A stretch of 64,000 nt of DNA from an uncultured Acidobacteriia bacterium (GCA_903876865.1 CAIRBY010000700.1:6-64005); one strand, 5' to 3'. Positions 1 through 64,000 are shown, numbered from the stretch's first letter. A program made the numbers and translations. Notes: generated by a model from the letters alone, not told the origin.

Positions 1-1
1 G

Positions 2-403
2 TTGATGCGCAAGCAGACCGCGCCCAAGGGCACGATCCTGAACCTGATCCCCAAGTACCTGATCATCCCGGCGGCGCTCGAAGGCATTGCGGTCCAGCTC
101 ACCAACCCCATCAACCTGGCGGCCACCGCGTCTTCGGCCGACGTGCCGGCCTTCGTGCGCGCGATGGTGCCGATCGTGGAGCCGCGCCTCGATGCGGTCG
201 CCAGCGTCGGCGACACCAACTGGTACACGGCGGCCGACCCGAGTTCCATCGACACGATCGAGTACTGCTACCTCGAGGGGCAGCAGGGTGTCTACCTGGA
301 GACCCGGCAAGGCTTCGAGGTGGACGGCGTCGAGATCAAGGCGCGCCTGGATTTCGCGGCCGCGGCGATCGATTTCCGCGGCTTGCAGAAGAACACGGCG
401 TAG
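2..403 (+). CDS. phage major capsid protein, C-terminal fragment (gene runs off the 5' window edge)
   Basis: The ORF is open to the window edge. The C-terminus (NWYTAADPSSIDTIEYCYLEGQQGVYLETRQGFEVDGVEIKARLDFAAAAIDFRG) resembles the conserved C-terminal block of HK97-fold/Mu-gpT-like major head proteins as I recall them. No further phage genes follow. Confidence 0.45.
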   Translation: MMRKQTAPKGTILNLIPKYLIIPAALEGIAVQLTNPINLAATASSADVPAFVRAMVPIVEPRLDAVASVGDTNWYTAADPSSIDTIEYCYLEGQQGVYLETRQGFEVDGVEIKARLDFAAAAIDFRGLQKNTA

Positions 404-471
404 GGCGGTCCGGCGCGGCGGGGCGCGAAAAGTGGGATCGGGCTTCTCCCCCTGCCACGGGATTCAACTTC

Positions 472-1524
472 ATGCCCAGCATTAAGAAAGTGGCTGAACT
501 CGCCGGCGTATCCGTGGGAACGGTTTCCCATGTGATCACAGGCTCGGTCAACGTGAGCGAGCCGCTGCGGCTCAAGGTGCAGGCCGCCATCCGCGAACTC
601 AACTACCATCCCAACCACGTCGCGCGCAGCCTGAAAACCAGCAAGACCCGCACGCTGGGAATCATCGTTCCCGATCTGACCATCAGCTTTTATCCCCAGA
701 TCATTCGCGGCGCGGAAACCGCTGCCCGCAAGAAGGGCTACTCGCTGATCGCGGTCAATTCCGACGATGAAGGCGAGCGCCAGCGCGAGCTGCTTTCCCT
801 GCTCCGCTCGCAACGGGTCGAGGGAATTCTGCTCGTGATCGCCGCTGCGCCCATCCCGCTCAGCCAGCTCACACGGATTCTGGATGATGATATTCCTGTC
901 GTCTGCCTGGACCGGATTCCGGAACGGATACCAGTGGATTCGGTGTGCGTGGAAGACGCCGAAGCGGCCGAGATGGGCGTCACGCATTTACTCTCGCAGG
1001 GCGCGCGCCGCATCGCCATCGTCACCGGACCGCTGAATCTCAAAAACGAACGCCGCCGCCTGCAGGGCTGCACACAAGCGCTCCGCAAGGCAGGCATTCC
1101 GCCTGACCCGGAACTGATCTGGAGCGCCAACCTGCGTCCCGAAGACATTGCCAACGATTGCCGCCGCCACTTCAGCCCGGATGCGCGCAATCTCCGGCCC
1201 GATGCCATTTTCTGCACCAACGGCCAGTCAGCCCTGGGCGTGCTCCGTGCCCTCCGCGATTGCAAGATCCGCACTCCGGAAGACATTGCCTTTGCCACGT
1301 TCGATGAGTTGACGGTGGATGATCTCTTCTCCCCCGCGCTCACCACGGTGGTCCAACCCGCGTTTGAGATCGGCTACCGCGCCACCGAAATCCTACTGGA
1401 CCGGATCGAGGGAATCGCCACACAGGCTGAATCGATCACCGTCCGCCTTCCCGCGTCGCTGCGTATCCGCGCCTCCAGCAAGCGATTGGAAGCGAATGCG
1501 AAACCACCCCTCCCATCGGCGTGA
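472..1524 (+). CDS. LacI family transcriptional regulator
   Basis: N-terminal HTH (IKKVAELAGVSVGTVSHVITG...NYHPNHVARSLK) followed by a periplasmic-binding-protein-like sugar-binding fold. Its stop overlaps the next start (GTGA at 1521-1524). Confidence 0.9.
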   Translation: MPSIKKVAELAGVSVGTVSHVITGSVNVSEPLRLKVQAAIRELNYHPNHVARSLKTSKTRTLGIIVPDLTISFYPQIIRGAETAARKKGYSLIAVNSDDEGERQRELLSLLRSQRVEGILLVIAAAPIPLSQLTRILDDDIPVVCLDRIPERIPVDSVCVEDAEAAEMGVTHLLSQGARRIAIVTGPLNLKNERRRLQGCTQALRKAGIPPDPELIWSANLRPEDIANDCRRHFSPDARNLRPDAIFCTNGQSALGVLRALRDCKIRTPEDIAFATFDELTVDDLFSPALTTVVQPAFEIGYRATEILLDRIEGIATQAESITVRLPASLRIRASSKRLEANAKPPLPSA

Positions 1525-2768
1525 CGAGCGCACCACGCGGCGCACTCAAGGTCTGCTACGATTTCAGGCGAGCCCCCACGAGTCCGATGCGAGTCGAAGA
1601 TACACCATTGCAGGCGCTCTACGCCGATCTGGCCCGGGAAATTCCACCGCGGCGCGAGGCCCTGTGCCAGTGCCGCTCCACGGCGGAGCTGGAACTTCAC
1701 CCGGCCTACCGGGCGGTGGCTCCATTCGTGGCGCGAGCTCTCGCCACTCCGCATCTGGCGGACTTTCGCCGTCAGGAGGCGCCGGCCAAAGCGCGCTACC
1801 GGATCCTGGCGTGGAACATCGAACGCGGCACCGAATTCGAGGCGCAACTGGAAGCGTTCCGCTCGCATCCCTATCTCAAGACCTGCGATGTGCTGCTGCT
1901 CACCGAGGCGGATGCCGGCATGGCGCGCTCCGGGAATCGCATGGTGTCCGAAGAGTTGGCGCGGGAACTGGGAATGGCGCAGGTCTTCGCGCCCTGCTAC
2001 ATCGCCCTGGGCAAGGGCTCCGGCGTGGAGCGCGAAGTCGAGGGTGAGAATACATTAGGACTGCATGGGAACGCCATCTTGAGCCGCTATCCGATTCGCG
2101 ACGTTCGCCTGATCGCGCTCGATAACGGCGTGGATAAGATGGCCCACCGCGAGCAAAGGCTAGGCCGTCAGGCAGCCGTCTCCGCCCGCATCGACTTCCC
2201 GAATCTCGCGGTGCAAGCCGTTTCGGTACACCTCGACGCCCAATCCACGCAGCGCCACCGGCGCGAGCAAATGCGCTGCGTATTGGATTCGGCGGACGCC
2301 GGGCTACCCGTGATCCTCGGCGGCGACTGGAACACCAGCACCTACGATTCTTCGCATGCGTTCCGCGCCATTCTTGGTTTCTGGCGGCGTGTGATGATGG
2401 GCGTGGACCATGTGATCCGCAACCACTACCTGCATCCCGAGAACCGCTTCGAGCGCGATTTGTTCCAATTGCTCCGGCAACGCGGCTTCGAATACGAACG
2501 CTCGAACCAGATGGGCGAACATACCATTTGCTACGACGTTTGCGATCCCCGGGCCACCGGAAGCCTGCGCGAATGGGTCCCGGAATGGTGCTTCGCTTTC
2601 ATACACTGGGCGCTGCGCCATCACCAGGGACGCTGCCCCATGAAACTCGACTGGTTCGCCACGCGAGGCTTGCAGGTTGCGGACCCACTCGTCATCCACG
2701 ATCTCCGCGAGGGCCGGACCGTGCCCATGTCCGATCACGACGCAATCGGCATGGACGTCGTGGTGTGA
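1521..2768 (+). CDS. endonuclease/exonuclease/phosphatase (EEP) family protein
   Basis: EEP motifs are present: ILAWNIERG, LLLTEAD, ILGGDWN, MSDHDAI. It is translationally coupled on both sides. Confidence 0.85.
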   Translation: MTSAPRGALKVCYDFRRAPTSPMRVEDTPLQALYADLAREIPPRREALCQCRSTAELELHPAYRAVAPFVARALATPHLADFRRQEAPAKARYRILAWNIERGTEFEAQLEAFRSHPYLKTCDVLLLTEADAGMARSGNRMVSEELARELGMAQVFAPCYIALGKGSGVEREVEGENTLGLHGNAILSRYPIRDVRLIALDNGVDKMAHREQRLGRQAAVSARIDFPNLAVQAVSVHLDAQSTQRHRREQMRCVLDSADAGLPVILGGDWNTSTYDSSHAFRAILGFWRRVMMGVDHVIRNHYLHPENRFERDLFQLLRQRGFEYERSNQMGEHTICYDVCDPRATGSLREWVPEWCFAFIHWALRHHQGRCPMKLDWFATRGLQVADPLVIHDLREGRTVPMSDHDAIGMDVVV

Positions 2769-3706
2769 TCGCCGCCATCGTCAATCCCTGCGCCGGTTCC
2801 GGTGCCGCCCGCCGCGGCTGGCCGCGCGCGGCCCGAATGCTCGAGCAGCGGCTCGGCCCGATCCAGGTCCACTTCACGCAAGCTCCCGGACACGCGACCA
2901 CTCTGGCGCGCGAACTTGCGGACGCGTGCTGCGATCTGTTGATCGTGGCAGGCGGCGACGGAACCTTGAATGAAGTCGTGAACGGGATCCTCGGGGCCAC
3001 GGCGATGCCGCCGGTCGGCTTGCTGCCCCTGGCCAGCGGCGGAGACTTCGCGCGTACCCTGGGACTGCGCGATTTGGCACGCAGCGTGAACGTCCTCGGA
3101 AGCGGCTGCGCCCGTCCCATCGACGCCTTTCGCGCGCGCTTCCTCGGACCTGGCGGAGCGCCGGCCGAACGCTGTTTTCTGAACGCCGCCAGCATCGGAC
3201 TCGGCGCGCTGGCCGCGATCCCGCCGCAAGGGTGGCGCCGCGCGGCGCCGGGCAGCGCCCGTTATCTGGCGGCCGCCATTCCCATCCTGGCATCGGGGCG
3301 CTCCTTCCCGATCACGATACGGATGGACGATGCCTCACCGCTAGCCTTCACCATCACCACGGCGGCGGTAGCCAACGGCCAGTACCAGGGGGGCGGAATC
3401 CGGATCGCGCCCGAAGCCTTAATCGACGACGGTCTGGCGGACATCACGGTCGTAGAGCGGGTCAGCCTGCTCGAGGTGGCCGCACGCTTGCCGATTCTTT
3501 ATTCCGGCGCCCTCTACTCCCACCCAAAGGTGCGCCACTGGCGCGCTGCCCGGGTCCGCGTGGAATCGGAAGGGGAAGTGCCGGTGGAACTGGACGGCGA
3601 GCCGGTGGGCACCCTGCCGCTCGAAATCCAAGTGCTCCCGCGTGCGCTACTCTTCATGCGCCCGCCGGAGCGGCGCGGGGATGCGGCCCAATCTTCGGTA
3701 TCATAA
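2765..3706 (+). CDS. diacylglycerol/lipid kinase family protein (YegS/LCB5-like)
   Basis: Start re-chosen at the GTG at 2765, which overlaps the upstream stop (GTGA). Motifs: IVNPCAGSG and LIVAGGDGTLNEVVNG. The longer track ORF from 2528 lies inside the upstream gene. Confidence 0.85.
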   Translation: MIAAIVNPCAGSGAARRGWPRAARMLEQRLGPIQVHFTQAPGHATTLARELADACCDLLIVAGGDGTLNEVVNGILGATAMPPVGLLPLASGGDFARTLGLRDLARSVNVLGSGCARPIDAFRARFLGPGGAPAERCFLNAASIGLGALAAIPPQGWRRAAPGSARYLAAAIPILASGRSFPITIRMDDASPLAFTITTAAVANGQYQGGGIRIAPEALIDDGLADITVVERVSLLEVAARLPILYSGALYSHPKVRHWRAARVRVESEGEVPVELDGEPVGTLPLEIQVLPRALLFMRPPERRGDAAQSSVS

Positions 3707-3729
3707 CCAGAGTTGGAGGGAACGTAACC

Positions 3730-4848
3730 ATGTCGACACGCCGGGGATTTATCGCACGAATGGCCGCCGCCGCGGCGGTGGCTCGCATACTGCCCGAAGC
3801 TGCCTATGCCCAGCGCGCCGCCGTCAAGGGCGCGGCGCTCGCCAAGGACATGGTCTGGCTCAACGCCAACGAAAATCCAGCCGGTCCGCCGCGCTGCTCG
3901 CTGGACGCCATGACCGCCGTGCTGCCTTCGAGCGGCCGTTATCACTACAACGAATTCGCGGACATCTACACGGTGATGGCGACGGCTGAAGGCCTGGCTC
4001 CGGAGCAGATCGTCGCGGGCGCCGGATCGAGCGAAGTACTGCACACCGCCGTCGAGCTTTTCACCTCGGCCACCAAGCCCTTCATTACCGTGAATCCGGC
4101 GTATGAAGGCCCACGCGATGTCGCGCGCAACCTGGGCCGTCCCGTGATCCTGACCAAACTCCGCGAGGATTATACGGCCGACGTGCGCAAGATGGCGGAA
4201 GAGGCCGATCGCGCGCACGGCGGCCTGATCTACCTCTGCAATCCCAACAATCCGACTTCCGCCGTCACCAGCGCGCAGGATGTGGATTGGCTAGTGGCTA
4301 ACCTGCCCGCGAATACGACCCTGCTGGTGGATGAGGCTTACATCCACTTCGTGGAGCGCCCGGACGTGAAGAGCGCCCTGCCCTACGTGAAGCAGGGTAA
4401 GAACGTAATTGTGGCGCGCACGTTCTCTAAGATCTATGGCATGGCCGGCTTGCGCGTGGGATTCGCGGCGGCGCGCGCGGACCTGATTGAACAGATGACG
4501 CGCATGTCGCTCAATGTGATCTCGATTGTGAGCGCACGCGCGGTAGTCGCCGCACTGAATGAGCGCGAGCCAATTCTGCGCGAGCGCAAGGCATCCATGA
4601 GCAAGACCCGCGGTGAGATGACCGCATGGCTGCGCGAGCGCAAGGTCAAGTTCATCGAGCCCAATGCGAATTTCATGATGATCGACGTGGGCCGCGATTC
4701 CCGCCACTTCATCACGACGATGCCGACGCTCGGCGTGGCGCCCGGACGCCCCTTTCCGCCGCTCGACAATATGCTCCGCGTCAGCATCGGCACGGATGCG
4801 GAGATGGCGCGGTTCCGCGAAGTATTCTGGAAAGTCTACAAAGGCTAG
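3730..4848 (+). CDS. PLP-dependent aminotransferase (HisC-like, class I/II) with twin-arginine signal peptide
   Basis: Start re-chosen at the ATG at 3730. The N-terminus MSTRRGFIARMAAAAAVARILPEAAYAQ has an RR motif, a hydrophobic core and an AxA site. Motifs: LNANENP, and TFSKIYGMAGLRVG with the PLP lysine. Confidence 0.85.
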   Translation: MSTRRGFIARMAAAAAVARILPEAAYAQRAAVKGAALAKDMVWLNANENPAGPPRCSLDAMTAVLPSSGRYHYNEFADIYTVMATAEGLAPEQIVAGAGSSEVLHTAVELFTSATKPFITVNPAYEGPRDVARNLGRPVILTKLREDYTADVRKMAEEADRAHGGLIYLCNPNNPTSAVTSAQDVDWLVANLPANTTLLVDEAYIHFVERPDVKSALPYVKQGKNVIVARTFSKIYGMAGLRVGFAAARADLIEQMTRMSLNVISIVSARAVVAALNEREPILRERKASMSKTRGEMTAWLRERKVKFIEPNANFMMIDVGRDSRHFITTMPTLGVAPGRPFPPLDNMLRVSIGTDAEMARFREVFWKVYKG

Positions 4849-4927
4849 GCGGTTTACGGACCGCGTAGGGGCGATGCGCCGGGCGTGCCGGAGTTCCCTT
4901 GCGCCCGAGTCTCCGTAGCGAGCCAAC

Positions 4928-5242
4928 TTAAGTGGCGGTATTCCGGTGGGGCGGAGGCTTGCGTTTGGCTTCACGCTTATCGAACTTCGGCATGAACTTG
5001 GCTTCGATCCAGACGAAGGCAGCCTGTAGCCCCTCGTCTGCATAGACGCGGCCGATTTCGGCTTCCACCTCCGACGGGTCGCCGAAAGTAGTCAGGAACT
5101 GGTTCGATGTCATGCGGGTGAATTTTTCGCCGTCGAGAGCGCCGTCGCGCTCGAGGATGCGGCTCCGGCAGTAGAGGCACAGGACAGCGTCACCAATCCA
5201 TGCTTCTTCCAGCATGCGGCGGCGGCGTTCGTTGGCATTCAT
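4928..5242 (-). CDS. minimal RNase III-domain protein (Mini-III-like)
   Basis: EEAWIGDAVLCLY matches the RNase III signature (E..LGDAVL). A second acidic block, SEVEAEIGRVYADEGL, sits where DAFEALIGA is normally found. No dsRBD; only 104 aa. Confidence 0.5.
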   Translation of the reverse strand: MNANERRRRMLEEAWIGDAVLCLYCRSRILERDGALDGEKFTRMTSNQFLTTFGDPSEVEAEIGRVYADEGLQAAFVWIEAKFMPKFDKREAKRKPPPHRNTAT

Positions 5243-5378
5243 GATGCGGCGACGGTGGGGTCAGGAAACATGATCGGCGATTGCCCATCTTATCATCAAG
5301 TAGCGAGGCACTGCCGTTTTACGGGATAGCGTCTGGATGTTGACGCATTCGGAAACAATCCACGAGGACGCTGGAAGG

Positions 5379-5420
5379 CCGGAACTGTAGGGCAGGATGA
5401 TGTCCTGCCCTACAACTCCG
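5379..5420 (-). terminator. stem-loop downstream of the large secreted protein gene
   Basis: CCGGAACTGTAGGGCAGGA-TGATG-TCCTGCCCTACAACTCCGG. It has a perfect 11-bp GC-rich core stem and lies 13 nt past the stop at 5433. Confidence 0.5.
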
Positions 5421-5432
5421 GCACGCGGGTTG

Positions 5433-8330
5433 CTACTGAAGTACGATTTGGACCGTATTGGCGGCGATGCCCGCGGCCGTGAGCTGCAGCGACACAGTTC
5501 CTGCCCCCGCCAGTGACGCTGGAAGCTGCACGTTCACCTGATCCACGCCGGCGTACCCGGCGCTGCCGGCATACAACACCGGTGTGCTGATTCCGTTCAC
5601 GGTTACAGTGACTTTGGCCAGTCCGGCCGCCTGCACGCCCGTGGCGTACACCGTCAGGTAGACACTATCGGTCGCCGAGCCCATGCTGATCGGCGTGGCC
5701 GAGTACGATCCCTGCGCGTTCAAGGCGTAAGCCGGTTCGATGGTCTGAGTGCCGGTCGAGGAGACGCGGACCGCGTAGGCCGCGACCAGACCGCTCCCGT
5801 TTACGGTGAACACTGCCGGCGCGACGGGGGCGATCACTACGTTGTTGGCCGATTGAGTCGATCCGGGCGCAGTGATCGTCACTCTGGCCGTTCCGGCAGC
5901 GACGGTCGAAGGAACCTGAAACGTCACCTGGCTGGGCGACACGAAGATCAGCGGAGCGCTGGTGATACTGCCCTTGGCATCCGAAATGGAGACCGAAGTG
6001 CCATTGAGGGTGGTGGGCAACGCACCCAGGATCTCCGGCGAGTCAGGCGCGAGATTCTGCCCCATCGCGAAAGCTAGTCCGCCTTGCGCAATCGAGGTCA
6101 CGCCGGGACTTGCGGCCGAGAGAATCAAAGGAACATTGGGCATTGAGGTCGAAGTGGGGGCGAGCGATATGCCGCGCAGAATCTCTCCCGCCGCGGCGGT
6201 ACGCAGCGTGGTGAAAGCAGCCGTCGCGGCGCCGGCCGCCGTGGTGTTGGCCAGCATGTCGGTGATGGACACCAGTTTATTGGGATCCGCGCCCTGATCG
6301 CCGTTCGTGCTCACGGTGGATGTGATTCCGTAGATGGTCACGGTCCCGTCGGAGTTCACCTTGCCCGTGATGTTGCGGAGACCGCCGGTGGCGGGGTTGA
6401 GCGCGGTGGGGTAATTCGCGACCGCGTAGGGCTGGCCCAGGTTTAGGCCGTTCTGAAGCACGTAGGCCATCTTCCACGTGCCGCCGGAGAGGATCCACTT
6501 CTGCAAACCGGCGGTCGTGCTGCCGGCGGCGTCGGCGAGCACGCCGTCACCCTCATCGGCCACATACAGTGTGGTGGCGTTGGCGAACCAGATCCCGAAC
6601 GGATAGTCGTCCTTGGAGGTGACGAGTCTCGCGGAAATGGTGGGGAAGCCCGGCAGCGGAGCGATCGGGGCACTGGCCGCATTCGCGAGCGTGGGTAAGG
6701 TTCCGGATGCGCCCACCTGGTACACGGTGTCGATGCCATTGCTGCCACTGCCCTTGGTTACGTAGAGAGTGTTATTGAAGATGGTCAGGCCGCGGAAGTT
6801 GTTATCCTTGCCCGGCTTGTCCTTCGCATCGACGGCGTATGGCTGCCCGGTGGCCGGATTGATCTGGCTGATTGAGAAACTGCCAACCTCTACCGGCGGC
6901 GTGGTTGCCGCCTGTCCCGGCGTTGCGATTTCGACGCCGGTCGCGGCGACGACGTTGGGCGGCGTCCCGGCTCCGTTGTTAGAGTTGCCGACCATGTAGT
7001 AAAGCCCGTTGGCCAGAATCGCCGCCCGGCCGTTGTTGCCGCTGTAGGCGTTGATTGGCGTGACCTGGATGGCCCCATTGGCGCCCATCTGGGCGACGGC
7101 GCGGAAATAACTGCCTCCGGCGGGATTAGTGGAATCGTAGACGCCGGGCGTGTTGGAGTTGGAAACATCCACCGAGTTCGGCGCCGCCACGTACCCCATG
7201 AAGGTGAGCACGCTTCCGTCTGTGGACAGATTCAGTCCCAGTTCGGATTTGGAGCTGAAGCTGGTGACGATCATGTTGCTCGGGACCGCGAAGTTGTTGA
7301 CAGTGGTACCGGACGGAGTGAGCTGCTCCAGATAGATGGGCGAGGTGACTCCGAAGCTTCCATCGGTTTTATTGTTATTAAAAACGTTGTTGGCCCCGGC
7401 GGTGGATGCATACGCGCCGTTATCGGTAGCCTTGGCCGCTTTGCAGGCTCCGGCCGCCGCGGCTTCGGCGCTGGCCGGACAAACCGGCGGCAATGCCTGG
7501 CCCTTGACGACCGTGCTCGCATCGCCTGTATAAACGCTGCGCGAGAGCACGAGATTCCCCGCCGTAAAGCCGGTAAACGTGTTCTGACCCGAAATCACGA
7601 CGTTGTCAAACCGCCAGTTGCCCGAGTTGTTATTCAAGGGACCTCCCGAAGCGCCGATACAGTCCGCGCCGGTCGAGGCGTTCACCATCTCAACGGCGAA
7701 TTTGGGATTGTTAGCCGCATTCGGATCGTTGATGATCGCCGTCAACCCGGTGAACCAACCTTGCCCGCCCCCGGTAATACTGAGATACGATCCCTTGACC
7801 GTATTCGCGGACGAACTGTTATTCAGGAGCGCCACTCCGGTATTCGATCCGAGGTTCAACGCCACATTTTTCCAGGTAGTGCCATCCGTGGTGTAGGCAA
7901 ACTGCAGGTTCGCCGGACCCTGATTCGTCGCGAACCAGTCGAAGCTGACGGTGATGTTGGTGTAGCCCATTGTGCTAGCGCTGAACACGGCGCCCTGAGT
8001 CCCGATCGGGGCCAGGCTCGACCAGCCATTTGCAGCACCGGCAGGGCCGGCCTGCGCACGGACGCGCCAGACTTGAGAGAGATTGGAATTCCCGTTCACG
8101 CCCGTGTCTCCCACCACGCCCGCTAGGACGTCATTGGTGGTTACTCCGATATTCGGGGTCGGGTAAACGTCCATGCCGATCGACTTGGCGGTTCCCGCGC
8201 CGGTGGAAGGAGCCGGGGTGTTGTTCAGCGCGATCGCACTGTTTTCGAACGTCCAGGCGGTGATGATATCGGCTTGTGCAATGGACAGAGTTGCAGCCAA
8301 CAATGCTGCAATCGAGACAATTTGTTTCAT
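5433..8330 (-). CDS. large secreted protein with Solibacter-type C-terminal Ig-like domains (TIGR03437-like)
   Basis: Start re-chosen at MKQIVSIAALLAATLSIAQA (signal peptide, GGAAGGA SD upstream). The C-terminus ...PVLYAGSAGYAGVDQVNVQLPASLAGAGTVSLQLTAAGIAANTVQIVLQ matches my recollection of the Solibacter uncharacterized C-terminal domain. Confidence 0.75.
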   Translation of the reverse strand: MKQIVSIAALLAATLSIAQADIITAWTFENSAIALNNTPAPSTGAGTAKSIGMDVYPTPNIGVTTNDVLAGVVGDTGVNGNSNLSQVWRVRAQAGPAGAANGWSSLAPIGTQGAVFSASTMGYTNITVSFDWFATNQGPANLQFAYTTDGTTWKNVALNLGSNTGVALLNNSSSANTVKGSYLSITGGGQGWFTGLTAIINDPNAANNPKFAVEMVNASTGADCIGASGGPLNNNSGNWRFDNVVISGQNTFTGFTAGNLVLSRSVYTGDASTVVKGQALPPVCPASAEAAAAGACKAAKATDNGAYASTAGANNVFNNNKTDGSFGVTSPIYLEQLTPSGTTVNNFAVPSNMIVTSFSSKSELGLNLSTDGSVLTFMGYVAAPNSVDVSNSNTPGVYDSTNPAGGSYFRAVAQMGANGAIQVTPINAYSGNNGRAAILANGLYYMVGNSNNGAGTPPNVVAATGVEIATPGQAATTPPVEVGSFSISQINPATGQPYAVDAKDKPGKDNNFRGLTIFNNTLYVTKGSGSNGIDTVYQVGASGTLPTLANAASAPIAPLPGFPTISARLVTSKDDYPFGIWFANATTLYVADEGDGVLADAAGSTTAGLQKWILSGGTWKMAYVLQNGLNLGQPYAVANYPTALNPATGGLRNITGKVNSDGTVTIYGITSTVSTNGDQGADPNKLVSITDMLANTTAAGAATAAFTTLRTAAAGEILRGISLAPTSTSMPNVPLILSAASPGVTSIAQGGLAFAMGQNLAPDSPEILGALPTTLNGTSVSISDAKGSITSAPLIFVSPSQVTFQVPSTVAAGTARVTITAPGSTQSANNVVIAPVAPAVFTVNGSGLVAAYAVRVSSTGTQTIEPAYALNAQGSYSATPISMGSATDSVYLTVYATGVQAAGLAKVTVTVNGISTPVLYAGSAGYAGVDQVNVQLPASLAGAGTVSLQLTAAGIAANTVQIVLQ

Positions 8331-8633
8331 ACGGAGTCCTTCCTTTTTTGCTGATAGATAGAGGGTAGGAATTGAACATATCATGCGCGGTGGGATGTAA
8401 CTGTCAATAATCAGTTACGGTTTCATGTAATTCAAGTCTCGAAATGAACCCTTGTGCACCTTCCCGTACATCATCGGCGGCGCTACAATTATTGTGCCGG
8501 ACCAATCGAAAGCGGCACTGCCGGGGGGCATGCTGAGGAATAGACTTGTGGGCTCATCGAGACGACGAACGGAGCGCGCCCTCTCTCGATTTCACTCTGT
8601 ACCAAAACACTAACCGGAAGGTCACTACGATCC

Positions 8634-10523
8634 TTGGCCGAAGCTGACGCGGTTCTCATCCAGTACAAACGCCGCGAGTTCCTCCGAGTACTCGGTTCCG
8701 GCGCATTGCTGGCGCTACCCTTGCCTGGCGCGGAACGTCCCCTCCGCGTGCGAGCCGGGATGGACGGTATCTTCGAGGCATTTACCGGCAAGATCGAGAT
8801 GGGCCAGGGCGCCCGCACGCTACTCACCCAAGCTGCCGCCGAGGAACTGGGTGTCGGGGTCGAGCGGGTTCGCCTGATCATGGGCGATACCGCCATGGTG
8901 CCCGACGATGGCGGTACCTGGGCTTCGCTCACAACGCCAGAGACAGTGCCCGCCATCCGGCAAGAGGTCGCGTCATTCGCCGGTCACCCCATCACCGATC
9001 CAGCGGCGTGGAAGGTCCTGGGCAAGTCGATCCCGCCGCTGCATGGCCGGGAAGCGGTCACGGGCACCCTACGCTACTGCTCCGATGTGCGCGTCGAAGC
9101 CATGCGACACGGGCGAATCGTACGTCCTGACGCCTACCGGGCCAAACTCGAGAGCTTCGACGCTACCGCCGCGCTCGCGCTCCCCGGCGTGCAGATCGTA
9201 CGCGAAGGCGATCTGCTCGGCGTAGTGGCGCCAGATCCGGAGACGGCCGGCCGCGCCGCGGCTCTGATCCGGGCCAAGTGGCGGGAGGAGCCGCTGCCGG
9301 CGATCGACTCCCTCATCGAGCGCTTTCGGGCGAAGGGGATTGCGCCCGTGGAGGTGAAGGAGACGCGCTACCCGCCACTCATTCGCGGCGGCGACGTGGA
9401 CGCGGGATTGGCGGCGGCAACCCGCACACTGTCCGCATCGTATTGGGCGCCGCCCATCGCACACGTACCCCTGGAACCCCGGGCGGCGGTGGCACAGTGG
9501 CACGACGGCTCCCTGACCATCGACTGCGGAAAATCCGCGCCATTCCTGGTGCGCGCCGAGCTTGCCAAGTCTCTCGGAATCCCGGAGGCGAATGTACGCG
9601 TCCGGACCTCTATGCCCGGCGGTGCGTTCGGGTGCAAGCAACGGAGCGAATGCGAACTCGAAGTGGCGATCCTCGCACGTGGCGGTAAGGCTCCGGTCCG
9701 GCTTGCCTGGACCCGCGAGGACGAATTCCGAATCTCCTACGCTCGCCCGGCCGGCGTGGTCGACATCGAAAGCGGCGTCGATTCCCAGGGACGCCTGATC
9801 GCGTGGCGGTTTCGCAACTATAACGCGGGCGCACCGGGACTGCGCCCGCCTTACGACCTGCGCCATATGTCCAACGAATTCTGGCGCGCCGAGTCGCCGT
9901 TCCGGCAGGGATCCTACAGGGCGCTGGCGGCCACGCTGAACAATTTCGCGCGCGAGTCGCACATCGACGAATGGGCGCACGCGCTGCGCCGTGATCCGCT
10001 CGAGTTCCGGCTGGCCCATATCAGCGATGCGCGCTTGAAGGAAGTGCTCGAAAGAGCCGCCGCGCGTTTCGGCTGGGGAAAACAGAAACCCGGCCGCGGC
10101 GTAGGTTACGGACTCGCCTGCACGATCGAAAAAGGCGCGCGTCTCGCGCTCTTCGTGGAGACGGAGGGTCAAGGAGCCCAACTGCGGCTGCGCCGCTTGG
10201 TGGCCGCCGGCGATTTCGGAGCCGCGCTCAACCCCGCCAACCTCCGCGGCCAAATGGAAGGCGGCCTGATTCAGGGGATCGGCGGCGCCCTCTGGGAACA
10301 ACTGCGCTTCGACAGCCGCACCCAGATCACGCGCAGCCTCGCGCAATACCGCGTGCCGCGCTTCGGCGACGTTCCTGAGATCGAGGTGGAACTGATCGAC
10401 CGCCGGGATCTCGCTGCCGTTGGAGCGGGCGAATCGCCCATCACGCTGCCCGCGCCGGCAATCGCCAATGCATTGTTCGCCGCCACCGGAGAGCGCAAGC
10501 GCTCGCTTCCGCTGGCGACGTGA
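8634..10523 (+). CDS. molybdopterin-binding oxidoreductase, IorB-like (xanthine dehydrogenase family) with Tat-like signal
   Basis: KRREFLRVLGSGALLALPL near the N-terminus. XDH-family blocks: GKIEMGQGARTLLTQAAAEELGV, AGESPITLPAPAIANALFAATG. TTG start taken from the ORF track. Confidence 0.8.
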   Translation: MAEADAVLIQYKRREFLRVLGSGALLALPLPGAERPLRVRAGMDGIFEAFTGKIEMGQGARTLLTQAAAEELGVGVERVRLIMGDTAMVPDDGGTWASLTTPETVPAIRQEVASFAGHPITDPAAWKVLGKSIPPLHGREAVTGTLRYCSDVRVEAMRHGRIVRPDAYRAKLESFDATAALALPGVQIVREGDLLGVVAPDPETAGRAAALIRAKWREEPLPAIDSLIERFRAKGIAPVEVKETRYPPLIRGGDVDAGLAAATRTLSASYWAPPIAHVPLEPRAAVAQWHDGSLTIDCGKSAPFLVRAELAKSLGIPEANVRVRTSMPGGAFGCKQRSECELEVAILARGGKAPVRLAWTREDEFRISYARPAGVVDIESGVDSQGRLIAWRFRNYNAGAPGLRPPYDLRHMSNEFWRAESPFRQGSYRALAATLNNFARESHIDEWAHALRRDPLEFRLAHISDARLKEVLERAAARFGWGKQKPGRGVGYGLACTIEKGARLALFVETEGQGAQLRLRRLVAAGDFGAALNPANLRGQMEGGLIQGIGGALWEQLRFDSRTQITRSLAQYRVPRFGDVPEIEVELIDRRDLAAVGAGESPITLPAPAIANALFAATGERKRSLPLAT

Positions 10524-10535
10524 GCTCCGCATACG

Positions 10536-10658
10536 TTACTTCTCCCGCTGCTTCTGCATCCTGATCCTGGCGCACTTCGGACATTGCCACTTCCGTTGCT
10601 GGTGGTAGATGTGTCCCTTCAGTTCCTTCATCGGGATCTTACACGTTCGACAGGTCAC
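10536..10658 (-). CDS. possible 40-aa zinc-ribbon micro-protein
   Basis: The GTG at 10658 is preceded by GGAG at 5-nt spacing. Product: VTCRTCKIPMKELKGHIYHQQRKWQCPKCARIRMQKQREK (CxxC-N20-CxxC, basic tail). The rest of the 105-aa track ORF looks non-coding. Confidence 0.3.
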   Translation of the reverse strand: MTCRTCKIPMKELKGHIYHQQRKWQCPKCARIRMQKQREK

Positions 10659-11091
10659 GGCTGCTCCGGAAGAGGGGGAAAGTGGGGCTTGATTGCCCGG
10701 AAGCCGACCCATTGGCGGGGACACGGTACGCACTCTACATGAGTGACTAAATTGCCTGCGAAGTCTTCGGCAAACGAAGGCCGTGCCATGTGAGAACGGG
10801 CGCATGGGAGAACGGGTCTGCCTCGATTGCCTGAAGTCATTCCAAGTATCCAAGTTTCAGCCTGCTCAGGCCTGTGTGTAGCCAAAGCCTCGTCGCGCAG
10901 ATTCGGGAAGTGAATTGACGTCACTTCACGCGGAACTTGAACTGGATGAGTCGGAATTTCGGTTGCCGATGCAGTTGGACTCGATTTTACGAACGCGAAG
11001 AGAACATTGCCGGCCCGATTTTCGCGGTCTGAAGCAATCGCAAGTTGCCAACTGGCGTTGCTTGCACAATTACAGACTCGACAGGTTCCTT

Positions 11092-12081
11092 TCATTTCAC
11101 CTGCGGCAGGAATTCGTTCGTCCACGTTTCGGCCAGATTGATCTTCGCACTGCGCACGTTGTCCACGGTCGCATCCAGATAGCGCTTCATCGCTTCCGGC
11201 GCTCCCACCGGCATCTTGCCGTCCGGTGTAAACCCGCCGAGACTCCAGCGGATAATCTCCAGATCTCCCTCCGCATCCTGCGAGCGCGCGGATTCAGGCA
11301 GATGGTCCCGGATCTCTTCCGGAGTGTGAGAGCGAATCCACTGGAGCGCGGCTCCGGCGGCGCGCGCCAACCGCCGTGCAATCTCGGGATTCCGCTCCAG
11401 CCACTCCTGCTTCGCTGCCAGCGCCCCGCTTGCATAGAGATTCCCGCCGAAGGTGTCGCGCATCACTTCGGGCAAGCTGCCGTCCACGAGAATGCGCAAC
11501 GACGGCTCCCGCCGCAACAGGCGGAGGTGGTCTCCTCCCGCCAGAACCGCGGCATCGATTCGCCCACTCTCGACCGCGGCGACTGCCGAAGCAGCAACTC
11601 CAATCGCCACTGTGTTGACCTCCGCCGGACGCACACCACGCGCCGCAAGATAGTAGTTCAGCCACAGATGGCTGGGCGATCCGGGTGACGGAATTCCGAT
11701 CGTCGCACCCTTCAGGTCCTCGATCCGCGCGATCTTGCGGCTGGCGCGCGGAGAGACAACCAGGACGTTGAACGCGCGCTGCATGCCAATGAAGAACGTG
11801 CGCACGTGCTGGCCTTCGGCGGCCAGTTGAATGGTCTGCATGTAAGTAATGCAGCCGACATCGACGCTTCCGCCGATCAGCGCCTGCATCGATTTCGCAG
11901 CGGAGGGAACCGTCTCAATCGTGACGTCGAGCCCCTCCTTTTTGTAGAAGCCCAGCGATTGCGCCAGCGTGTTGGCCAGGTACTGCGGCTGGAGCCCGGG
12001 GCCGACATCGGTAATCCGCACGCGGATGTTTCCAGACTTCGCGCCGCAGCCGGCGAGCAACAGACAAAGCGCCGCAACCAT
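11092..12081 (-). CDS. ABC transporter substrate-binding lipoprotein (NMT1/THI5, nitrate/sulfonate/bicarbonate type)
   Basis: Start re-chosen at MVAALCLLLAGCG (lipobox), 2 nt after the permease stop. The remaining sequence is SsuA/TauA-like. Confidence 0.85.
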   Translation of the reverse strand: MVAALCLLLAGCGAKSGNIRVRITDVGPGLQPQYLANTLAQSLGFYKKEGLDVTIETVPSAAKSMQALIGGSVDVGCITYMQTIQLAAEGQHVRTFFIGMQRAFNVLVVSPRASRKIARIEDLKGATIGIPSPGSPSHLWLNYYLAARGVRPAEVNTVAIGVAASAVAAVESGRIDAAVLAGGDHLRLLRREPSLRILVDGSLPEVMRDTFGGNLYASGALAAKQEWLERNPEIARRLARAAGAALQWIRSHTPEEIRDHLPESARSQDAEGDLEIIRWSLGGFTPDGKMPVGAPEAMKRYLDATVDNVRSAKINLAETWTNEFLPQVK

Positions 12082-12083
12082 CC

Positions 12084-12887
12084 TCACGCCATATCCCCCT
12101 TTACACTGCCGGTATCCCGCACTTTCCATCGCAGCAGGTAGCGCTCCAGGCGATCCACCAGAGTGCCTACGATCAGAACCACGCCCGCCAATACCGCCAT
12201 TCCCGCGAAGACACCGGTGGTGTCGAACACGCCTTCCGCTTGCGAAATCATATAGCCCACACCACGCGACGCTCCCAGATACTCTCCCACTACCACGGCG
12301 ATGATGGCGAAACCAATGCTGATGTGAAGGCTGGAAAAAATCCAACTGAGCGCACTCGGGATCAGCACGTGGCGGATCAACTGCCGTTCGCTAGCCCCCA
12401 ACATCCGCGCGTTATTCACGATGACCGGGTCCACTTCACAGACCCCCTGATAGGTATTGAAGAAGACGATGAAGAAGACCACCGTCACGCCGAGCGCGAC
12501 CTTGGACCAGATGCCCAAGCCGAACCAGAGCAGGAAGATCGGGGCCAGCACCACGCGTGGCAACGCATTGGCGACGCGGATAAAAGGATCCAGCAGCGCA
12601 GCCAGGAAGCGATTCCGCGCCAACACAAAACCGAGGACCACTCCGCCGATCACACCGATGAGGAACGAGATGGCAGCCTCGAGCAGCGTGGTGACCAGAT
12701 GGCCCCAGATCGAGCCCGTCGCGATCATCCGCCACACACGCACGATCACGTCGCTCGGACGGCTGAAAAAGAACTTGTCCAGCACGCCGCTTCGCGATCC
12801 TACTTCCCACCCGAGCAGCAGTGCCGCACCCAGCAGCACCTGCCACGCAAGCATAGGGACGCCATTACTGCGGTTGGCTGCGCGCAT
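12084..12887 (-). CDS. ABC transporter permease (SsuC/TauC-like)
   Basis: Multi-TM protein carrying the BPD_transp_1-type region. An alternative start lies at 12854. Confidence 0.85.
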   Translation of the reverse strand: MRAANRSNGVPMLAWQVLLGAALLLGWEVGSRSGVLDKFFFSRPSDVIVRVWRMIATGSIWGHLVTTLLEAAISFLIGVIGGVVLGFVLARNRFLAALLDPFIRVANALPRVVLAPIFLLWFGLGIWSKVALGVTVVFFIVFFNTYQGVCEVDPVIVNNARMLGASERQLIRHVLIPSALSWIFSSLHISIGFAIIAVVVGEYLGASRGVGYMISQAEGVFDTTGVFAGMAVLAGVVLIVGTLVDRLERYLLRWKVRDTGSVKGDMA

Positions 12888-13758
12888 AACTCTTCAGCAC
12901 CTCCTCCCGCAAATCGCTCCAGATGGATCTGTAGATTTCGACGAAGCGAGGGTCGGTCTTGAGGTCGATGAGATTTCTGGGCCGCTCCAGTCCCACCTGG
13001 TAAACACCCACCACATGGCTCGCCGGACCAGCCGACAGCACCACCACTTCATCGGAAAGCGCGATGGCTTCTTCCAGGTCGTGGGTAACGAAAATAACGG
13101 TCTTGCCGGTTTCAGCCCAAAGCGTGAGGATCTCGCCTTCCATTCTCATACGGGTGTGAACATCCAGCGCACCGAAGGGTTCGTCCATCAAAACGATGTC
13201 GGGATCCACGATCCAGGTTTGCGCCATGGCGACGCGCTTGCGCATGCCTCCGCTCAGTTGATGGGGATAGTGCGCGGCGAAGCCATCCAGTCCGACGCGG
13301 TGAATCCAAGCCTGCGCGGATCGTCCAGCCTGTTTCGGTTCCCCGCCGCGCAATTGAAGCCCGAGCAGAATATTGTCCAGTACGGTCTTCCAGGGTAACA
13401 ACGCATCCTGTTGGAACATGTATCCGGCTTTGCGGTTAATCCCGCGGAGCGGCTCGCCAAATATCTCGACCGTGCCTTCCGCCGGCTGCATCAGGCCCGC
13501 CGCCATATTCAGCAGCGTGGACTTCCCGCAACCGCTTGGCCCGACCACGGAGAGAAAGCCGCCGGCGCGCACTTCGAGCGAGACTCCTCGCACCGCTGTG
13601 TAGCCTGGAAAATCCTTAGAAACCCCGCTGAATCGCACCGCCGCGCTCGGCGCGGAAGCAATCACGCGCGCACCACGGACTTCTGGGTGCGGCGAGGCGC
13701 GAATTCGCACGGGAGCGGTCCAGGTATGCCGAGGTGGACCCGCCAAATCCGGATGCAT
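12865..13758 (-). CDS. ABC transporter ATP-binding protein (SsuB/TauB-like)
   Basis: Walker A GPSGCGKST, signature LSGGMRKR, Walker B IVLMDEPF. The true start is probably downstream of 13758. Confidence 0.85.
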   Translation of the reverse strand: MHPDLAGPPRHTWTAPVRIRASPHPEVRGARVIASAPSAAVRFSGVSKDFPGYTAVRGVSLEVRAGGFLSVVGPSGCGKSTLLNMAAGLMQPAEGTVEIFGEPLRGINRKAGYMFQQDALLPWKTVLDNILLGLQLRGGEPKQAGRSAQAWIHRVGLDGFAAHYPHQLSGGMRKRVAMAQTWIVDPDIVLMDEPFGALDVHTRMRMEGEILTLWAETGKTVIFVTHDLEEAIALSDEVVVLSAGPASHVVGVYQVGLERPRNLIDLKTDPRFVEIYRSIWSDLREEVLKSYARSQPQ

Positions 13759-13993
13759 TTATCGATCATACGCGCCTCCAATAGACCTCAGGCTTCCCAG
13801 TTTCTCACGATCCGCGAGAGTGCACCAACAACTTATCGAGGCGGGCGCCATAAGCTCCGGAATCGCCTGAGATTTTGACCGGGCAGGCCGTGAATTTTCC
13901 GGCCGCTTGTAGGACGATAGGGTAACACTCCATCTTGCCGGTCTTCCGGAGGTATGCAGTAACTAACTTATCCATTCACCCAGAGGGAAGAAA

Positions 13994-14995
13994 ATGAAAT
14001 TATTCAACGCCGCTCCCGTTTTATGTTGTCTGGCCCTGCCGCTCATCGCGCAGACGGCAAAGCCAGCGCCGCTCAAACTCGTCCAGTCGATTGCCCTTCC
14101 TGGTGTGGACGGACGCATGGACCACATGTCCGTGGATGCGAAGGGCCAGCGTTTGTTCGCTTCGGGGCTGGCCAACGGTACCGTCGAGGTCGTGGACCTG
14201 AAAGCGGGCAAGCGGGTTCACACCATCAACGGAGTGAAGGAGCCGGAAGGAATTCTCTATGTCCCGGACATGAACGTGATCTTCGTGGCCGACGGGGAAG
14301 GCGGCGCCGTCCATGCCTTCGATGGCCAGTCTTACAAATTGCTGCACAGCGCCGCGCCGCTCCCCCACGCCGATAACCTTCGCTACGACGTCGAGGCCCA
14401 GCGCGTCTACGCCGGATTTGGCGATGGGCCCGAAGGTGGAATTGGCATCATCGACGCCAAGGAGGGATCGCTCATAGGCGTCATCAACCTCGAGGCTCAT
14501 CCGGAATCTTTCCAGATCGATAAACCGGGCGGGCGAAGAATGTACGTGAATGTTCCCGCCGCCGGGCACATCGCGGTGGTGGATACGGGCAAGCGGAAAG
14601 TGATTGCGAAATGGCCGGTTTCCACGGTCAAGAGCTTCTATCCGATGGCGCTGGACATCGCCAGCCAACGCCTGTTTATCGGCAGCCGCCGGCCTGCGAA
14701 ACTCGCGGTGTTCGACATCAACTCCGGCCAGATGGTGGCCAGTCCGGATGGAGCGGTGGACACCGACGATCTCTTTTATGACGCCTCCCGCAAGCGCGTC
14801 TATATGTCCGGTGGAGACGGCTTCGTGAGCGTGTTCGGGCAGCAGGACGCGGATCGCTACGAGCTTCTGGCCAAGGTCCCCACCGGCCCCGGAGCCAGAA
14901 TCGCGCTGCTCGTCCCGGAGCTGAATCGGTTCTATGTGGCGGTGCCCCGGATGGGCAAACAGGATGCAACGATTCTGGTCTTTGACATCCAATAG
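13994..14995 (+). CDS. secreted YncE/YVTN-type beta-propeller repeat protein
   Basis: Signal peptide MKLFNAAPVLCCLALPLIAQT. Repeated ...RLF(V)A...G.V.V.D... blades. Confidence 0.7.
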   Translation: MKLFNAAPVLCCLALPLIAQTAKPAPLKLVQSIALPGVDGRMDHMSVDAKGQRLFASGLANGTVEVVDLKAGKRVHTINGVKEPEGILYVPDMNVIFVADGEGGAVHAFDGQSYKLLHSAAPLPHADNLRYDVEAQRVYAGFGDGPEGGIGIIDAKEGSLIGVINLEAHPESFQIDKPGGRRMYVNVPAAGHIAVVDTGKRKVIAKWPVSTVKSFYPMALDIASQRLFIGSRRPAKLAVFDINSGQMVASPDGAVDTDDLFYDASRKRVYMSGGDGFVSVFGQQDADRYELLAKVPTGPGARIALLVPELNRFYVAVPRMGKQDATILVFDIQ

Positions 14996-15017
14996 CCCCG
15001 GCGAATTTCCACGCTGC

Positions 15018-16034
15018 CTAAGAAAGTTCGCGGAAGAGAGGCACGTTTCGCAGGAAGAGTCCGGCGCCAAGCAATGCGAGTGCCGCGAGGGCGAAGGACG
15101 AATACGCCGGCACGTCCCTCAGCTCTTCGGTAGTTGTGAAGCGCGCCTTTTCGAGCTTGTTGATCTCCTGGTACGCCTGATTCAGTTGGGTGGCGTCGCG
15201 GGCGTCATAGTATCTTCCCCCCGTGCGTTTCACTCCATCGAGTAATTTGGTCGCCTCGATAAATCCCTGGTTTTGGACCGTGGTTTGGGTTTCGACTTCG
15301 ACGCCGATGAAGTAAGTGCGGATGCCGTTCTGGCGGACGGTCTCCAGCGCAAGATCCACGGGACGGCCGGTATTGTTGTCTCCGTCGGTTAGCAGCACAA
15401 TGACGTTGCCGCGACGCTCGCCGCCGGGAGTCGATTCGCGCATCAGCATATCGTTGGCCTGAAGCAGCCCTTCGCCGATCGCGGTCATGCCTTCGTCCGC
15501 CAGGGTATGGTCGTTGATGAGTTGCACATAGTTCGCCACATATTTGGAATCGAGCGTCAGGGGTGTGACGACGTAAGCGTTGTTCGAGAACACGACGACT
15601 CCGATACGGTCCCCTTTCCGATGTCCGATGAAATCGATAATCGCGGACTTCACCGCTTCCAGTCGCGTCTCCTGATGTCCTTTCGGAGACCTCCGCCCGC
15701 CGGTCACCGGCATTTCCATGCTGGAGGATAGATCGACCACCAGCACCAGGTTCAATCCCTGGTTCTTCACCGTCTGGTGCACGACAGGGATTACCGGATC
15801 AAGCAAAGCCAGACACAGGCAGAGCCCTCCGGCAAATTCGAGAGTGCGTGGAAGATAGATGCGCAGCGGCGGAGGTCCGATGCGCTGCCCAAGATACGCA
15901 AGCAGGGAATGGCCGTAATGCGCTTTCCGGCGAAAGAGAGAAATGAGCCAGACCGCGGCCAGCGCCGCGGCGAGGTACGCCCCATTCATCCAACTGAAGT
16001 GAATCCCGTTGAAGCCGATCCCCGTGAAGCGCAT
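15018..16034 (-). CDS. VWA domain protein (BatA-like)
   Basis: N-terminal TM segment followed by a VWA MIDAS motif, LVVDLSSSM. Last gene of the MoxR operon. Confidence 0.85.
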   Translation of the reverse strand: MRFTGIGFNGIHFSWMNGAYLAAALAAVWLISLFRRKAHYGHSLLAYLGQRIGPPPLRIYLPRTLEFAGGLCLCLALLDPVIPVVHQTVKNQGLNLVLVVDLSSSMEMPVTGGRRSPKGHQETRLEAVKSAIIDFIGHRKGDRIGVVVFSNNAYVVTPLTLDSKYVANYVQLINDHTLADEGMTAIGEGLLQANDMLMRESTPGGERRGNVIVLLTDGDNNTGRPVDLALETVRQNGIRTYFIGVEVETQTTVQNQGFIEATKLLDGVKRTGGRYYDARDATQLNQAYQEINKLEKARFTTTEELRDVPAYSSFALAALALLGAGLFLRNVPLFRELS

Positions 16035-16041
16035 GGCCGGT

Positions 16042-16974
16042 TTACGTCTTTCCGGTAAGTTCGGCGAACTTATTGAGGAAGTCGGGATGCAAGCGGCGTC
16101 CCTGTTCCATGCCGTCCGGGGCGTAGCGGATCTGGTCGCACTGCGTCAACAGCTCGCTGATCACGGTGGCGTGATGTTCCTGATCTCCGGCGGCGAGCAG
16201 CGCCTGCTTGAGTTCCTCCGGCGTCAGACCGGCGCCGTCACCTAGCTTTTCGGCTGCCAGGCCACGCAGAATCTCAGTGGCTTTATCGTAGAAACTCGCC
16301 AATTCCAACGGCGTAGCCGCGGGAGTGCGATGAATCTCTTCCATCGATTGCTGCAACGACTTCTTGCGGCTGCGCTCGGCCATCTTTCGTTCCCACACCC
16401 CCAGGCGGACCTGAGCCAGAGCGAAGCGTCCCCCGAGCATCGCAATCGCGGCCAAGCCAAACAGGCCGAGAGCGCCCGGAATCATCCACGACATGCGGTC
16501 GATGGGCAGTGGAGGCCGTTGATCGCGGATGCCGCTCGAAGCATCGACAACGGTACTGCGGACGCCCACGGCGAAGGCCGGCACGGTCACGGCATCGGCC
16601 GGCGCCTCGTCCTTTTCCGGACCGCGAGCCTGCTTGAAGTAGAACAACGTGATCGGCGGAATGGAGACATCTGCGGCGGTGGTATAGGTGGCCAGTTGCA
16701 AACGGAGTTCCAGGAATTTCCTGCCCTGCGGCATTATCCCGGAATCGGTGGTGGCGGCGAGAACCTCGAATGGCGTGAGATCGAGTTCTTCCTTTTTCAG
16801 GTGGTCCTTGACGAATTCCAATTGGGGCTGGTATTCCACCCGGACCACATAGTCAAACCTGTCACCCACCCAGACCGCGGTGCGACTGGTGCGAGCCGTG
16901 ACCGTGAACGGGGTTCCGGGATCTGCTGCTACCGCCAGAGTCCCAGCGAAGAGTATGCCAATCAGCAACTTCAT
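16042..16974 (-). CDS. BatD-like oxygen-tolerance protein
   Basis: Start re-chosen at MKLLIGILFAGTLAVA (signal peptide). It overlaps the upstream stop as ATGA at 16971-16974. Central TM segment and cytoplasmic tail. Confidence 0.65.
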   Translation of the reverse strand: MKLLIGILFAGTLAVAADPGTPFTVTARTSRTAVWVGDRFDYVVRVEYQPQLEFVKDHLKKEELDLTPFEVLAATTDSGIMPQGRKFLELRLQLATYTTAADVSIPPITLFYFKQARGPEKDEAPADAVTVPAFAVGVRSTVVDASSGIRDQRPPLPIDRMSWMIPGALGLFGLAAIAMLGGRFALAQVRLGVWERKMAERSRKKSLQQSMEEIHRTPAATPLELASFYDKATEILRGLAAEKLGDGAGLTPEELKQALLAAGDQEHHATVISELLTQCDQIRYAPDGMEQGRRLHPDFLNKFAELTGKT

Positions 16975-17861
16975 GCGCGTTTCCTTTTGCGTGCCACGAA
17001 AAACGCGAGAATGCGCTTCAAGTGATCTTCTCCCGTACGCAAGGTGATGGGATCGAGATTGAGCTTGAACAAATGCGCGCGAATTCCGGCGCGGCGTTCT
17101 GCCAGCAGGTTCCGATACTGGCGGCAGCGGGCGGCGGAGAGCGCCAGCACCATTTCGTGACCCTCGGCCTCGGCATCGCGCAGCCGCAGAAATCCATCGG
17201 TTTCGGGCAGGGCCTCTTCCCAGGCGTCTTCCAGAATGACAGGCACAAAATCCGCTTTGTGGGCCAGCGTCTTGAGGTACCGCGAGGTCCACAGCGCATC
17301 GGCGCCGATAAAATCCGAGATGCAGAAAATCATGGCGATGCGCTTGAGCCCGCCGGCGAGTTGCTCCAGTGCCGGTTCAAAACTGGTGCCGCGGTTGGCG
17401 GGCTTGAGATTCCACAAAGCGTCCAGCAGGCGCCAGATCTGCGGCTTGCCTTTCTTGGGCGGAAGGTAACACTCCACGCGGTCCGTGAAGGCGAGCAGGC
17501 CAACGTTGATATTGTCGCTGACCGCCGAGAAGGCGAGCACCGCGGCGACCTCGATCAGCAGATCGCGCTTGGTCTGACCGGTGCTGGTGAAGAGCATCGA
17601 CCGCGAGAGATCCACCATTATGACGGCGCTGAGTTCCTTCTCCTCAAGTTCGCGCTTCACGAACGGCATCTGCATCCGGGCAGTGACATTCCAATCGATC
17701 TGCCGGTAATCGTCTCCCTGCTGGTAGGGCTTGTGCTGGTCGAATTCGAAACTGCGCCCCCGGATGCGGCTGAGGTAATCGCCGGTGCGGTGTGCGCGAA
17801 CGGCGCGCAGGGTCGAAATCTCCACGTAGCGCAGCCGGTTGATGAGGGCTTGAGGTAGCAT
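16971..17861 (-). CDS. DUF58 domain protein (MoxR partner)
   Basis: GDYLSRIRGRSFEFDQHKPYQQGDDYRQIDWNVTAR is a typical DUF58 block. A VWA-like VMVDLSRSM follows. Confidence 0.85.
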   Translation of the reverse strand: MLPQALINRLRYVEISTLRAVRAHRTGDYLSRIRGRSFEFDQHKPYQQGDDYRQIDWNVTARMQMPFVKRELEEKELSAVIMVDLSRSMLFTSTGQTKRDLLIEVAAVLAFSAVSDNINVGLLAFTDRVECYLPPKKGKPQIWRLLDALWNLKPANRGTSFEPALEQLAGGLKRIAMIFCISDFIGADALWTSRYLKTLAHKADFVPVILEDAWEEALPETDGFLRLRDAEAEGHEMVLALSAARCRQYRNLLAERRAGIRAHLFKLNLDPITLRTGEDHLKRILAFFVARKRKRA

Positions 17862-18880
17862 CAGGGCACCGGCACCTTGCGCAGGAGTTCGGAGAGGATT
17901 TCGTCGGCGGAAATGTCTTCCGCTTCGGCCCGCACGGTGCGGATGAGGCGGTGGCGCATGGCGTCGAAGGCGATCGCTTTCACATCGCCGGGCAGTACGT
18001 AGTCGTGTCCCGCGAGGAATGCGGTGCTGCGGACCACGGCGAGCAGATGCTGCGCGGAGCGCGGCGAGGCTCCATTCTGGACCATCTCGTTGACGATGGG
18101 AATCGCCTGCTGTGGCCCGGGACGCGTGGCGCGAACAATCCGGATGATGTACTCGCGAATTTTCGGGTCGACGTAGATCTTCGAAACCAATTCGCGAAGC
18201 TGTAGGACGGTCTGGGGAACGATAATGCGCTGAATCGTGGTCTCGGTCAGGCGCCGCCGCAGCATTTCCAACTCATCGTGATGCGAGGGATAATCCACGT
18301 GGATCTTCAGCGCGAAGCGATCGACCTGAGCCTCAGGCAACGGGTAGACGCCCTCCTGTTCGACCGGGTTCTGCGTGGCCAGCACCCAGAACGGCTCGTC
18401 CAGATGGAAGGTCTGTTCGCCGATGGTGACCTGGCGTTCCTGCATGGCTTCCAGCAGCGCGGACTGCGTCTTCTGGGTAGCGCGATTGATCTCATCGGCG
18501 AGAATCACATTGGCGAAAATCGGTCCCTTTTCGGTGCGAAACGTAGAGGCCGAACTCTCGTAGATCCGTGTGCCGATGATGTCGGCCGGGAGCATATCCG
18601 GCGTAAACTGGATGCGCTGGAAGCGCGCGTCGATGGTAGCGGCGAGAGTGGAGATGGTGAGCGTCTTGGCGAGTCCCGGCACCCCTTCGAGCAGGATGTG
18701 GCCGTACCCGGAACGTTCCTCCTGGCCACGACGGAAGCTATAGGGAATCACCGCCAGCAAGCCGATCAGCAGGCGGCGGACCAGCCATTGCTGGCCCACG
18801 ATGACCTTGTTGATCTCAGCCTCGACCTGGGAGACTACCCGGTCTGCCTCAAGGCGGTCCATCATCGCATTTTCCGCCAT
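17861..18880 (-). CDS. MoxR family AAA+ ATPase
   Basis: Walker A GVPGLAKT, Walker B ILADEINRA, and a MoxR-type C-terminal lid. Confidence 0.92.
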   Translation of the reverse strand: MAENAMMDRLEADRVVSQVEAEINKVIVGQQWLVRRLLIGLLAVIPYSFRRGQEERSGYGHILLEGVPGLAKTLTISTLAATIDARFQRIQFTPDMLPADIIGTRIYESSASTFRTEKGPIFANVILADEINRATQKTQSALLEAMQERQVTIGEQTFHLDEPFWVLATQNPVEQEGVYPLPEAQVDRFALKIHVDYPSHHDELEMLRRRLTETTIQRIIVPQTVLQLRELVSKIYVDPKIREYIIRIVRATRPGPQQAIPIVNEMVQNGASPRSAQHLLAVVRSTAFLAGHDYVLPGDVKAIAFDAMRHRLIRTVRAEAEDISADEILSELLRKVPVP

Positions 18881-18911
18881 GGGCTCCCGTGTGTTCTCAT
18901 CTGTTTTGAAG

Positions 18912-19910
18912 TCATAGCAACATCCGTAACAGCAGCAAGCCGAAGGCGGCGAGCAGAAATTCCCGAAAATGCTCCCGGACCTCGCGCACCCGCCGAAAGC
19001 CCTGTATTTCGCGGGTTCGCAGAAAGATATCGTTGAGCGCCTGCGTCATGTCCGTGCCGGAATAAGCCCGATAGTAGCGCCCTCCGCTCTGGTCCGCGAC
19101 CATGCGCAGGGAACTCTCGTCGAAGGACGTCAGGATGGGACGCTCGTCTTTGCCAAGCAGGTACTGCACCTTACCATTCTCCTCGCCGATCGGGATGTAA
19201 GCGCCGGTCCTCGATCCGATGCCGATGCAGTAGACGGCGATGTCGCGCCGCACCGCTTCGTCCACGGCGAACTTCAGATTGTCGCCGTAATCTTCCCCGT
19301 CGGACAGCAGGATGAACACCTTCTTATTGCGGCTCACGGCTTGATCGATTTCCGCCTGGCGGGTCAGTACGACCATGCCATTGCGGATGGCGCCGCCGAT
19401 ATTCGTACCGTACTGCAGTACGCCTTGATTGCGAAGATATTCGAGATAGAAGCTGAGATTGCGCGGGTCCGAGGTCAAGTAGGAGAGAGTGAGACTGGTA
19501 TCGGAAAAGGACACCAGTCCGAAGCGGTCTTCTTTTAGTTTCGTGGCGATGAAAGAGCCGATTACGTCCGTGGCGCGGGCCAGGCGCGAGGGGTATATGT
19601 CCTGCGCTCGCATGGAGGGCGAGATGTCGAGCAGCAGGACCACATCGAGCTTACGCACGTCGGCAATCCGGCGTTCCACCGTGGTCTGTGGACGCGCGGC
19701 GGCAAGGATCAGGCAGCCCAGCAGCAGCAGTCCGGCGGTGTGCTGCAGGCCGCGGCGAAACAGACTGGATGGGCGGGATGTGAGCAGGTTGGAGGCGACT
19801 CCCAAGCGCCGGCGCGCGGCGGCGAGGGCGCGGAGCGAGACGGCGCACCACACGGTCAGGGCAAGCAAGCCCCAGCCCAGATTCAGGAATTCGGGCCGGA
19901 GGAAGGTCAT
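18912..19910 (-). CDS. VWA domain protein (BatB-like)
   Basis: Two N-terminal TM segments and a MIDAS motif, LLLDISPSM. Confidence 0.85.
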   Translation of the reverse strand: MTFLRPEFLNLGWGLLALTVWCAVSLRALAAARRRLGVASNLLTSRPSSLFRRGLQHTAGLLLLGCLILAAARPQTTVERRIADVRKLDVVLLLDISPSMRAQDIYPSRLARATDVIGSFIATKLKEDRFGLVSFSDTSLTLSYLTSDPRNLSFYLEYLRNQGVLQYGTNIGGAIRNGMVVLTRQAEIDQAVSRNKKVFILLSDGEDYGDNLKFAVDEAVRRDIAVYCIGIGSRTGAYIPIGEENGKVQYLLGKDERPILTSFDESSLRMVADQSGGRYYRAYSGTDMTQALNDIFLRTREIQGFRRVREVREHFREFLLAAFGLLLLRMLL

Positions 19911-19937
19911 TGCTCGAAGCCTCTCCGCATGCTTTGT

Positions 19938-20579
19938 CTAGCCCCGTTTTTCCGGAGCGAGTTGGCGCTGCGGATCCTGTTTCTTCTCGCCATCGTCGCG
20001 CAGGAGTTTCATCTGACCGCGCTTCAACTTCTCGAGTTCATCGTCCTTGCCTTTGCGGAGGCGTTCCAGAAGGCGGGAGGAGAGTTCGTAGTTGTACTTG
20101 ATGTCCCAATCGTCCGGTGAAGCCGCAAGCGCGCGGCGATAGCTCTCGGCGGCCTGTTGCAGGCCGGACTGGGTCTGCTGCTTCTCCTTCTGAGCGATGG
20201 CGCGGCGGAACTGCACGTTGCCCAGCCAGAAATGATATTCCGCGTCTTCCGCCAGATGTGGCGTAAGGGCGACTGCGCCTTCCAGGAAGTGAATCAGTTC
20301 CTCGTCGCGATTCTCCGCATAGAACACGCGCACCCGGTTGAATACCAGTTGCCGGTAACCGGCAGGAAGCAGTTCACCGGCAAGGGGCACGACGCCGATT
20401 CGCCGTGCGGCGGTGTCGTACATCTGCCGCGCTGTGCCGGAATCGCCGGCGGCGAGTGCCTTATTCGCGCCGGCAATTCCCCGCAACCAATCCGCATAGC
20501 CCAGCAAAACCACGGAAGCGATCAGGATTACGCCTGTCGCGGCCAGCAACAGAATGTGACCCGCGAACCGCCTTCTCAT
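19938..20579 (-). CDS. TPR-like membrane-anchored protein (BatC-like)
   Basis: Start re-chosen at MRRRFAGHILLLAATGVILIASVV (TM anchor). TPR-like helices follow. First gene of the operon. Confidence 0.6.
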   Translation of the reverse strand: MRRRFAGHILLLAATGVILIASVVLLGYADWLRGIAGANKALAAGDSGTARQMYDTAARRIGVVPLAGELLPAGYRQLVFNRVRVFYAENRDEELIHFLEGAVALTPHLAEDAEYHFWLGNVQFRRAIAQKEKQQTQSGLQQAAESYRRALAASPDDWDIKYNYELSSRLLERLRKGKDDELEKLKRGQMKLLRDDGEKKQDPQRQLAPEKRG

Positions 20580-20657
20580 TTTTGGTATGGTCCCACTTTC
20601 CGGATGGCGCTCCTCCGGGTGCGATCCGGCGGCACGGCACAACGGCGAAGCACGCGC

Positions 20658-21941
20658 TTACTTCTTCTTCTCTTTTTCCTCTTTGGAAAGCTGCATCATG
20701 CGCTCGATGGTGGGCATGATCGATTTCACACCGTTCTTGGCGCACTCGGCTTCAAACATTTTACGAACTGCCGGATCCTCGTTTTGATACTCGATGACGA
20801 CCGGGTATTCCTGGAACACTTCCTTCGAAGCCATGATATGAACGCGGCTGCCGAACGCCCCCACCTTCAGGAAGCGCGCAGGCTCTTTGTTCGGATTGAA
20901 GTGCTGATGATACCAGTTCAATGGCGGCACGAAGACCGTGTTGGGACCCCAATCCACGCGGACGACCTTGCTGCCGTTGCCATCGCGGAACGGATGCTCG
21001 CCCAGCTCAGGAGGCCAGATCAGGCTATAGCCGTGACCGGAGAGGTACATCACATTGGCTCCGGCACCGTGCCGGTGGCCGATTTCGTAGACCGAAGGCA
21101 TGAACTGTTCCACGTGCGAATCGAGGTTATCGAAGGCCATGGAGAAATGGCGGTTGGTGGTGCCGGAGCCACCCGCTTCGCGCCACGCCGTCTCCATCAT
21201 GCCGTGACCTGCCGGATAGAGTTTGATGGTGTTGACGTCTGGAATCAGATTGGTGACCGAGACGGCGTAACCGAGTCCATCGCGGCGGCTCACGCGGAAC
21301 TCAGCGGGCTCCGGCTTGAAGAAATCGGACTGTCCGCTGAAACGGTCGGTGAAGTTGTGCTTGTTGTTGAATACAAAATCCAGATCGCGGTAGAGATCGA
21401 TCGCCAGCGGCGCCCAGCCGACGCCATAGAAGCGGGCTGGCTCCTTGCCGGTGTTGACGATTTCGTAATTGACGTTCATGGGGAAAGGGAACATGGTTCC
21501 CTTCTGCCAGTGCGCGATGATCTTCTTGCCGCCGTCCAGCCAGAAGCGCGCCTCGCCTTCGCCGCTGAGCGCGACCACGCGGGATTCGTACAGGTGGCGG
21601 ACGGGCTTGGTCTGCTTGCCCGGCTGAATTTCGATGATGAAGCCCGTGGTCATGCCGCCGGCGCCATCGAGATACACGTAGGCGCCATCCACACCGTAAC
21701 GCTTCCACGGGCCTAATTTAGACTTCATGAGGTCCTGTACGGCGAAACCGCGCAAGACGGGAACGCCCTCGGACTCCAGATACTTATCCCACGGCGTGAC
21801 CGTCTCCATGGCGGAGACGGTCTTCTCGCCGCCTTTCTCCTGCGCGATGGCCGGCGCACGGCCAATCACGAGGGACAGCAACGCAGCCCCGGTGAGGGCA
21901 AGTCCAATTGTTTTGTTCCTGACGACGGATACCACACACAC
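20658..21941 (-). CDS. secreted bicupin protein
   Basis: Signal peptide ...GRAPAIAQE and two cupin barrels. The second barrel carries HRHGAG...PPLNWYHQHFN metal-ligand motifs. The start may be the GTG at 21935 (AAGGAG 5 nt upstream). Paralogue of 50279-51391. Confidence 0.7.
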   Translation of the reverse strand: MCVVSVVRNKTIGLALTGAALLSLVIGRAPAIAQEKGGEKTVSAMETVTPWDKYLESEGVPVLRGFAVQDLMKSKLGPWKRYGVDGAYVYLDGAGGMTTGFIIEIQPGKQTKPVRHLYESRVVALSGEGEARFWLDGGKKIIAHWQKGTMFPFPMNVNYEIVNTGKEPARFYGVGWAPLAIDLYRDLDFVFNNKHNFTDRFSGQSDFFKPEPAEFRVSRRDGLGYAVSVTNLIPDVNTIKLYPAGHGMMETAWREAGGSGTTNRHFSMAFDNLDSHVEQFMPSVYEIGHRHGAGANVMYLSGHGYSLIWPPELGEHPFRDGNGSKVVRVDWGPNTVFVPPLNWYHQHFNPNKEPARFLKVGAFGSRVHIMASKEVFQEYPVVIEYQNEDPAVRKMFEAECAKNGVKSIMPTIERMMQLSKEEKEKKK

Positions 21942-21981
21942 TCCTTAAATGCTAGAGGACAAACTTTCATCGAGACGCAAC

Positions 21982-22005
21982 GAAGGCCGCGGAGCCGCGA
22001 CCTTC
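21982..22005 (-). terminator. GC-rich hairpin after the TonB receptor gene
   Basis: GAAGGCCGCGG-AG-CCGCGACCTTC, lying 39 nt past the stop at 22044. Confidence 0.35.
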
Positions 22006-22043
22006 ATTGGCGCACTCATTATCATACGTGCCGGACGAATCCG

Positions 22044-25000
22044 CTACCAGATCAGTTTCAATCCGAACTGGATCTGCCGGGAGGGCGTCTGCGTAGTCGT
22101 CAACTGGCCCGCGTTGCCATTCAGCACTCCGTTGACGTTCCACATGGTGGTGTGGGTCGCATCGGGCAGTGCGAAGTTCGTGTGATTCATGATGTTGAAG
22201 AACTCCGCGCGGAACTGGATCCTGGCGGACTCGGAAACCTGCGGCACCAGGATATTCTTAAACAGCGACGAGTCGAAGTTCGCGATGCCGGGCCCCTTGA
22301 GCGAGTTGCGCCCCAGGTTGCCCAGCGTGTACTGCGCCGGGAAGCTAAAGCAGCCTGTGTTCACGTACTGCACTTGTCCGGGGTTAACGGTCGCGCACCC
22401 GTTGCCCGCAAAGTTGGCACGTTCGCCCAACTGAATCGAAGTCAGACTGCTCTTCAAGCCGGCGCGATCGTTATTCAGCATCACGCTGAAGGGCAAGCCG
22501 CTACCGGAAGTGAAGATGGTTCCCGCCTGCCATCCACCGAGCAGTGCCTTCGCGACTCCGTTCCAGGATTTTGGCGTCGGGATGTTGTAGAGAACGTTCA
22601 CTACCACCAGATCACGGACGTCGAAATCGGAGAGGCCATTATTGAGTCCGACGTAGAAAATACCCAGTGGGTTGTTCATCGTGTTGTTGAATTCGTTGGT
22701 GCTGAAGGTTGCCGAGCCCTGGTCCGTGCTCTTAGCGTGTGTCCACGCCAACTGCGCCATCAGACCGCTGGTGAGGTTCTTCTTCAAGCCCAACTGCATT
22801 GCCGCGTAGTGGCTATCCAGATTCCAGGTGGAGCCGGCAATGCGGGCGAAGTTCGTGTTGATCGGCACAGCCGTCGGACTCCAGGTGAACGGACTGGTAC
22901 TGATCGGCATGGCGATATCCGTCCCGTCCTGATTGTCGTAGAGGTTGTATCCGCGCGATCCGACAAATCCCACCGTGAGGACCGTGCTCGCAAAGAGTTG
23001 CCGCTGGACATTCACGTTGTACTGGGTGACGAAGGCGCGCGGCGGATCGGGTTGCACGTAGATGGTCCGGAAAGTCGCAGGGGTCATCAGCGGGAACGCT
23101 CCGTTGGGGAAGAAGTTGGCCGGACTCGAAGTAGCCGAATAGTTGACCGTGCCGCTCTCAAAGAAGGGCGGAGTTCGCGGGAAGCGGTTGGTGAAGAGGT
23201 AGGCGAGCGGCAGGGCATCATAGATACCGAAGCCGGCGCGGACCGAAGTCTTCCCATCCTTGAAAGGGTCCCACGCCAAGCCGACGCGCGGCGAGAAATT
23301 CTTGGTGGTGGGGTTATTGAACATCGGCCCGATCGTGACTGCCGCGTCGGTGATGTTGCGGAGGCTCGCCATCTTGCCATTCACTTCGCTCGGCACGGTC
23401 GCCATTTCGTAGCGTACGCCGAGGTTGATGGTCAGGTTCGACCGCAAGCGGATGGAGTCTTGCGCATAGACTCCGAACACCGACTGCCGGATGCCTCGGG
23501 TGTTATCGGAGGTGGGGAGCAACCCGGAGAACGACGTCGGAATATTGGCCATGAAATTGGCCACTGAGCCGAACGTGAATGCGCCGTCGGTGCTGAAGCC
23601 CGCGAAGAAATTATTCTGCATCCGTTCAAAGGCAGCGCCAAATTTCAGGGAGTGTTTTCCTTTGACCACGTACAGGTCGTTGTAGGCCTGGTAGGAGTTG
23701 TAGTGAAAGTTGTTCGGGTCGGGGCCGTTGATGCCGCCAATGAAAGTCGTGAGACCGGCGATCGTTATCGTACCGGGCTGGAGGCCGGGGATGAAACTGA
23801 GCGCGGGGTTCTTCAGCGCACTGTTCATTTGGGTGAGGATCGTGTTGTTGGAAGCATGAGTCCGCGCAAAGCCCAGGCGGAAGGAGTTGAACACCGCCGG
23901 AGAGAAGTTGTGCGTTTCCTCGAAGGTCACGTCCACGCGCCGGGACGCGGCGCCCACCAACTCGTTATTCAGCGCATCGGGAGCGTTGAACGCACCGTCG
24001 TCAAACTGGAACGCGCCGTTGATACTGTCCTTTTCGGAGAAGTGGTGATCGAATTTGCCGGTGTAAAAGTCGTCGTTGGAAACCCGGCTCGAACCAAAGA
24101 TGTAAGAGCCCGTTTGGCCATTGGAGGCGAGTCCGGCATTCGGCAGAGGGAAGAATGCCAGAAAGGGCTGGATTCCGGCTACCGCCGTACTACGCACGGA
24201 AGCCGACGGCACCGTTGAAATCACGGTGCTCGTGAGACTTTCACGGATGCCTTCATAATCGAAGAACCAAAACGTCTTGTTCTTCCGGATGGGACCGCCG
24301 GCCGAAGCCCCGTAGTTGTTGCGCCGGAACGGCAGTGCGCTCTGGGTGACGTCGAAGAAGTTTCTGGCGTCCAGGGCGCTGTTGCGCAGGAAGTAGTATG
24401 CCGACCCATGCAGAGCATTGGTGCCGGAGCGCGTGATTGCATTCACCACGCCGCCGGACACCTTGCCGTATTCCGCGGCCGGCGTACTGCTCTCCACCGA
24501 GAACTCCTGGACCGCGTCCACGCCCAGGTTGCTGCCCATGGCGCTGCCCGGAGCGGTGTTGGCATAGTCGTTGATAGAGATACCGTTCAGCCGGTAGTTG
24601 TTCGATGACGGGCGTCCGCCGGAAATGGAGATCTGCACGCCATTGCCCCGCTGCGCGCGATTACTGTCGGTCGCGTTCTGGGAGCGAACCTGGGCGATAC
24701 CCGGCTGCAATTGCGCCAACTGCGTCCAATCGCGGCCGTTCAAGGGAAGTTCGGTCATGGCTTTGCTGCCGACAACCGCGCTCATATCCGAACTGGTGGT
24801 CTCGATATTCGCCGCGAGGGCTTCGACCACGATTTCCTGGCCCATGGAGCCGACCTGCATCTTGACGTTCACCGTCAATTGGCCGCCGACTTCGAGTTTC
24901 ACGTCCTTGACCACGGTGCTGGCGAAGCCCTGCGCGGTACCGGTGACTGAATAAGTTCCGGGAGCCAGATCGGGAGCCAGAAACAGCCCATCGGCGTTCG

Positions 25001-25190
25001 TTGTCAGAGCGCGGGTGACACCCGTCTCCGCGTTCTTCAGGACGACCTTCCCGTTCGGGACCACCGCATTGCTGGGATCCTCCATCCGTCCGGAAATTGT
25101 TCCGCCGACCGTTTGAGCGGCAGAGATTCCTGCCAGCGCCAAAACCAGTCCGGAGATCAAGCAGAATCTGTTCAGGAAATGTCTAACCAT
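22044..25190 (-). CDS. TonB-dependent receptor with carboxypeptidase-regulatory-like N-domain
   Basis: Signal peptide followed by a CarbopepD_reg-like block (GTISGRMEDPSNAVVPNGKVVLKNAETG...PGTYSV). Long beta-barrel. The C-terminus RQIQFGLKLIW is typical of acidobacterial TBDRs. Confidence 0.9.
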   Translation of the reverse strand: MVRHFLNRFCLISGLVLALAGISAAQTVGGTISGRMEDPSNAVVPNGKVVLKNAETGVTRALTTNADGLFLAPDLAPGTYSVTGTAQGFASTVVKDVKLEVGGQLTVNVKMQVGSMGQEIVVEALAANIETTSSDMSAVVGSKAMTELPLNGRDWTQLAQLQPGIAQVRSQNATDSNRAQRGNGVQISISGGRPSSNNYRLNGISINDYANTAPGSAMGSNLGVDAVQEFSVESSTPAAEYGKVSGGVVNAITRSGTNALHGSAYYFLRNSALDARNFFDVTQSALPFRRNNYGASAGGPIRKNKTFWFFDYEGIRESLTSTVISTVPSASVRSTAVAGIQPFLAFFPLPNAGLASNGQTGSYIFGSSRVSNDDFYTGKFDHHFSEKDSINGAFQFDDGAFNAPDALNNELVGAASRRVDVTFEETHNFSPAVFNSFRLGFARTHASNNTILTQMNSALKNPALSFIPGLQPGTITIAGLTTFIGGINGPDPNNFHYNSYQAYNDLYVVKGKHSLKFGAAFERMQNNFFAGFSTDGAFTFGSVANFMANIPTSFSGLLPTSDNTRGIRQSVFGVYAQDSIRLRSNLTINLGVRYEMATVPSEVNGKMASLRNITDAAVTIGPMFNNPTTKNFSPRVGLAWDPFKDGKTSVRAGFGIYDALPLAYLFTNRFPRTPPFFESGTVNYSATSSPANFFPNGAFPLMTPATFRTIYVQPDPPRAFVTQYNVNVQRQLFASTVLTVGFVGSRGYNLYDNQDGTDIAMPISTSPFTWSPTAVPINTNFARIAGSTWNLDSHYAAMQLGLKKNLTSGLMAQLAWTHAKSTDQGSATFSTNEFNNTMNNPLGIFYVGLNNGLSDFDVRDLVVVNVLYNIPTPKSWNGVAKALLGGWQAGTIFTSGSGLPFSVMLNNDRAGLKSSLTSIQLGERANFAGNGCATVNPGQVQYVNTGCFSFPAQYTLGNLGRNSLKGPGIANFDSSLFKNILVPQVSESARIQFRAEFFNIMNHTNFALPDATHTTMWNVNGVLNGNAGQLTTTQTPSRQIQFGLKLIW

Positions 25191-25292
25191 CGCGTAACCC
25201 CTTCACTTCAACCAGAATTTTGATGCACCAAAACCTACCCGGCGACCTGGCGGGTCACTTCCCACGGACCTCCCAGAGTCCGTTTGTTGTCA

Positions 25293-25306
25293 TGCAACCG
25301 TTTCCA
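25293..25306. promoter_or_regulatory. LacI/PurR-type operator (weaker copy)
   Basis: TGCAACCGTTTCCA fits TGnAAnCGnTTnCA. About 100 nt upstream of the TBDR start. Confidence 0.45.
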
Positions 25307-25362
25307 GTATTCAATATCATTTGAACCCAATTGTCAACCACTCCACCGATTATTTCCCTCAA

Positions 25363-25376
25363 CGCAACCGATTGCA
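25363..25376. promoter_or_regulatory. LacI/PurR-type operator
   Basis: CGCAACCGATTGCA. Identical to the site at 51406 and to the reverse complement of the site at 34229. Confidence 0.65.
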
Positions 25377-25379
25377 GGC

Positions 25380-26411
25380 TCAGTACGCTTCGAACATACG
25401 TTGGATTTCATTGATTTTGCTGGTCTTGGTCAAGGCAAGCATCAGCAGGATACGTGCCTGCTGCGGATTCAGGTTATCGCCGTCGACGAATTCCGGGTAG
25501 CGCTTGGCGGGCCGTCCGTTGCCGCCGCGCTGGCTATCCACCACGGGAATCCCCTTTGCCGCCACCTTCAACAGGGCGTCTGCCTGCTCCGGTGCGCCAG
25601 TGCCGGTTGGAAACGCTGCCAGCACGATGCCCTTGGCCTTCCCCTGCCCTACAGCGGCGTCCACGAGCACGCCGTCGGCCCCGACGTAGGAATAGACGAT
25701 GTAGACCTTGGGGAGGTCCGTGAGGCCAGTGACGTCGAACTCCGAATGGGTAGTGTGCAGCCGCAGCGGGCGGCGATAGAAACTCACGCGATCTTTGTCC
25801 ACCATGCCCAGATCGCCCACGTCGCCCGAATTCCAGGCATTGACCCGGTGGCTGATGGTCTTGCGCACATCCCGCGCGGCGTGGATTTCGTCGTTGACCA
25901 CCGCCATCACCCCCATGCCCGGGCTGAGTGGGTGGACTGCGACGCGCACGGCTTCGTAGAGGTTCTTGTCGCCATCGGCGCCGAGCGTTCCGTGCAGGCG
26001 CTGCGCGGCGGTAAGGATGACCGGCTTCTCGCTTTTCACAGTGAGATCGAGGAAGTATGCCACTTCTTCGAGCGCATTGGAGCCAATCGAGACCACCACC
26101 GCGTGAACCTCCGGTTCCTTGGCGAAAATCTGGTTGATCCGGTTGGCCAGACCCACCAGCATCGCCGTGGAAAAATCGCCGCTGCCGATCTTGCTGAATT
26201 CCTCCACTTCGATCCGGGCCTGTTCGCCGAGTTGGGGAATGTCCTTGATCAACTGCGCGCCCTCGATCCGGGTGTCCGGCGTGAAACCCGGACGAACGTG
26301 AGCGATCGTCCCTCCAGTGGCGATCAGACGCACGAGCGGCAGTGGCTTTGGTTGGGCGCAGAGCACCGCAGGGAACAACAAGCACAGACTGGCGAGCAGG
26401 CGATGATTCAT
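25380..26411 (-). CDS. periplasmic L-asparaginase (type II)
   Basis: Signal peptide and the catalytic motif LIATGGTIAH. Typical asparaginase/glutaminase layout. Confidence 0.9.
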   Translation of the reverse strand: MNHRLLASLCLLFPAVLCAQPKPLPLVRLIATGGTIAHVRPGFTPDTRIEGAQLIKDIPQLGEQARIEVEEFSKIGSGDFSTAMLVGLANRINQIFAKEPEVHAVVVSIGSNALEEVAYFLDLTVKSEKPVILTAAQRLHGTLGADGDKNLYEAVRVAVHPLSPGMGVMAVVNDEIHAARDVRKTISHRVNAWNSGDVGDLGMVDKDRVSFYRRPLRLHTTHSEFDVTGLTDLPKVYIVYSYVGADGVLVDAAVGQGKAKGIVLAAFPTGTGAPEQADALLKVAAKGIPVVDSQRGGNGRPAKRYPEFVDGDNLNPQQARILLMLALTKTSKINEIQRMFEAY

Positions 26412-26420
26412 GAGACTCTC

Positions 26421-27128
26421 CTATTTCTTGGACCCCGTTTGGGCCAGGTAATCGGCGGCGGCGTCGGCTTCTTCCGATTGCGGGAACTCCTTGACGATCT
26501 GCCGGTAGAGATCGGCCGCCTTCTGCCGTTGCTGAGCTGCCAGCGCGGCGTTCTTCTGGGCTTCGTATAACCGCGCCAGGTGAACGTGCTGTTGCGCCAG
26601 CAGGAACTTGATCAGCGACATTTCCGAATACTTCGGATACTGCCGGATGAAGTCCTCTTTCCCGGCAATGGATTTTTGCGTGGCGGGGATGTTGTCACCG
26701 GGTTCGTCGAAGCCGATCAGAGCGTACCGGGCATCGGCGGCGCGTTCCCCCGCCGGCGCAACTCGAAGGTACTCCCGAAACGCGGCAAGATCGTAGTGGT
26801 AACCGAGTTTGTCTTCGACGATATTCACGCCGTACGGCTTCAGCCGGCGTTGAATGACCGCCCCAAGGGCGGGATCGATATTGCCGTGGGCGGACTTGTC
26901 CTTGGACATAAGATCCGCCAGATCGAGCGAGGTTTCACCCATCGCATACAGTGCATCGAGGCGGTCGGAGGCTTTTGGTGCGTTTTTGCTCCGGTCATAG
27001 TCCTTGCCGATTTCGGCCAGCATCTGATTGACGATCCGGGGATCGAGTATGACGTCGTACGCCAGCGCCGGCAAGAGGAACCACGCGCCGATCAGGAGCG
27101 CTATATTGAGCGGAGAGGATCTAGCCAT
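26421..27128 (-). CDS. secreted helical-repeat hypothetical protein
   Basis: Start re-chosen at MARSSPLNIALLIGAWFLLPALA (signal/anchor). The C-terminal region is TPR-like helices. First gene of the asparaginase operon. Confidence 0.55.
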   Translation of the reverse strand: MARSSPLNIALLIGAWFLLPALAYDVILDPRIVNQMLAEIGKDYDRSKNAPKASDRLDALYAMGETSLDLADLMSKDKSAHGNIDPALGAVIQRRLKPYGVNIVEDKLGYHYDLAAFREYLRVAPAGERAADARYALIGFDEPGDNIPATQKSIAGKEDFIRQYPKYSEMSLIKFLLAQQHVHLARLYEAQKNAALAAQQRQKAADLYRQIVKEFPQSEEADAAADYLAQTGSKK

Positions 27129-27540
27129 GTCCGATCTAACCACGTCTGAAATTCTGCCTGCCAAGTATCTCGATCTCTTCGAAAAAAAGGCCTTCGCCAG
27201 CCTCGCCACCATGATGCCGGGCGGCCAACCGCAAGTCACACCGGTGTGGGTGGACTTCGATGGCGTTCATATTCTGGTGAATTCCGCCAAGGGCCGCCAA
27301 AAAGACCGCAACATGCGGGAACGGCCGCAAGTGGCCCTGGCGCTGATGGATCCGGAGAACGCGTACCGTTATCTGGAAATCCGCGGCCGCGTCGTGGAAG
27401 TAACGGACGAAGGGGCGGACGCGCACATCGACAAGATGGCAAAGAAATATCTCGGCGCGGACTCGTATCCGTTCCGCCAGGCCGGCGAAACACGTGTCAT
27501 CTACAAAATCGCCCCCGAGCATGTGACCACGATGGGCTGA
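27127..27540 (+). CDS. PPOX-class (pyridoxamine 5'-phosphate oxidase fold) probable F420-dependent enzyme
   Basis: Start re-chosen at MSDLTTSEIL. FASLATMMPGGQPQVTPVWVDFDGVHILVNSAKGRQKDRNMRERPQVALALMDPENAYRYLEIRGRV is the typical split-barrel signature. Confidence 0.7.
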   Translation: MSDLTTSEILPAKYLDLFEKKAFASLATMMPGGQPQVTPVWVDFDGVHILVNSAKGRQKDRNMRERPQVALALMDPENAYRYLEIRGRVVEVTDEGADAHIDKMAKKYLGADSYPFRQAGETRVIYKIAPEHVTTMG

Positions 27541-27557
27541 GTAGCTTGCCTGCGCGA

Positions 27558-28997
27558 TCATAGTTTCAGCACCATTCCGATCATCGGCCAGTAGATAGCG
27601 ACGATCAGCACCAGCACTACGCCTTCGAAGATCGAGAGCACGAGACCGACTTTGAACATGTCCTTGGCCTCGAAGTAGCCGAAGGCGTACCCCAACATCA
27701 ATACCGCCGATTGGTAGACAAAGAGTTTGCCCGCCGAAGCATAGGTACAGATCATCGCCACCGCGGTCGGATCGAAACCATGATCCGTGGCATATTTCAC
27801 GGCCACCGGAAGCAGCGTGCTCAACATCGAGATTTCGCTGGCGAGCAGAAAGTGGTAAAGGAACGAGGCCCAGTACAGGGCGCAGGCGGCCAGGGTAGAA
27901 CCCGTCATCAGCGGCCCGATCCAACTCATCATGAAGTGCGTGAGCACATCCAGCGCTTTGGTTTTGACCAGCACTTCGCCCATGCCTAAAGCGCCACCGA
28001 CAAAAACGATGAGCAGAAAATTGATCTTGCGCACCTGAGCGGTATTCAACACTCCAATTCGAGGCAGAGTGACGATAATCCCTCCGCCGATCGCGATCAC
28101 GGCGGGATTCAACCCGTGCAGGAAATCGGTGGACCAGAACAGAATCGCCAGCACCAGCCAGAGCAGGCTCTTCTTCTCGTTGCTACTCCAGGGCCCGAGT
28201 TCGGAAGCCGCGCGCGCCAGATATTCCCGGCCTCCAGGCAAGTCCTGTTTTTCCGGCGGGTAGAGCCAAAGAGCGCAGAGCCAGCAACCAAATACCGAAA
28301 GGACGATCGCCGGCAGGAACGCAATCAGGTATTGGCTCCACAGGATGGGCTTGCCGGTCATCTTCTCCACCACGCCGCGGGTCAGGATGGCGGCGCCGCC
28401 GGCGAGCATCATTTTGTTGAACAGGCCGCAGCAATACGTGATCATCACGAACATGCCGCGTCCGATATTGCTGCCCGCCTCGAGCCCGAACGCAGCCACG
28501 ATGCCGACTGCGATGGGGCCGACGATCGTGATTTGCGCCAGACCCGACGGCACCAGGAAATTGAGAATCAGCACGAACGTGATCATGCTGAACAGCAGCC
28601 GCCGGTACGAAGTCCCGATGATCCGCATCACACCGTAACCAATGCGGCGGGCCAGGCCGGAGCGCGACGCGGCCTCGCCCATCAGCATGGCTCCGAAGAG
28701 AAACCAGGGAGTGGAGTCGGCGAAGCCGCTGAACGCCACCTCGAACTTCGTTACTTTCAATGCCCAGAACAGGAAAAGACCGATCAGCGTGGTCACGCCA
28801 TAATCAACCGGCTCGGTGATCCACAACACAGCCATGAACAGGACGATGGCGAGCGCGTGCTGCGCCGACGCCGCAATCGTCATCGGGGCGAACCAAAAGG
28901 CCACCCCAAGCACGGGCCCGAGGATCGACCCGACCCACATCTTGCGCGAAAAGTACTCTCCGCCGGTGACGTGTGGGGACACTGCGGACGTGCTCAT
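27558..28997 (-). CDS. DASS/SLC13-type anion transporter
   Basis: Start re-chosen at the ATG at 28997, which overlaps the upstream stop (ATGA). 479 aa and polytopic. Collinear paralogue of 44021-45463. The 705-aa track ORF is an upstream read-through artefact. Confidence 0.85.
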   Translation of the reverse strand: MSTSAVSPHVTGGEYFSRKMWVGSILGPVLGVAFWFAPMTIAASAQHALAIVLFMAVLWITEPVDYGVTTLIGLFLFWALKVTKFEVAFSGFADSTPWFLFGAMLMGEAASRSGLARRIGYGVMRIIGTSYRRLLFSMITFVLILNFLVPSGLAQITIVGPIAVGIVAAFGLEAGSNIGRGMFVMITYCCGLFNKMMLAGGAAILTRGVVEKMTGKPILWSQYLIAFLPAIVLSVFGCWLCALWLYPPEKQDLPGGREYLARAASELGPWSSNEKKSLLWLVLAILFWSTDFLHGLNPAVIAIGGGIIVTLPRIGVLNTAQVRKINFLLIVFVGGALGMGEVLVKTKALDVLTHFMMSWIGPLMTGSTLAACALYWASFLYHFLLASEISMLSTLLPVAVKYATDHGFDPTAVAMICTYASAGKLFVYQSAVLMLGYAFGYFEAKDMFKVGLVLSIFEGVVLVLIVAIYWPMIGMVLKL

Positions 28998-31786
28998 GCG
29001 GTGGCCATCCCCGCCCGCAGAGCCTCGCGGTCCACCGGTATCGAACGGAGGCGAACTCCCGTGGCGTGATAGATCGCATTCAGGATGGCCGGCGGCGTAG
29101 GCACGGTTGCGATCTCGGAAATCCCTTTCGCGCCGTACGGACCCTCCGGAAACGGATCCTCCACGATTTCCAGCCGGACCGTAGGCGCATCCGTGGATCG
29201 CGGCAGTCCCAGGCGGCCGAACGTGACCTTCTTGTGCAATGGACGCCCTTCTTTCATTGGGTAATCCTCCGTCAGCGTGTAGCCTTGCGACATGACAATC
29301 GCGCCAATCAACTGCCCGCGAATCTGCTGCGGGTTGATGGTGACGCCCACATCGTGAGCGGCGATCATGTGGAGCAACCGGACTTCTCCAGTGCGCTCCT
29401 CCACTTCGACGATGGCTGCCTGCGTGCCGTACGCGTAGGTCGGATAGTTGCGATACTCCTCGCGCGGCACCCTCCTCTTCGCTTCCTCGTCCGAAAGCGG
29501 ATAGGTCTTGGGAGAAACGTACACGGCTTCGGCACGAAGCGAGATCCCTTCGCGCCACGCTCGCGCCGCCACCTGGTCCAGGGTCATGACGATTTCTTCC
29601 TCGCGATACTGCGACCACTGCAGCCGGATTACGTCGTTTTCCCAAATCAGTTCGCCGGCCGGGCGCCCCACCCACGCCCCCACGGTTTCCAGGATTTTGT
29701 GCTTAAACTTTTTACCAGCCATGACCACGGCATTGCCGCTGATGAGCGTCTGCCGTTCCCCCGACGCGGAACGGTGGGGGTGTGTCAACTGCGTATCGCC
29801 AGAGACGATGCGCAGCCGGGTTGGGTCTAGCCCGGTGGTCTGACAGGCGAGTTGCACCATCGTGGTCCGAATCGCCTGCCCCATATCGACCACCGACGCG
29901 CGCAGCTCCACCTGGCCGTCCGGCAGCAGGATGAACGTGGCGCCCGAGTCATCCACTTTGCCCTTGCCCGCACCGACATTCTTGTATCCTGCCGCCACGC
30001 CATACCCGATGCGATACCCGGGACGAGCTAACTGTGCGAACTTCGGCCACTCCTCCGCGAAAGCCCGGCGGCAGGCTTCGAGCGTAGGGATCGCGCCGAC
30101 GCTGGAAGGCAGGTACTGGCCCGTGATCGTCACATCGCCTTCCTCGAGCATGTTGATGCGGCGGATCTCAAATGGGTCGATCTCGAGCTTCAGCGCGAGC
30201 TCGTCCATCAACTGCTCCATCGCGACCGCGGCCTGATTGATGCCGTAGCCCCGGAAGGCGCCCCCATTGGCGTTGTTGGTGAGCACGGCGAGCCCTTCCA
30301 CGCGCACATTCGGCACGCGGTAGGGACCGCATGAGAAGATGCAGGCCTGATCGATCACGCGCGGGCTGTTGCCCGTGTAAGGACCCGCGTCGGAGACCAG
30401 CCGGGCATCCACGGCCAGCAGGCGTCCCCAGCGATCCGCGGCCACGCGATAGTCCATTTCGTAAGCGTGCCGCTTCACTCCGTTGTGCAGGTTCTCCTCG
30501 CGGGTGAGCGTAAGTTTGACCGGCTTGCGCAGATGATAAGCCGCCACGGCGAGGACAGCTTCGACGCTGATCTCCAGTTTGCCGCCGAAGCCGCCGCCCA
30601 GTGGCGTGCAGCGAATGCGCACCTGTTCTTTCTGTAGATCGAGAACTTTCACCAATTGCTCGCGCGTTTCAAACGGAGCCTGTTGCGGCACGTTGATGGT
30701 GACCGCGCCGTCGACGATCTCCGCAATGGCAGACACCGGTTCGAGATAGGCGTGGTCCACGCGCTGGGTGGAAAAATGCCCTTCCACCACGTAGCTGGCG
30801 GTGGCGAACGCGCTCTCTACATCGCCGGTTCGGTGGGTCAGATGTTTGCAGACGTTGCCGGAGGGATGCAATTGCGGAGCGCCGTCGCGCAGCGCCGCTT
30901 CGGGCGAGAAGACGCCGGGGAGCACCTTGTACTCGACCCGGACCAGACGCGCGGCCTCCTGAGCCTCGCGGAGGGTCCTGGCGACGACCAGGGCGACGAT
31001 ATCGCCGGTGTAACGCACGCGGTCGCGGCAGAATACCGGCTGATCCGGCTTGGTACGCCCATGCGCATTCAGGCCGGGCACGTCCTCGTGAGTGAAGATG
31101 CGGACTACTCCGGGAGCCTTCCTGGCGGCCTCGGTATCGATCTGTAGAATTTCGGCATGTGGGTGTCCGCTCCAGACGATCTGGCCGAAGAGCATGCCGG
31201 GCCTTGTCAGGTCGTCGGCGAAGCGGAGTTGTCCGGTCACACTCTGGACGCCATCGACAAGAGCAGCCGAGACTCCCATCGGGCCGCTAGCGGGCTGCCA
31301 GGCAGCGAATTCGGCGGGGTGCGCCATCCAATAGGCCGCCTTCTGCACAGCTTCAAAAATCTGCACGTACCCGGTACAGCGGCAGATCACATCTTTCAGG
31401 GCTTCGCGGATTTCCGGCAATTGCGGGGCGGGATTGCGGTCCAGCAGGGCTTTGGCCGCCATGATCATCCCCGGGATGCAGAAGCCGCACTGCACGGCGC
31501 CACATTCGAGGAATGCCGCCTGCAACGGATGGAGGCTTCCGTTGCAGGGAGTCAGACTCTCAATGGTTTCGACCCGGACTCCCTGGGCACGGCGCAGATT
31601 GTAGAGACAGGCGTCCTGTGGCTGGCCGTCCACCAGAACGATACAGGTGCCGCAGTCACCGGTGCTGCAACCCTCTTTCGCGCCGCACAGATTCAGATCG
31701 TGGCGCAACAGGCAAAGCAGAGAGTCGCGCTCGTCCACGCTACGCTGTACTGCAATGCCATTGACGACCAGGGCGATATCGATCAC
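28994..31786 (-). CDS. fused [2Fe-2S]/molybdopterin aldehyde-oxidoreductase-like enzyme (Mop-type, no FAD domain)
   Basis: The N-terminus carries two [2Fe-2S] motifs (GCSTGDCGTCIV; CGFCIPGM...CRCTGY), directly fused to an XDH-family Mo-binding domain (GGAFRGYG...). At 930 aa its architecture matches Desulfovibrio gigas Mop. Confidence 0.88.
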   Translation of the reverse strand: MIDIALVVNGIAVQRSVDERDSLLCLLRHDLNLCGAKEGCSTGDCGTCIVLVDGQPQDACLYNLRRAQGVRVETIESLTPCNGSLHPLQAAFLECGAVQCGFCIPGMIMAAKALLDRNPAPQLPEIREALKDVICRCTGYVQIFEAVQKAAYWMAHPAEFAAWQPASGPMGVSAALVDGVQSVTGQLRFADDLTRPGMLFGQIVWSGHPHAEILQIDTEAARKAPGVVRIFTHEDVPGLNAHGRTKPDQPVFCRDRVRYTGDIVALVVARTLREAQEAARLVRVEYKVLPGVFSPEAALRDGAPQLHPSGNVCKHLTHRTGDVESAFATASYVVEGHFSTQRVDHAYLEPVSAIAEIVDGAVTINVPQQAPFETREQLVKVLDLQKEQVRIRCTPLGGGFGGKLEISVEAVLAVAAYHLRKPVKLTLTREENLHNGVKRHAYEMDYRVAADRWGRLLAVDARLVSDAGPYTGNSPRVIDQACIFSCGPYRVPNVRVEGLAVLTNNANGGAFRGYGINQAAVAMEQLMDELALKLEIDPFEIRRINMLEEGDVTITGQYLPSSVGAIPTLEACRRAFAEEWPKFAQLARPGYRIGYGVAAGYKNVGAGKGKVDDSGATFILLPDGQVELRASVVDMGQAIRTTMVQLACQTTGLDPTRLRIVSGDTQLTHPHRSASGERQTLISGNAVVMAGKKFKHKILETVGAWVGRPAGELIWENDVIRLQWSQYREEEIVMTLDQVAARAWREGISLRAEAVYVSPKTYPLSDEEAKRRVPREEYRNYPTYAYGTQAAIVEVEERTGEVRLLHMIAAHDVGVTINPQQIRGQLIGAIVMSQGYTLTEDYPMKEGRPLHKKVTFGRLGLPRSTDAPTVRLEIVEDPFPEGPYGAKGISEIATVPTPPAILNAIYHATGVRLRSIPVDREALRAGMATA

Positions 31787-31823
31787 CGATCTCGATCCTC
31801 CTCCGGCCCAACGGTGCAGAGCG

Positions 31824-31837
31824 TGGAACCGTTTGCG
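31824..31837. promoter_or_regulatory. LacI/PurR-type operator (weaker copy)
   Basis: TGGAACCGTTTGCG, about 40 nt upstream of the Mop-like start. Confidence 0.45.
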
Positions 31838-31959
31838 CGATTTCCCGCTTCTTTGCGGTGAAAGGCCGGTTCCAAGACAGTATCAAGGGAACCCTAAGAT
31901 GTCAATATTTCGATAGAGTACGCACAATTGGGACGCGGTAGATTTGAGGGAGGAATGGG

Positions 31960-31973
31960 TGCAATCGATTGCG
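31960..31973. promoter_or_regulatory. LacI/PurR-type operator
   Basis: TGCAATCGATTGCG with a perfect 12-bp palindromic core. Lies between the divergent Mop-like and lacI genes. Confidence 0.7.
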
Positions 31974-32018
31974 TTAGGGATTCCCGGGAGCACAGCCTTA
32001 GGTTGACAGTCCTGGCGA

Positions 32019-33059
32019 ATGTTTCTACACTGCAAGGGCTTGCCTCGAATTGGCACTACCAAACATGATCAACGCATTACGTTGCGCGAATTGGCGAAAC
32101 GTGTCGGCGTCTCCACGTCGACGGCGTCGCGCGCGCTGAACCAGAATGCAGCAATTAGCGAAGAGGTCCGCAAGCGCGTAGTGCGCGCGGCACAGGAAGC
32201 GAATTACATCCCGAACAGTCTTGCGCGGGGTCTGGCGCTGCGGCGCTCGCATCTGATCGGACTCGTGGTGCCTTCGATTAGCAACCCGTTCTTCGCTGAG
32301 ATCGCACGCGGCGCGCATGAAGCCGCGTACGAGCGGGGCTATGTGGTCACGCTATGCGATACACAGCGAAATAAAGCGCGGGAAGACCTCTTTGTGCAAA
32401 CCCTGCTGCGCTCGGGCGTGGATGGCGTGATCGTAACGGGCGGCGTCTTGTCTCCGGAGCACATTCAGGGCCTCAGGCAGCACAAACTCCCCGTCGTGTT
32501 CGCCGGCAGAAGATCTACCGGCACCGGGGAATCCGGCGTCTCCGTGGACAATATCGCCGCGGGACACGAAGCAACCGTTTACCTGATCGGCAAGGGACAC
32601 CGCGAAATTCTCTATCTTAGTGGCGCCGCCGAGTCGCTCGCCAGCAGAGACCGGCAGCGCGGGTACGAAGACGCCATGGAGGCCCACGGGCTCACGATTT
32701 CCGTGGTTCACGGAGACTACTCCATGGAGAGCGGCTTTGAAGAGGCTTCGCGAATTGCCGCCTTGGCGCACCCGCCCAGCGCCGTATTCGCCGCCAACGA
32801 CATGCTCGCAATCGGCCTGATCCTGGGACTGGTCAACCTTGGGATTAAAGTCCCTCAGGATCTTGCGGTGGTGGGCTGCGACGATATGCCGATGGGCGCC
32901 CTGATCCGGCCCGCGCTGACCACGGTGCATGTACCCATGTACGATATCGGCGTGCGCGCGACTCAATTGCTCCTGAACTCCATGGAAGGCGAGAACAGCG
33001 GACTCGCCGAATCGATCCTGCTGGAATCCAAGTTGGTGATCCGGGATTCGGCGGGATAG
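32019..33059 (+). CDS. LacI family transcriptional regulator (candidate binder of the palindrome)
   Basis: HTH: ITLRELAKRVGVSTSTASRALNQ...NYIPNSLARGL. PBP-like effector domain. The start codon is uncertain. Confidence 0.9.
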   Translation: MFLHCKGLPRIGTTKHDQRITLRELAKRVGVSTSTASRALNQNAAISEEVRKRVVRAAQEANYIPNSLARGLALRRSHLIGLVVPSISNPFFAEIARGAHEAAYERGYVVTLCDTQRNKAREDLFVQTLLRSGVDGVIVTGGVLSPEHIQGLRQHKLPVVFAGRRSTGTGESGVSVDNIAAGHEATVYLIGKGHREILYLSGAAESLASRDRQRGYEDAMEAHGLTISVVHGDYSMESGFEEASRIAALAHPPSAVFAANDMLAIGLILGLVNLGIKVPQDLAVVGCDDMPMGALIRPALTTVHVPMYDIGVRATQLLLNSMEGENSGLAESILLESKLVIRDSAG

Positions 33060-33060
33060 G

Positions 33061-34065
33061 TTAGCTGAAGCGCTCCCGGAGCAGTGGTAATACCTTCTCC
33101 GAGTACAACTTCAGAAAGCGCGGCTGATCCGGGCCGGGCGCATGGAAAACCAAGTGGTTGAAGCCTAGCTCGATGTATGGCCGGACAGCTTCCACCTGCT
33201 CCTCCGGATCCGACGAAACGATCCAGCGCTTGGCGGTTCGTTCGATGGGCAGGGCATCGGCCAGACGTTCCATCTCGAGCGCATCCTCCGTATTCATCTT
33301 CTCTTCCGGGGTCAGCGCGAGAGCGCCCCAAAAACGGGTGTCTTCCAAGGCGCGGCCGCGGTCGGTATCGAAAGAAACTTTCATTTCGATCATACGGTCG
33401 ATCGATTCGGGCGCGCGGCCCGCTTTGGCAAGTCCCGCGGCAACATTGGGCAGCAGGGTTTCCCGGTAGAGTTCCGGATTCTTGCCACTGGTACAGATAA
33501 ACCCGGCAGCCTGTTCGCCCGCCATCTTCGAAACGACCGGTCCGGCGGCCGCGATGTAGATGGGAACGGCTTCGGCCGGTTTGTCGTAGATCGTTGCGTT
33601 CTCAGTTTTGTAATACTGCCCGCGGAAAGAGACGCGATCCTCCGCCCAGAGTTGCTTGATGAGAGCAATCGATTCCCGGAAACGCGCCGTACGCTCCTTG
33701 GGTTCCGGCCATTCCATCCCCGAAGAGGGTGTTTCATTCAAGGATTCGCCGGTGCCAATTCCCAGAATCACGCGGCCGGGAAACATCGTGCCGAGCGTTC
33801 CGAAAGCTTGGGCCACGATCGAAGGATGGTAGCGGAAGGTCGGCGTCAAGACGCTGGTTCCCATCACGATGCGGCTGGTGCTCGCGCCGAGCGCGCCAAG
33901 CCAGGCGAGAGAGAAGGGAGCGTGCCCCCCTGTGTGACGCCACGGCTGGAAATGGTCACTGATGAATACGGAATCGAAACCACACTGCTCCGCGTATTTG
34001 GAAAAGTCGATCAGGTCCGTTGGACTAAACTGCTCCGCCGATGCTTTGTAGCCGATTTTGAGCAC
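33061..34065 (-). CDS. fgd: F420-dependent glucose-6-phosphate dehydrogenase family oxidoreductase (LLM class)
   Basis: Collinear over its full length with mycobacterial Fgd1 as I recall it (KIGYKASAEQF...SDHFQPWRH.GGHAPFSL.W...GTSVLTPTFRY.P...AQAF...IYIAA.GP...KRWIV.SDP...NHLVFHAPG.DQ.RFL). GTG start at 34065 with AGGAG 5 nt upstream. Confidence 0.85.
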   Translation of the reverse strand: MLKIGYKASAEQFSPTDLIDFSKYAEQCGFDSVFISDHFQPWRHTGGHAPFSLAWLGALGASTSRIVMGTSVLTPTFRYHPSIVAQAFGTLGTMFPGRVILGIGTGESLNETPSSGMEWPEPKERTARFRESIALIKQLWAEDRVSFRGQYYKTENATIYDKPAEAVPIYIAAAGPVVSKMAGEQAAGFICTSGKNPELYRETLLPNVAAGLAKAGRAPESIDRMIEMKVSFDTDRGRALEDTRFWGALALTPEEKMNTEDALEMERLADALPIERTAKRWIVSSDPEEQVEAVRPYIELGFNHLVFHAPGPDQPRFLKLYSEKVLPLLRERFS

Positions 34066-34078
34066 GATTTCTCCTGAT

Positions 34079-34092
34079 TGGAACCGATTGCA
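34079..34092. promoter_or_regulatory. LacI/PurR-type operator
   Basis: TGGAACCGATTGCA, immediately 5' of the fgd SD. Confidence 0.6.
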
Positions 34093-34228
34093 TGACCAGC
34101 GGGTGATGCCCGCATCCCTGCCTACTTACCTATCTAAAATCAATTAGATCATTAGGCTGCAATGTCCGTCAACTGATTTTTCAGGCCGGATGCAGGTTGA
34201 GGCGGCAATCACCAGAAGGGCTATTCGA

Positions 34229-34242
34229 TGCAATCGGTTGCG
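34229..34242. promoter_or_regulatory. LacI/PurR-type operator
   Basis: TGCAATCGGTTGCG, 164 nt upstream of the fgd start. Confidence 0.65.
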
Positions 34243-34252
34243 TTACTCCGGC

Positions 34253-34888
34253 CTATCTGGCAGCCGTCTGCTCACGTAGGAGTTTCCCGATGGGCGAGTT
34301 CGGATCCCGTTGCAGAAGTTCCGCCACGTCCTCGGGCGTGTCGATATCGAACAGAATGCCGGGCGGACGCATCACTTTCAGGGGAACGCCGCGGGATTCC
34401 GCCTGCTCGCAGTGCGCACGGAAACTGCCTGGCCCGAAACAAGCCTGTGTGGAATCCGGCGGACAGCGGACCAGACCATTGGTGCCGGTTCCGTCTCCGG
34501 AAGGGACCACAATCAAGCCATGGCGCGCGTGTTCGATCAGGCTCTCAATTTCGGCCGCGGTCACGAGCGGCACATCGATCGGGAGCAGAATGACCGCGGT
34601 CGCGCCCAGCTCCATGGCGCGCTTCGCCGCGAGATCGGCGGAATTACTGTGACTGACCTGCTGCTCCTCGTCGAACACGGTGGCGCCGTGTTTCCGGGCG
34701 CGGTCCGCGATGTTCGGATCGCTCGTGGCAACCACTACGCGGTCGAGTCCGCGAACCGAGCATAACGTCCCGAGAACCTCTTCGAACATGGCGATTGCGA
34801 GCGTTTCCCGTTGGGCGGGAGACAGGAAACCGCTCAGCCGCTGCTTGGCGTTGCGCGGCGATTTGACCGGGAGCAGAGCGAAAATCAT
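34253..34888 (-). CDS. cofC: 2-phospho-L-lactate/phosphoenolpyruvate guanylyltransferase
   Basis: Start re-chosen at MIFALLPVKSPRNAKQRL. MobA-like NTP-transferase fold with the typical CofC/FbiD blocks (LPVK....K.RL, ...LLPIDVPL..., DIDTPEDV). Confidence 0.8.
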   Translation of the reverse strand: MIFALLPVKSPRNAKQRLSGFLSPAQRETLAIAMFEEVLGTLCSVRGLDRVVVATSDPNIADRARKHGATVFDEEQQVSHSNSADLAAKRAMELGATAVILLPIDVPLVTAAEIESLIEHARHGLIVVPSGDGTGTNGLVRCPPDSTQACFGPGSFRAHCEQAESRGVPLKVMRPPGILFDIDTPEDVAELLQRDPNSPIGKLLREQTAAR

Positions 34889-34961
34889 GGGATCAGGTCC
34901 TTCAGAGGCATTGTAGTCGAAACCCGCGCTTCGCTGCCGGGTCTCCCCGGAGGGGCGCGTA

Positions 34962-34975
34962 AGGAAACGGTTGCA
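34962..34975. promoter_or_regulatory. LacI/PurR-type operator (weaker copy)
   Basis: AGGAAACGGTTGCA, about 75 nt upstream of cofC. Confidence 0.4.
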
Positions 34976-35112
34976 TAGGATAGACCCGGGTAGCGAGAGG
35001 CCTCCGTTTCGATGCGCCCAAATGCGCGCGAGCCTTGCTATTGTAATGTCAAATGAGCATCTCCGCGGTTCCGTATTTTCCTGTTGACAGGATGGGTCTT
35101 GGCAAGATACCA

Positions 35113-35126
35113 TGCAATCGATTGCA
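35113..35126. promoter_or_regulatory. LacI/PurR-type operator (perfect palindrome)
   Basis: TGCAATCGATTGCA is a perfect 14-bp palindrome. It lies between divergent cofC and the hydrolase-cox operon. Confidence 0.75.
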
Positions 35127-35226
35127 CGGTTGAAGCTGGATCGTGTAGTCGTCTGGCCCCAGATCGTTGCCTGGCTGTCGGCAACGCGATCCTGGCAGCT
35201 CATAAACGGCAAGGAGCCCCCTTCAG

Positions 35227-36138
35227 TTGCGACAAGAAGCGGTGAATTTCTTCAGCGAAGGTTCGAGAGTTTGTGGCCTTCTGCGCCTTCCGGATCAGGG
35301 CGACGGCCCCTTCCCTGGCATCGTCCAGGGTCCGGGATGGCTCGGTCTGCACGACGCCAAACTCTACGAGCGGTATCACAAGAGCTTCACCGACGCTGGC
35401 TACGCCGTGCTCGTCTTCGACTATCGCGGTTTTGGCGGCAGCGAAGGCGAAAAGGGCCTGCTCCTGCCGATGCGCCAGGCCGAAGACATCCGCAATGCCA
35501 TCACCTATATGCAGACCCGGGCCGAAGTGGACCCGAACCGCATCGGGTTGTTTGGCTCCGGCGGCACGGGTGGCGCCAATCCGATTTACGTGGCTGCGGT
35601 CGATCAGCGAGTGAAATGCGTGGTCAGCAATTACGCCTTTGCCAGCGGCAAGGCGTGGCTGCGGAGCATGCGGCGGGAATATGAGTGGCTGGAATTCCTC
35701 CGGCGCCTGGATGCCGACCGGAAAAAGCGGGTGCTCGAAGGCGCCGGCGAAATGGTCAGCCCGCGCGAAGAATTGATGGTAGTCACTCCGGAACGCAAGC
35801 AGACGACCGTGAAGAAGGATGTGGATACCCGTATACCCGAACTGGTACCGTTGCGCTGCGCCGATGCCATCATGGAGTTTGCTCCGGAAGACTGGGTAGC
35901 GCGCATCTCTCCCCGCGCCATCCTGTTCATATCCACGGAGAATGACGCCGTGACTCCGGAGGATCAGACCTTCCTGCTTTACGAAAAAGCCGGTGAGCCG
36001 AAGAAGTTGATTCTGCAGAAAGAGACTTCGCACTACCAGGCTTACGGAGATTATTTCGATCAGGTAACCCCACAGATCATCGATTGGTATGACCGGTATC
36101 TTCGTTATGAAAAAGTCGAATCCTGGGAAAAAGCATAG
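35227..36138 (+). CDS. alpha/beta hydrolase fold protein
   Basis: PGIVQGPGWLG...AGYAVLVFDYRGFGGSEGE resembles dienelactone-hydrolase/S15-like hydrolases. TTG start with AAGGAG 12 nt upstream. I could not find a clean GxSxG elbow. Confidence 0.65.
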   Translation: MRQEAVNFFSEGSRVCGLLRLPDQGDGPFPGIVQGPGWLGLHDAKLYERYHKSFTDAGYAVLVFDYRGFGGSEGEKGLLLPMRQAEDIRNAITYMQTRAEVDPNRIGLFGSGGTGGANPIYVAAVDQRVKCVVSNYAFASGKAWLRSMRREYEWLEFLRRLDADRKKRVLEGAGEMVSPREELMVVTPERKQTTVKKDVDTRIPELVPLRCADAIMEFAPEDWVARISPRAILFISTENDAVTPEDQTFLLYEKAGEPKKLILQKETSHYQAYGDYFDQVTPQIIDWYDRYLRYEKVESWEKA

Positions 36139-36159
36139 TGGGCGGGCGGCCAAAATCAC

Positions 36160-36627
36160 GTGTTGCTAAGCGTAACTGAGAATCTCGAACTGGCAACCGG
36201 TAGCGGGGACGCCTGGCAACTCCTGCGCGATACGGAGCGCCTGGCCCGTCTGGTCGGCGGTGTGCAAAGCGTGGAGCCGATCGAGTCGCCCGGCACGGAG
36301 GCTTACCGCGTAGTCGTCATGGAAAAAGTCGGTCCCTTCAAGGTGATCATGAACCTGGAAGTCGCCATTACCGAGACGGTGGAACTGCAAGTATTGGGTG
36401 CGACCATCAAGGGCAGTGAGCCCAAGGGCGGAAGCCGCGCGACCGGGACCGTGCGAGTCGAACTGACTCCGTCGCCCGCCGGAACCGCCATGCGCTTCAT
36501 CGTGAACGTCGAGATCCTCGGAAAGCTGGCCACTCTGGGCGCGCCCGTGATTCGCCGCCGCGTCAACGAACTGTTCAGCGACTTCGGCAAGCGGGTAGTG
36601 GCCGAGTTCGCGGTGGGTGCGGCATGA
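36160..36627 (+). CDS. CoxG-like SRPBCC protein
   Basis: Its size, position 5' of coxS and polyketide-cyclase-like sequence are typical of CoxG. Its stop overlaps the coxS start (ATGA). Confidence 0.7.
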   Translation: MLLSVTENLELATGSGDAWQLLRDTERLARLVGGVQSVEPIESPGTEAYRVVVMEKVGPFKVIMNLEVAITETVELQVLGATIKGSEPKGGSRATGTVRVELTPSPAGTAMRFIVNVEILGKLATLGAPVIRRRVNELFSDFGKRVVAEFAVGAA

Positions 36628-37097
36628 CCGTCGAGTTCCAGTTGAACGGCGAACCCGTCTCGGTCGCGATTGAGCCGCGTCATACGCTCGCCGAGGTATT
36701 GACCCGAAAACTGCGCCTCACCGGCACCAAAGTCTCCTGTGAAGCCGAAGTCTGTGGCGCCTGCACCGTGCTGGTCGATGGGCTCCCCGTGAGTTCCTGC
36801 ACCTATCTCGCCTACGAGGCGCGCGGCAAGAACGTCGTGACGATCGAAGGTCTGGAAGACAAGAACGGCAACCTGCACCCGCTGCAACAATCGTTCATCG
36901 ATGAGTTCGCATTTCAGTGCGGGTTCTGCACTTCCGGCATGATTCTCTCAGCGAAGGCGCTATTGGACGAAAATCCGAACCCGACCGACGCCGAGATCAT
37001 CGACCATCTGGACGGCAATATCTGCCGCTGTACCGGGTATCTGCCGATCCTGAAGGCAGTCCGGACGGCCGCCACCGCGATGGAGAATTACTCGTGA
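36624..37097 (+). CDS. (2Fe-2S)-binding small subunit of a xanthine-dehydrogenase-family enzyme (CoxS-like)
   Basis: Motifs: SCEAEVCGACTVLVDG, QCGFCTSGM, ICRCTGY. Confidence 0.92.
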   Translation: MTVEFQLNGEPVSVAIEPRHTLAEVLTRKLRLTGTKVSCEAEVCGACTVLVDGLPVSSCTYLAYEARGKNVVTIEGLEDKNGNLHPLQQSFIDEFAFQCGFCTSGMILSAKALLDENPNPTDAEIIDHLDGNICRCTGYLPILKAVRTAATAMENYS

Positions 37098-39364
37098 AGC
37101 GGCCCGGCGATTTCCGCATCGTCAATCATTCCGTGCCACGCGCCGACGGCGTCGCCAAGGTGACGGGGCGCGCCATGTATACCAGCGATATCGAACTCGA
37201 TGGGATGACCTGGGCCAAGGTGCTGCGCAGCCCTTTCGCACACGCTCGCATCGTCTCGATCGACACGGCGGCAGCACGGCAAAGTCCCGGTGTTCTCGAC
37301 GTGATTACAGGCACCGATCTGGCATCGCTCCGGCCCTATTACGGACACGCCGTGAAGGACCATCCCATTCTGGCGATCGACAAGGTCCGCTTCATCGGCG
37401 AGCCGGTGGCAGCGGTAGTCGCTGAAGACGATCTGTCAGCGGAAGAAGCGCTGCAATTGATCGAGGTCGAATACGAAGAACTTCCATCGGTCATGGAAGT
37501 GGATGCCTCGCTCGCCCCCGAGGCCCCCCTGATTCACGACGAGGCTTATACCGAGGGCGCCTTCCGCGGTTTCAAGGACGGACGTCAGGCATCGGGCAAC
37601 GTCTGCCAGTACGTGAAAGTGAAGTGGGGGGATGCCGCGGCGGCATTCGCATCCGCCGCGCACGTGGTCGAAAACGAATTCCATTTCCCCATGGCGTACG
37701 CCTACGCCATGGAAGCCTACGTCGCGATTGCCGATTATTCGAAGAAGGGACTGACCGTTTACTCCTCCGCGCAGCATCCCTTCATGGTGCGGCACGATCT
37801 CGCCGATATTTTCGACCTGCCGCTGAATGCTGTGCGCATGATCATCCCGTATGTCGGCGGCGGCTACGGCAGCAAGAGCTACACCAAGATCGAGCCGATC
37901 GCGGCAGTTTGTTCGTGGCGCACCGGACGTCCGGTCAAGTTGCGCTTGAGCATCGACGAGGCCTTTCTCACGACACGCGGGGACGATGCCCGGGTTCGCA
38001 TCCGCACCGCCTGCGACGCCGAGGGTAAATTCCTCGCGCGCCAGGCGACGATCCACCTGAACACCGGCGCGTACGCGGAAAACAGCCCGCTGGTCTGCGC
38101 CAAAGCCGCCAATCGCATCATCGGACCCTACCTGATTCCCAACGTCGATATCGATTGCTACGCGGTGTATACGAACACCGTGCCTGCCAGTTCCTATCGC
38201 GGCTTCGGATCGACGCAGGTCACATTCCCGGCGGAATCCCAGAACGAAGAACTCGCGGACCTGATCGGAGTCGACCCGTTCGAATTTCGCATGCGCAATC
38301 TGGCGCAACGCGGCGAAGTGATTTATCCGGGGCTCCGTCCAATCGACGCCGACGTTCCCGGCGACCTGCGGCAGATCGAGAGCAAATTCGAGGAATGGGG
38401 CGCGGTGCAGGAAGGACGCGGCCGCGCGGTCGGTTGTTCGGCAAGCGACGCGGGATCGCACCCGGTCACCTCGGCGATGATTCATGTGTATTCGGACGGC
38501 TCGGTTTCCGTGTTGAGCGGCGCCACTGAGATTGGCCAGGGAAGCCATACGGTCCTCGCCCAGATTGCGGCGGAAGAGATGGGCGTGCCCATGTCGAAAG
38601 TCCGCGTAGTGGGCGGAGACACGGCTATCACACCCTTTGAGCGCTCCACGGGCGCAAGCCGCACCACAACCCTGATGGGGCGCGCCGTGCTGGAGGCTTG
38701 CCGCGAAGCGATCGCGCAACTCATGAGCTTTGCCGCGGAGGCGCTCGGCGTTGCGCAATCCGCGCTGATCGAAGAGTGCGGCGGTGTGCGCCATGGCGAC
38801 ACGCAGTGGAGTTGGGGCGAAGTCATCGAGAAGCATTTCAAGCACAAGGACACCAGCATCATCGGAAGAGCTTACCTGCGGCAAACGGGCGACTTGAAAT
38901 TGATGCCTCCGTTTTGGGAGATCGGTGTCGTGGGGACTGAAATCTCGGTCGACCAAGAGACCGGAAAGATTCGCCTGGAGCGCCTGATGACGGTGGGGGA
39001 TGTCGGCTTGGCAATCAACCCGGCCGCTGCCGAGGGGCAGGATCTGGGCGCGGCGACCATGGGCATCGGAGTGGGCTTGTTCGAAGAACTGATTTACGAC
39101 GGGCAGCAATTGACGAACGGTTCCCTGCTGGAATACCGGGTACCGCGATTTTCCGATCTTGCGCCGGACATTCATATGACCCTGGCGCAGAATCAGGACG
39201 GCTCCGGACCGTATGGCGCCAAGGGCGGCGGGGAAGGTTCACTGAATCCGATTCCGGCCTGTCTGGCAAACGCGCTCTACCGTGCAACCGGCGCGCGTGT
39301 CCGGCGTTTGCCGCTTACCCCGGAACGAGTCTGGCGCGCTTTACAGGAAAGACCAAAAGTTTAG
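37094..39364 (+). CDS. molybdopterin-binding large subunit (CoxL/XdhB-like)
   Basis: Start re-chosen at the GTG at 37094, overlapping the coxS stop (GTGA). a/b-hammerhead N-terminus (ADGVAKVTGRAMYTSD). Further blocks: SSYRGFG, GGGEGSLNPIPACLANALY. Confidence 0.9.
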   Translation: MKRPGDFRIVNHSVPRADGVAKVTGRAMYTSDIELDGMTWAKVLRSPFAHARIVSIDTAAARQSPGVLDVITGTDLASLRPYYGHAVKDHPILAIDKVRFIGEPVAAVVAEDDLSAEEALQLIEVEYEELPSVMEVDASLAPEAPLIHDEAYTEGAFRGFKDGRQASGNVCQYVKVKWGDAAAAFASAAHVVENEFHFPMAYAYAMEAYVAIADYSKKGLTVYSSAQHPFMVRHDLADIFDLPLNAVRMIIPYVGGGYGSKSYTKIEPIAAVCSWRTGRPVKLRLSIDEAFLTTRGDDARVRIRTACDAEGKFLARQATIHLNTGAYAENSPLVCAKAANRIIGPYLIPNVDIDCYAVYTNTVPASSYRGFGSTQVTFPAESQNEELADLIGVDPFEFRMRNLAQRGEVIYPGLRPIDADVPGDLRQIESKFEEWGAVQEGRGRAVGCSASDAGSHPVTSAMIHVYSDGSVSVLSGATEIGQGSHTVLAQIAAEEMGVPMSKVRVVGGDTAITPFERSTGASRTTTLMGRAVLEACREAIAQLMSFAAEALGVAQSALIEECGGVRHGDTQWSWGEVIEKHFKHKDTSIIGRAYLRQTGDLKLMPPFWEIGVVGTEISVDQETGKIRLERLMTVGDVGLAINPAAAEGQDLGAATMGIGVGLFEELIYDGQQLTNGSLLEYRVPRFSDLAPDIHMTLAQNQDGSGPYGAKGGGEGSLNPIPACLANALYRATGARVRRLPLTPERVWRALQERPKV

Positions 39365-39400
39365 TTCGAATCTGATTCATAGCGAGAATGGAGGTTAAAC

Positions 39401-40822
39401 GTGGCTGTTGATCTATTGCTTAAAGGTGGCACCGTAGTAACGGAGGGTGGCCCGGTGCAGGCCGATGTGGCGGTTTCCGGCGGAGTCATCGTCGGATTAA
39501 CCGCGGCTGGAGAAGGACCGTCGGCGCGCCGCACGGTCGATGTGACCGGCCTGCATGTATTGCCGGGCGTCATCGATACGCACGCACACCATCGCGAACC
39601 GGGCTATACGCACAAGGAAGACATCATCACCGGAACTTCGGCGGCCGCGGCCGGCGGCGTGACCGTGAGTTGCGCCATGCCGAATGTGTATCCTCCCCCC
39701 AACACCGCAAAAGTGCTGCGCGATATGTTCGCGTTGTACGAACAGAAGTCGGTGATCGATTACAACATCAACGCCGCGTCCTCGAATCTGGAGGAACTGC
39801 CGGCGCTCGCCGAGATGGGGATCCTTTCGTTCAAGATCTTCATGGTGGTGGATACCGGCCGCGACTATCCGCACATGCCCGGAATCGGCGTGCACGATCA
39901 CGGCAAGCTCTTCAAGATGTTCCAGGGCATCCAGAAGACCGGCCTGCCGCTGATGATCCATCCTCACGATCAGGCTCTGATGACCGTGATTGAAGAGGAC
40001 TATTGGGCTCGCGGAGAGAAGGATTTCCGCGCCTATGCCAAGGCCTACAGTTCCTACGATGGCGTGATTTGGGATTCGGCCGTCTCCACTCTGCTGCAAC
40101 TGCAGCGCGCTTCCGGCGTACACCTCCACATTCTGCATCTGCAGACCCGGCGTTGTGTGGAGATGATCCGCGCCGCCCGCGCCGAGGGACGTGCGGTGAC
40201 CTCCGAAGTGAATCCGTGGACGCTTTGGCTGGGCAACGATTGTGCCAACATCGAGAGGCTCGCGTCCTACGCGCTCTCCTACTATGTGGAGCCTCATCAC
40301 TACCAGGCTGTATGGAACGCCTTGCTCGATGGCACGTCCGACATGATCGCCACCGACCACGCACCGCACACTCACGCTGAAAAAGCGCCGGGCCGCGAGA
40401 ACGGCTGGAAGGCCCATACCGGCACCCCGTCGGTGCAGGAGTATGTGTCGCTGCTGATGACGGACGTCAACGACGGCAAACTGAGCCTCAAGAAGGCGGT
40501 CGAACTGCTGTCCGAAAACCCGGCCAAAGTCTTCAAACTCTATCCGAAGAAGGGCGCCATCCGGATCGGCGCGGATGCCGATTTCGCGATCATCGATATG
40601 AACGCGGAACTGGTATTGAACGACGAGCGCGTCATCAGCAAATGCGGTTGGACGCCTTATGCCGGCCGCAAGGTGAAGGGTCTGCCGCTGCACACGATCG
40701 TGCGCGGAAAGTTCGTCTTTGAAGACGGTAAGGTAGTCGGGGAACCCGGTGGCGGCGTGAAGGCCACTCCGCTGACCGCCGAACAGGCGGCACGCCTCAC
40801 TGCCGCCGCGGTATCCGTCTAA
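39401..40822 (+). CDS. cyclic amidohydrolase (dihydroorotase/allantoinase subgroup)
   Basis: LPGVIDTHAHHREPGYTHKEDIITGTSAAAAGGVTVSCAMPN is the DHOase type I/allantoinase metal-binding signature. DHAPH lies later in the sequence. Confidence 0.85.
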   Translation: MAVDLLLKGGTVVTEGGPVQADVAVSGGVIVGLTAAGEGPSARRTVDVTGLHVLPGVIDTHAHHREPGYTHKEDIITGTSAAAAGGVTVSCAMPNVYPPPNTAKVLRDMFALYEQKSVIDYNINAASSNLEELPALAEMGILSFKIFMVVDTGRDYPHMPGIGVHDHGKLFKMFQGIQKTGLPLMIHPHDQALMTVIEEDYWARGEKDFRAYAKAYSSYDGVIWDSAVSTLLQLQRASGVHLHILHLQTRRCVEMIRAARAEGRAVTSEVNPWTLWLGNDCANIERLASYALSYYVEPHHYQAVWNALLDGTSDMIATDHAPHTHAEKAPGRENGWKAHTGTPSVQEYVSLLMTDVNDGKLSLKKAVELLSENPAKVFKLYPKKGAIRIGADADFAIIDMNAELVLNDERVISKCGWTPYAGRKVKGLPLHTIVRGKFVFEDGKVVGEPGGGVKATPLTAEQAARLTAAAVSV

Positions 40823-40858
40823 GTTCGACGATTCCACTACGAGAAAGAAGCCAAGACA

Positions 40859-41839
40859 ATGCCTACCGAATACGGTCTACTGGTCCCGCATTTTGGTCAA
40901 GATGCGAGCAAAGAGAAACTGCTGGAAGGAGCGGTCAAGGCCGAAGCTCTTGGCTTCGACTCGCTGTTTGTCCGCGATCACCTCGTCTTCCATCCGCATG
41001 GGATGGAGGGCACCGACAATACGTTTATCGACCCGTTCGTTGCCCTGACGGCAATGGGTACGGTGACGAAGAAGATCAAACTCGGCTTCGGGTCCCTGAT
41101 CCCCCACCGCCATCCGCTGCTGTGCGCGCTGATGGTCAACTCGCTGGAATACATGGTGGGCGACCGCCTGATTCTCTCCATGGGCCTGGGAAATTTCCAG
41201 GTCGAATTCGACGCGCTCGGCACCGGCGAATGGAAGCGCGACGAACTGGTGGAAGAGCAGGTGGCCATCATGCGCAACGCATGGAACAAGGACCACTTCA
41301 GCCACGAAGGACAGTACTACAAGATTGGCGAAGTGGGCTTCAAGCCGCGTCCCGCCAAAACCCCGGACATCTGGTATGCCGGCGGCACGCCCGCTTCCGT
41401 GCGGCGCGCCCTGGCGTACTGCGAAGGCTGGCTGCCCGGACGGATTACGCTCGACACCTACAAGAAACGGGTTCAGAAGCTGCGTGACGATGCACAGGCG
41501 TCGGGGCGGAGTCGCGTGCTGGAGGGCTGCATCCCGATCACCAGCATTGACGTGGACCGCGAAACCGCGCTCCGCAAAGTCAATGTAGATGGTCTGCTGG
41601 ACAACGCGAACAAACAGAAATTCTGGGTGAAGCCGGAGGCAGGGTCCTTCACGAAGTGGGAAGACCTGGAAGGTTCCTTCCTCGCCGGCAGCCCGGACGA
41701 CATCGTGCGCGAAGTGCAGAAATTCCTCGAAGTGGGAATCGATTTGATCGTATTCGATTTCCGCTTTCGCTTCGACGAATACGACCGTTCCATCGAGTTG
41801 CTCGGAAAAGAGGTTCTGCCGCGGCTTCGTAAACTATGA
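40859..41839 (+). CDS. luciferase-like monooxygenase (LLM) class oxidoreductase, possibly F420-dependent
   Basis: TIM-barrel LLM blocks (GFDSLFVRDHL, LGFGSLIP). Sequence alone cannot decide between FMN and F420 as cofactor. Its stop overlaps the coxM start (ATGA). Confidence 0.8.
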   Translation: MPTEYGLLVPHFGQDASKEKLLEGAVKAEALGFDSLFVRDHLVFHPHGMEGTDNTFIDPFVALTAMGTVTKKIKLGFGSLIPHRHPLLCALMVNSLEYMVGDRLILSMGLGNFQVEFDALGTGEWKRDELVEEQVAIMRNAWNKDHFSHEGQYYKIGEVGFKPRPAKTPDIWYAGGTPASVRRALAYCEGWLPGRITLDTYKKRVQKLRDDAQASGRSRVLEGCIPITSIDVDRETALRKVNVDGLLDNANKQKFWVKPEAGSFTKWEDLEGSFLAGSPDDIVREVQKFLEVGIDLIVFDFRFRFDEYDRSIELLGKEVLPRLRKL

Positions 41840-42702
41840 CGCCACTGAACCGGTTTGAAATCCACCAGCCCGCGACGATTACCGAAGCGTCGCGGATGCT
41901 GCTGGAGCATGGCGAGGAAGGCGGTTGCTACGCCGGCGGCACGGAATTGCTGCTGGCGTTGCGCCATCGCGCCCTGCAGTACCAGCATCTGGTGGATATC
42001 AAAGTCATCCCGGGGCTCAATTCGATTCAGGCGGCCAACGACTGGATCGACATCGGCGCCGCGTGTACCCACCGGGACATTGAGCGCTCCCCCCTGATCC
42101 GCGAGAAACTTCCGGTGGTGGCGGAGATGGAGTCGCACGTCGCCAATGTGCGGGTGCGAGCTTCCGGCACCATCGGCGGCAACCTGTGTTTCGCGGAACC
42201 GCATTCGGACCCGGCTACGTTACTGCTCGCATTGGAAGCCGTTGTGCGCACGGAAGGAGAGTCCGGCGCGCGCGAACTGCGCGTGGATGAACTGATTAAC
42301 GGAGCGTACTCCAATAGCCTGGAGCCCGGCGAGTTGCTCACCTCGATCCACATACCCGTGCTCCTTCCCGTGCAGCGCGCCGCGTACGTGAAGTATCAGA
42401 TTCGCGAGCGTCCGGCGCTCGGTCTGGCGGTGGTACTGGACACGCCCGACGGTGGCGCCACAATCAGCCAGGCGCGCATCGCCATCGGTTGCCTGTGCCC
42501 CTTTCCCCGCCGCTCCGCCGCGGCGGAAGAGATGCTTCGAGGTTCCAGAGAAGAAGTTGAAGCGCTCATCCCCCAAGCCGCCGAGGTGCTAGCCGACGAT
42601 GCGGAACTCATCGACGATAACGAAGGCGCAGCGGATTACAAACGCCACCTGCTAGGAGTATTCCTGCGCCGGGCGGTAGCGCGTGCTCTGGACGGCGCCT
42701 GA
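41836..42702 (+). CDS. FAD-binding medium subunit (CoxM/XdhA-like)
   Basis: Motifs: YAGGTELLLALR and SGTIGGNLCFAEPHSD. Confidence 0.85.
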   Translation: MTPLNRFEIHQPATITEASRMLLEHGEEGGCYAGGTELLLALRHRALQYQHLVDIKVIPGLNSIQAANDWIDIGAACTHRDIERSPLIREKLPVVAEMESHVANVRVRASGTIGGNLCFAEPHSDPATLLLALEAVVRTEGESGARELRVDELINGAYSNSLEPGELLTSIHIPVLLPVQRAAYVKYQIRERPALGLAVVLDTPDGGATISQARIAIGCLCPFPRRSAAAEEMLRGSREEVEALIPQAAEVLADDAELIDDNEGAADYKRHLLGVFLRRAVARALDGA

Positions 42703-42739
42703 TGGCGGCGCTTGCCACTACACCAATTCGGACGAAACT

Positions 42740-44011
42740 ATGTCTTCACAAGTCAATTTCGCAGCTTATATCAAGCCCGAAGAACTAGCCGAACTGGCGC
42801 TGAAGATGGCTAACACCTTCAGCCCGATGGGGCATGAACTGCCTCTGGCCGAAGTGGTTTGCGGCTGGCTGCAAGAGAATCGGCTGAACGCACATCTACA
42901 GCCGATTCTGAGCGACCGCGCCAACGTGGTTGCGGTGCTGCCCGGCGCGGGTGGCGGCAAGAGCCTGCTTTTCAATTCGCATCTCGATACGGAAATTTCA
43001 GGGCCGGAGTTCGATTGGGGAATGCAGGCTCCGGACCTCAATCGCATCGGCGCCTGGCGCGAAGGCAACAAGTTCTTCGGTCACACCATCCTCAATGACC
43101 GCGGCCTGATGGCCACCACGATGATCGCTTTGAAGGCGCTGCGCGATTCCGGCGTGACGATTCCCGGCGACGTCATCTTCACTGGCGTTGTAGGTGAAAC
43201 GGGTGCGGGTCCGGTGGATGAATATCAGGGCCTCACCTACGAAGGTAAAGGGTTCGGCAGCCGTCACCTCGTGTCGCATGGAGTCCGCGCCGATTATGCG
43301 CTGGTGGCCGAGACGACGGACTTCGGTATCTCCTGGCTCGCCTGCGGCGCGTGCTATCTCAAGGTGAAAGTGCCCGGCGTGAATCAGTACACGCCGCGTT
43401 CGCAGCGGCCGGACAATATCAGCGACCACCCCAACGCCATCGTGAAAATGGCGCACGTGATTCAGGCGATCGAAGCCTGGGCGCGCGACTACGAAACCCG
43501 GCACACGATTCAATCCCCCTGCGGGCGGGTGGTCCCCAAAGTCAATATCGGAGCGATTCGCGGCGGAGTGCCCTATCGCCCGAACCGCACTTCCACGCAC
43601 TGCGCGATCTATGTCGACGTGCGTATCCTACCCGGCGAAGATCCGCTCCGTATCCAGGCTGAATTGCAGCGTGCGGTCGATGCCGTGCAGGTGGGCGCCA
43701 AAGTCGAAACCTTTCTGGCTCGCACCGGAGCCGTGGGCACGGGGATCGAACCCCTGGCCGATGAGGTCACGAAGGCGTTCCGCAAGGTTACCGGACAGGA
43801 CCCCCTGCCCGAAGCGCCGCAGGAAGTGGTCAGCATGTGGCGGGACAACAACGTCTTCAACGAAGCGGGCATTTCCTCGCTCACGTTCGGTCCGCCGCGC
43901 CGCCGCGACCCGCAGACCAACCGGTTGTGTTTTGAACTCGACGATCTCGTCAACATGGCGAACGTCTACGCGGAAATCGCATACGCAATCTGCCAACAGG
44001 CGAAAGGTTAA
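42740..44011 (+). CDS. M20 family metallo-amidohydrolase (ArgE/DapE/AllC/carbamoylase type)
   Basis: Start re-chosen at MSSQVNF. LLFNSHLDTE (metal His/Asp), GVVGETG, and a dimerisation insert. Confidence 0.8.
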   Translation: MSSQVNFAAYIKPEELAELALKMANTFSPMGHELPLAEVVCGWLQENRLNAHLQPILSDRANVVAVLPGAGGGKSLLFNSHLDTEISGPEFDWGMQAPDLNRIGAWREGNKFFGHTILNDRGLMATTMIALKALRDSGVTIPGDVIFTGVVGETGAGPVDEYQGLTYEGKGFGSRHLVSHGVRADYALVAETTDFGISWLACGACYLKVKVPGVNQYTPRSQRPDNISDHPNAIVKMAHVIQAIEAWARDYETRHTIQSPCGRVVPKVNIGAIRGGVPYRPNRTSTHCAIYVDVRILPGEDPLRIQAELQRAVDAVQVGAKVETFLARTGAVGTGIEPLADEVTKAFRKVTGQDPLPEAPQEVVSMWRDNNVFNEAGISSLTFGPPRRRDPQTNRLCFELDDLVNMANVYAEIAYAICQQAKG

Positions 44012-44020
44012 GAGCCCCTT

Positions 44021-45463
44021 ATGAGCACCGTCACTCCCGCACCGGGAATCGAATCGGCCCCGCAACATCCTCCGCTAAAAGCTCTGATCGGAATGGTGCT
44101 GGGCCCGCTGCTGGCTCTCATCATCTGGTTCGCTCCGCTGGCGCTCGAGGCCAAGGCTAAGCATGCTTTGGCGATCGTGGCGCTGATGGTCATCTACTGG
44201 GCGCTCGAGCCGATCGATCACGGTCTGACGGCACTGCTGGGCTGCTACCTGTTCTGGGCGCTGGGAGTGACGAAGTTCGACACCGCCTTCGCCGGGTTCA
44301 CCGATAGCACACCCTGGTTCCTGTTCGGCGCCATGCTGATGGGTGAAGCGGCCTCGCGCTCCGGATTGGCCTCGCGCATCGGCTACATGGTGTTGGGCAT
44401 CGTCGGCACTTCCTATGCGCGCCTGTTGCTGAGCGTGATTCTGCTGGTCTTCGTGCTGAATTTCCTGGTGCCTTCCGGCATGGCGCAAGTCGCCATCATC
44501 GCACCGATGCTGATGGGCATGGTAGTGGCCTTCGGCGTGGAAAAGGGTAGCAACATCGGCCGCGGGATGTTCATCATCCTGACCTATACCTGCGGGCTCT
44601 TCAACAAGATGATACTGGCCGGCGGAGCCAGCATCCTCACTCGCGGGCTGGTGGAAAAACTTACCGGACACCCGATCTCATGGAGTTTGTACTTCATCGC
44701 GTACCTGCCCGCCACACTGCTCACCATCGTGGCCTGCTGGCTGACCATCCTGTGGCTCTATCCCCCAGAGAAAAAAGAACTCCCCGGCGGCCGCAAATAT
44801 CTAAAGGATTCGCTGGACGCCCTGGGTCCGTGGAAGACGGCCGAGAAGAAGGCGCTGGCATGGCTGGTATTGGCCATCGCGCTCTGGTCCACCGATGCGC
44901 TGCACGGAGTCAGTCCCGCGGTAATTGCGATGGGAATCGGGCTCGCCGTTTCGCTGCCGGCAATCGGAGTTTTGCGGACCAAGGATGTGCGGTCCATCAA
45001 CTTTCTGCTGATCATCTTCCTCGGCGGGGCTCTCAGTATGGGCGAGGTCCTGATCAAGACCAAGGCTCTCGACACCTTGACCGGGGTCATGATGTCGTGG
45101 ATGGAACCGATGCTCGCCAGCAACTTCTGGGCCGCCAGCGCGCTCTACTGGACCGGCTTCGTGTATCATTTCGCGCTGGCCAGCGAACTCTCGATGATCA
45201 GCACATCGCTCCCGGTTCTCATTAAGTACGCACAGAGCCACGGCTACAATCCAGTGGCTATCGCAATGCTTTGGAACTTCGCCTCCGGTGGCAAGTTGTT
45301 CGTGTATCAATCGTCGGTGCTGGTGCTCGGTTATTCGTTCGGCTACTTTGAGGGCCGCGACTTGCTCAAGGTCGGCGCGGTGCTCACGCTGATCGAAGGC
45401 CTGATCGTGATGTTCCTGGTGCCGATTTACTGGCCGATGATCGGCCTGAACTGGGGCTTATGA
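44021..45463 (+). CDS. DASS/SLC13-type anion transporter (paralogue of 27558-28997)
   Basis: 480 aa. Long identical runs with the paralogue, e.g. DSTPWFLFGAMLMGEAASRSGLA, LNFLVPSG, GSNIGRGMF, LWLYPPEK, GKLFVYQS. Confidence 0.85.
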   Translation: MSTVTPAPGIESAPQHPPLKALIGMVLGPLLALIIWFAPLALEAKAKHALAIVALMVIYWALEPIDHGLTALLGCYLFWALGVTKFDTAFAGFTDSTPWFLFGAMLMGEAASRSGLASRIGYMVLGIVGTSYARLLLSVILLVFVLNFLVPSGMAQVAIIAPMLMGMVVAFGVEKGSNIGRGMFIILTYTCGLFNKMILAGGASILTRGLVEKLTGHPISWSLYFIAYLPATLLTIVACWLTILWLYPPEKKELPGGRKYLKDSLDALGPWKTAEKKALAWLVLAIALWSTDALHGVSPAVIAMGIGLAVSLPAIGVLRTKDVRSINFLLIIFLGGALSMGEVLIKTKALDTLTGVMMSWMEPMLASNFWAASALYWTGFVYHFALASELSMISTSLPVLIKYAQSHGYNPVAIAMLWNFASGGKLFVYQSSVLVLGYSFGYFEGRDLLKVGAVLTLIEGLIVMFLVPIYWPMIGLNWGL

Positions 45464-45479
45464 TCGGCCTGCACTGGGG
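45438..45479 (+). repeat. 23-bp tandem duplication across the transporter stop codon
   Basis: TGATCGGCCTGAACTGGGG at 45438-45456 and TGATCGGCCTGCACTGGGG at 45461-45479. Period 23, one mismatch. Confidence 0.8.
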
Positions 45480-45482
45480 TCA

Positions 45483-46691
45483 ATGACCGCCGGCACATTC
45501 CGTGCGTTTCGCAACCGGAATTTCCGCTGGTTCTTCGCCGGCCAAGTCCTATCGGTTACCGGCACCTGGGCACAGCGCGTGGCGTTGGGCTGGCTGGCCT
45601 ACCGGCTGACCCATTCGTCGCTATTCCTTGGAATGGCGGCGTTCGCATCCAGCGCGCCGGCCTTCCTGCTCACACCGATCGCAGGCGTCATCGCCGATCG
45701 CGTGGACCGCCGGCAACTGCTGATTTGGGCGCAAGTATTCGGCCTGCTGCAGGCCGCGGGACTCGCAGGAGCGACCTTGACCGGCGTCATCACGCCCAAC
45801 TGGCTGCTGTTCTTCTCCCTGATCCTGGGGATCATCAACGCATTTGAGAACCCGGTGAGGCAATCGTTCTACACCGGGATGGTGGGGCCTGAAGACCTTT
45901 CCAATGCCATTGCGCTGAACTCATCGCTGGTGAATGCGGCGCGAGTGGTTGGTCCCGCTCTGGCCGGCGCGGTTGTGGCCGCTTGGGGCGAGGGCATCTG
46001 TTTCGTTCTGAACTCTCTCAGCTTTGTCGCCGTGATTTTCGCCCTGATGATGATGAAGGTGGATGCCCAGCTCCGGACTGCCGACCCTGCCGGCGGTTGG
46101 GAGTTGCTGCGCCAGGGCTTTGCCTTCATCCGTCAATCCCCAGTCCTGAGCGCCATGTTGCTGAACCTCGCGATTTTCAGCGTGGCGGGCAGTCCGTATC
46201 TCACGCTGCTGCCCGTACTGACTGTGGAACGCCTGAGTTCCGGGCCCGTGGGACTCGGCTGGCTGATCTCAGCTTCCGGAGCCGGCGCCATCGTCGCCTC
46301 CCTCGCGCTTGCGTCGAAACAATCGACCAGCGGCCTGCCCGCCGCTTCGTTCGCAGCGACCGCAGTCGCGGGTGTCGCTCTGGTGGTACTCGGTTTTTCC
46401 CGCAGCTTCGCACTCTCTCTGGTAATGTTGCTCCTGATCGGGGCGGGTTATGTCCTGATGCTGGCGGGCACCCAAACCATGATGCAGAGTCTGGCAAGCG
46501 AGAGCATGCGCGGGCGCGTCATGAGCTTCTACTCGCTGGTATTCCTCGGAGTCCCACCGCTCGGCAGCCTGGCCGCCGGCTTCGCGGCGGAGAGGCTGCA
46601 CGCCAGCATGACAGTCGCGCTCGGTGGCGGGCTATGCGCCCTGGCTGCTGTTGCCGTCGCGCGTCGCAGTTACGGCAGTACGGGCAACTGA
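45483..46691 (+). CDS. MFS transporter
   Basis: About 12 hydrophobic segments. The N-terminus FRNRNFRWFFAGQVLSVTGTW is typical of the MFS_3/EntS-like group. The 3' end overlaps the convergent cofH by 22 nt. Confidence 0.85.
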   Translation: MTAGTFRAFRNRNFRWFFAGQVLSVTGTWAQRVALGWLAYRLTHSSLFLGMAAFASSAPAFLLTPIAGVIADRVDRRQLLIWAQVFGLLQAAGLAGATLTGVITPNWLLFFSLILGIINAFENPVRQSFYTGMVGPEDLSNAIALNSSLVNAARVVGPALAGAVVAAWGEGICFVLNSLSFVAVIFALMMMKVDAQLRTADPAGGWELLRQGFAFIRQSPVLSAMLLNLAIFSVAGSPYLTLLPVLTVERLSSGPVGLGWLISASGAGAIVASLALASKQSTSGLPAASFAATAVAGVALVVLGFSRSFALSLVMLLLIGAGYVLMLAGTQTMMQSLASESMRGRVMSFYSLVFLGVPPLGSLAAGFAAERLHASMTVALGGGLCALAAVAVARRSYGSTGN

Positions 46692-47953
46692 TCTGAGATC
46701 TGCCTCGGCTTCTGGAAACGGAAGCCTTCGGAGGCGACCAACTCCCGGTAGGAACCGAAGTAATCGCGATCGGTATCCAGTGCATCCAGGGGTTCGGCCG
46801 GCACCGGTTCCTCAGCGAGAATCCGGCGCACGCGATAGGTCGTGTATCGCTCCACCGGAACTCTGCCGGCATCGCGCGCGGCGATGCGTAAATCCACTGG
46901 CCGCAGGAAATGCCCGTGGGACGCGCCTGCCGCGGTGGAAATGCTCTCGTTCATGAGCGTGCCGCCCAGATCGTCCGCACCGGCGCCCAGGCACTGCTTG
47001 GCCAGTTCGATGCCTTGTTTCACCCAACTCGCCTGAATGTGAGCGATATGCCCGTTCAACATGATGCGCGAGACGGCGTACATGCGCAGCACTTCGTCCT
47101 TCGTAGCGCCCTCGCGGATTCCCTGCACCAGTCCCTTGGTATACATGGGCGCTTCACTGTGAATGAAGCTGAGCGGCACGAACTCGGTGAAGCCGCCGGT
47201 TTCTTTCTGAATGTCGCGCAACAGCGCCAGATGCTCAGCGCAGTGGCGGGCGGTTTCGACGTGACCGTACATGATCGTCGAAGTGGTCGGGATCCCCAGT
47301 TGGTGCGCAGTAGAGATGATCTCCCGCCAGCGCGCGGTGGAAATGCGGCCCGGCGAAATCAGGTCGCGTACTTTATCGTTCAGAATTTCGGCTGATGTGC
47401 CAGGTAGCGAGCCAACGCCCGCTTCCTTCAAGGCGATCAGATATTCCTTCGGGCTACAGCCGGAACACTCGGCTCCGTACAAGACTTCCTCCGGAGAAAA
47501 GCCGTGGATATGGATCCCGGGGACCGCCGTTTTGATCGCGCGGCATAGTTCCACGTAGAGCGACCCTTGCATGCGCGGAGGCAGCCCCGCCTGCACGCAG
47601 ACTTCAGTCGCGCCCAGGTCCCACGCCTCTGTGGCGCGCCGCACTACTTCTTCCACGGGCAGGTAATAACCTTCTTCGGCGCGATGACCGCGGCTGAAGG
47701 CGCAGAAGCCGCAGCGCTTGACGCAGACGTTGGTGAAGTTGATATTGCGGTTGACCACATAGGTGACGCGGTCCCCATTGGCCCATTGCCGGAGTTGATC
47801 CGCGACACCGATCACCGCCCGTAAGTCCGCGCCCGCGGCGCTGAACAGCAACTCCCCTTCCGCAATACCGGTCTCCCCGCCGTCGAGACAACGGTCGAGA
47901 ATGGCAGCAATTGCGGGATCGCAGGCGTTCAGCAGCTTGTTCACGTTCAGCAT
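46670..47953 (-). CDS. cofH: FO synthase subunit 2 (radical SAM)
   Basis: Start re-chosen at MLNVNKLL. Radical SAM motif CVKRCGFCAF. Collinear CofH blocks. Confidence 0.9.
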   Translation of the reverse strand: MLNVNKLLNACDPAIAAILDRCLDGGETGIAEGELLFSAAGADLRAVIGVADQLRQWANGDRVTYVVNRNINFTNVCVKRCGFCAFSRGHRAEEGYYLPVEEVVRRATEAWDLGATEVCVQAGLPPRMQGSLYVELCRAIKTAVPGIHIHGFSPEEVLYGAECSGCSPKEYLIALKEAGVGSLPGTSAEILNDKVRDLISPGRISTARWREIISTAHQLGIPTTSTIMYGHVETARHCAEHLALLRDIQKETGGFTEFVPLSFIHSEAPMYTKGLVQGIREGATKDEVLRMYAVSRIMLNGHIAHIQASWVKQGIELAKQCLGAGADDLGGTLMNESISTAAGASHGHFLRPVDLRIAARDAGRVPVERYTTYRVRRILAEEPVPAEPLDALDTDRDYFGSYRELVASEGFRFQKPRQISDQLPVLP

Positions 47954-47964
47954 GGCTCCTCGAT

Positions 47965-49116
47965 TCACCAGCACTCTTGTTCCCTGCGCACCAGACCTGC
48001 CGCATCCGCCAACCCGCCAAGGCGGGAAGCGCTCGGCGCCTGCCACAGCGTTGAATTTTCTCTCAAATGCTCCGGGTACACCGAAAGCCTCTCGCGCAAT
48101 TCGAAGCCCGCGAGTTCGGTGACCTGTTTCAGCCGGCCCACTTCCGGCCAGGCTTTTTCCGGGTTGATATGATCCAGCGTCACCGGCGAGATCCCGCCCC
48201 AATCGTTGATGCCGGAGCGCAGCAGCGCGCCATAGTGATCCGGCGTCAGGTTGGGCGGAATCTGGACATTCACCTGCAAGCCAAATATCAGGCGCGCCAC
48301 CGCCGCGGTCCGCATCAGGTCCAGCGGTTCGGGCTCCGGCCACTGCGCAAAGCGCGTGTCGGCCTTGGCGCGGAAATTCTGCACGATGACTTCCTGGATG
48401 TGGCCGTAGCGCTCATGCACTGCTTGGATCGCGAAGAGCGCATCGACACGCTCATCCAAGGTTTCTCCGATGCCGATTAGAATCCCTGTGGTAAACGGCA
48501 CGCCGCATTCACCGGCGGCTTCGAGCGTATGCAATCGCACCGCGGGCACCTTGTCGGGGCAAGCGTGATGCGCCTGTCCTGGGCGCAACAGGCGCGGACT
48601 AGTGGACTCCAGCATCATTCCCATACTCGGGCTGAAGGCTTTCAACTGCTGGATTTCCGCGAGGGTCATGCTGCCTGGATTGGCGTGCGGCACCAATCCG
48701 GTTTCCTCGAATACCAGCCGGCACATGGCCGCCAGATAATCGATGGTCGACTGATAGCCCCGCTCCGTCAGCCATGACTGATACTCCGGATAGCGCAATT
48801 CGGGACGTTCTCCGAGGCTGAATAGCGCCTCCTTGCATCCCGCGCGGCGGCCCGCCTCGGCCACGGCAAGCACTTCCTCCGGCGTCATCGTGTGTGCGCG
48901 CGGATCTCCTGGAGTTCGTACGAAGGTACAGTATGCGCAGACGTCGCGGCAAAGGTTGGTCAACGGTATAAAAACCTTGCGCGAGTAAGTGATGATCCGT
49001 CCGGTGCGCTGCCTGCGAACCTCAGCCGCCGCGTCGAACAACTCTTCCAGCGCACCGCCATCGGCGTGGATCAGAGCGTAAGCTTCATCGCGGGTGAGGT
49101 TGTGTAAGTCGCGCAT
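47965..49116 (-). CDS. cofG: FO synthase subunit 1 (radical SAM)
   Basis: Radical SAM motif CRDVCAYCTF and collinear CofG blocks. 11 nt upstream of cofH. Confidence 0.9.
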   Translation of the reverse strand: MRDLHNLTRDEAYALIHADGGALEELFDAAAEVRRQRTGRIITYSRKVFIPLTNLCRDVCAYCTFVRTPGDPRAHTMTPEEVLAVAEAGRRAGCKEALFSLGERPELRYPEYQSWLTERGYQSTIDYLAAMCRLVFEETGLVPHANPGSMTLAEIQQLKAFSPSMGMMLESTSPRLLRPGQAHHACPDKVPAVRLHTLEAAGECGVPFTTGILIGIGETLDERVDALFAIQAVHERYGHIQEVIVQNFRAKADTRFAQWPEPEPLDLMRTAAVARLIFGLQVNVQIPPNLTPDHYGALLRSGINDWGGISPVTLDHINPEKAWPEVGRLKQVTELAGFELRERLSVYPEHLRENSTLWQAPSASRLGGLADAAGLVRREQECW

Positions 49117-49119
49117 CGG

Positions 49120-50187
49120 TTACGACCGCTCCGAAATCCGCATCACGAACCAAAAGGTGCCAAGCGCGAAGATCATCACCGAGCAGGCTCTAACCAGTAG
49201 CGCGCTGTTCCGTTGCCGGCCCAGATAAACAATCACCGGGAGCAGCGCGGCGGTAATGCAGAGTTGGCCCGCCTCCACGCCGAAATTGAAAGCGAACAAA
49301 GCCGTCGTCAGCAAATGACGCGAAAGATCCAGCTCCTTTAACGCGGCGGCAAAGCCGAAGCCATGTACCAGCCCAAAGAAGAAGGTGATCATCCAACGGC
49401 GGTCGAACTTCTTGAAGAAGAGATTCTCGAGCGCGATATACATGATGGAAAGCGCGATCCCGGACTCCACAATCCAGCTTGGCAGATTGACGATGCCGAA
49501 GGCCGCCAGCGCCAGCGTGATGCTGTGCGCCACCGTGAAGGAGGTCACAATCTTAAGCAGCGTCTTAAACGACCCGCCGATCAGTAACAGTCCCAGTAGA
49601 AACGCGATATGGTCATAGCCCGTGAAAATGTGCAGCACGCCCATGCGGACGAATTGTAAGATGCTCTGCAACGTCGAAGGCTGCGCATTGACGGAGAAAC
49701 TTCGTCCCGCTTCGAAGACGAACTCCTGTACCTGCCCGCCCGCGGTGATCTTCGCCAGTGTCCGGTGCGTTGCCAACACATCCCGCAGTAGATCGCACCG
49801 TAAAACCAGGCGGCCAAAGCTCTGCCCCTTATCGCCGAAGAGCGCTTGCGTCTGAATGAATTCGTGGCCTTCGGGATCCTTCCACGTCGCAAGTGGTCCC
49901 AGCGCGCCTGCGACATCCCGCCCGCCTTCCGTCACCCCTAGTTTCGAGAAGATATATTGCCGCAACTTGTCTTGCGAGCCGGCGAGCTCCGCTGCATCCA
50001 CGCGGCCATCGTGATTGGCATCCAGGTCCAGCAGCAGATCCAGTTCCGGCAAGGGGAGTTTGAGGTTCCAACGCACCTGGTGTTCTTCCACGATGACTTC
50101 GGCGTAAGACAGGCTGACAGTGTGGGCGGAGAGCAGGGGGGCGAAGAGAAGGAGAGAAAGCCAGAAGATGTGCTTTCGGGAGATCAT
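49120..50187 (-). CDS. HupE/UreJ_2-family membrane protein with N-terminal EF-hand-containing periplasmic domain
   Basis: Signal peptide, then the canonical 12-residue EF-hand loop DANHDGRVDAAE. The C-terminal half has HupE-like TM blocks (GYDHIAFLLGL, SFTVAHSITLA, GLVHGFGFA, FNFGVEAGQL). Its stop is 3 nt before the cofG start. Confidence 0.75.
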   Translation of the reverse strand: MISRKHIFWLSLLLFAPLLSAHTVSLSYAEVIVEEHQVRWNLKLPLPELDLLLDLDANHDGRVDAAELAGSQDKLRQYIFSKLGVTEGGRDVAGALGPLATWKDPEGHEFIQTQALFGDKGQSFGRLVLRCDLLRDVLATHRTLAKITAGGQVQEFVFEAGRSFSVNAQPSTLQSILQFVRMGVLHIFTGYDHIAFLLGLLLIGGSFKTLLKIVTSFTVAHSITLALAAFGIVNLPSWIVESGIALSIMYIALENLFFKKFDRRWMITFFFGLVHGFGFAAALKELDLSRHLLTTALFAFNFGVEAGQLCITAALLPVIVYLGRQRNSALLVRACSVMIFALGTFWFVMRISERS

Positions 50188-50216
50188 TTCAGCCTTTGTG
50201 ATGCAGTTTGCTGCTT

Positions 50217-50247
50217 CCAGGAGGACAGCTTAATGCCATCCTCCTGG
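50217..50247 (-). terminator. 9-bp stem hairpin between the bicupin and hupE-like genes
   Basis: CCAGGAGGA-13 nt-TCCTCCTGG. No U-tract, so terminator function is uncertain. Confidence 0.3.
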
Positions 50248-50278
50248 AGTATAGCTGGGACAACTTGGTTACGGCGCC

Positions 50279-51391
50279 TTACTTGCCGCTCGGCGGATCC
50301 ATCGTCACAAGACGCGGAACCACCGCAATGTAGCGCAACAACTGGTTGGGATCTTCACTCCAGTGCTGGTGCCAGTGAGGACCGGCAGGCACGGCGCAGA
50401 TCGAGCCCTCCTTGTAGGTGGCCAGGTGGGCCTTCCCTTTGGCGAGTTCATCTTTGAAAGCTTCCAGGCTATCCACGGGAGCCCAGTAGTCATGCCCGCG
50501 CCCGGCGAGGAAGACGAACCAGGGTTGTCCATCGTGCTTGTGGGCGTTTGCTTTCTCGCGAAGCAACTGGCTGATGTGGGTATTGGGGTGCGTCTTATGG
50601 CCGGAGGTCGCGCCCAGGTCGAAGAACGAACTGGCAGTGCCGCGGTATTCGCGCGGAACGACCTTCAACTCCCGCAGGTCTTTGTAGAAGGAAACGTTGA
50701 GCGTCGCGGTTTCCAACGTCTTGCCGCGGGCGGCGTCGGTCTCGTCCTTGCTCTCAGCGCCGATGCGCGATTCCGCCTTCACGTAAGGATAGAGATTCAC
50801 GCCGTATCCGACCATCTCCACCACGCGGGTGGGAACTTTGCCGGTATTGGTGTGGCGAATGTAGTGGTCGGGCGGAATGGCCCAGAAGGAGCCCTTACCC
50901 CACTCATAGTGCTTTAAGGGCATGCCACCATCTTCCGGAGGCGCGTCGTTGTACCACTCGGTCTTGCCCTCGCCTTGCACCACGTAGTACATCGGCTCGC
51001 CGTTGTAGCCGAAGGTATGCCATGAGGTGGACTGTCCGGGCTGCAACTCGGTCACCATCACCAGTTGTCCCTTGCCGCCGAAATCGAGAATGACCCCTTT
51101 GTGACCCATTGGCGTCGGGTACAACGCCAGGGTATAGGAATCCACGCAATAGCCGGTCATCCGTTTCTTGTTCAGTTCCGTCCATGCGGCCTTGGTCGCT
51201 TCTGGAGCTTTGCCAGTCACTTCCAACTTCCAGACGTTGTCGATGTAGTAACTCAGTTCTTTATCTTGGGGGATGTCGGTCTGGCCGGGCGTACGATGTG
51301 CCCATGCCGTTGCCCGCGCGCCGCCCTGCGCAAATAGTGTGGTGGCTCCCAGACTGAACGCCAGCAGGGTCACCAGTAGTCTCTGATTCAT
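50279..51391 (-). CDS. secreted bicupin protein (paralogue of 20658-21941)
   Basis: Start re-chosen at MNQRLLVTLLAFSLGATTLFAQG. Two cupin barrels (ELQPGQSTSWHTF...VVQGEGK; HKHDGQ...GPHWHQHW). Confidence 0.7.
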   Translation of the reverse strand: MNQRLLVTLLAFSLGATTLFAQGGARATAWAHRTPGQTDIPQDKELSYYIDNVWKLEVTGKAPEATKAAWTELNKKRMTGYCVDSYTLALYPTPMGHKGVILDFGGKGQLVMVTELQPGQSTSWHTFGYNGEPMYYVVQGEGKTEWYNDAPPEDGGMPLKHYEWGKGSFWAIPPDHYIRHTNTGKVPTRVVEMVGYGVNLYPYVKAESRIGAESKDETDAARGKTLETATLNVSFYKDLRELKVVPREYRGTASSFFDLGATSGHKTHPNTHISQLLREKANAHKHDGQPWFVFLAGRGHDYWAPVDSLEAFKDELAKGKAHLATYKEGSICAVPAGPHWHQHWSEDPNQLLRYIAVVPRLVTMDPPSGK

Positions 51392-51405
51392 TGCACGATC
51401 TCCTT

Positions 51406-51419
51406 CGCAACCGATTGCA
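51406..51419. promoter_or_regulatory. LacI/PurR-type operator
   Basis: CGCAACCGATTGCA, directly 5' of the bicupin SD. Confidence 0.65.
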
Positions 51420-51497
51420 CTATTACAACCCATGCGAATAGGGAGTGTCAAGCGCTATAGCCCTAAATAATACCTAGAAAGCGGGGAATCCGGCTGG

Positions 51498-51511
51498 TGC
51501 AACCGATTGCA
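51498..51511. promoter_or_regulatory. LacI/PurR-type operator
   Basis: TGCAACCGATTGCA, 107 nt upstream of the bicupin start. Confidence 0.7.
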
Positions 51512-51561
51512 CGATTTCACTCCATCGGAGCGCCGCCGCAGAGACGGACGACTCATCGAAG

Positions 51562-52296
51562 TTAGCGGAACAGATCGAGTTCCGGGCGGCGAACCAGCGA
51601 CCGCGCCGTGCCTTCGTTCCGCTCCCACTCAAATCCGTCGATCAGCACGGCCGGCACGCCGCCAGCCTTTGGCATCAACAGGCTCGCCGCCGCCGCCAAT
51701 TCATCCGCGCGAGCCACAATCGTCGCGCTCAGCGGGCGACCTTCATGATCGCAGGAGCCGCGCAGATCAACGACCGCGTCCATTCCGGATACGCCGATGG
51801 CCACGCCCACCAAGCCTTCCCGCCATGGCCGGCCGAAGCTATCGCTGATGATTACCGCGCCACAGTTTAGACCCAAACGCAGGCGGCGAGCCGAAAGATC
51901 CGGATCGGTCGGCAGAACGACCGCAAACTCGTCCCCTGGCACGTTCGACTGATCTACGCCGGCATTGGCCGCGACAAAGCCATGGTGAGTCTCGGCGACA
52001 ATCGTGCCACGGTCCATCTTGACGATGCGGCGGGACTGGCGCAAAACCAGTTCGACGGCCCTTGGGTCTTTCTGCCATTGCCTGGCCCAGCAGACGGCGA
52101 ATTCGGAAGGTTGGATGGTGCGCAGGTCCACCATCGCGCCTTCGGCCTTGGAAACGATCTTCTGAGCCAGCACCAGAATCGTGCTGGCTCCGATCTCCTT
52201 CCCTTCGCGCAGGGCAGCATCCCGAATCAGCGGCGCCAAATCATCGCCCGGCCGGATCTCCGGCAACGTTTTCAAGCTTGCGATCTGCAGTTTCAT
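51562..52296 (-). CDS. cofE: coenzyme F420-0:L-glutamate ligase (single-domain)
   Basis: Blocks: LPEIRPGDDLAPLI, VLAQKIVSKAEG, AANAGVDQSN, ISDSFGRPWREG. 244 aa with no C-terminal nitroreductase-like domain. Its start overlaps the cofD stop (TAATG). Confidence 0.9.
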   Translation of the reverse strand: MKLQIASLKTLPEIRPGDDLAPLIRDAALREGKEIGASTILVLAQKIVSKAEGAMVDLRTIQPSEFAVCWARQWQKDPRAVELVLRQSRRIVKMDRGTIVAETHHGFVAANAGVDQSNVPGDEFAVVLPTDPDLSARRLRLGLNCGAVIISDSFGRPWREGLVGVAIGVSGMDAVVDLRGSCDHEGRPLSATIVARADELAAAASLLMPKAGGVPAVLIDGFEWERNEGTARSLVRRPELDLFR

Positions 52297-53231
52297 TACG
52301 CTCGGAATTTCTGAAGGGCCTTAACCACCGTGCGCGCCAGCGCCTTCTTCACCGGTAATCCCGTCATCATCGTGTTCGTAACCACGACCTTCATGCCGAG
52401 TTTCTCGATCGCCGGCGCAAGGTCCGCGTCAACGGTATCGATCACGAGCACATCGACGAGTTCCTGGTAGATCCTGGCGACACCGAGGGCCGAAACCTCC
52501 ATCCCCATCGTTTTCATCATACGCGCGGCCGGCCCTTTAATCGCCTGTCCGCCGACAATCGGCGAGATGGCCACCGAGGGACACTTGCGTCCGGCTATGG
52601 CTGCCCGAATCCCTGGTACGGCCAAAATCGGCCCCACACTGATCAGCGGATTCGACGGACAGAATACAATGCCGGCCGCCCCGCGAATGGCCTTCAGCAC
52701 ACCCGGCGCGGGACGCGACTCCAGAGCCCCCTGGAACGTCACTCCGAGCACCCGGTCCTTGGCGCGCCGCCTGACGAAGTAGGTTTGAAAGGCCAGGTCG
52801 CCGTGTTTCGTGTAAACTATGGTGCGTATGGGATCGTCGCTCATCGGAACCACCGAAGAACGCACGCCCAACTGCTTCGCCATCTGCGCGGTTATGGTGC
52901 TGAGACTGGACCCGGCGCGTAGCTGATTGCTCCGGAAAATGTGCGTAGCGAGATCGCGATCGCCGAGCCGGAACCAGACTTCTTCGCCAAGCCTGCCAAG
53001 AGCCGCCAGACTTTCGAAGGTATCGTTGTGGATGCCCCAGCCTTCCACGGGATTCGCCAACCCGGCTAAGGTGTACATGACCGTATCGAGATCGGGGGAG
53101 ATGTGCAGACCGTAGATCTCGGTATCGTCCGCGGTATTGCCCAAAACGTATACCTCGCCCGGCGGGAACACGCGCGTCAGTCCGTCGAGGAAGCGCGCTG
53201 CACCCACCCCTCCGGCAAGCGTGAGAATCAT
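52296..53231 (-). CDS. cofD: 2-phospho-L-lactate transferase
   Basis: Blocks: MILTLAGGVGAARFLDGL, GNTADD, SNPLISVGPIL. Confidence 0.9.
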   Translation of the reverse strand: MILTLAGGVGAARFLDGLTRVFPPGEVYVLGNTADDTEIYGLHISPDLDTVMYTLAGLANPVEGWGIHNDTFESLAALGRLGEEVWFRLGDRDLATHIFRSNQLRAGSSLSTITAQMAKQLGVRSSVVPMSDDPIRTIVYTKHGDLAFQTYFVRRRAKDRVLGVTFQGALESRPAPGVLKAIRGAAGIVFCPSNPLISVGPILAVPGIRAAIAGRKCPSVAISPIVGGQAIKGPAARMMKTMGMEVSALGVARIYQELVDVLVIDTVDADLAPAIEKLGMKVVVTNTMMTGLPVKKALARTVVKALQKFRA

Positions 53232-53500
53232 TCAGGCACCTCCGGTGGTTCCATCTCCATACGAAGCGTAAAGTGTAGCATGCGGGTTCCGCCCTCGAAT
53301 TGGCGGCATCGCTGCATCGGGCGGCCTCGGCTGTTCGTGGGAGTGATTTTCCCTGTGGTTTGGCCGACAGTGGGAACGGTCCGCCGGAGGCTGTGGATTC
53401 GGACCTACTGCTCAACCATCCGCCTCCCGCTCAAGCATCGGATTTCCAGGGTTTTGGTAAGATACGGTTCACCCGATGAAGACCCGCACGCAAACTGTAA

Positions 53501-53825
53501 TCGCCCTGCTGCCGACCGCGTCGAGGTGAGCGAGGCAATGTGCGCGGGCAAAGGGAGCCGAAGGTGCTGGTGCGGATCGTGGGGCAGGCGCCGCTGGCCG
53601 CGACCGTCTACTCGCTCCAGCGGCTGCACTGCGGCGCCTGCGGACAGGTGTTTACGGCACAAGAGCCAGATGGAGTTGGCCCGGAGAAGTACGACGAGAT
53701 GGCCTCGGCGATGATCGCGCAACTCAAGTACGGTTGCGGAATCCCGTTCTAACGCTTGGAGCAACTGGAGAAGCAACTCGGGATTTCGCTGCCGGCGGCG
53801 ACGCAGTGGGAGATCGTCAGAGCCT
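53501..53825 (+). pseudogene. transposase remnant (zinc-ribbon + HTH-like N-terminal region; IS family not certain, IS66-like by memory)
   Basis: ...EPKVLVRIVGQAPLAATVYSLQRLHCGACGQVFTAQEPDGVGPEKYDEMASAMIAQLKYGCGIPF*RLEQLEKQLGISLPAATQWEIV. Defects: in-frame TAA at 53750-53752, a frameshift near 53540, and no DDE domain follows. Confidence 0.45.
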
Positions 53826-53827
53826 AT

Positions 53828-53997
53828 CCGCGCGCCGGAAGTGTAAGGGCTGCCTTGAGCTCGTCGTGCTCGAAAGCCGAGGCCATGCAATCTACTTCTT
53901 GGCGTAGCGAGCGCACGTCGCGTTCCAGGTACGTCTGAACGTAGCTGGAATGCCACAGGGAGATGTCGCGATCAGGCTCGGCAACCAGTTCCGGATA
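53828..53997 (-). pseudogene. AAA+ ATPase (AAA_14/DUF4143 family), displaced middle fragment
   Basis: Reverse translation gives YPELVAEPDRDISLWHSSYVQTYLERDVRSLRQ. This continues the ...LLRGGY end of the fragment at 59392-59917. Confidence 0.6.
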
Positions 53998-55189
53998 ACG
54001 AAATCGTCGGAGCAGGCATTAGCAAGCCGGGCTTTGATTCGCGCCCGCGCAATTGCGCAACGACTAGATCGCGAAAGCTGCCGGTGGTGCTCCGCAACAC
54101 AGAGCCCGGTGGAATCGAGATCGACAGGACACCGGACCCGGATTGCGATGTCTTCGAAACCTGGACCCGCACTGCATCCCCGCTGCCGGCACCCGTTGAA
54201 ACGAAAACCGTCTCGACCTTGCCAGCCTTAGTGGCCTCCTGGACGGTCATTGCCTGTTTGCCGTGAAAGAGCTGGGTAACAAACAACTGAATAGAGCGGA
54301 CCATTTCGGCCACCGCAGTTTGATCGTCCGGTTTAATTTTGAGCGGCGGACTCTTCGCCAGCGTGGAGCCGAGTTCTGGTTTCAACTTCACTGCGCTACG
54401 GAATTCGTCCTGGGCAGCCGGTTGGCCGGTGCTGGCCAGCAGAGTCCCGAGGTTATAGTGAGCTTCAGCTAGGTTGGGGTCGTTAGCTAACGCTCCGCGA
54501 TATAGTTTTTCGGCTGCGGGAAGATTTTGACTAAGCTGCTGAGCGACCCCTGTGTTGTATTCCAGCAGCGGGTCATTCGGATTGGCAGAGAGAAGAGACT
54601 GGAAGATCGCGAGGCCTTGGGGCACATGTCCGCGCTTCAGTTCGACAACCCCCTGGATGACGCGCGCGATCACGGAGACTGCATTCAGAAGCTTGCGCAA
54701 CCGCTGCTCAGCCGAATCAGGTCTCCCTTGTTCCGCGTCGATGCCGGCACCCAGCAGGCGCGCCTCGTCGAACGTCGGCCGCTGCTGCACAGCTCTGTCT
54801 GCCTGCTTCAGCGCCTCTTCAGGCTTGCCCTGCCGATACAGCGCGCGCGCAAGGTTGTAGGCTATTTCGGGGTCACGCGGCGCTGCGGCTTGGGCTCGTT
54901 CCAGCAAGTTGACGGCCTGCTGCGGGTTGCCAGACTCAAGCAAAGCACAGGCTGCGTCGCTGAGCGTCTTGGGGTCGCTCTGATGCGCCCGAGCGTAGTT
55001 CAGGAGGCTCCCCGACTCCGTCGGCGTAATCGCGCGGACACCAGGCTCACCGCGAAACACAAATGCCCCAGGCACCTTGATGATCGGGTCGACTGGCGGC
55101 ACTACGTTCTGGGCCTGCTTTTGACGGCAGGCGGATGAACACACCAGAAGCGTAGCAACAGCGATGGTCCACAACGAATGCCGGTTCAT
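53972..55189 (-). CDS. TPR-repeat lipoprotein
   Basis: Lipobox LLVCSSAC and several TPR units (AYNLARALYRQGKPEEA, AHYNLGTLLASTGQ). The last ~8 codons read across the junction into the ATPase fragment, so the native 3' end is probably lost. Confidence 0.65.
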   Translation of the reverse strand: MNRHSLWTIAVATLLVCSSACRQKQAQNVVPPVDPIIKVPGAFVFRGEPGVRAITPTESGSLLNYARAHQSDPKTLSDAACALLESGNPQQAVNLLERAQAAAPRDPEIAYNLARALYRQGKPEEALKQADRAVQQRPTFDEARLLGAGIDAEQGRPDSAEQRLRKLLNAVSVIARVIQGVVELKRGHVPQGLAIFQSLLSANPNDPLLEYNTGVAQQLSQNLPAAEKLYRGALANDPNLAEAHYNLGTLLASTGQPAAQDEFRSAVKLKPELGSTLAKSPPLKIKPDDQTAVAEMVRSIQLFVTQLFHGKQAMTVQEATKAGKVETVFVSTGAGSGDAVRVQVSKTSQSGSGVLSISIPPGSVLRSTTGSFRDLVVAQLRGRESKPGLLMPAPTISLSGTGCRA

Positions 55190-55217
55190 GGCTCAGATCC
55201 ACGCTGTGGCAAGGCGG

Positions 55218-55598
55218 CTACGCGCGGATCGGCGCACCGGATAGCGGGCCCTGGTACCGGGCATCCCCAAAGCCCAGGATCGGGAAGAAGATGAAGCCAA
55301 GCAGGGCTAACCCTACACCGAACCCGGCCCCTTTGCCAAAGCTTTTTGCAAGGCTGATGAATACAATGAAGCACATCACTAGGCCGACGAATGGAATCAG
55401 GAAGAGGATCAGCCACCAAACCGGTTTGCCAGCGATCTTGAGCAGGACCACGAGATTGTAGATGGGAACGATCGCTGCCCATCCCGGTTGGCCGGCCTTC
55501 GAGAAGGCCTTCCACATCGAAGCGATCACAATTACCATGACCGCGAGTAGTACGATCGAAAACACGCCGCTGAACAAACCGCCTGCGCCTTGGTCCAT
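55218..55598 (-). CDS. small multi-pass membrane protein (DUF5684-like)
   Basis: WKAFSKAGQPGWAAIVPIYNLVVLLKIAGKPVWWLILFLIP is the typical DUF5684 block as I recall it. Confidence 0.65.
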   Translation of the reverse strand: MDQGAGGLFSGVFSIVLLAVMVIVIASMWKAFSKAGQPGWAAIVPIYNLVVLLKIAGKPVWWLILFLIPFVGLVMCFIVFISLAKSFGKGAGFGVGLALLGFIFFPILGFGDARYQGPLSGAPIRA

Positions 55599-56153
55599 TT
55601 GAGCTTCTCCTTTGAATACTTGAGATTACGGCTAATTGTGTGAGCCAGCACAAACGATATAGGAGAATTACATCCGATGTCAAGCGGGGTGCTCGCTTGT
55701 TCTGCGGGGTGCATGTTCACTCGCGGGGCGGTTGACGTTCACGAATTCCCGGAGCCAGGGCAGGTGCCGTAATAGAAGCCCATCAGATTACCGGCAATGC
55801 GCCCTCGTCGAGGTGACACGCCTGGTCGAATCAAGCATCTCCGGAAGTGCAAGTAGGCCCAAAGAGGGTGATTGGCAGTGTGACCCGGGCTCAGTCGGTC
55901 AGATCCAACTTCTGAAGGGCGCAAACGGTGAGACGGCGGCCGCCACAATCAGGCGACAGTGTTCGGTGAGTGTCCTGGATTGCAGCAATCGGGGACTGGC
56001 TCCCGCCGTCCGGCGCGGGGACCAGCCCCACAGCTCCGTACATCGCGCATTCATCGCAGAACCACGGCTGGACACTGAGGGTTCTGTTTCTGAACTTCGA
56101 CTTTCGACGGGAGACCATCCGACGATTCTATGCGACTTCAGCGAATCGTGGTG

Positions 56154-56501
56154 TTAGCGCAATTCCGTGGAGAACAGCGACCGAAGCAGCGGTTCCAACC
56201 AGTTCCGGTCAACGCCCGCGCCATAGGAGTCCCAGGACTGGAGGGCCGTCTTGATTCGGGCGACCTCCGCGTCGGTGAACTCAAACTCCTTGGCCTGGAT
56301 TGAGAGGGCGGGGTTCCACACCACACGATCCTGACCGGCGACAACCTCACGTTGTACTTCGACCGCCGTCTCTTCATCGGCGTCGAGAGCGACGCGATCC
56401 TGAATGCTCCAGATCGCGCGAATAGAGCCCACGTCGGTACGCTGTGCGCCCAGCAAGGCGTGCAGGTTCAATCGCTGGGTGTGATCCAGGGTTAGCTTCA
56501 T
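56154..56501 (-). CDS. hypothetical protein downstream of the tail-fibre-like gene
   Basis: 115-aa ORF with coding-like composition, 19 nt after the tail-fibre stop. No recognisable motif. Confidence 0.45.
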   Translation of the reverse strand: MKLTLDHTQRLNLHALLGAQRTDVGSIRAIWSIQDRVALDADEETAVEVQREVVAGQDRVVWNPALSIQAKEFEFTDAEVARIKTALQSWDSYGAGVDRNWLEPLLRSLFSTELR

Positions 56502-56520
56502 CGATTTGTCCTTTCGGGTA

Positions 56521-58656
56521 TTACGGGTTCGCGTAGAGGAGAATGTAGCCCGCCGTGGCCCCGGCTGGGTTCTTCACCTTGAGCACGCCGGACCAACCGG
56601 AGGGATTCGTGGCGCCCATCAATTCCGCCAGGCGGTAACCGTTGCCGGTACCGCCCGCGACGATGAGTTCGCCGGCGCCGGTGACCTCGAGCAGACGGTG
56701 ATCTGCGAGGTTCGATCCAGGGCCATAGATCCGAAGCGGTGACTCCGCGTTGTCCTTGGCCGCTATCACGGTCGCGCCGCACGCGACTCCGGCCGCGACG
56801 AAGCCGGTCTGCGACGCCCACGTACGGGCGTACCCGCTTTTCGGATCGTTGCCCTGCTGCAGGCACGCGCCCCACAGGTAGATGGCACCGTTTGTCCAGT
56901 TGTCGCCATTGCCCGCGAACTGCCGCACGACAATCCAGAGTCCAGTCTGCCCTCCGGCCAGCGTGCCGGTGATCTTGAACCGCTGCCATGCGGTCGTGAG
57001 CGTGATGCTCGTCGGGCCCGCGAGATAGCCAGCATAGGCATTGTCCACGATGGCGATGGACACCTGTTTCGTTCCGGACGCGACCTTCGCCCACACGTAG
57101 AACGTGTACTGGCCTCCAGACACCAGGCCCGCCACCTGCTGCTGGATGACCGGCGTCGCGGTCACTGCCGTGATGGTGTCCGCGGTCGAGTTGCCATCCG
57201 GCGCGGCGATGGCGTTCGCGGTGGCCGAGCACGACCCGCCGTTCTTGTCCCAGGTCGCGGCGGTGAAGTCCTCGGCGTACTTCGCCATGTTCTCGAAGGG
57301 ACCGCCGACCGTCTGATAGGCGCCCGACTCGAGCGACTGGAAGTGGGAGTCGAGGTAGGCCCACTGATTATTCGCCGCCACGTAGGAGAACGACGCGCCG
57401 CCGGAGCCGTCGCGTAGGACCAGGGTGCTCGCTGTGGCGTTGGCCGAGCCTGACGTGCGCGCGTTGTCGAGGGTGCCACTGACGATATCCGTGGCGGCAT
57501 GGGTGTGGGTGGCGTTAGCCTTGGCCGCGCTGCTGCCGTTCACCAGGACGCAGTCCGTGGCGGTTCCGGCCGCGCCGTCCAGTTGGCCGGAGGAGTTGAT
57601 GACAGCCGCCTTCGAGACGGCCCATGCGCCGCCCTTCACCGGGCGGTTCGTCAGATCGGTCGCCAGACTGGTGACGTCCGACTCGGCGTGGGTGTGCGCG
57701 GGCATGTCTCCCGCCAGAAGCGTGTCCCATGCCGGCAGTGCGGACACGGTGCCCGTCCCGGTCTGCCGCAGGAACTTCCGGGTCGAGGTGGTGTTCCCCG
57801 CCAGGCGCGCCCAGGCCGGCGTCCCGTTGGCCGCGACCAGATCGCCCAGGACGGTTGCGGCAGCGACGGTGTCCGGATGCGTCGCGGAGAGGAGGTTGTG
57901 GGTGGTTGTGCCCGCCCCCGCGACGGTGACGTTCACGCGGTCGTTGCCGGAATCGTCCGCAACCGTCAGTGTAATGTTGGCGCCCTCGATCAGATTCAAC
58001 GCGCGGCGCGTTCCGATGGCCGTTCCCGCCTTCTGGATCGTAAACGGCAGCGCACCGGAGACTATGTCAGTGGCCACATGGGTGTGGGCGGGGAGGTCGC
58101 CAGAAACCAACGTTGTGCCGCCTGTGACGCGCCCCTTGACGTCCACGGTGACCTTCGGGTACGTCCCTGCGACCACGCCTGTCGCCGCCAACGACGCCAC
58201 CCCAGCCGCCACCGCCAGCCCGCCGACCGGGTCGATCTGGACGATGCCCTTGCTGGTGGTCGTGGCATCCGGGTAGGAGAACGCGCCGAACGTCTGGCCC
58301 GCCGCGAAGTCGATGATGGCGTCCATCGCCACGTGGTTGCTGGCGTTCAGGGCCATCCCGAGGTCGCCCGAGTTGTCGGCCTTGCGCCACTTGACCGCAC
58401 CGAGGTTGGGCAGGCGCACCAGGCCCGTGGCGGCTTTGCTCCCCGACCCGAACTCCGCGCCGTCCTGGAACGTCTTCAGGCCGGTAACGGTGACCGCGCC
58501 GTTCTTCAGGACGTAGTTCCGCGCCGCCGCCGTGCCGAGTTCGTTCTCGATGGCCAGCACCGCCGACTGGAGCGCGGTGATGAAGCCGGAAACCATGTTC
58601 GCCTTCACCGGGACGCCGGTGAGATGGCTGGCGGCAATCTCCACCGACGTGAGCAA
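56521..58656 (-). CDS. phage tail-fibre-like protein with C-terminal carbohydrate-binding-like domain (probably 5'-truncated)
   Basis: Three copies of the tail-fibre motif (DLPAHTHVATDIVSG, DMPAHTHAESDVTS, ATHTHAATDIVSG). Gly/Thr/Ala-rich shaft. CBM-like block ...APDGNSTADTI...YTFYVWAK...WQRFKITG...IYLWGACLQQG. TTG start abuts an HTH remnant. Confidence 0.7.
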   Translation of the reverse strand: MLTSVEIAASHLTGVPVKANMVSGFITALQSAVLAIENELGTAAARNYVLKNGAVTVTGLKTFQDGAEFGSGSKAATGLVRLPNLGAVKWRKADNSGDLGMALNASNHVAMDAIIDFAAGQTFGAFSYPDATTTSKGIVQIDPVGGLAVAAGVASLAATGVVAGTYPKVTVDVKGRVTGGTTLVSGDLPAHTHVATDIVSGALPFTIQKAGTAIGTRRALNLIEGANITLTVADDSGNDRVNVTVAGAGTTTHNLLSATHPDTVAAATVLGDLVAANGTPAWARLAGNTTSTRKFLRQTGTGTVSALPAWDTLLAGDMPAHTHAESDVTSLATDLTNRPVKGGAWAVSKAAVINSSGQLDGAAGTATDCVLVNGSSAAKANATHTHAATDIVSGTLDNARTSGSANATASTLVLRDGSGGASFSYVAANNQWAYLDSHFQSLESGAYQTVGGPFENMAKYAEDFTAATWDKNGGSCSATANAIAAPDGNSTADTITAVTATPVIQQQVAGLVSGGQYTFYVWAKVASGTKQVSIAIVDNAYAGYLAGPTSITLTTAWQRFKITGTLAGGQTGLWIVVRQFAGNGDNWTNGAIYLWGACLQQGNDPKSGYARTWASQTGFVAAGVACGATVIAAKDNAESPLRIYGPGSNLADHRLLEVTGAGELIVAGGTGNGYRLAELMGATNPSGWSGVLKVKNPAGATAGYILLYANP

Positions 58657-58662
58657 TGTCTT

Positions 58663-58793
58663 GAGTGAAGAGAAACGACAACAGCGGGTGATCGCGCTGG
58701 CCGGCTTAACTGGCCGTTGGGGAGTATCCAGAAGGAAACCGGGGTTCGCCGGGAAACGGCCGCCGCTTATCTGAAGGCAGAAGATCAGGCCGT
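58663..58793 (+). pseudogene. HTH fragment of a transposase/recombinase (frameshifted)
   Basis: EEKRQQRVIALAGLTGRW / SIQKETGVRRETAAAYLKAED lies in two frames. It resembles IS21-type N-terminal HTH regions. No catalytic domain. Confidence 0.3.
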
Positions 58794-58988
58794 TCGATGG
58801 TTCCGAATTCTATCCTGCGGGGAGCATTACGCACTGGAATTGGTAGTTAGACAGAACTCGCTGGGTGATCCGTTGCAGAGAGGGCCGGCGGCCCGGTCGT
58901 TCGGCCAGTCGAGAGCATAAATCTCTAGACGGCAACTCAGCGCGAGAACACTACAACGACAGTGGGTACCGGCTACGCAGCAACATAC

Positions 58989-59390
58989 CTATCTGACGCT
59001 TGGCGCGTCAAGATTCTGTCGCTTGGCAGTAAGTACCAAAAGATTTTCGCCACTGCCTCCCCACCCACCGGCGGGGTGCCAAGGACCAGTCCAGACCAGA
59101 CGTCTGCTGCACATCAGCACATCTCCATTCAGGCGGACGATCCAGTATTCTTTGTAAGTCGTATCCCCTACGGCGTCCGTCATCTCGGGGCTACGAAACG
59201 TTCCGTCTGCCGATGAATTGAGGTAAGCCGACATGAGCTTTAGGTGTTCACTGTTCCCTGCGAAGATCTGAAATGTGCCTTTACTGGGATCCGTTGACTT
59301 GTAAATGTCAACTTTTTCTCCAGCAGGGATCTCAACGTTTTCATCCTGGCTCTGATCTTGCACACCCGACAGTCGAAAGCGCCCCGATTC
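58989..59390 (-). CDS. hypothetical protein (lower-GC, start unclear)
   Basis: Coding-like sequence ...VEIPAGEKVDIYKSTDPSKGTFQIFAGNSEHLKLMSAYLNSSADGTFRSPEMTDAVGDTTYKEYWIVRLNGDVL. The ORF track start lies inside the ATPase pseudogene, beyond the junction. Confidence 0.3.
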   Translation of the reverse strand, partial: ESGRFRLSGVQDQSQDENVEIPAGEKVDIYKSTDPSKGTFQIFAGNSEHLKLMSAYLNSSADGTFRSPEMTDAVGDTTYKEYWIVRLNGDVLMCSRRLVWTGPWHPAGGWGGSGENLLVLTAKRQNLDAPSVR

Positions 59391-59391
59391 A

Positions 59392-59917
59392 GATATCCGC
59401 CACGAAGCAAGTTCTTCCACAGATCCGCTGGCCTAAGGTGGTTCACCGCGGGGTGCTTCTTTTGTGGTTCCCAAGGCAGCGGGTCGAGCGGCCTCCCGAA
59501 CTCCTCGCGTTGGGAGACTGGCAAGAGCCGCAGCATTGCCGCGCGGCCAGCCAGCGATTCCGTGACTTGCTGGGTGAGCAGCAGATTCTGCGATCCCGTC
59601 AGAAAGTACTGGCTGTGCGCGTCCCGGCGTTCGTCGATGCTCTCCTTGATGTAGGGCAACAGATCCGGCGCGTACTGGACCTCGTCAAAGATGGTGGGCG
59701 CGGGATACATCTCCAGAAAGGCGCGCGGATCGGCCGCCGCCGCCGCGCACACCTCGGGCGGCTAAAGCGATACGTAACCGGACGCTTCGCTAAAGACATG
59801 TTTCAGCAGTGTGGTTTTGCCCGACTGGCGTGGTCCCGTCAGGACCACCGCCGGGAACTGGGTGGCAGCCTTTCGAAGCACAGGCTCCAAAGCACGCGGG
59901 ATTTAACGGCGTCGCAT
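59392..59917 (-). pseudogene. AAA+ ATPase (AAA_14/DUF4143 family), 5' fragment with in-frame stops
   Basis: MRRR*IPRALEPVLRKAATQFPAVVLTGPRQSGKTTLLKHVFSEASGYVSL*PPEVCAAAAADPRAFLEMYPAPTIFDEVQYAPDLLPYIKESID...FLTGSQN...ESLAGRAAMLRLLP...LWKNLLRGGY. TAA at 59903-59905 and TAG at 59762-59764. Confidence 0.65.
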
Positions 59918-60247
59918 AGGCTACCAACTTGTAATTATGCAGTATAAATGCACAATTGCAAGATCGACCGCTGTTGATGCGCACCATGATAGTTCGTGTT
60001 CACTCCGTGGCATGGCAGGGCGCGTTTTGTACGCAAACAATAATCGGGAAGCCCGGGAGACTGTTCGAGGAGGGTTGAGAGAGGGGAGCCAACTCCCTTC
60101 CCTACAACGTGTTTCCAACAGTTCGTGAACTCCTCCCGCCCGTCTGCAACTCCCCAATTGGCCGACGTTTCGCGCGTTTTCCGTGTCTCCGTTTGCCTCC
60201 GCGTTCGCCATGGAGTGCCAAGTGCGCGGTGCGGCCGGACATCCTAA

Positions 60248-60517
60248 CCAGCGCACAACCCCACTTTTGCGGCAATCGAGAACATGATTGCCGACCCACG
60301 AACGGCGAACGGCGGCGTTTTGCCGAATCACTTCTTCTCGGTTCCGCTAACTTCGAACTTCGGCTTGACCCATCCGAATACGTTCGACATCCGGACTCTG
60401 CGTGGCCTGAAGCTCTATAATCTCAGTCAGGCCGGTTTCACTACCAGATTCGGTCGGCTCTCGTACTACAACAGCAACGCGGAGACTCTACAGTTTCAGG
60501 TGAAGATCGTATTCTGA
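60248..60517 (+). pseudogene. 3' remnant of a TonB-dependent receptor gene
   Basis: An ORF of about 90 codons ending ...NHFFSVPLTSNFGLTHPNTF...RFGRLSYYNSNAETLQFQVKIVF. This mirrors the C-terminus of the intact TBDR (NIMNHTNFALP...RQIQFGLKLIW). Its stop overlaps the next start (TGATG). Confidence 0.4.
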
Positions 60518-62091
60518 TGCGTCGAATCCTATTTTCGTGTCTGCTGGCTTTGCCGCTCAGTGCGGCAGAGTGGCAGTTCGCGGTCGAAACAGGAGTCAGG
60601 AACGGTCATGCCTTTCTATGGATTCCGCCCGCATGCCAGCATGTGCGCGGCGTGATCCTCGGCCAGCAGGTGATCCTGGAAAAGACCGTATTCGAGGACA
60701 CCGCCATCCGCCATGCAGCCACGGAGGAGTGCCTGGCGGAGGTAATCGTTTACCCCGGCTTCGACACCGTCTTTCATTACGGCCCGAACAGCGGCGCGCC
60801 ACCGGTGGAGGGTGTTCTACAGAGTACGCTCGACAGGCTTGCCGAGATCTCCGGTTATACCGAACTCGCCTCCGCACCCTGGCTGCCGATCGGCCATTCG
60901 GGCTCCGGCATCTTCGCCTGGAACCTGGCCTACTGGAAGCCGCGCCGCACCATTGCCCTCATCGGCTTACATAGCGCCGCCATCCACCCGCCGGCCTGGG
61001 ACCCCAAGGCGACGGTAGACGGTGTCCCCGTTCTGGGCATCAGCGGACAATACGAGTCGTGGGGCAATCCCAATCAATCGCTCGAAATGCACTGGCGCTG
61101 GCTGCGCGGCACGCTGCTCGAAATGCGTGCGATGTGGGAGCGCCCGCTCATGAGCATTTTGGTGGATCCCGGCGGCGGTCATTTCTCCTTCAATCCGCCG
61201 TTGGCGCAAGCCACGGCGTTGTTCATTCGCAAGGCAGCACACTACCGGATTCCTGCCGAGGGTCCTTCGCTGCCTTTACGCGAGATTCCGTCGAATACCG
61301 GTTGGCTGAGCGACTCTCATAGCTGCGCCCCGTTCAAAGACTACCGCGGGGACCGGTCGCTGGCTTTCTGGCATCTCGACGAGGAACTGGCGCGGTCGGC
61401 TCTGCATTTCGCGCCCGGCGCGCCCGGAAAACGCGACCAGCGCGTCACATTCGTGCAAAACGGGCAGCCGATTCCCGCCGCATGGCTGGAGGATATCCCC
61501 TTTCAGCCTATGGAAGAGGGGCTCTCCGTGCGCGTCTCCGCCGCGTTCTTGAGTGAGACGCCAAAGGGCGTCGCGGACTCAGGCAAGCCCCTCGGTCACG
61601 CATCCGGCGCGATTCAGTTTCGCCTCATCGGCGGGTGGGCCGGCGGCGGCGAACAGACTGGTCCGGAGACGTTTCGCATCCGCCCCAGTCACTTCGGCGC
61701 GACCGACAACCTGATGGTCCTCGCCTATCACCCGGGCGACCGGAGCTTCGCGTGGACAGAGCAGGCCGGGCAGATCAAGTATCCCAAGCGCAACAATGCC
61801 GGCCGGCCCCAAACCATCACCTTCCCAGCAATCCCCGATCAGGCATCCGGGACGGCCACCGTTGCGCTTCACGCGCAGAGCGACTCGGGCTTGCCCGTCG
61901 AGTACTACGTGGCGGCCGGGCCGGCGGAGATGGAAGGTCACACCTTGCGTTTCACCGCGATTCCGCCCCGCAGTCGCTTCCCGGTGAAGGTCACGGTAGT
62001 GGCCTACCAATGGGGACGCTCGATCGCGCCACTGGTGCAATCGGCGGCCGAGGTGGCACAGAGTTTCCTGGTGCTGCCTAACGCACGTTAG
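60517..62091 (+). CDS. secreted hypothetical protein (N-terminal alpha/beta-hydrolase-like region plus C-terminal beta domain)
   Basis: Signal peptide MRRILFSCLLALPLSAA, with GHSGSG in a hydrolase-like context. No confident family assignment. Confidence 0.6.
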   Translation: MRRILFSCLLALPLSAAEWQFAVETGVRNGHAFLWIPPACQHVRGVILGQQVILEKTVFEDTAIRHAATEECLAEVIVYPGFDTVFHYGPNSGAPPVEGVLQSTLDRLAEISGYTELASAPWLPIGHSGSGIFAWNLAYWKPRRTIALIGLHSAAIHPPAWDPKATVDGVPVLGISGQYESWGNPNQSLEMHWRWLRGTLLEMRAMWERPLMSILVDPGGGHFSFNPPLAQATALFIRKAAHYRIPAEGPSLPLREIPSNTGWLSDSHSCAPFKDYRGDRSLAFWHLDEELARSALHFAPGAPGKRDQRVTFVQNGQPIPAAWLEDIPFQPMEEGLSVRVSAAFLSETPKGVADSGKPLGHASGAIQFRLIGGWAGGGEQTGPETFRIRPSHFGATDNLMVLAYHPGDRSFAWTEQAGQIKYPKRNNAGRPQTITFPAIPDQASGTATVALHAQSDSGLPVEYYVAAGPAEMEGHTLRFTAIPPRSRFPVKVTVVAYQWGRSIAPLVQSAAEVAQSFLVLPNAR

Positions 62092-64000
62092 CCAGGACTT
62101 TGCCCGCCCGGCCGATGGTAAAGCGCGTGCGCCCGTCCGCACCCGGTTGGAAGCGGAACTCGTCGCTCACCGCGGGGATAGGATCTCCGTAACGGTAGGG
62201 GACCATCACCACCCGAAAATTCGCGGTCACCGCGCGCACACTGGCGGTCAGGCGGTCGTAAAGCCCGTCGACCGGTTCTTCGACCGTCTCCACCTGCACG
62301 GTAACTCCCGGAGTCAGCACCGTCACGAGCAGCAGCGGATCGCCGGCTTTTGGCGTGATCGGCAGCTTGCCAGCCAGGATCTTCGTAGCGGGAGGGCCCG
62401 CGGCCAGCACGATCTGATTGGAGGCGAGATGATCCACCTGGGCCTGCCACACGCCGGGTCCCAACATGCCGGTCCATTGGTACAGGTGCGGGGATAAATC
62501 CATTTTCAGGTCGTCCACCACTAGAGCATAAGGGTGTGTACCGCGAACCATGCCTGCCGAGCGGAAGACGTATTCCATGGGCAGATTCGGCTGCCGCAGA
62601 GTCGGCAGCCAGTTGGTGAAGTCGTAAGTCGCCCACCAGATGCGGGCCTTATAACGCTGCGTGCCCCGAAACATAGCGACAATCTCCGGACCCGGTTCCA
62701 GTTCCCATTTGCCTGGCCGCGCCGGGTCGCTGGTTCCGCTCCAGCTCTCGGTCTGCGTGTTCCAACTGTATTGGTAGGCGTAAGTCAGATCGGCTGTGGC
62801 AAATCCTGCATCCGGAGTCAGAGCCGCTCCCAGGTATTTGCCGCGTGCGTTATAGCGCTCCTCGGCCTTTCCATCCACCAGGACCTCATTGTGCAGCCTC
62901 CCGGGATAGCTCTTCACGAAGGGCGATTCGGTAAACCAGTTCACTCCTTCTCCCGCCATATAGAACATGCCGGCATCGGCGTGATGATGGCCGGCTCCCT
63001 CATAGTGATTCGGCCGCACGTGGAGGAACATCCAGGTAGCATCCTCGCGATTGGAACTGGCAGCCGACATCTCGCCGTGCACCGGATCTGTCCATTGGTT
63101 GGGCATCTGCAAATCGGCGCGATGGGTGGGCTTCCAGTCGGTGTTGTACAGCACGCCGTAAACCATGGCGGGATAGGTGATGCCCGGCAGGCGCAGACGA
63201 TTGCCGTTCTTCGCGATCTGCGCGCGATAGGCTTCCGCATCGAACCGCGCCAGATCGAGGCCGGGTTCGTGGTTAGTCAACAGGTAATCGGCAAACTGGC
63301 TCTCGGGATAGAACGCTTTGATTTCGTTCAGCGATTGGAACTCCAGCGGACCGCCTCCCCAGGTTCCGCTGGTCACGGTGGCATGGCCATTCGGCGCGGT
63401 GGCATAGACCTGGGCCTCGAGCATCTTGCGCCAGTGGGGATGGCCCCAGAGATTGTTGCCCCGGCGCGCCAGTACGTTCATGGACAGAATCAGGAATTGC
63501 ATCCCGCCTCCGTTCTTGCCATTGCCTTCGAACATCTGGCCGTGGTCGTCCACGCCCCACTCCAGGAAATCCTGCACGGTCTCCGCGCCGGAGGCATAAG
63601 CCTCCGCGTCGAAGCCCTCCAGCCCTTCAATCGAAGCGATCGCCAGAAAATGTGGCAGGTCCCAGGTCACCCAGTTGACGTTGCGCTGGCGGCGCGGGCC
63701 ATCCTGCCCGTAACTGCGGCGGCCGTAGGTGGCTTTGGCGATCACCCGGCGCATCAGGTCCTTCTGCTCCGGTGTCATCCACTTGCCGCCGAAATCCAGA
63801 GCAAACGCCAGATCCATGTGGCCCACCAGCCCGTGCATGCCGCGCCATTGCGTTCCGGCGCCGTTGGCAGCATCCGCCGAAGTGCCGAATTCGCTGTCGG
63901 AGGTCTTGAGGTAGTCGTCGAGCGCCGGCTCACCCGCCTGGTAATAGTGGTAGATGGCGGTAGCGACTTGCCTGCCCAACGTGTCGTCGCCGGTCAGCAG
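62078..64000 (-). CDS. heparinase II/III-like polysaccharide lyase (partial, N-terminus beyond window)
   Basis: The frame stays open to position 64000. The block HYEGAGHHHADAGMFYMAGEGVNWFTESPF...HNEVLVDG is typical of the heparinase II/III C-terminal domain. Confidence 0.78.
   Translation of the reverse strand: MLTGDDTLGRQVATAIYHYYQAGEPALDDYLKTSDSEFGTSADAANGAGTQWRGMHGLVGHMDLAFALDFGGKWMTPEQKDLMRRVIAKATYGRRSYGQDGPRRQRNVNWVTWDLPHFLAIASIEGLEGFDAEAYASGAETVQDFLEWGVDDHGQMFEGNGKNGGGMQFLILSMNVLARRGNNLWGHPHWRKMLEAQVYATAPNGHATVTSGTWGGGPLEFQSLNEIKAFYPESQFADYLLTNHEPGLDLARFDAEAYRAQIAKNGNRLRLPGITYPAMVYGVLYNTDWKPTHRADLQMPNQWTDPVHGEMSAASSNREDATWMFLHVRPNHYEGAGHHHADAGMFYMAGEGVNWFTESPFVKSYPGRLHNEVLVDGKAEERYNARGKYLGAALTPDAGFATADLTYAYQYSWNTQTESWSGTSDPARPGKWELEPGPEIVAMFRGTQRYKARIWWATYDFTNWLPTLRQPNLPMEYVFRSAGMVRGTHPYALVVDDLKMDLSPHLYQWTGMLGPGVWQAQVDHLASNQIVLAAGPPATKILAGKLPITPKAGDPLLLVTVLTPGVTVQVETVEEPVDGLYDRLTASVRAVTANFRVVMVPYRYGDPIPAVSDEFRFQPGADGRTRFTIGRAGKVLANVR

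What the first reader, a model, noticed from the sequence alone, without database searches (positions are those of the whole stretch)
25293..51511. Ten paired copies of a PurR/LacI-type palindrome link F420 genes, two Mo-hydroxylase operons, a TonB receptor and a bicupin into one putative regulon
Seven strong sites are read directly from the sequence:
- CGCAACCGATTGCA, 25363-25376
- TGCAATCGATTGCG, 31960-31973
- TGGAACCGATTGCA, 34079-34092
- TGCAATCGGTTGCG, 34229-34242
- TGCAATCGATTGCA, 35113-35126 (perfect 14-bp palindrome)
- CGCAACCGATTGCA, 51406-51419
- TGCAACCGATTGCA, 51498-51511

Three weaker partner sites:
- TGCAACCGTTTCCA, 25293-25306
- TGGAACCGTTTGCG, 31824-31837
- AGGAAACGGTTGCA, 34962-34975

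All ten sites are intergenic. Each of the five occupied intergenic regions has exactly two sites, 70-151 bp apart, a geometry compatible with repressor looping in the LacI/GalR family. A given 12-bp core is expected far less than once by chance in 64 kb.

The targets are:
- the TonB receptor (22044-25190);
- the divergent Mop-like/DASS operon and the lacI gene at 32019;
- fgd;
- divergent cofC and the hydrolase-coxGSL-amidohydrolase-LLM-coxM-M20-DASS operon;
- the bicupin at 50279-51391.

The half-site GCAA-N-CG-N-TTGC is close to the E. coli PurR box (GCAAACGTTTGC). That hints at a purine or N-heterocycle effector rather than a sugar.

The promoter-proximal sites of fgd and the bicupin sit directly 5' of the SD in near-identical leaders (operator, AGGAG, ATCGTGC), which suggests a duplicated control module.
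Basis: partly seen in the sequence, partly recalled or inferred. Interest (0 to 1): 0.72.

Follow-up and report, generated by a model that had tools for sequence, protein, structure and literature searches.

The report
LacI-type regulon coupling F420 to catabolism
An uncultured soil acidobacterium carries a conserved set of repressor-binding sites that appear to put synthesis and recharging of the rare cofactor F420, two molybdenum hydroxylases, transporters and metal-binding cupin proteins under one LacI-family regulator, giving a testable clue to what F420 is used for in this phylum.

Summary
All ten 14-bp palindromes (YGCAA-N-CG-N-TTGCR) sit at the stated coordinates. Six match the exact 12-bp core where 0.12 are expected. 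All ten lie in the 5.4% of the region that is intergenic, and a PWM separates them cleanly from everything else in the window.

The regulon reading is supported by comparison with relatives. Fifteen loci encode orthologues of the 32019 regulator (49-90% identity, all Acidobacteriota) and carry the same motif about 100 times more densely than 153 control LacI loci. The sites stay with the same gene families even where gene order differs.

An eleventh, degenerate site (32031) overlaps the lacI promoter; it is strong in most orthologues, which implies autoregulation. The regulon is larger than described: it also includes cofG/cofH, hupE and a cupin-MoxR-VWA operon, plus cofD/cofE in relatives.

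Three side claims are weak:
- The PurR resemblance is generic to the LacI family; the protein is closer to CcpA and RbsR.
- There is no tetramerisation helix to support LacI-style looping, and helical phasing of site pairs is only suggestive.
- The "duplicated leader" is 31 nt, mostly operator plus Shine-Dalgarno.

The effector is unknown. Gene content points to an N-containing aromatic or heteroaromatic acid. This is a new member of a known kind and moderately interesting.

The parts
25293..25306 (.). Operator, promoter-proximal, TonB-receptor operon (TGCAACCGTTTCCA)
   Evidence: 20.3 bits. [quoted passage not shown] A homologous 67-70 bp pair occurs in L081, L083 and L086.
25363..25376 (.). 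Operator, distal, 70 bp from the proximal site and 4 nt past the asparaginase stop codon
   Evidence: 21.6 bits. A site directly after the asparaginase stop is conserved in L001, L081, L086 and L093.
31824..31837 (.). [quoted passage not shown]
   Evidence: 18.2 bits. L090 has TGGAACCGTTTGCA at the equivalent place.
31960..31973 (.). Operator between the divergent Mo-hydroxylase and lacI promoters, 71 bp upstream of the weak site at 32031
   Evidence: 22.4 bits.
32031..32044 (.).
   Evidence: 2 mismatches. In 10 orthologues a strong site sits at the same place after a TTGACA-17/18-TAnnn element; L090 and L093 carry an equivalent site next to lacI. The closest relative, L091, also has a GG centre.
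34079..34092 (.). Operator in the fgd leader, 20 bp upstream of the GTG start codon
   Evidence: 21.8 bits. Conserved in L091 (21.1 bits).
34229..34242 (.). Distal operator of fgd, 150 bp from the proximal site and 11 nt past the cofC stop codon
   Evidence: 21.6 bits. L091 has a partner site 153 bp away.
34962..34975 (.). Operator upstream of cofC, 80 bp from the start at 34888
   Evidence: 16.7 bits. L091 has AGGAAGCGGTTGCA at the same place (12.5 bits).
35113..35126 (.). Perfect palindromic operator overlapping the last base of the -10 hexamer and the +1 region of the hydrolase-coxGSL operon promoter
   Evidence: 24.5 bits.
51406..51419 (.). Operator in the bicupin leader, 21 bp upstream of the ATG
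   Evidence: 21.6 bits. L003 has sites upstream of its bicupin orthologue.
51498..51511 (.). Distal operator of the bicupin operon, 92 bp from the proximal site and 51 bp past the cofE stop codon
   Evidence: 23.7 bits.
32019..33059 (+). LacI-family regulator, the predicted repressor. The start codon is uncertain (ATG 32019 or TTG 32040); the conserved protein begins near residue 18.
   Evidence: Pfam LacI HTH plus Peripla_BP_1/3. The orthologue group runs from 90% to 49% identity, then a gap to 40%. The recognition helix and hinge are invariant. Closest solved relatives are CcpA, RbsR and PurR.
32003..32031 (+). Sigma-70-like promoter of lacI (TTGACA-17-TACACT)
   Evidence: The same architecture is seen in orthologues. 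This is a prediction only.
35084..35113 (+). Sigma-70-like promoter of the hydrolase-coxGSL operon (TTGACA-18-TACCAT)
   Evidence: This is a prediction only.
15018..25190 (-). TonB-dependent receptor, bicupin (427 aa), unknown, VWA, MoxR AAA+, DUF58, unknown, VWA: a contiguous same-strand gene string
   Evidence: Pfam. The cupin-VWA-MoxR synteny and the sites upstream of the cupin or TonB genes are conserved.
27558..31786 (-). Fused 2Fe-2S/Mo-cofactor hydroxylase (MOP-like, no FAD domain) and a DASS anion symporter
   Evidence: Pfam, NCBIfam below all cut-offs, PDB best hit Desulfovibrio aldehyde oxidoreductase.
33061..34065 (-). [quoted passage not shown]
   Evidence: NCBIfam TIGR03554, 475 bits against a cut-off of 420.
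34253..34888 (-). cofC (F420 biosynthesis guanylyltransferase)
   Evidence: NCBIfam TIGR03552, 138.5 bits against a cut-off of 105.
35227..46691 (+). Operon: alpha/beta hydrolase, coxG, coxS, coxL, cyclic amidohydrolase, F420-type LLM oxidoreductase, coxM, NaaA-like M20 aminohydrolase, DASS symporter, MFS_3 transporter
   Evidence: The same gene string follows lacI directly in L004, L005, L083, L084 and L088.
46670..51391 (-). Operon: secreted bicupin, HupE/UreJ-type membrane protein, cofG, cofH (FO synthase)
   Evidence: The genes are contiguous on one strand. L003 has sites upstream of its HupE and bicupin orthologues.
51562..53231 (-). cofD-cofE. There is no site upstream here, but these genes are site-preceded regulon members in relatives.
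   Evidence: Pfam. Sites lie between lacI and divergent cofD-cofE in L001, L002, L081, L089 and L093, and upstream of cofE in L086. No site in 53232-53404.
27145..27540 (+). It is a conserved neighbour with no operator of its own.
   Evidence: tblastn with neighbours from L081, L083 and L090. NCBIfam TIGR03618, 109.5 bits against a cut-off of 79.
25380..27239 (-). Conserved unknown protein (true start probably near 27100) and a secreted type II asparaginase. No operator of their own in the window; in L086 they are part of a site-controlled operon.

Best explanation
The palindromes are operators of the LacI-family protein encoded at 32019-33059. It most likely acts as a dimeric repressor.

Mechanism, in steps:
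1. Each half-site (YGCAA) is read by one helix-turn-helix. The hinge helices open the central CpG, as in PurR and CcpA (inferred from conserved residues).
2. Promoter-proximal operators abut or overlap the -10/+1 region (abHyd-cox operon, lacI, TonB operon) or lie in the short 5' leader (fgd, bicupin, fused Mo-hydroxylase). Bound repressor would therefore block RNA polymerase binding or escape (inferred from position).
3. Distal operators 67-171 bp upstream probably stabilise occupancy cooperatively. In the two divergent regions they serve the second promoter.
4. A small-molecule effector would release the repressor. It is probably the substrate or an early intermediate of the pathway, and I infer an N-containing aromatic or heteroaromatic carboxylate.

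Genes then switched on together:
- uptake: TonB receptor, two DASS symporters, MFS transporter;
- two Mo-hydroxylases;
- a cyclic amidohydrolase, a NaaA-like aminohydrolase, a lactonase-like hydrolase and secreted bicupins;
- an F420-type LLM oxidoreductase;
- the means to make F420 (cofC, cofG/H; cofD/E in relatives) and to reduce it (fgd).

The repressor also controls its own gene.

Shown here: the sites, their non-random and intergenic placement, their conservation with the regulator, and the gene families.
Inferred: binding by this protein, the sign of regulation, cooperativity, and the identity of the effector.
For: - Site statistics and intergenic placement.
- The regulator has a LacI HTH and a PBP-type sensor domain. 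Its recognition helix (S-x-S-T-x-S-R-A-L-N) and hinge (A-R-x-L) are invariant across orthologues.
- The same 14-bp motif occurs in 15 orthologue loci. Across the 14 loci counted there are 42 sites of at least 15 bits and 23 of at least 18 bits in 225 kb. Controls have 1 site of at least 18 bits in 1.28 Mb and 5 in 0.70 Mb.
- Sites sit upstream of the same families despite rearrangement: lacI itself in 13 of 15 loci; cofD-cofE; cofE-Mo-hydroxylase-DASS; TonB receptors; the 427-aa cupin; bicupin; HupE; fgd; cofC.
- In five loci lacI is the first gene of the hydrolase-coxGSL-amidohydrolase-LLM-coxM operon.
- The promoter/operator architecture TTGACA-17/18-TAnnn followed directly by TGCAA is conserved.
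- Site positions, autoregulation and multiple sites per region match the general behaviour of LacI-family regulons (PMC4052901).
- F420 assignments are above curated cut-offs.
Against: - No binding or expression data exist.
- The motif is the generic LacI-family consensus, so a paralogue could in principle use the same sites.
- Only one 64-kb contig of this genome is available, so genome-wide specificity is untested.
- In the window, cofD-cofE, the PPOX gene and the asparaginase unit lack their own sites.
- The autoregulatory site is degenerate here.
- Promoters on the minus strand were read by eye and failed the scanner's criteria.
- 96% of LacI-family groups with assigned effectors sense carbohydrates (PMC4052901), which argues against my effector guess.
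- No tetramerisation helix is present to explain cooperation between distant sites.
Confidence: 0.8

Rival explanations
1. The regulon is real, but the effector is a sugar or sugar phosphate such as glucose-6-phosphate, as for most LacI-family proteins. The circuit would then tune F420 reduction and F420-dependent redox chemistry to carbon status, rather than responding to a catabolic substrate.
For: 96% of LacI-family groups with assigned effectors sense carbohydrates (PMC4052901). fgd uses glucose-6-phosphate and is a direct target. The closest solved relatives are CcpA and RbsR. In five orthologue loci lacI sits next to cofD-cofE rather than the hydroxylase operon.
Against: In five other loci lacI is the first gene of the hydroxylase/amidohydrolase operon. 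No sugar kinase, glycosidase or sugar transporter is found in any of the loci. The transporters are DASS, MFS and TonB types.
Confidence: 0.15
2. The protein behaves like PurR, binding DNA only with a co-repressor, or like CcpA as a dual regulator. In the dual case the distal sites centred about 60-70 bp upstream of the start site would activate, while the proximal sites repress.
For: PurR kept the RbsR-type motif but reversed its ligand logic (PMC4052901). Distal sites lie upstream of the -35 element in the TonB, lacI and bicupin regions.
Against: Every controlled promoter also has a site over -10/+1 or in the leader, which is a repressive position. The targets are catabolic and uptake genes, for which induction by release is the usual logic.
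Confidence: 0.1
3. The sites belong to a different, more global LacI-family regulator encoded elsewhere. The adjacent lacI gene would be only one of its targets.
For: The motif is the generic family consensus. A few equally good sites occur near unrelated LacI genes in control loci.
Against: Site density follows the orthologue group closely: roughly 100-fold above controls. A site sits on the orthologue's own promoter in 13 of 15 loci. No second LacI-family gene was found among the window ORFs scanned.
Confidence: 0.06
4. The palindromes are chance matches, or a repeat element or terminator hairpin with no regulatory role.
For: Three of the sites lie just past a stop codon.
Against: Six exact cores against 0.12 expected. 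No T-tract follows, and there is no loop for a hairpin. The flanks are not conserved, so this is not a repeat element. No Rfam family matches. The sites are conserved across orthologue loci whose regulators are only 49-90% identical.
Confidence: 0.01

Closest known systems
Local LacI/GalR-family catabolic regulons, as catalogued by Ravcheev et al. 2014 (PMC4052901)
   Same: A two-domain LacI-type regulator. An even palindrome with a central CG. Sites mostly 20-180 bp upstream of start codons. Autoregulation. More than one site in some regulatory regions. The regulator is encoded next to its targets.
   Different: The targets are not sugar genes. They are F420 biosynthesis and reduction genes, Mo-hydroxylases, amidohydrolases, cupins and a TonB receptor. 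The phylum Acidobacteria does not appear in that paper's text (0 occurrences). Inter-site distances are 67-171 bp, not the 13, 22 and 32 bp peaks reported there.
E. coli PurR and its operator (GCAAACGTTTGC)
   Same: Nearly the same half-site and central CpG. A non-sugar physiological theme is plausible.
   Different: The protein is not a PurR orthologue: 160 bits to PurR against 199 to CcpA and 194 to RbsR, and PurR orthologues are confined to three gammaproteobacterial orders. There are no purine biosynthesis targets. The ligand logic is probably induction rather than co-repression.
lac and gal operons with auxiliary operators (DNA looping); from general knowledge
   Same: A primary operator at or just downstream of the promoter plus an auxiliary operator tens to about 150 bp away. 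The 92-bp bicupin spacing equals the lac O1-O3 distance, by my recollection.
   Different: There is no C-terminal tetramerisation helix. Phasing is only suggestive. Two of the five pairs serve divergent promoters.
[quoted passage not shown]
   Same: The same enzyme-family logic: an XDH-family Mo enzyme (one of them fused Fe-S/Mo), a ring-reducing step that may use an F420-type LLM, a cyclic amidohydrolase and an M20 hydrolase.
   Different: The similarity is only family-level: HyuA 27%, XdhD 26%, YgeY 22% identity. No SsnA, YgeW, YgeX or YgfK counterpart is present. It is analogous, not orthologous.
5-Nitroanthranilate pathway of Bradyrhizobium sp. JS329 (aminohydrolase NaaA, cupin dioxygenase, lactone hydrolase; PMC10306065)
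   Same: The M20 protein is a strong NaaA homologue (312 bits to PDB 5K8M). The regulon also holds metal-binding cupins and a lactonase-like alpha/beta hydrolase.
   Different: The cupins here are secreted bicupins with no detectable sequence match to any solved structure, and the one that was modelled matches only generic bicupin folds. The Mo-hydroxylases, the cyclic amidohydrolase and the F420 enzymes have no counterpart in that pathway.

Membership tests
LacI/GalR-family transcription factor with its operator | N-terminal LacI-type helix-turn-helix plus a periplasmic-binding-protein-type sensor domain | tested here: met
   PF00356 (55.6 bits) with PF00532 and PF13377. The protein aligns end to end with CcpA, RbsR and PurR structures.
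LacI/GalR-family transcription factor with its operator | Even palindromic operator with a central CG | tested here: met
   The 14-bp palindrome YGCAA-N-CG-N-TTGCR, from 52 sites in the window and 14 loci. The family norm is given in PMC4052901.
LacI/GalR-family transcription factor with its operator | Hinge-helix leucine that inserts into the central CpG (Leu54 in PurR; from general knowledge) | tested here: met
   A69, R70 and L72 are invariant in 16 orthologues within the segment N-S-L-A-R-G-L-A. Equivalence to PurR Leu54 is by alignment, not by structure.
LacI/GalR-family transcription factor with its operator | Motif co-occurs with the regulator and precedes orthologous targets in related genomes | tested here: met
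   15 orthologue loci, with about 100-fold enrichment over 153 control loci.
LacI/GalR-family transcription factor with its operator | Physical binding of the protein to the sites and release by an effector | not testable with these tools
   Needs EMSA, footprinting or DAP-seq.
PurR (purine repressor) orthologous group | Orthology to E. coli PurR | tested here: not met
   PurR scores 160 bits, below CcpA (199) and RbsR (194). PurR orthologues are restricted to Enterobacterales, Pasteurellales and Vibrionales (PMC4052901).
PurR (purine repressor) orthologous group | Controls purine and pyrimidine biosynthesis genes | tested here: not met
   No pur or pyr gene is among the targets.
Lac-repressor-type looping system | C-terminal heptad-repeat tetramerisation helix | tested here: not met
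   The protein and all aligned orthologues end within a few residues of the core domain. The alignment to LacI stops at LacI residue 311 of 360, with only 21 query residues left.
Lac-repressor-type looping system | Auxiliary operators on the same face of the helix as the primary operator | tested here: inconclusive
   Eight spacing classes give R = 0.82 at a period of about 11.5 bp, permutation P about 0.01. The window alone gives P = 0.13. The classes and the period range were chosen after seeing the data.
Bacterial F420 biosynthesis and recharge set | cofC, cofD, cofE, cofG, cofH and fgd present | tested here: met
   CofC 138.5 bits against 105, CofG 459 against 213, CofH 468 against 374. 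FGD 475 against 420. CofD and CofE by Pfam.
Reductive uric acid degradation cluster (PMC12507026) | SsnA-type amidohydrolase together with HyuA, YgeY, YgeW/UacY and YgeX orthologues | tested here: not met
   blastp of the E. coli K-12 proteins against the window proteins gives no hit for SsnA, YgeW, YgeX or YgfK; HyuA reaches 27% and YgeY 22% identity.
5-Nitroanthranilate (Naa) pathway | NaaA-type M20 aminohydrolase | tested here: met
   312 bits, E = 6e-92, over residues 33-439, to PDB 5K8M. Substrate specificity is unknown.
5-Nitroanthranilate (Naa) pathway | 5-Nitrosalicylate dioxygenase-type cupin | tested here: not met
   Neither cupin matches any PDB sequence at E below 0.01. The AF2 model of the 427-aa cupin matches bicupins only generically, TM 0.4-0.5.

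The most novel reading that the evidence does not exclude
In Bryobacterales-like Acidobacteriota, F420 is not a housekeeping cofactor. It is made and reduced on demand, under a substrate-responsive LacI-family repressor, to power a so far undescribed catabolic route for an N-containing aromatic or heteroaromatic carboxylate. The proposed route is: Mo-dependent (de)hydroxylation, F420H2-dependent ring reduction by an LLM or PPOX enzyme, ring opening by a cyclic amidohydrolase, and NaaA-like hydrolytic deamination. It would be fed by TonB- and DASS-mediated uptake and by periplasmic cupins. If true, this would be the first assigned physiological role, and the first dedicated transcriptional control, of F420 in this phylum.
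Probability: 0.35. Interest if true: 0.72.

Novelty: new member of a known kind. Interest (0 to 1): 0.55.

Why it matters
F420 biosynthesis genes are known to occur in Acidobacteria. The 2021 review of the cofactor states that no experimental study had addressed its role in bacteria outside Actinobacteria (PMC8498797). My literature searches found no paper on transcriptional control of F420 genes by a LacI-type regulator.

This regulon gives a concrete hypothesis that can be tested in the laboratory. It names one regulator, one 14-bp operator, seven transcription units and a defined set of enzymes whose common substrate could be found by screening ligands against the purified repressor.

It also adds a rare non-carbohydrate regulon to the LacI family. 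Finally, it flags a conserved gene set that recurs across uncultured soil acidobacteria: Mo-hydroxylases, an F420-type LLM, a cyclic amidohydrolase, a NaaA-like hydrolase and secreted bicupins.

Tried and rejected
- PurR-specific reading: rejected. The regulator is closer to CcpA and RbsR, and the motif is generic to the family.
- Orthology with the E. coli reductive urate cluster: rejected. Similarity is only family-level, and SsnA, YgeW and YgeX are absent.
- Function of the cupins: no PDB sequence hit. An AF2 model (pLDDT 84.8) followed by Foldseek gave only generic bicupin matches. No function could be assigned.
- Duplicated fgd/bicupin control module: the local alignment is 31 nt, mostly operator plus Shine-Dalgarno, and it is not conserved in the closest relative.
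- RNA elements such as a Moco riboswitch, and tRNAs: none found.
- Promoter and terminator scanner: only the two plus-strand promoters passed. Terminator-like hits were at shuffle level.
- Identity of the organism: an exact-sequence look-up found the contig (65.4 kb) in NCBI, Logan and ENA, but without a name.
I used the rest as controls.
- Literature on F420 with LacI, or on regulation of F420 biosynthesis: nothing relevant.
- Additional weak sites upstream of cofD, the PPOX gene, hupE and the 427-aa cupin: none.

Full report
**1. Observation**

- The exact core GCAANCGNTTGC occurs six times against 0.12 expected. None of 100 dinucleotide-preserving shuffles reaches six.
- Allowing two mismatches to TGCAANCGNTTGCA gives 13 hits against 3.3 expected. 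These are the ten listed sites, two at 1149 and 1477, and one at 32031.
- A symmetrised weight matrix scores the ten sites at 16.7-24.5 bits, and nothing else in 64 kb exceeds 12.8. That matrix was trained on the ten sites, so it shows a gap rather than independent support. The exact-pattern counts are independent.

**2. Gene map**

Pfam and NCBIfam searches give this layout.

| Coordinates | Strand | Content |
|---|---|---|
| 15018-25190 | - | TonB-dependent receptor, 427-aa bicupin, unknown, VWA, MoxR, DUF58, unknown, VWA |
| 25380-27239 | - | secreted type II asparaginase and a conserved unknown |
| 27558-31786 | - | DASS symporter and a fused 2Fe-2S/Mo-cofactor hydroxylase |
| 32019-33059 | + | LacI-family regulator |
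| 33061-34065 | - | fgd (475 bits against a cut-off of 420) |
| 34253-34888 | - | cofC |
| 35227-46691 | + | alpha/beta hydrolase, coxG, coxS, coxL, cyclic amidohydrolase, F420-type LLM, coxM, M20, DASS, MFS_3 |
| 46670-51391 | - | cofH, cofG, HupE/UreJ, secreted bicupin |
| 51562-53231 | - | cofE, cofD |

Only 5.4% of 17.9-55.2 kb is intergenic, and all ten sites lie there. Four other intergenic gaps have no site at all.

**3. An eleventh site and autoregulation**

The hit at 32031-32044 (TGCAAGGGCTTGCC) abuts the -10 hexamer of a TTGACA-17-TACACT promoter-like element.

In ten orthologous loci a strong site sits in the same position after a comparable TTGACA/G-17/18-TAnnn element. Two further loci, L090 and L093, carry an equivalent site next to lacI. 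This explains why upstream-extended ORF calls of orthologues read H-C-K-R-L-R, which is the codon string CAC TGC AAG CGN TTG CGN.

The closest relative (L091, regulator 90% identical) also has a GG centre. Weak self-repression may therefore be a trait of this sub-lineage.

The perfect palindrome at 35113 has the same relation to the TTGACA-18-TACCAT promoter of the hydrolase-cox operon.

These promoters are predictions. The minus-strand ones were read by eye and did not pass the scanner.

**4. Comparative test**

The regulator belongs to a sharply bounded orthologue group. Identity runs from 90% down to 49% and then drops to 40% for generic LacI or CcpA proteins. All named members are Acidobacteriota: Bryobacterales, Terriglobia and Blastocatellia.

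I obtained 15 orthologous loci, mapped window proteins onto them by tblastn, and scanned them with the matrix.

Enrichment:

| Set | Length | Sites of at least 18 bits |
|---|---|---|
| 14 orthologue loci | 225 kb | 23 |
| 75 control LacI loci | 1.28 Mb | 1 |
| 78 control LacI loci | 0.70 Mb | 5 |

Placement is more telling. The sites precede the same gene families although gene order differs:
- lacI itself, in 13 of 15 loci;
- divergent cofD-cofE (L001, L002, L081, L089, L093);
- a cofE-Mo-hydroxylase-DASS-unknown-asparaginase operon (L086);
- the fused hydroxylase (L090);
- TonB receptors (L003, L083, L087);
- the 427-aa cupin (L001, L003, L081, L086, L089, L093);
- the bicupin and HupE (L003);
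- fgd and cofC (L091).

In L004, L005, L083, L084 and L088, lacI is the first gene of the hydrolase-coxGSL-amidohydrolase-LLM-coxM operon.

The pooled motif is a 14-bp palindrome with uninformative flanks. The recognition helix and hinge residues of the protein are invariant.

**5. Mechanism**

The simplest reading is a dimeric LacI-family repressor.

Proximal operators sit over -10/+1 (abHyd-cox operon, lacI, TonB operon) or in short leaders 20-44 bp from the start codon (fgd, bicupin, fused hydroxylase).

In the two divergent regions, each of the two sites is plausibly the main operator of one promoter.

In the three same-strand regions there is a true proximal/distal pair. The 67-70 bp module just past the asparaginase stop codon is conserved in four genomes, whether the downstream gene is a TonB receptor or the cupin.

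The protein has no LacI-type tetramerisation helix, so classical tetramer looping is not supported.

Spacings collapsed to eight homologous classes show phasing at about 11.5 bp (R = 0.82, permutation P about 0.01). The window alone is not significant (P = 0.13), and the classes and period range were chosen after seeing the data. I treat cooperative binding as possible but unproven.

**6. What the regulon is for**

The F420 part is firm. cofC, cofG, cofH and fgd exceed curated cut-offs, cofD and cofE are clear by Pfam, and a PPOX-class F420 enzyme is present. The operon LLM is best matched by F420-dependent LLM families, though below their cut-offs.

The catabolic part is family-level only:
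- Both Mo enzymes fall below every equivalog cut-off.
- Their closest solved relatives are 4-hydroxybenzoyl-CoA reductase, 6-hydroxypseudooxynicotine dehydrogenase and quinoline 2-oxidoreductase for coxL, and the Desulfovibrio aldehyde oxidoreductase for the fused enzyme.
- The amidohydrolase is a cyclic amidohydrolase of the hydantoinase, allantoinase and dihydroorotase type.
- The M20 protein is a strong homologue of 5-nitroanthranilate aminohydrolase (312 bits).

Two described pathways use the same enzyme logic:
- The 5-nitroanthranilate pathway: aminohydrolase, cupin dioxygenase, lactone hydrolase (PMC10306065).

Direct comparison with the E. coli urate cluster shows no orthology.

The two cupins are distant paralogues. 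The family of the 427-aa cupin has an invariant His cluster in the C-terminal barrel. The modelled 427-aa cupin matches only generic bicupin folds.

I therefore infer an N-containing aromatic or heteroaromatic carboxylate as substrate and likely inducer. I mark this as inference.

**7.

- The PurR-box resemblance is not informative. A central CG palindrome is found in 1173 of 1303 LacI-family factors, and RbsR and PurR share a motif (PMC4052901). The protein is closer to CcpA and RbsR than to PurR.
- The fgd/bicupin leader similarity is 31 nt: operator, AGGAG and ATCGTGC. In L091 the fgd operator lies about 45 nt further from the same Shine-Dalgarno and start context. A duplicated module is not supported.

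**8. Novelty and limits**

The regulatory device is ordinary for the family. The content is new:
- 96% of LacI-family groups with an assigned pathway control carbohydrate metabolism.
- The F420 review records no experimental work on the cofactor's role in bacteria outside Actinobacteria.
- I found no paper on such regulation.

The limits are these. There are no binding or expression data. Only a 64-kb contig of this uncultured organism is available. The promoters are predicted. The effector is unknown.

Noticed in passing
window 27145-27540 (+): A gene for a TIGR03618 F420-dependent PPOX-class oxidoreductase (109.5 bits against a cut-off of 79). It lies convergent with the DASS gene and overlaps the 5' part of ORF 26421-27239, whose true start must therefore be near 27100. 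The same gene neighbours the regulator in L081, L083 and L090.
   Followed up: yes
window 32019-32070: The start codon of the regulator is unclear. The ATG used by the 90%-identical relative (L091) corresponds to ACT here. The remaining options are ATG 32019, which lies inside the predicted promoter, or TTG 32040, which lies inside the degenerate operator and would be nearly leaderless.
   Followed up: partly
window 42683-44011 (+): The M20 protein is a close homologue of 5-nitroanthranilate aminohydrolase NaaA (PDB 5K8M, 312 bits). NaaA performs hydrolytic deamination of an aromatic amine. This hints at an amino-substituted aromatic or heteroaromatic acid intermediate.
   Followed up: partly
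window 20658-21941 (-) and 50279-51391 (-): The two secreted cupins are distant paralogues (21% identity). The family of the 427-aa protein has invariant His275, 288, 290, 344 and 346 in the C-terminal barrel. The AF2 model is confident (pLDDT 84.8) but matches only generic bicupins. A HupE/UreJ-type membrane protein follows the bicupin, which may point to a Ni- or Co-loaded enzyme.
   Followed up: partly
window 15018-20642 (-): A MoxR AAA+, VWA and DUF58 gene set follows the 427-aa cupin. The cupin, VWA and MoxR genes keep that order in L001 and L089 and (with MoxR at the locus edge) L086. It could be a maturation system for the Mo or cupin enzymes (CoxD/CoxE-like), or an unrelated Bat-type operon.
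   Followed up: no
window 13994-14995 (+); L087 18583-19638; L089 13445-14446: A beta-propeller protein (weak THOC3-type Pfam hit) recurs near the regulator in distant orthologue loci. No operator is seen next to it in the window.
   Followed up: no
L086 14344-14357 and 14936-14949: Two strong sites (21.7 and 23.2 bits) flank a small HHH_3-domain gene and an unannotated 451-aa gene downstream of the MFS_3 gene. These may be further regulon members that are absent from the window.
   Followed up: no
L087 2728-2741: A strong site (20.3 bits) lies 87 bp upstream of an alanine dehydrogenase gene, next to cofD-cofC, in a locus whose regulator is 52% identical. L087 and L003 lack the autoregulatory site.
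   Followed up: partly
window 46670-48343 (-) and 47965-49116 (-): The longest cofH ORF overlaps the 3' end of cofG by about 380 bp. The CofH domain begins near residue 145-166, so the real start is probably close to the cofG stop (translational coupling).
   Followed up: no
window 11092-13758 (-): An NMT1/THI5-type substrate-binding protein and an ABC ATPase lie just outside the cluster, with no operator. No Rfam family or tRNA occurs anywhere in the window.
   Followed up: no

Follow-up and report, generated by a model that had tools for sequence, protein, structure and literature searches.

Isonicotinate is degraded in Mycobacterium sp. INA1 by two Mo dehydrogenases, followed by reduction of the ring and hydrolysis first of the imide and then of the amide, and orotate is fermented in Clostridium oroticum through orotate reductase, dihydroorotase (DHOase) and ureidosuccinase. 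In actinobacteria, the degradation of picrate and dinitrophenol involves F420H2-dependent hydride transferases of the luciferase-like (LLM) type together with NpdG. The hydride transferase of picrate/dinitrophenol degradation has been listed as Fht (PMC8498797). For nicotinate, a logic of hydroxylation, saturation, imidase and amidase steps is established, with a 6-hydroxynicotinate reductase and an enamidase in Eubacterium barkeri and Azorhizobium, and with HxnS, HxnT, HxnM and HxnN in Aspergillus nidulans (PMC9304392). Uric acid is broken down reductively in E. coli and C. difficile by a pathway that comprises XdhD/YgfM, YgfK or UacX, SsnA, HyuA, YgeW/UacY, YgeY as well as YgeX. Its ring reduction requires coupling to an amidohydrolase, and an F420-dependent luciferase-family reductase was predicted by Li et al. 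(2025) to replace the ring reductase in SsnA-type urate clusters of Chloroflexota (PMC12507026). Nocardioides simplex degrades lumichrome (LumH/I/M, LumK/L and LumJ) by a pathway that includes a xanthine-oxidase-type hydroxylation; hydrolytic opening of the uracil ring and loss of urea are followed there by hydrolytic deamination of an ortho-amino carboxylate (PMC12746152).

The locus described here lies in a window of 64,000 nucleotides from an uncultured Acidobacteriia bacterium, which is the whole stretch of DNA analysed. An operon on the plus strand carries abH, CoxG, CoxS, CoxL, Amh, LLM, CoxM, M20, DASS and then MFS, and domain and family models bear out the genes and the order given in a first-pass annotation of this DNA. 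The first gene, abH, encodes an alpha/beta-fold serine hydrolase (35227-36138; Pfam Peptidase_S15/Hydrolase_4) and is located just outside the start at 36160 from which the unit was previously counted. It is followed by a CoxG-like SRPBCC protein (36160-36627; PF06240, E 1.5e-12), by CoxS, the [2Fe-2S] small subunit of a Mo hydroxylase (36624-37097; Fer2_2 and Fer2 domains), and by CoxL, the molybdopterin large subunit of the XDH family (37094-39364; three Mo-hydroxylase domains). Amh, a dihydroorotase-like cyclic amidohydrolase with binuclear-metal ligands and DHOase motifs (39401-40822), and the luciferase-like oxidoreductase LLM (40859-41839) precede CoxM, the FAD subunit (41836-42702; FAD_binding_5 and CO_deh_flav_C), whose 288 aa are like those of ordinary FAD subunits. 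An M20 protein matching 5k8m (42740-44011) and a DASS anion transporter (44021-45463; PF00939, E 3e-54) come next. An MFS_3 transporter (45483-46691; PF05977, E 5e-63) begins 19 nt after DASS and is probably the tenth gene of the operon; a homologue with 70% identity occupies the same position, on the same strand after DASS, in the sister locus L010.

Genuine overlaps of 4 nt are seen at three junctions, namely ATGA between CoxG and CoxS, GTGA between CoxS and CoxL, and ATGA between LLM and CoxM. Four stop/start overlaps had been counted before; the fourth, between CoxM and M20, exists, with 20 nt, only if GTG 42683 is taken as the M20 start, and the ATG at 42740 chosen by an independent gene call leaves a gap of 37 nt after CoxM. 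With the remaining intergenic gaps at 9-37 nt, the earlier view of one tightly packed, catabolic-type unit holds. The separation of the FAD subunit from CoxS and CoxL by two catabolic genes is likewise real: Amh and LLM stand between CoxL and CoxM in other Acidobacteriota loci, in which CoxG is also kept, and in L002/L003.

The unit is larger than first described, as an operator ties further genes to it. With at most one mismatch, the 14-bp LacI-type palindrome TGCAAYCGRTTGCA occurs seven times in the window against 0.10 expected, and all seven sites are intergenic, so that the operator proposed as common to the operon and fgd is confirmed. The sites front the operon and cofC, fgd (two), the gap between a fused Mo enzyme and LacI, a TonB receptor, and the cofG/H unit (two). 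A sigma-70-like promoter, TTGACA-18-TACCAT, on the plus strand (35084-35126) overlaps the perfect operator palindrome TGCAATCGATTGCA at 35113-35126, and the same site is found upstream of abH in L010. The LacI-family repressor itself is encoded on the plus strand (32019-33059); it diverges from the fused Mo enzyme, and the gap between the two holds an operator (31960-31973). In six related loci (L011, L019, L021 and L092-L094), abH comes directly after LacI, and operator-like sites are conserved upstream in L010, L011, L019 and L021. On the minus strand, operators at 51406 and 51498 precede two genes that lie upstream of cofG/H (49120-51451) and encode a HupE/UreJ-like membrane protein and an exported protein resembling cupins, and a further operator at 25363 lies upstream of a TonB-dependent receptor (22044-25190). 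This receptor is associated with an exported cupin protein (20658-21941; joint span 20658-25190, minus strand), and the two are 53% and 48% identical, respectively, to counterparts in the Blastocatellia locus L093, in which the cupin gene is part of the operon and that of the receptor follows a few genes downstream. Through these predicted sites the operon is connected to the fused Mo enzyme and its accompanying second DASS, to fgd and cofC, to the cofG/cofH unit and to the TonB receptor.

Several of the genes around the operon concern cofactor F420. Fgd (33061-34065, minus strand; TIGR03554, 475 bits vs cutoff 420) has two operator sites in front, and CofC (FbiD; 34253-35212, minus strand; TIGR03552, 137 bits vs cutoff 105) diverges from the operon promoter; its true start is probably further in, the model match beginning at residue 112. 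Convergent with the operon end are CofH and CofG, forming FO synthase (46670-49116, minus strand; TIGR03551, 468 bits, and TIGR03550, 459 bits), and beyond them CofE and CofD (51562-53231, minus strand; TIGR01916, 233 bits, and TIGR01819, 322 bits). Fgd and all five Cof proteins score above the cutoffs of their own models, and the F420 biosynthesis genes previously noticed around LLM are thus genuine.

The link between LLM and F420 has become stronger than it first appeared. The abH-Amh-LLM trio is found again in Acidobacteriota, Alphaproteobacteria and Chloroflexota, in homologous loci that all come from MAGs, and Fgd, Fno/NpdG or a complete cof cluster adjoins it in these three phyla. Of 52 loci with a length of 15 kb or more, 14 have an Fgd orthologue or cof genes within 10 kb, a count at the neighbourhood level only, which gives a binomial p of ~1e-12 against a 2% background; in most Acidobacteriota and Chloroflexota loci an F420 gene is absent within 10 kb. 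The alphaproteobacterial arrangement is cofH-G-C-D-E-fgd followed divergently by abH-LLM, and one locus carries Amh-fgd-cofE-cofC-cofG-cofH-abH-LLM on a single strand. In L092 and L094, LacI-abH is read divergently from a bona fide npdG/Fno gene (222 bits vs cutoff 150).

This proximity could also mean that abH and LLM, perhaps with Amh, serve the biosynthesis, maturation or turnover of F420. A role as dehydro-F420-0 reductase comes to mind because CofE is a single-domain protein: its 244 aa lack the C-terminal reductase domain of FbiB, organisms with such a CofE need stand-alone reductases, and no nitroreductase-type FbiE was found among the window ORFs scanned against Pfam or NCBIfam. The alphaproteobacterial abH-LLM pair even abuts or sits within the cof cluster. 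Even so, we consider this role very unlikely. The known stand-alone reductase has a nitroreductase fold, the LLM of Acidobacteriota and Chloroflexota is found among Mo-hydroxylase, Amh, M20 and transporter genes, often without cof genes within 10 kb, and repressor control together with transporters is typical of catabolism.

The first-pass annotation had proposed that LLM could be F420-linked, and the model assignment agrees with this in part. TIGR03619 (F420_Rv2161c) is the best family model for LLM, as it is for relatives from other lineages in three phyla (149-157 bits), but the score of 149.4 bits is 17 under the cutoff of 166.9. In a profile search against the PDB, the top six matches are all F420 enzymes, with Mer at 95, fHMAD at 90, Adf at 87 and Fgd at 86 bits, while FMN enzymes reach 81 and 79. 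Structural comparison with Foldseek ranks the FMN-dependent SfnG first by E-value and Adf and FGD1 best by TM-score (0.80-0.82). For the use of F420 by LLM, support comes from the context and not from the sequence, and F420 is likely to be the reductant.

An FMN-dependent two-component monooxygenase, cleaving or hydroxylating the ring oxidatively as RutA or PyrA do, would draw on a flavin reductase from another locus, with the F420 genes as chance neighbours or in the service of another enzyme. The missed TIGR03619 cutoff and the Foldseek rank of SfnG would suit such an enzyme, as would the second-best NCBIfam match, TIGR03571 (102 bits), an LLM model not labelled as F420-dependent. NaaA-like M20 genes on plasmids are partnered with RutA-type FMN LLMs and a flavin reductase, and an F420-dependent FDOR encoded nearby in the window could be the true F420 user. 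Against this, no flavin reductase was found in the cluster or in the inspected clusters of the same LLM family, whose RutA scores are at most 50 bits as compared with 260 for the plasmid LLM. The F420 genes recur beside LLM in three phyla in varied gene orders, the FDOR is not conserved in related loci, and the 326 aa of LLM match the size of Fgd, Adf and Mer; an FMN enzyme appears improbable to us. The Rut pathway in particular was rejected: the window LLM has no RutA match, the relative P0105 reaches 50 bits against a cutoff of 498, and the flavin reductase is missing.

The direction of hydride transfer, with LLM as a consumer of F420H2, is deduced only from co-regulation with F420H2-generating enzymes. 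LLM might instead be an F420-reducing dehydrogenase acting on a hemiaminal, an alcohol or a dihydro-ring, with abH as a lactonase or lactamase for the product, comparable to 6-phosphogluconolactonase after Fgd. The dehydrogenases Fgd, Adf and fHMAD score about like the reductase Mer; abH is found with LLM at almost all loci whose flanks are long enough, the pair being the most tightly conserved unit and occurring without Amh in several alphaproteobacterial loci. The best NCBIfam match of abH is to a lactonase family, although weak (158 bits vs cutoff 400). To this dehydrogenase role we also give a low probability, as co-regulation and co-location with the F420H2 producers Fgd and Fno point to a consumer, and the F420H2 oxidiser that it would need is not conserved. 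In other respects, abH most resembles an esterase-type structure (7qjm, E 2e-50), and its Ser111-Asp240-His269 is invariant in 65 orthologues.

The Mo hydroxylase of the operon possesses the FeS, Mo and FAD modules of the XDH/CODH family, and CoxL keeps the Mo=O Gln (SSAQHP) and the catalytic Glu (AKGGGEG), with the alpha subunit of 4-hydroxybenzoyl-CoA reductase as its best PDB match (346 bits). A second hydroxylase, a fused [2Fe-2S]+Mo protein of the XDH family (28994-31786, minus strand; TIGR03311, 689 bits vs cutoff 830), also retains both the Glu and the Gln, and it is located inside the operon in L011/L092 and L021. It is ATGA-coupled to the second DASS transporter (27558-28997, minus strand; TIGR00785, 170 bits), which is 62% identical to the DASS of the operon. 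A purine-specific xanthine dehydrogenase was rejected for both enzymes: the Glu of the bovine (Glu802) and R. capsulatus (Glu232) enzymes is replaced by Ser in CoxL and by Leu in the fused enzyme, and no XDH model exceeds its equivalog cutoff for either of them. Aerobic CO dehydrogenase was rejected as well, both AYxCSFR (form I) and AYRGAGR (form II) being absent. The presence of CoxG suggests a transfer of electrons from the Mo enzyme to the membrane and is uninformative on the substrate. The earlier proposal of a purine- or pyrimidine-like N-heterocycle catabolism survives as far as the catabolic-type unit is concerned; CoxL lacks the purine-type Glu of xanthine dehydrogenase, and a purine is the poorer fit.

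For the hydrolases, hydantoin, dihydropyrimidine and allantoin types had been mentioned, and neither Amh nor M20 conforms to these. Amh has all binuclear-metal ligands and the DHOase-specific motifs HxH-x-REPG, AMPN and DHAPH, which are invariant in 64 orthologues and match the B. anthracis DHOase 3mpg. It falls under every NCBIfam cutoff, including those of AllB, PydB and HyuA, and also under the DHOase models themselves (PRK09060, 299.7 vs 482; TIGR00857, 259.9 vs 279.05). Allantoinase (AllB; 268-272 vs cutoffs of 358-631) and hydantoinase (D-hydantoinase, 260 vs 393; 27% identity to E. coli HyuA) were rejected as assignments. The Arg of HxHxREPG, the Asn of AMPN and the His of DHAPH are, in DHOase structures, the carboxylate-binding residues. 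Since Amh retains them, the ring substrate of the cluster seems, on sequence grounds, to be a carboxylated N-heterocycle. M20 has no match to the AllC or PydC models, and only weak matches of the ArgE/DapE type (at most 92 bits), which leaves no room for the allantoate amidohydrolase, beta-ureidopropionase or carbamoylase that had been suggested. Instead, it aligns over its full length with the 5-nitroanthranilate aminohydrolase NaaA (5k8m; E 5e-92, 41% identity over 409 aa) and is an NaaA-type aminohydrolase, with a predicted activity.

The reading we favour, with moderate confidence, is a LacI-repressed regulon for a carboxylated N-heterocycle that is hydroxylated, reduced and hydrolysed with F420 as the hydride carrier. 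Such a regulon would give F420 a use open to experiment in bacteria where its role is unknown. The substrate would cross the outer membrane via the TonB-dependent receptor and enter the cell via DASS and MFS. CoxG/S/L/M and the fused FeS-Mo protein, with their intact active-site residues, might add oxo groups next to the ring nitrogen. LLM would then move a hydride from F420H2 onto a ring C=C, and F420H2 might be regenerated by the co-regulated Fgd or, in sister genomes, by NADPH:F420 reductase, F420 itself being made by the cof genes; the operator shared with the cof genes and the conserved linkage speak for this part. Amh, whose residues are intact, could open a dihydroorotate-like cyclic imide or ureide, and the opening would probably pull the reduction forward. 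Finally, abH and the NaaA-type M20 may free the remaining amide, carbamoyl or amino nitrogen, roles that are guesses, and a nearby asparaginase may take part in nitrogen release. The chemistry of NaaA counts against the scheme, being an aromatic deamination with no obvious place after ring reduction.

Compared with the reductive urate pathway, the proposed scheme has the same elements: an XDH-family enzyme, the ring reductase, an amidohydrolase pulling the reduction, and M20 or other hydrolases for nitrogen release; in both, FeS and Mo parts are fused in one protein and the FAD subunit is separate. However, identities are low (Amh-HyuA 27%, fused Mo enzyme-XdhD 26%, M20-YgeY 22%), a single, DHOase-like cyclic amidohydrolase is present, the hosts belong to aerobic soil phyla, and the F420 supply genes are co-regulated. 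As homologues of SsnA, YgfK, UacX, YgeW, YgeX and YgeY are absent from the window and from 88 related loci, the cluster is distinct from the urate cluster and follows an analogous logic. The combination had been thought undescribed; an F420 LLM was in fact predicted in 2025 for the Chloroflexota urate clusters (PMC12507026), from which the present cluster differs.

With nicotinate degradation, the locus would share Mo hydroxylation next to the nitrogen, ring reduction, hydrolytic C-N opening and amide hydrolysis, and the two successive Mo enzymes recall the isonicotinate route. No enzyme of the locus has an orthologue in these routes: a presumed F420H2-dependent LLM replaces the ferredoxin, OYE or NADPH reductase, and a DHOase-like ring opener the enamidase or PuuE-type imidase. 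Reduction of C5=C6, opening by a DHOase/DHPase-type enzyme, here Amh with the DHOase carboxylate triad, and decarbamoylation would relate it to the Pyd and orotate routes, in which PydA or DHODH takes the place of LLM. A text search of the literature found no paper on orotate catabolic genes, and an orotate route does not account for the Mo hydroxylases, NaaA-type M20 or asparaginase. The picrate system offers a parallel in the proposed LLM-fold F420H2 enzyme, hydride transfer to an electron-poor ring and an F420-reducing enzyme alongside (npdG in L092 and L094), but LLM subfamily, substrate class and downstream enzymes differ and the present hosts are non-actinobacterial. The hydrolytic deamination of the Lum pathway corresponds by reaction type to that of NaaA, and a TPP enzyme recurs in Chloroflexota and Blastocatellia loci; Rieske/catechol dioxygenase genes are absent here, and the Lum pathway has no reductive step.

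The conserved core is abH, Amh and LLM; the other elements (Mo hydroxylases, M20, transporters) have been added in particular lineages. A purine fits the cluster less well than a carboxylated pyridine or pyrimidine. The acidobacterial gene set is best matched by a pyridine-carboxylate oxidised to its 2,6-dioxo form, and for the trio alone the simplest candidate is orotate. More speculatively, the trio might be what F420 is chiefly made for in the physiology of some Alphaproteobacteria, Acidobacteriota and Chloroflexota, with a mobile island of F420 genes, Fgd or Fno, and the trio encoding a new F420H2-dependent reductive pathway for a common carboxylated azine (orotate or dihydroxypyridine-carboxylate); we put this forward as a tentative possibility. 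If true, this would make LLM the first ring reductase of the (dihydro)orotate type to depend on F420.

The operon lies on the forward strand and comprises genes for an alpha/beta hydrolase (35227-36138), CoxG (36160-36627), CoxS (36624-37097), CoxL (37094-39364), a cyclic amidohydrolase (39401-40822), a luciferase-like oxidoreductase (LLM, 40859-41839), CoxM (41836-42702), an M20 protein (42740-44011) and a DASS transporter (44021-45463). Gene calls and domain or family matches agree with the first-pass annotation on all nine genes and their order. Of the four stop/start overlaps it had claimed, CoxG/CoxS, CoxS/CoxL and LLM/CoxM are genuine 4-nt overlaps, while the fourth hinges on the choice of the M20 start codon. 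The remaining gaps measure 9-37 nt, a spacing that suggests co-transcription. An MFS_3 transporter gene (45483-46691), 19 nt beyond the end of the DASS gene, is probably the tenth of the operon. A sigma-70-like promoter is located about 100 nt 5' of the hydrolase gene, with the perfect palindrome TGCAATCGATTGCA directly behind it.

The window contains seven copies of the palindrome TGCAAYCGRTTGCA, allowing up to one mismatch, against 0.10 expected, and all seven are intergenic. One precedes both the operon and, on the other side, the divergent cofC (35113); two precede fgd (34079 and 34229); one is in the gap between the LacI gene and a gene for a fused [2Fe-2S]+Mo enzyme of the XDH family (31960); one precedes a gene pair for a TonB-dependent receptor and an exported cupin (25363); and two precede the genes for an exported cupin-like protein, a HupE-like protein, CofG and CofH (51406 and 51498). 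The operator previously proposed to be shared by the operon and fgd is therefore borne out, and it also precedes cof genes. The gene for the fused enzyme (28994-31786, reverse strand) shares an ATGA overlap with that for a second DASS (27558-28997, reverse strand), which is 62% identical to the operon DASS. Operator-like sites are also present in the sister loci L010, L011, L019 and L021. The fused Mo enzyme is found within the operon in L011/L092 and L021, where LacI is immediately 5' of the hydrolase gene; in the Blastocatellia locus L093, a cupin 48% identical to that of the window is within the operon and a 53%-identical TonB receptor is just downstream. Because the palindromes front these units and the sister loci agree, the operon is best described as a single arm of a predicted LacI regulon, which would also cover uptake, a second hydroxylase, F420H2 regeneration and F420 biosynthesis.

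Several other features of the window deserve mention. Between cofE and cofG, with two operator sites in front, lie genes for a HupE/UreJ-like membrane protein and an exported protein resembling cupins (49120-51451, reverse strand), which possibly have a role in metal supply; a HupE/UreJ gene is also near the cluster in the related locus L002. In the CofC ORF (34253-35212, reverse strand) about 110 residues precede the CofC domain, and the CofH and CofG ORFs (46670-49116, reverse strand) overlap by 379 nt; the true start codons of all three are probably further in. A second LacI-family regulator (472-1524, forward strand) is of possible relevance. A cluster of BatA/BatB-like VWA proteins with a MoxR-type AAA ATPase (15018-19910, reverse strand) appears unrelated to the operon. 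A search for Rfam riboswitches in the window and seven related loci matched no family.

The family of the LLM is a tight one: 964 relatives are in the database, and 405 species-level genomes of GTDB encode one. All relatives come from uncultured genomes. The best 80 loci, all from MAGs, belong to Acidobacteriota, Alphaproteobacteria, Chloroflexota (Limnocylindria) and a few Actinomycetota. When the window proteins were compared with these 80 loci by tblastn, the alpha/beta hydrolase and the amidohydrolase accompanied the LLM at almost every locus. Nearly all Acidobacteriota loci and about eight from Chloroflexota had the Mo hydroxylase, and the presence of M20 and transporters varied from locus to locus. 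The conserved core is thus the hydrolase, the amidohydrolase and the LLM, since these travel together while M20 and the transporters vary. The plasmid collection contained no close LLM relative and only distant relatives of M20. A solute-binding protein of the NMT1/THI5 type, encoded in the window at 11092-12345 (reverse strand), has counterparts flanking the trio in L002, L007 and L008. A TPP enzyme resembling benzoylformate decarboxylase and acetolactate synthase adjoins the cluster in L093 (12029-13927), L007 (10972-12666) and L092 (1-127), and its lineages are Blastocatellia, Terriglobia and Chloroflexota. L007 also encodes a P450 with ferredoxin, an Amidohydro_2 protein and a cupin similar to gentisate/5-aminosalicylate dioxygenases.

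In every lineage the best model for the LLM is TIGR03619, with scores just below the cutoff. The top six matches in a PDB profile search are F420 enzymes, with FMN enzymes close behind, and a Foldseek ranking of the AlphaFold model (pLDDT 87.9) leaves the two groups unseparated. No sequence motifs discriminating F420 from FMN enzymes were found in Mascotti 2018 or 2021. Overall, the sequence and predicted structure of the LLM lean toward F420 without being decisive.

The strong evidence on the same question comes from gene neighbourhoods. Of the 52 loci that span at least 15 kb, 14 have an Fgd orthologue or cof genes within 10 kb. In Alphaproteobacteria a full cofH-G-C-D-E-fgd array adjoins iclR-hydrolase-LLM. 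In L020, a Pseudomonadota MAG locus, the amidohydrolase, fgd, cofE, cofC, cofG, cofH, the hydrolase and the LLM follow on one strand with gaps below 250 nt (2282-10981), and this array appears to be one operon uniting F420 synthesis with the trio. Chloroflexota clusters often end with fgd, and two Acidobacteriota without fgd nearby carry an NADPH-dependent F420 reductase (TIGR01915, 222 bits, cutoff 150) divergent from LacI-hydrolase. None of the inspected hydrolase-amidohydrolase-LLM clusters contains a flavin reductase; plasmid modules that pair an NaaA-like M20 with a RutA-type LLM do include one. Because the neighbours of the cluster repeatedly include one or another F420H2-generating enzyme, and because fgd has the same operator, the genomic context argues for the LLM as a consumer of F420H2. 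Oxidative cleavage of the RutA type was set aside for the window LLM, which does not match the RutA model; the plasmid LLM matches it and is accompanied by its own flavin reductase. The plasmid modules, from Acinetobacter baumannii and Paraburkholderia graminis (L090, 7189-10822; L091, 7213-10786), have the order MFS, RutA-like LLM, isochorismatase-type hydrolase, M20 (NaaA-like, 35% identity) and flavin reductase, and look like an uncharacterised, Rut-like system. A second predicted F420 user, a PPOX-class oxidoreductase (FDOR) of the Rv1155 type (TIGR03618, 108 bits, cutoff 79), is encoded in the window at 27028-27540 (forward strand) and converges on the second DASS gene. This protein, which the related loci lack, shows that the genome has F420 users other than the LLM.

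The amidohydrolase had been described as of the DHOase/allantoinase type. It falls below all curated family cutoffs, dihydroorotase models included, and shows about 30% identity to each of L-hydantoinase, allantoinase, D-hydantoinase and dihydroorotase. The full set of metal ligands is kept, and so are HxH-x-REPG, AMPN and DHAPH, the three motifs by which type I dihydroorotases can be told apart. Across 64 orthologues, which come from several phyla, the motif residues do not vary, and they align with Bacillus anthracis dihydroorotase; allantoinase and hydantoinases differ at these positions. Structures of dihydroorotase have the Arg, Asn and His of these motifs bound to the substrate carboxylate. 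Since they are kept here, the ring opened by this enzyme would be carboxylated: dihydroorotate or an isosteric cyclic imide or ureide. For the M20 protein, AllC and PydC types had been considered. It is not matched by those family models and is instead homologous over its full length to the 5-nitroanthranilate aminohydrolase NaaA (E 5e-92, 41% identity). In the alpha/beta hydrolase, the Ser-Asp-His triad is invariant across the orthologue alignment.

The Mo=O glutamine and the catalytic glutamate typical of hydroxylases are retained in both CoxL and the fused enzyme. The glutamate with which xanthine dehydrogenase binds purines is missing from both, which counts against a purine-like substrate, one of the two options first envisaged, and CODH loop motifs were found in neither. 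The nearest solved structure to CoxL is the alpha subunit of 4-hydroxybenzoyl-CoA reductase. The beta subunit of that reductase is longer than ordinary FAD subunits owing to a [4Fe-4S] insertion; CoxM, with 288 aa, has ordinary length (E. coli XdhB, 292 aa), and CoxL was therefore not filed as a 4-hydroxybenzoyl-CoA reductase. The window also encodes a third Mo-cofactor-binding protein (8634-10523, forward strand), whose hammerhead domain is truncated and which is of possible relevance.

In the proposed pathway, Mo enzymes would create lactam or imide carbonyls, the LLM would add hydride from F420H2, the dihydroorotase-like amidohydrolase would open the ring, and hydrolases would release nitrogen. 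The roles of the hydrolases, cupins and CoxG, as well as the substrate, are hypotheses. For the bare trio, the simplest reading is the conversion of orotate to dihydroorotate and carbamoyl-aspartate. For the acidobacterial version, a pyridine-carboxylate seems a better fit than orotate or a purine, because of the two Mo enzymes, the two DASS transporters, the carboxylate site of the amidohydrolase, the nearby asparaginase and the in-operon asparaginase of the related locus L029. Oxidation of such a substrate would yield a 2,6-dioxo form; reduction, ring opening to a half-amide and deamidation would follow. The window asparaginase (25380-26411, reverse strand) is type II-like and has a signal peptide. 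Its gene lies between those of the TonB receptor and the second DASS, and the enzyme may act as a deamidase on the substrate or on an amide of the pathway. Its 48% homologue in L029 (4292-5386) is directly in an operon with the order acyl-CoA dehydrogenase, CoA-transferase III, asparaginase, DASS, amidohydrolase, LLM and hydrolase. The NaaA-type chemistry and the recurrent TPP enzyme also recall lumichrome catabolism (PMC12746152). The riboflavin lyase RcaE was not among the PDB matches. Literature searches yielded nothing relevant on catabolic gene clusters for orotate or isonicotinate/citrazinate.

The hydroxylate-reduce-hydrolyse strategy is known from nicotinate, reductive pyrimidine and reductive urate pathways, the first in E. 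barkeri and A. nidulans (PMC9304392). In the reductive urate pathway, ring reduction is unfavourable and needs coupling to an amidohydrolase, and the two genes co-localise (Li et al. 2025, PMC12507026); the constant adjacency of amidohydrolase and LLM fits this coupling idea. The combination had been thought undescribed, which holds in part. On the evidence of genome neighbourhoods alone, a 2025 paper (PMC12507026) proposed that an F420 luciferase-family enzyme replaces the ring reductase in SsnA clusters of Chloroflexota, but the present cluster has no orthologue of that pathway: comparison of the E. coli ygeW-to-xdhD proteins with the window and related loci gave zero orthologues, and thus no match to the characterised reductive urate cluster. 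Unlike the SsnA urate pathway, the window cluster uses a different amidohydrolase family and is co-regulated with F420 synthesis, and it reaches Acidobacteriota and Alphaproteobacteria as well as Chloroflexota.

According to a 2021 F420 review, the F420-dependent enzymes studied came from Actinobacteria, none from outside. The trio is tied physically and through regulation to F420 supply genes in three phyla, which provides concrete proteins for testing. If the LLM is FMN-dependent, the cluster remains an uncharacterised, more routine N-heterocycle pathway. If the F420 reading is true, F420 would gain a catabolic role in abundant soil phyla, the LLM would be a ring-reducing biocatalyst of a new kind, and a function would be assigned to a large unannotated dihydroorotase-like family and to NaaA-like M20 enzymes.
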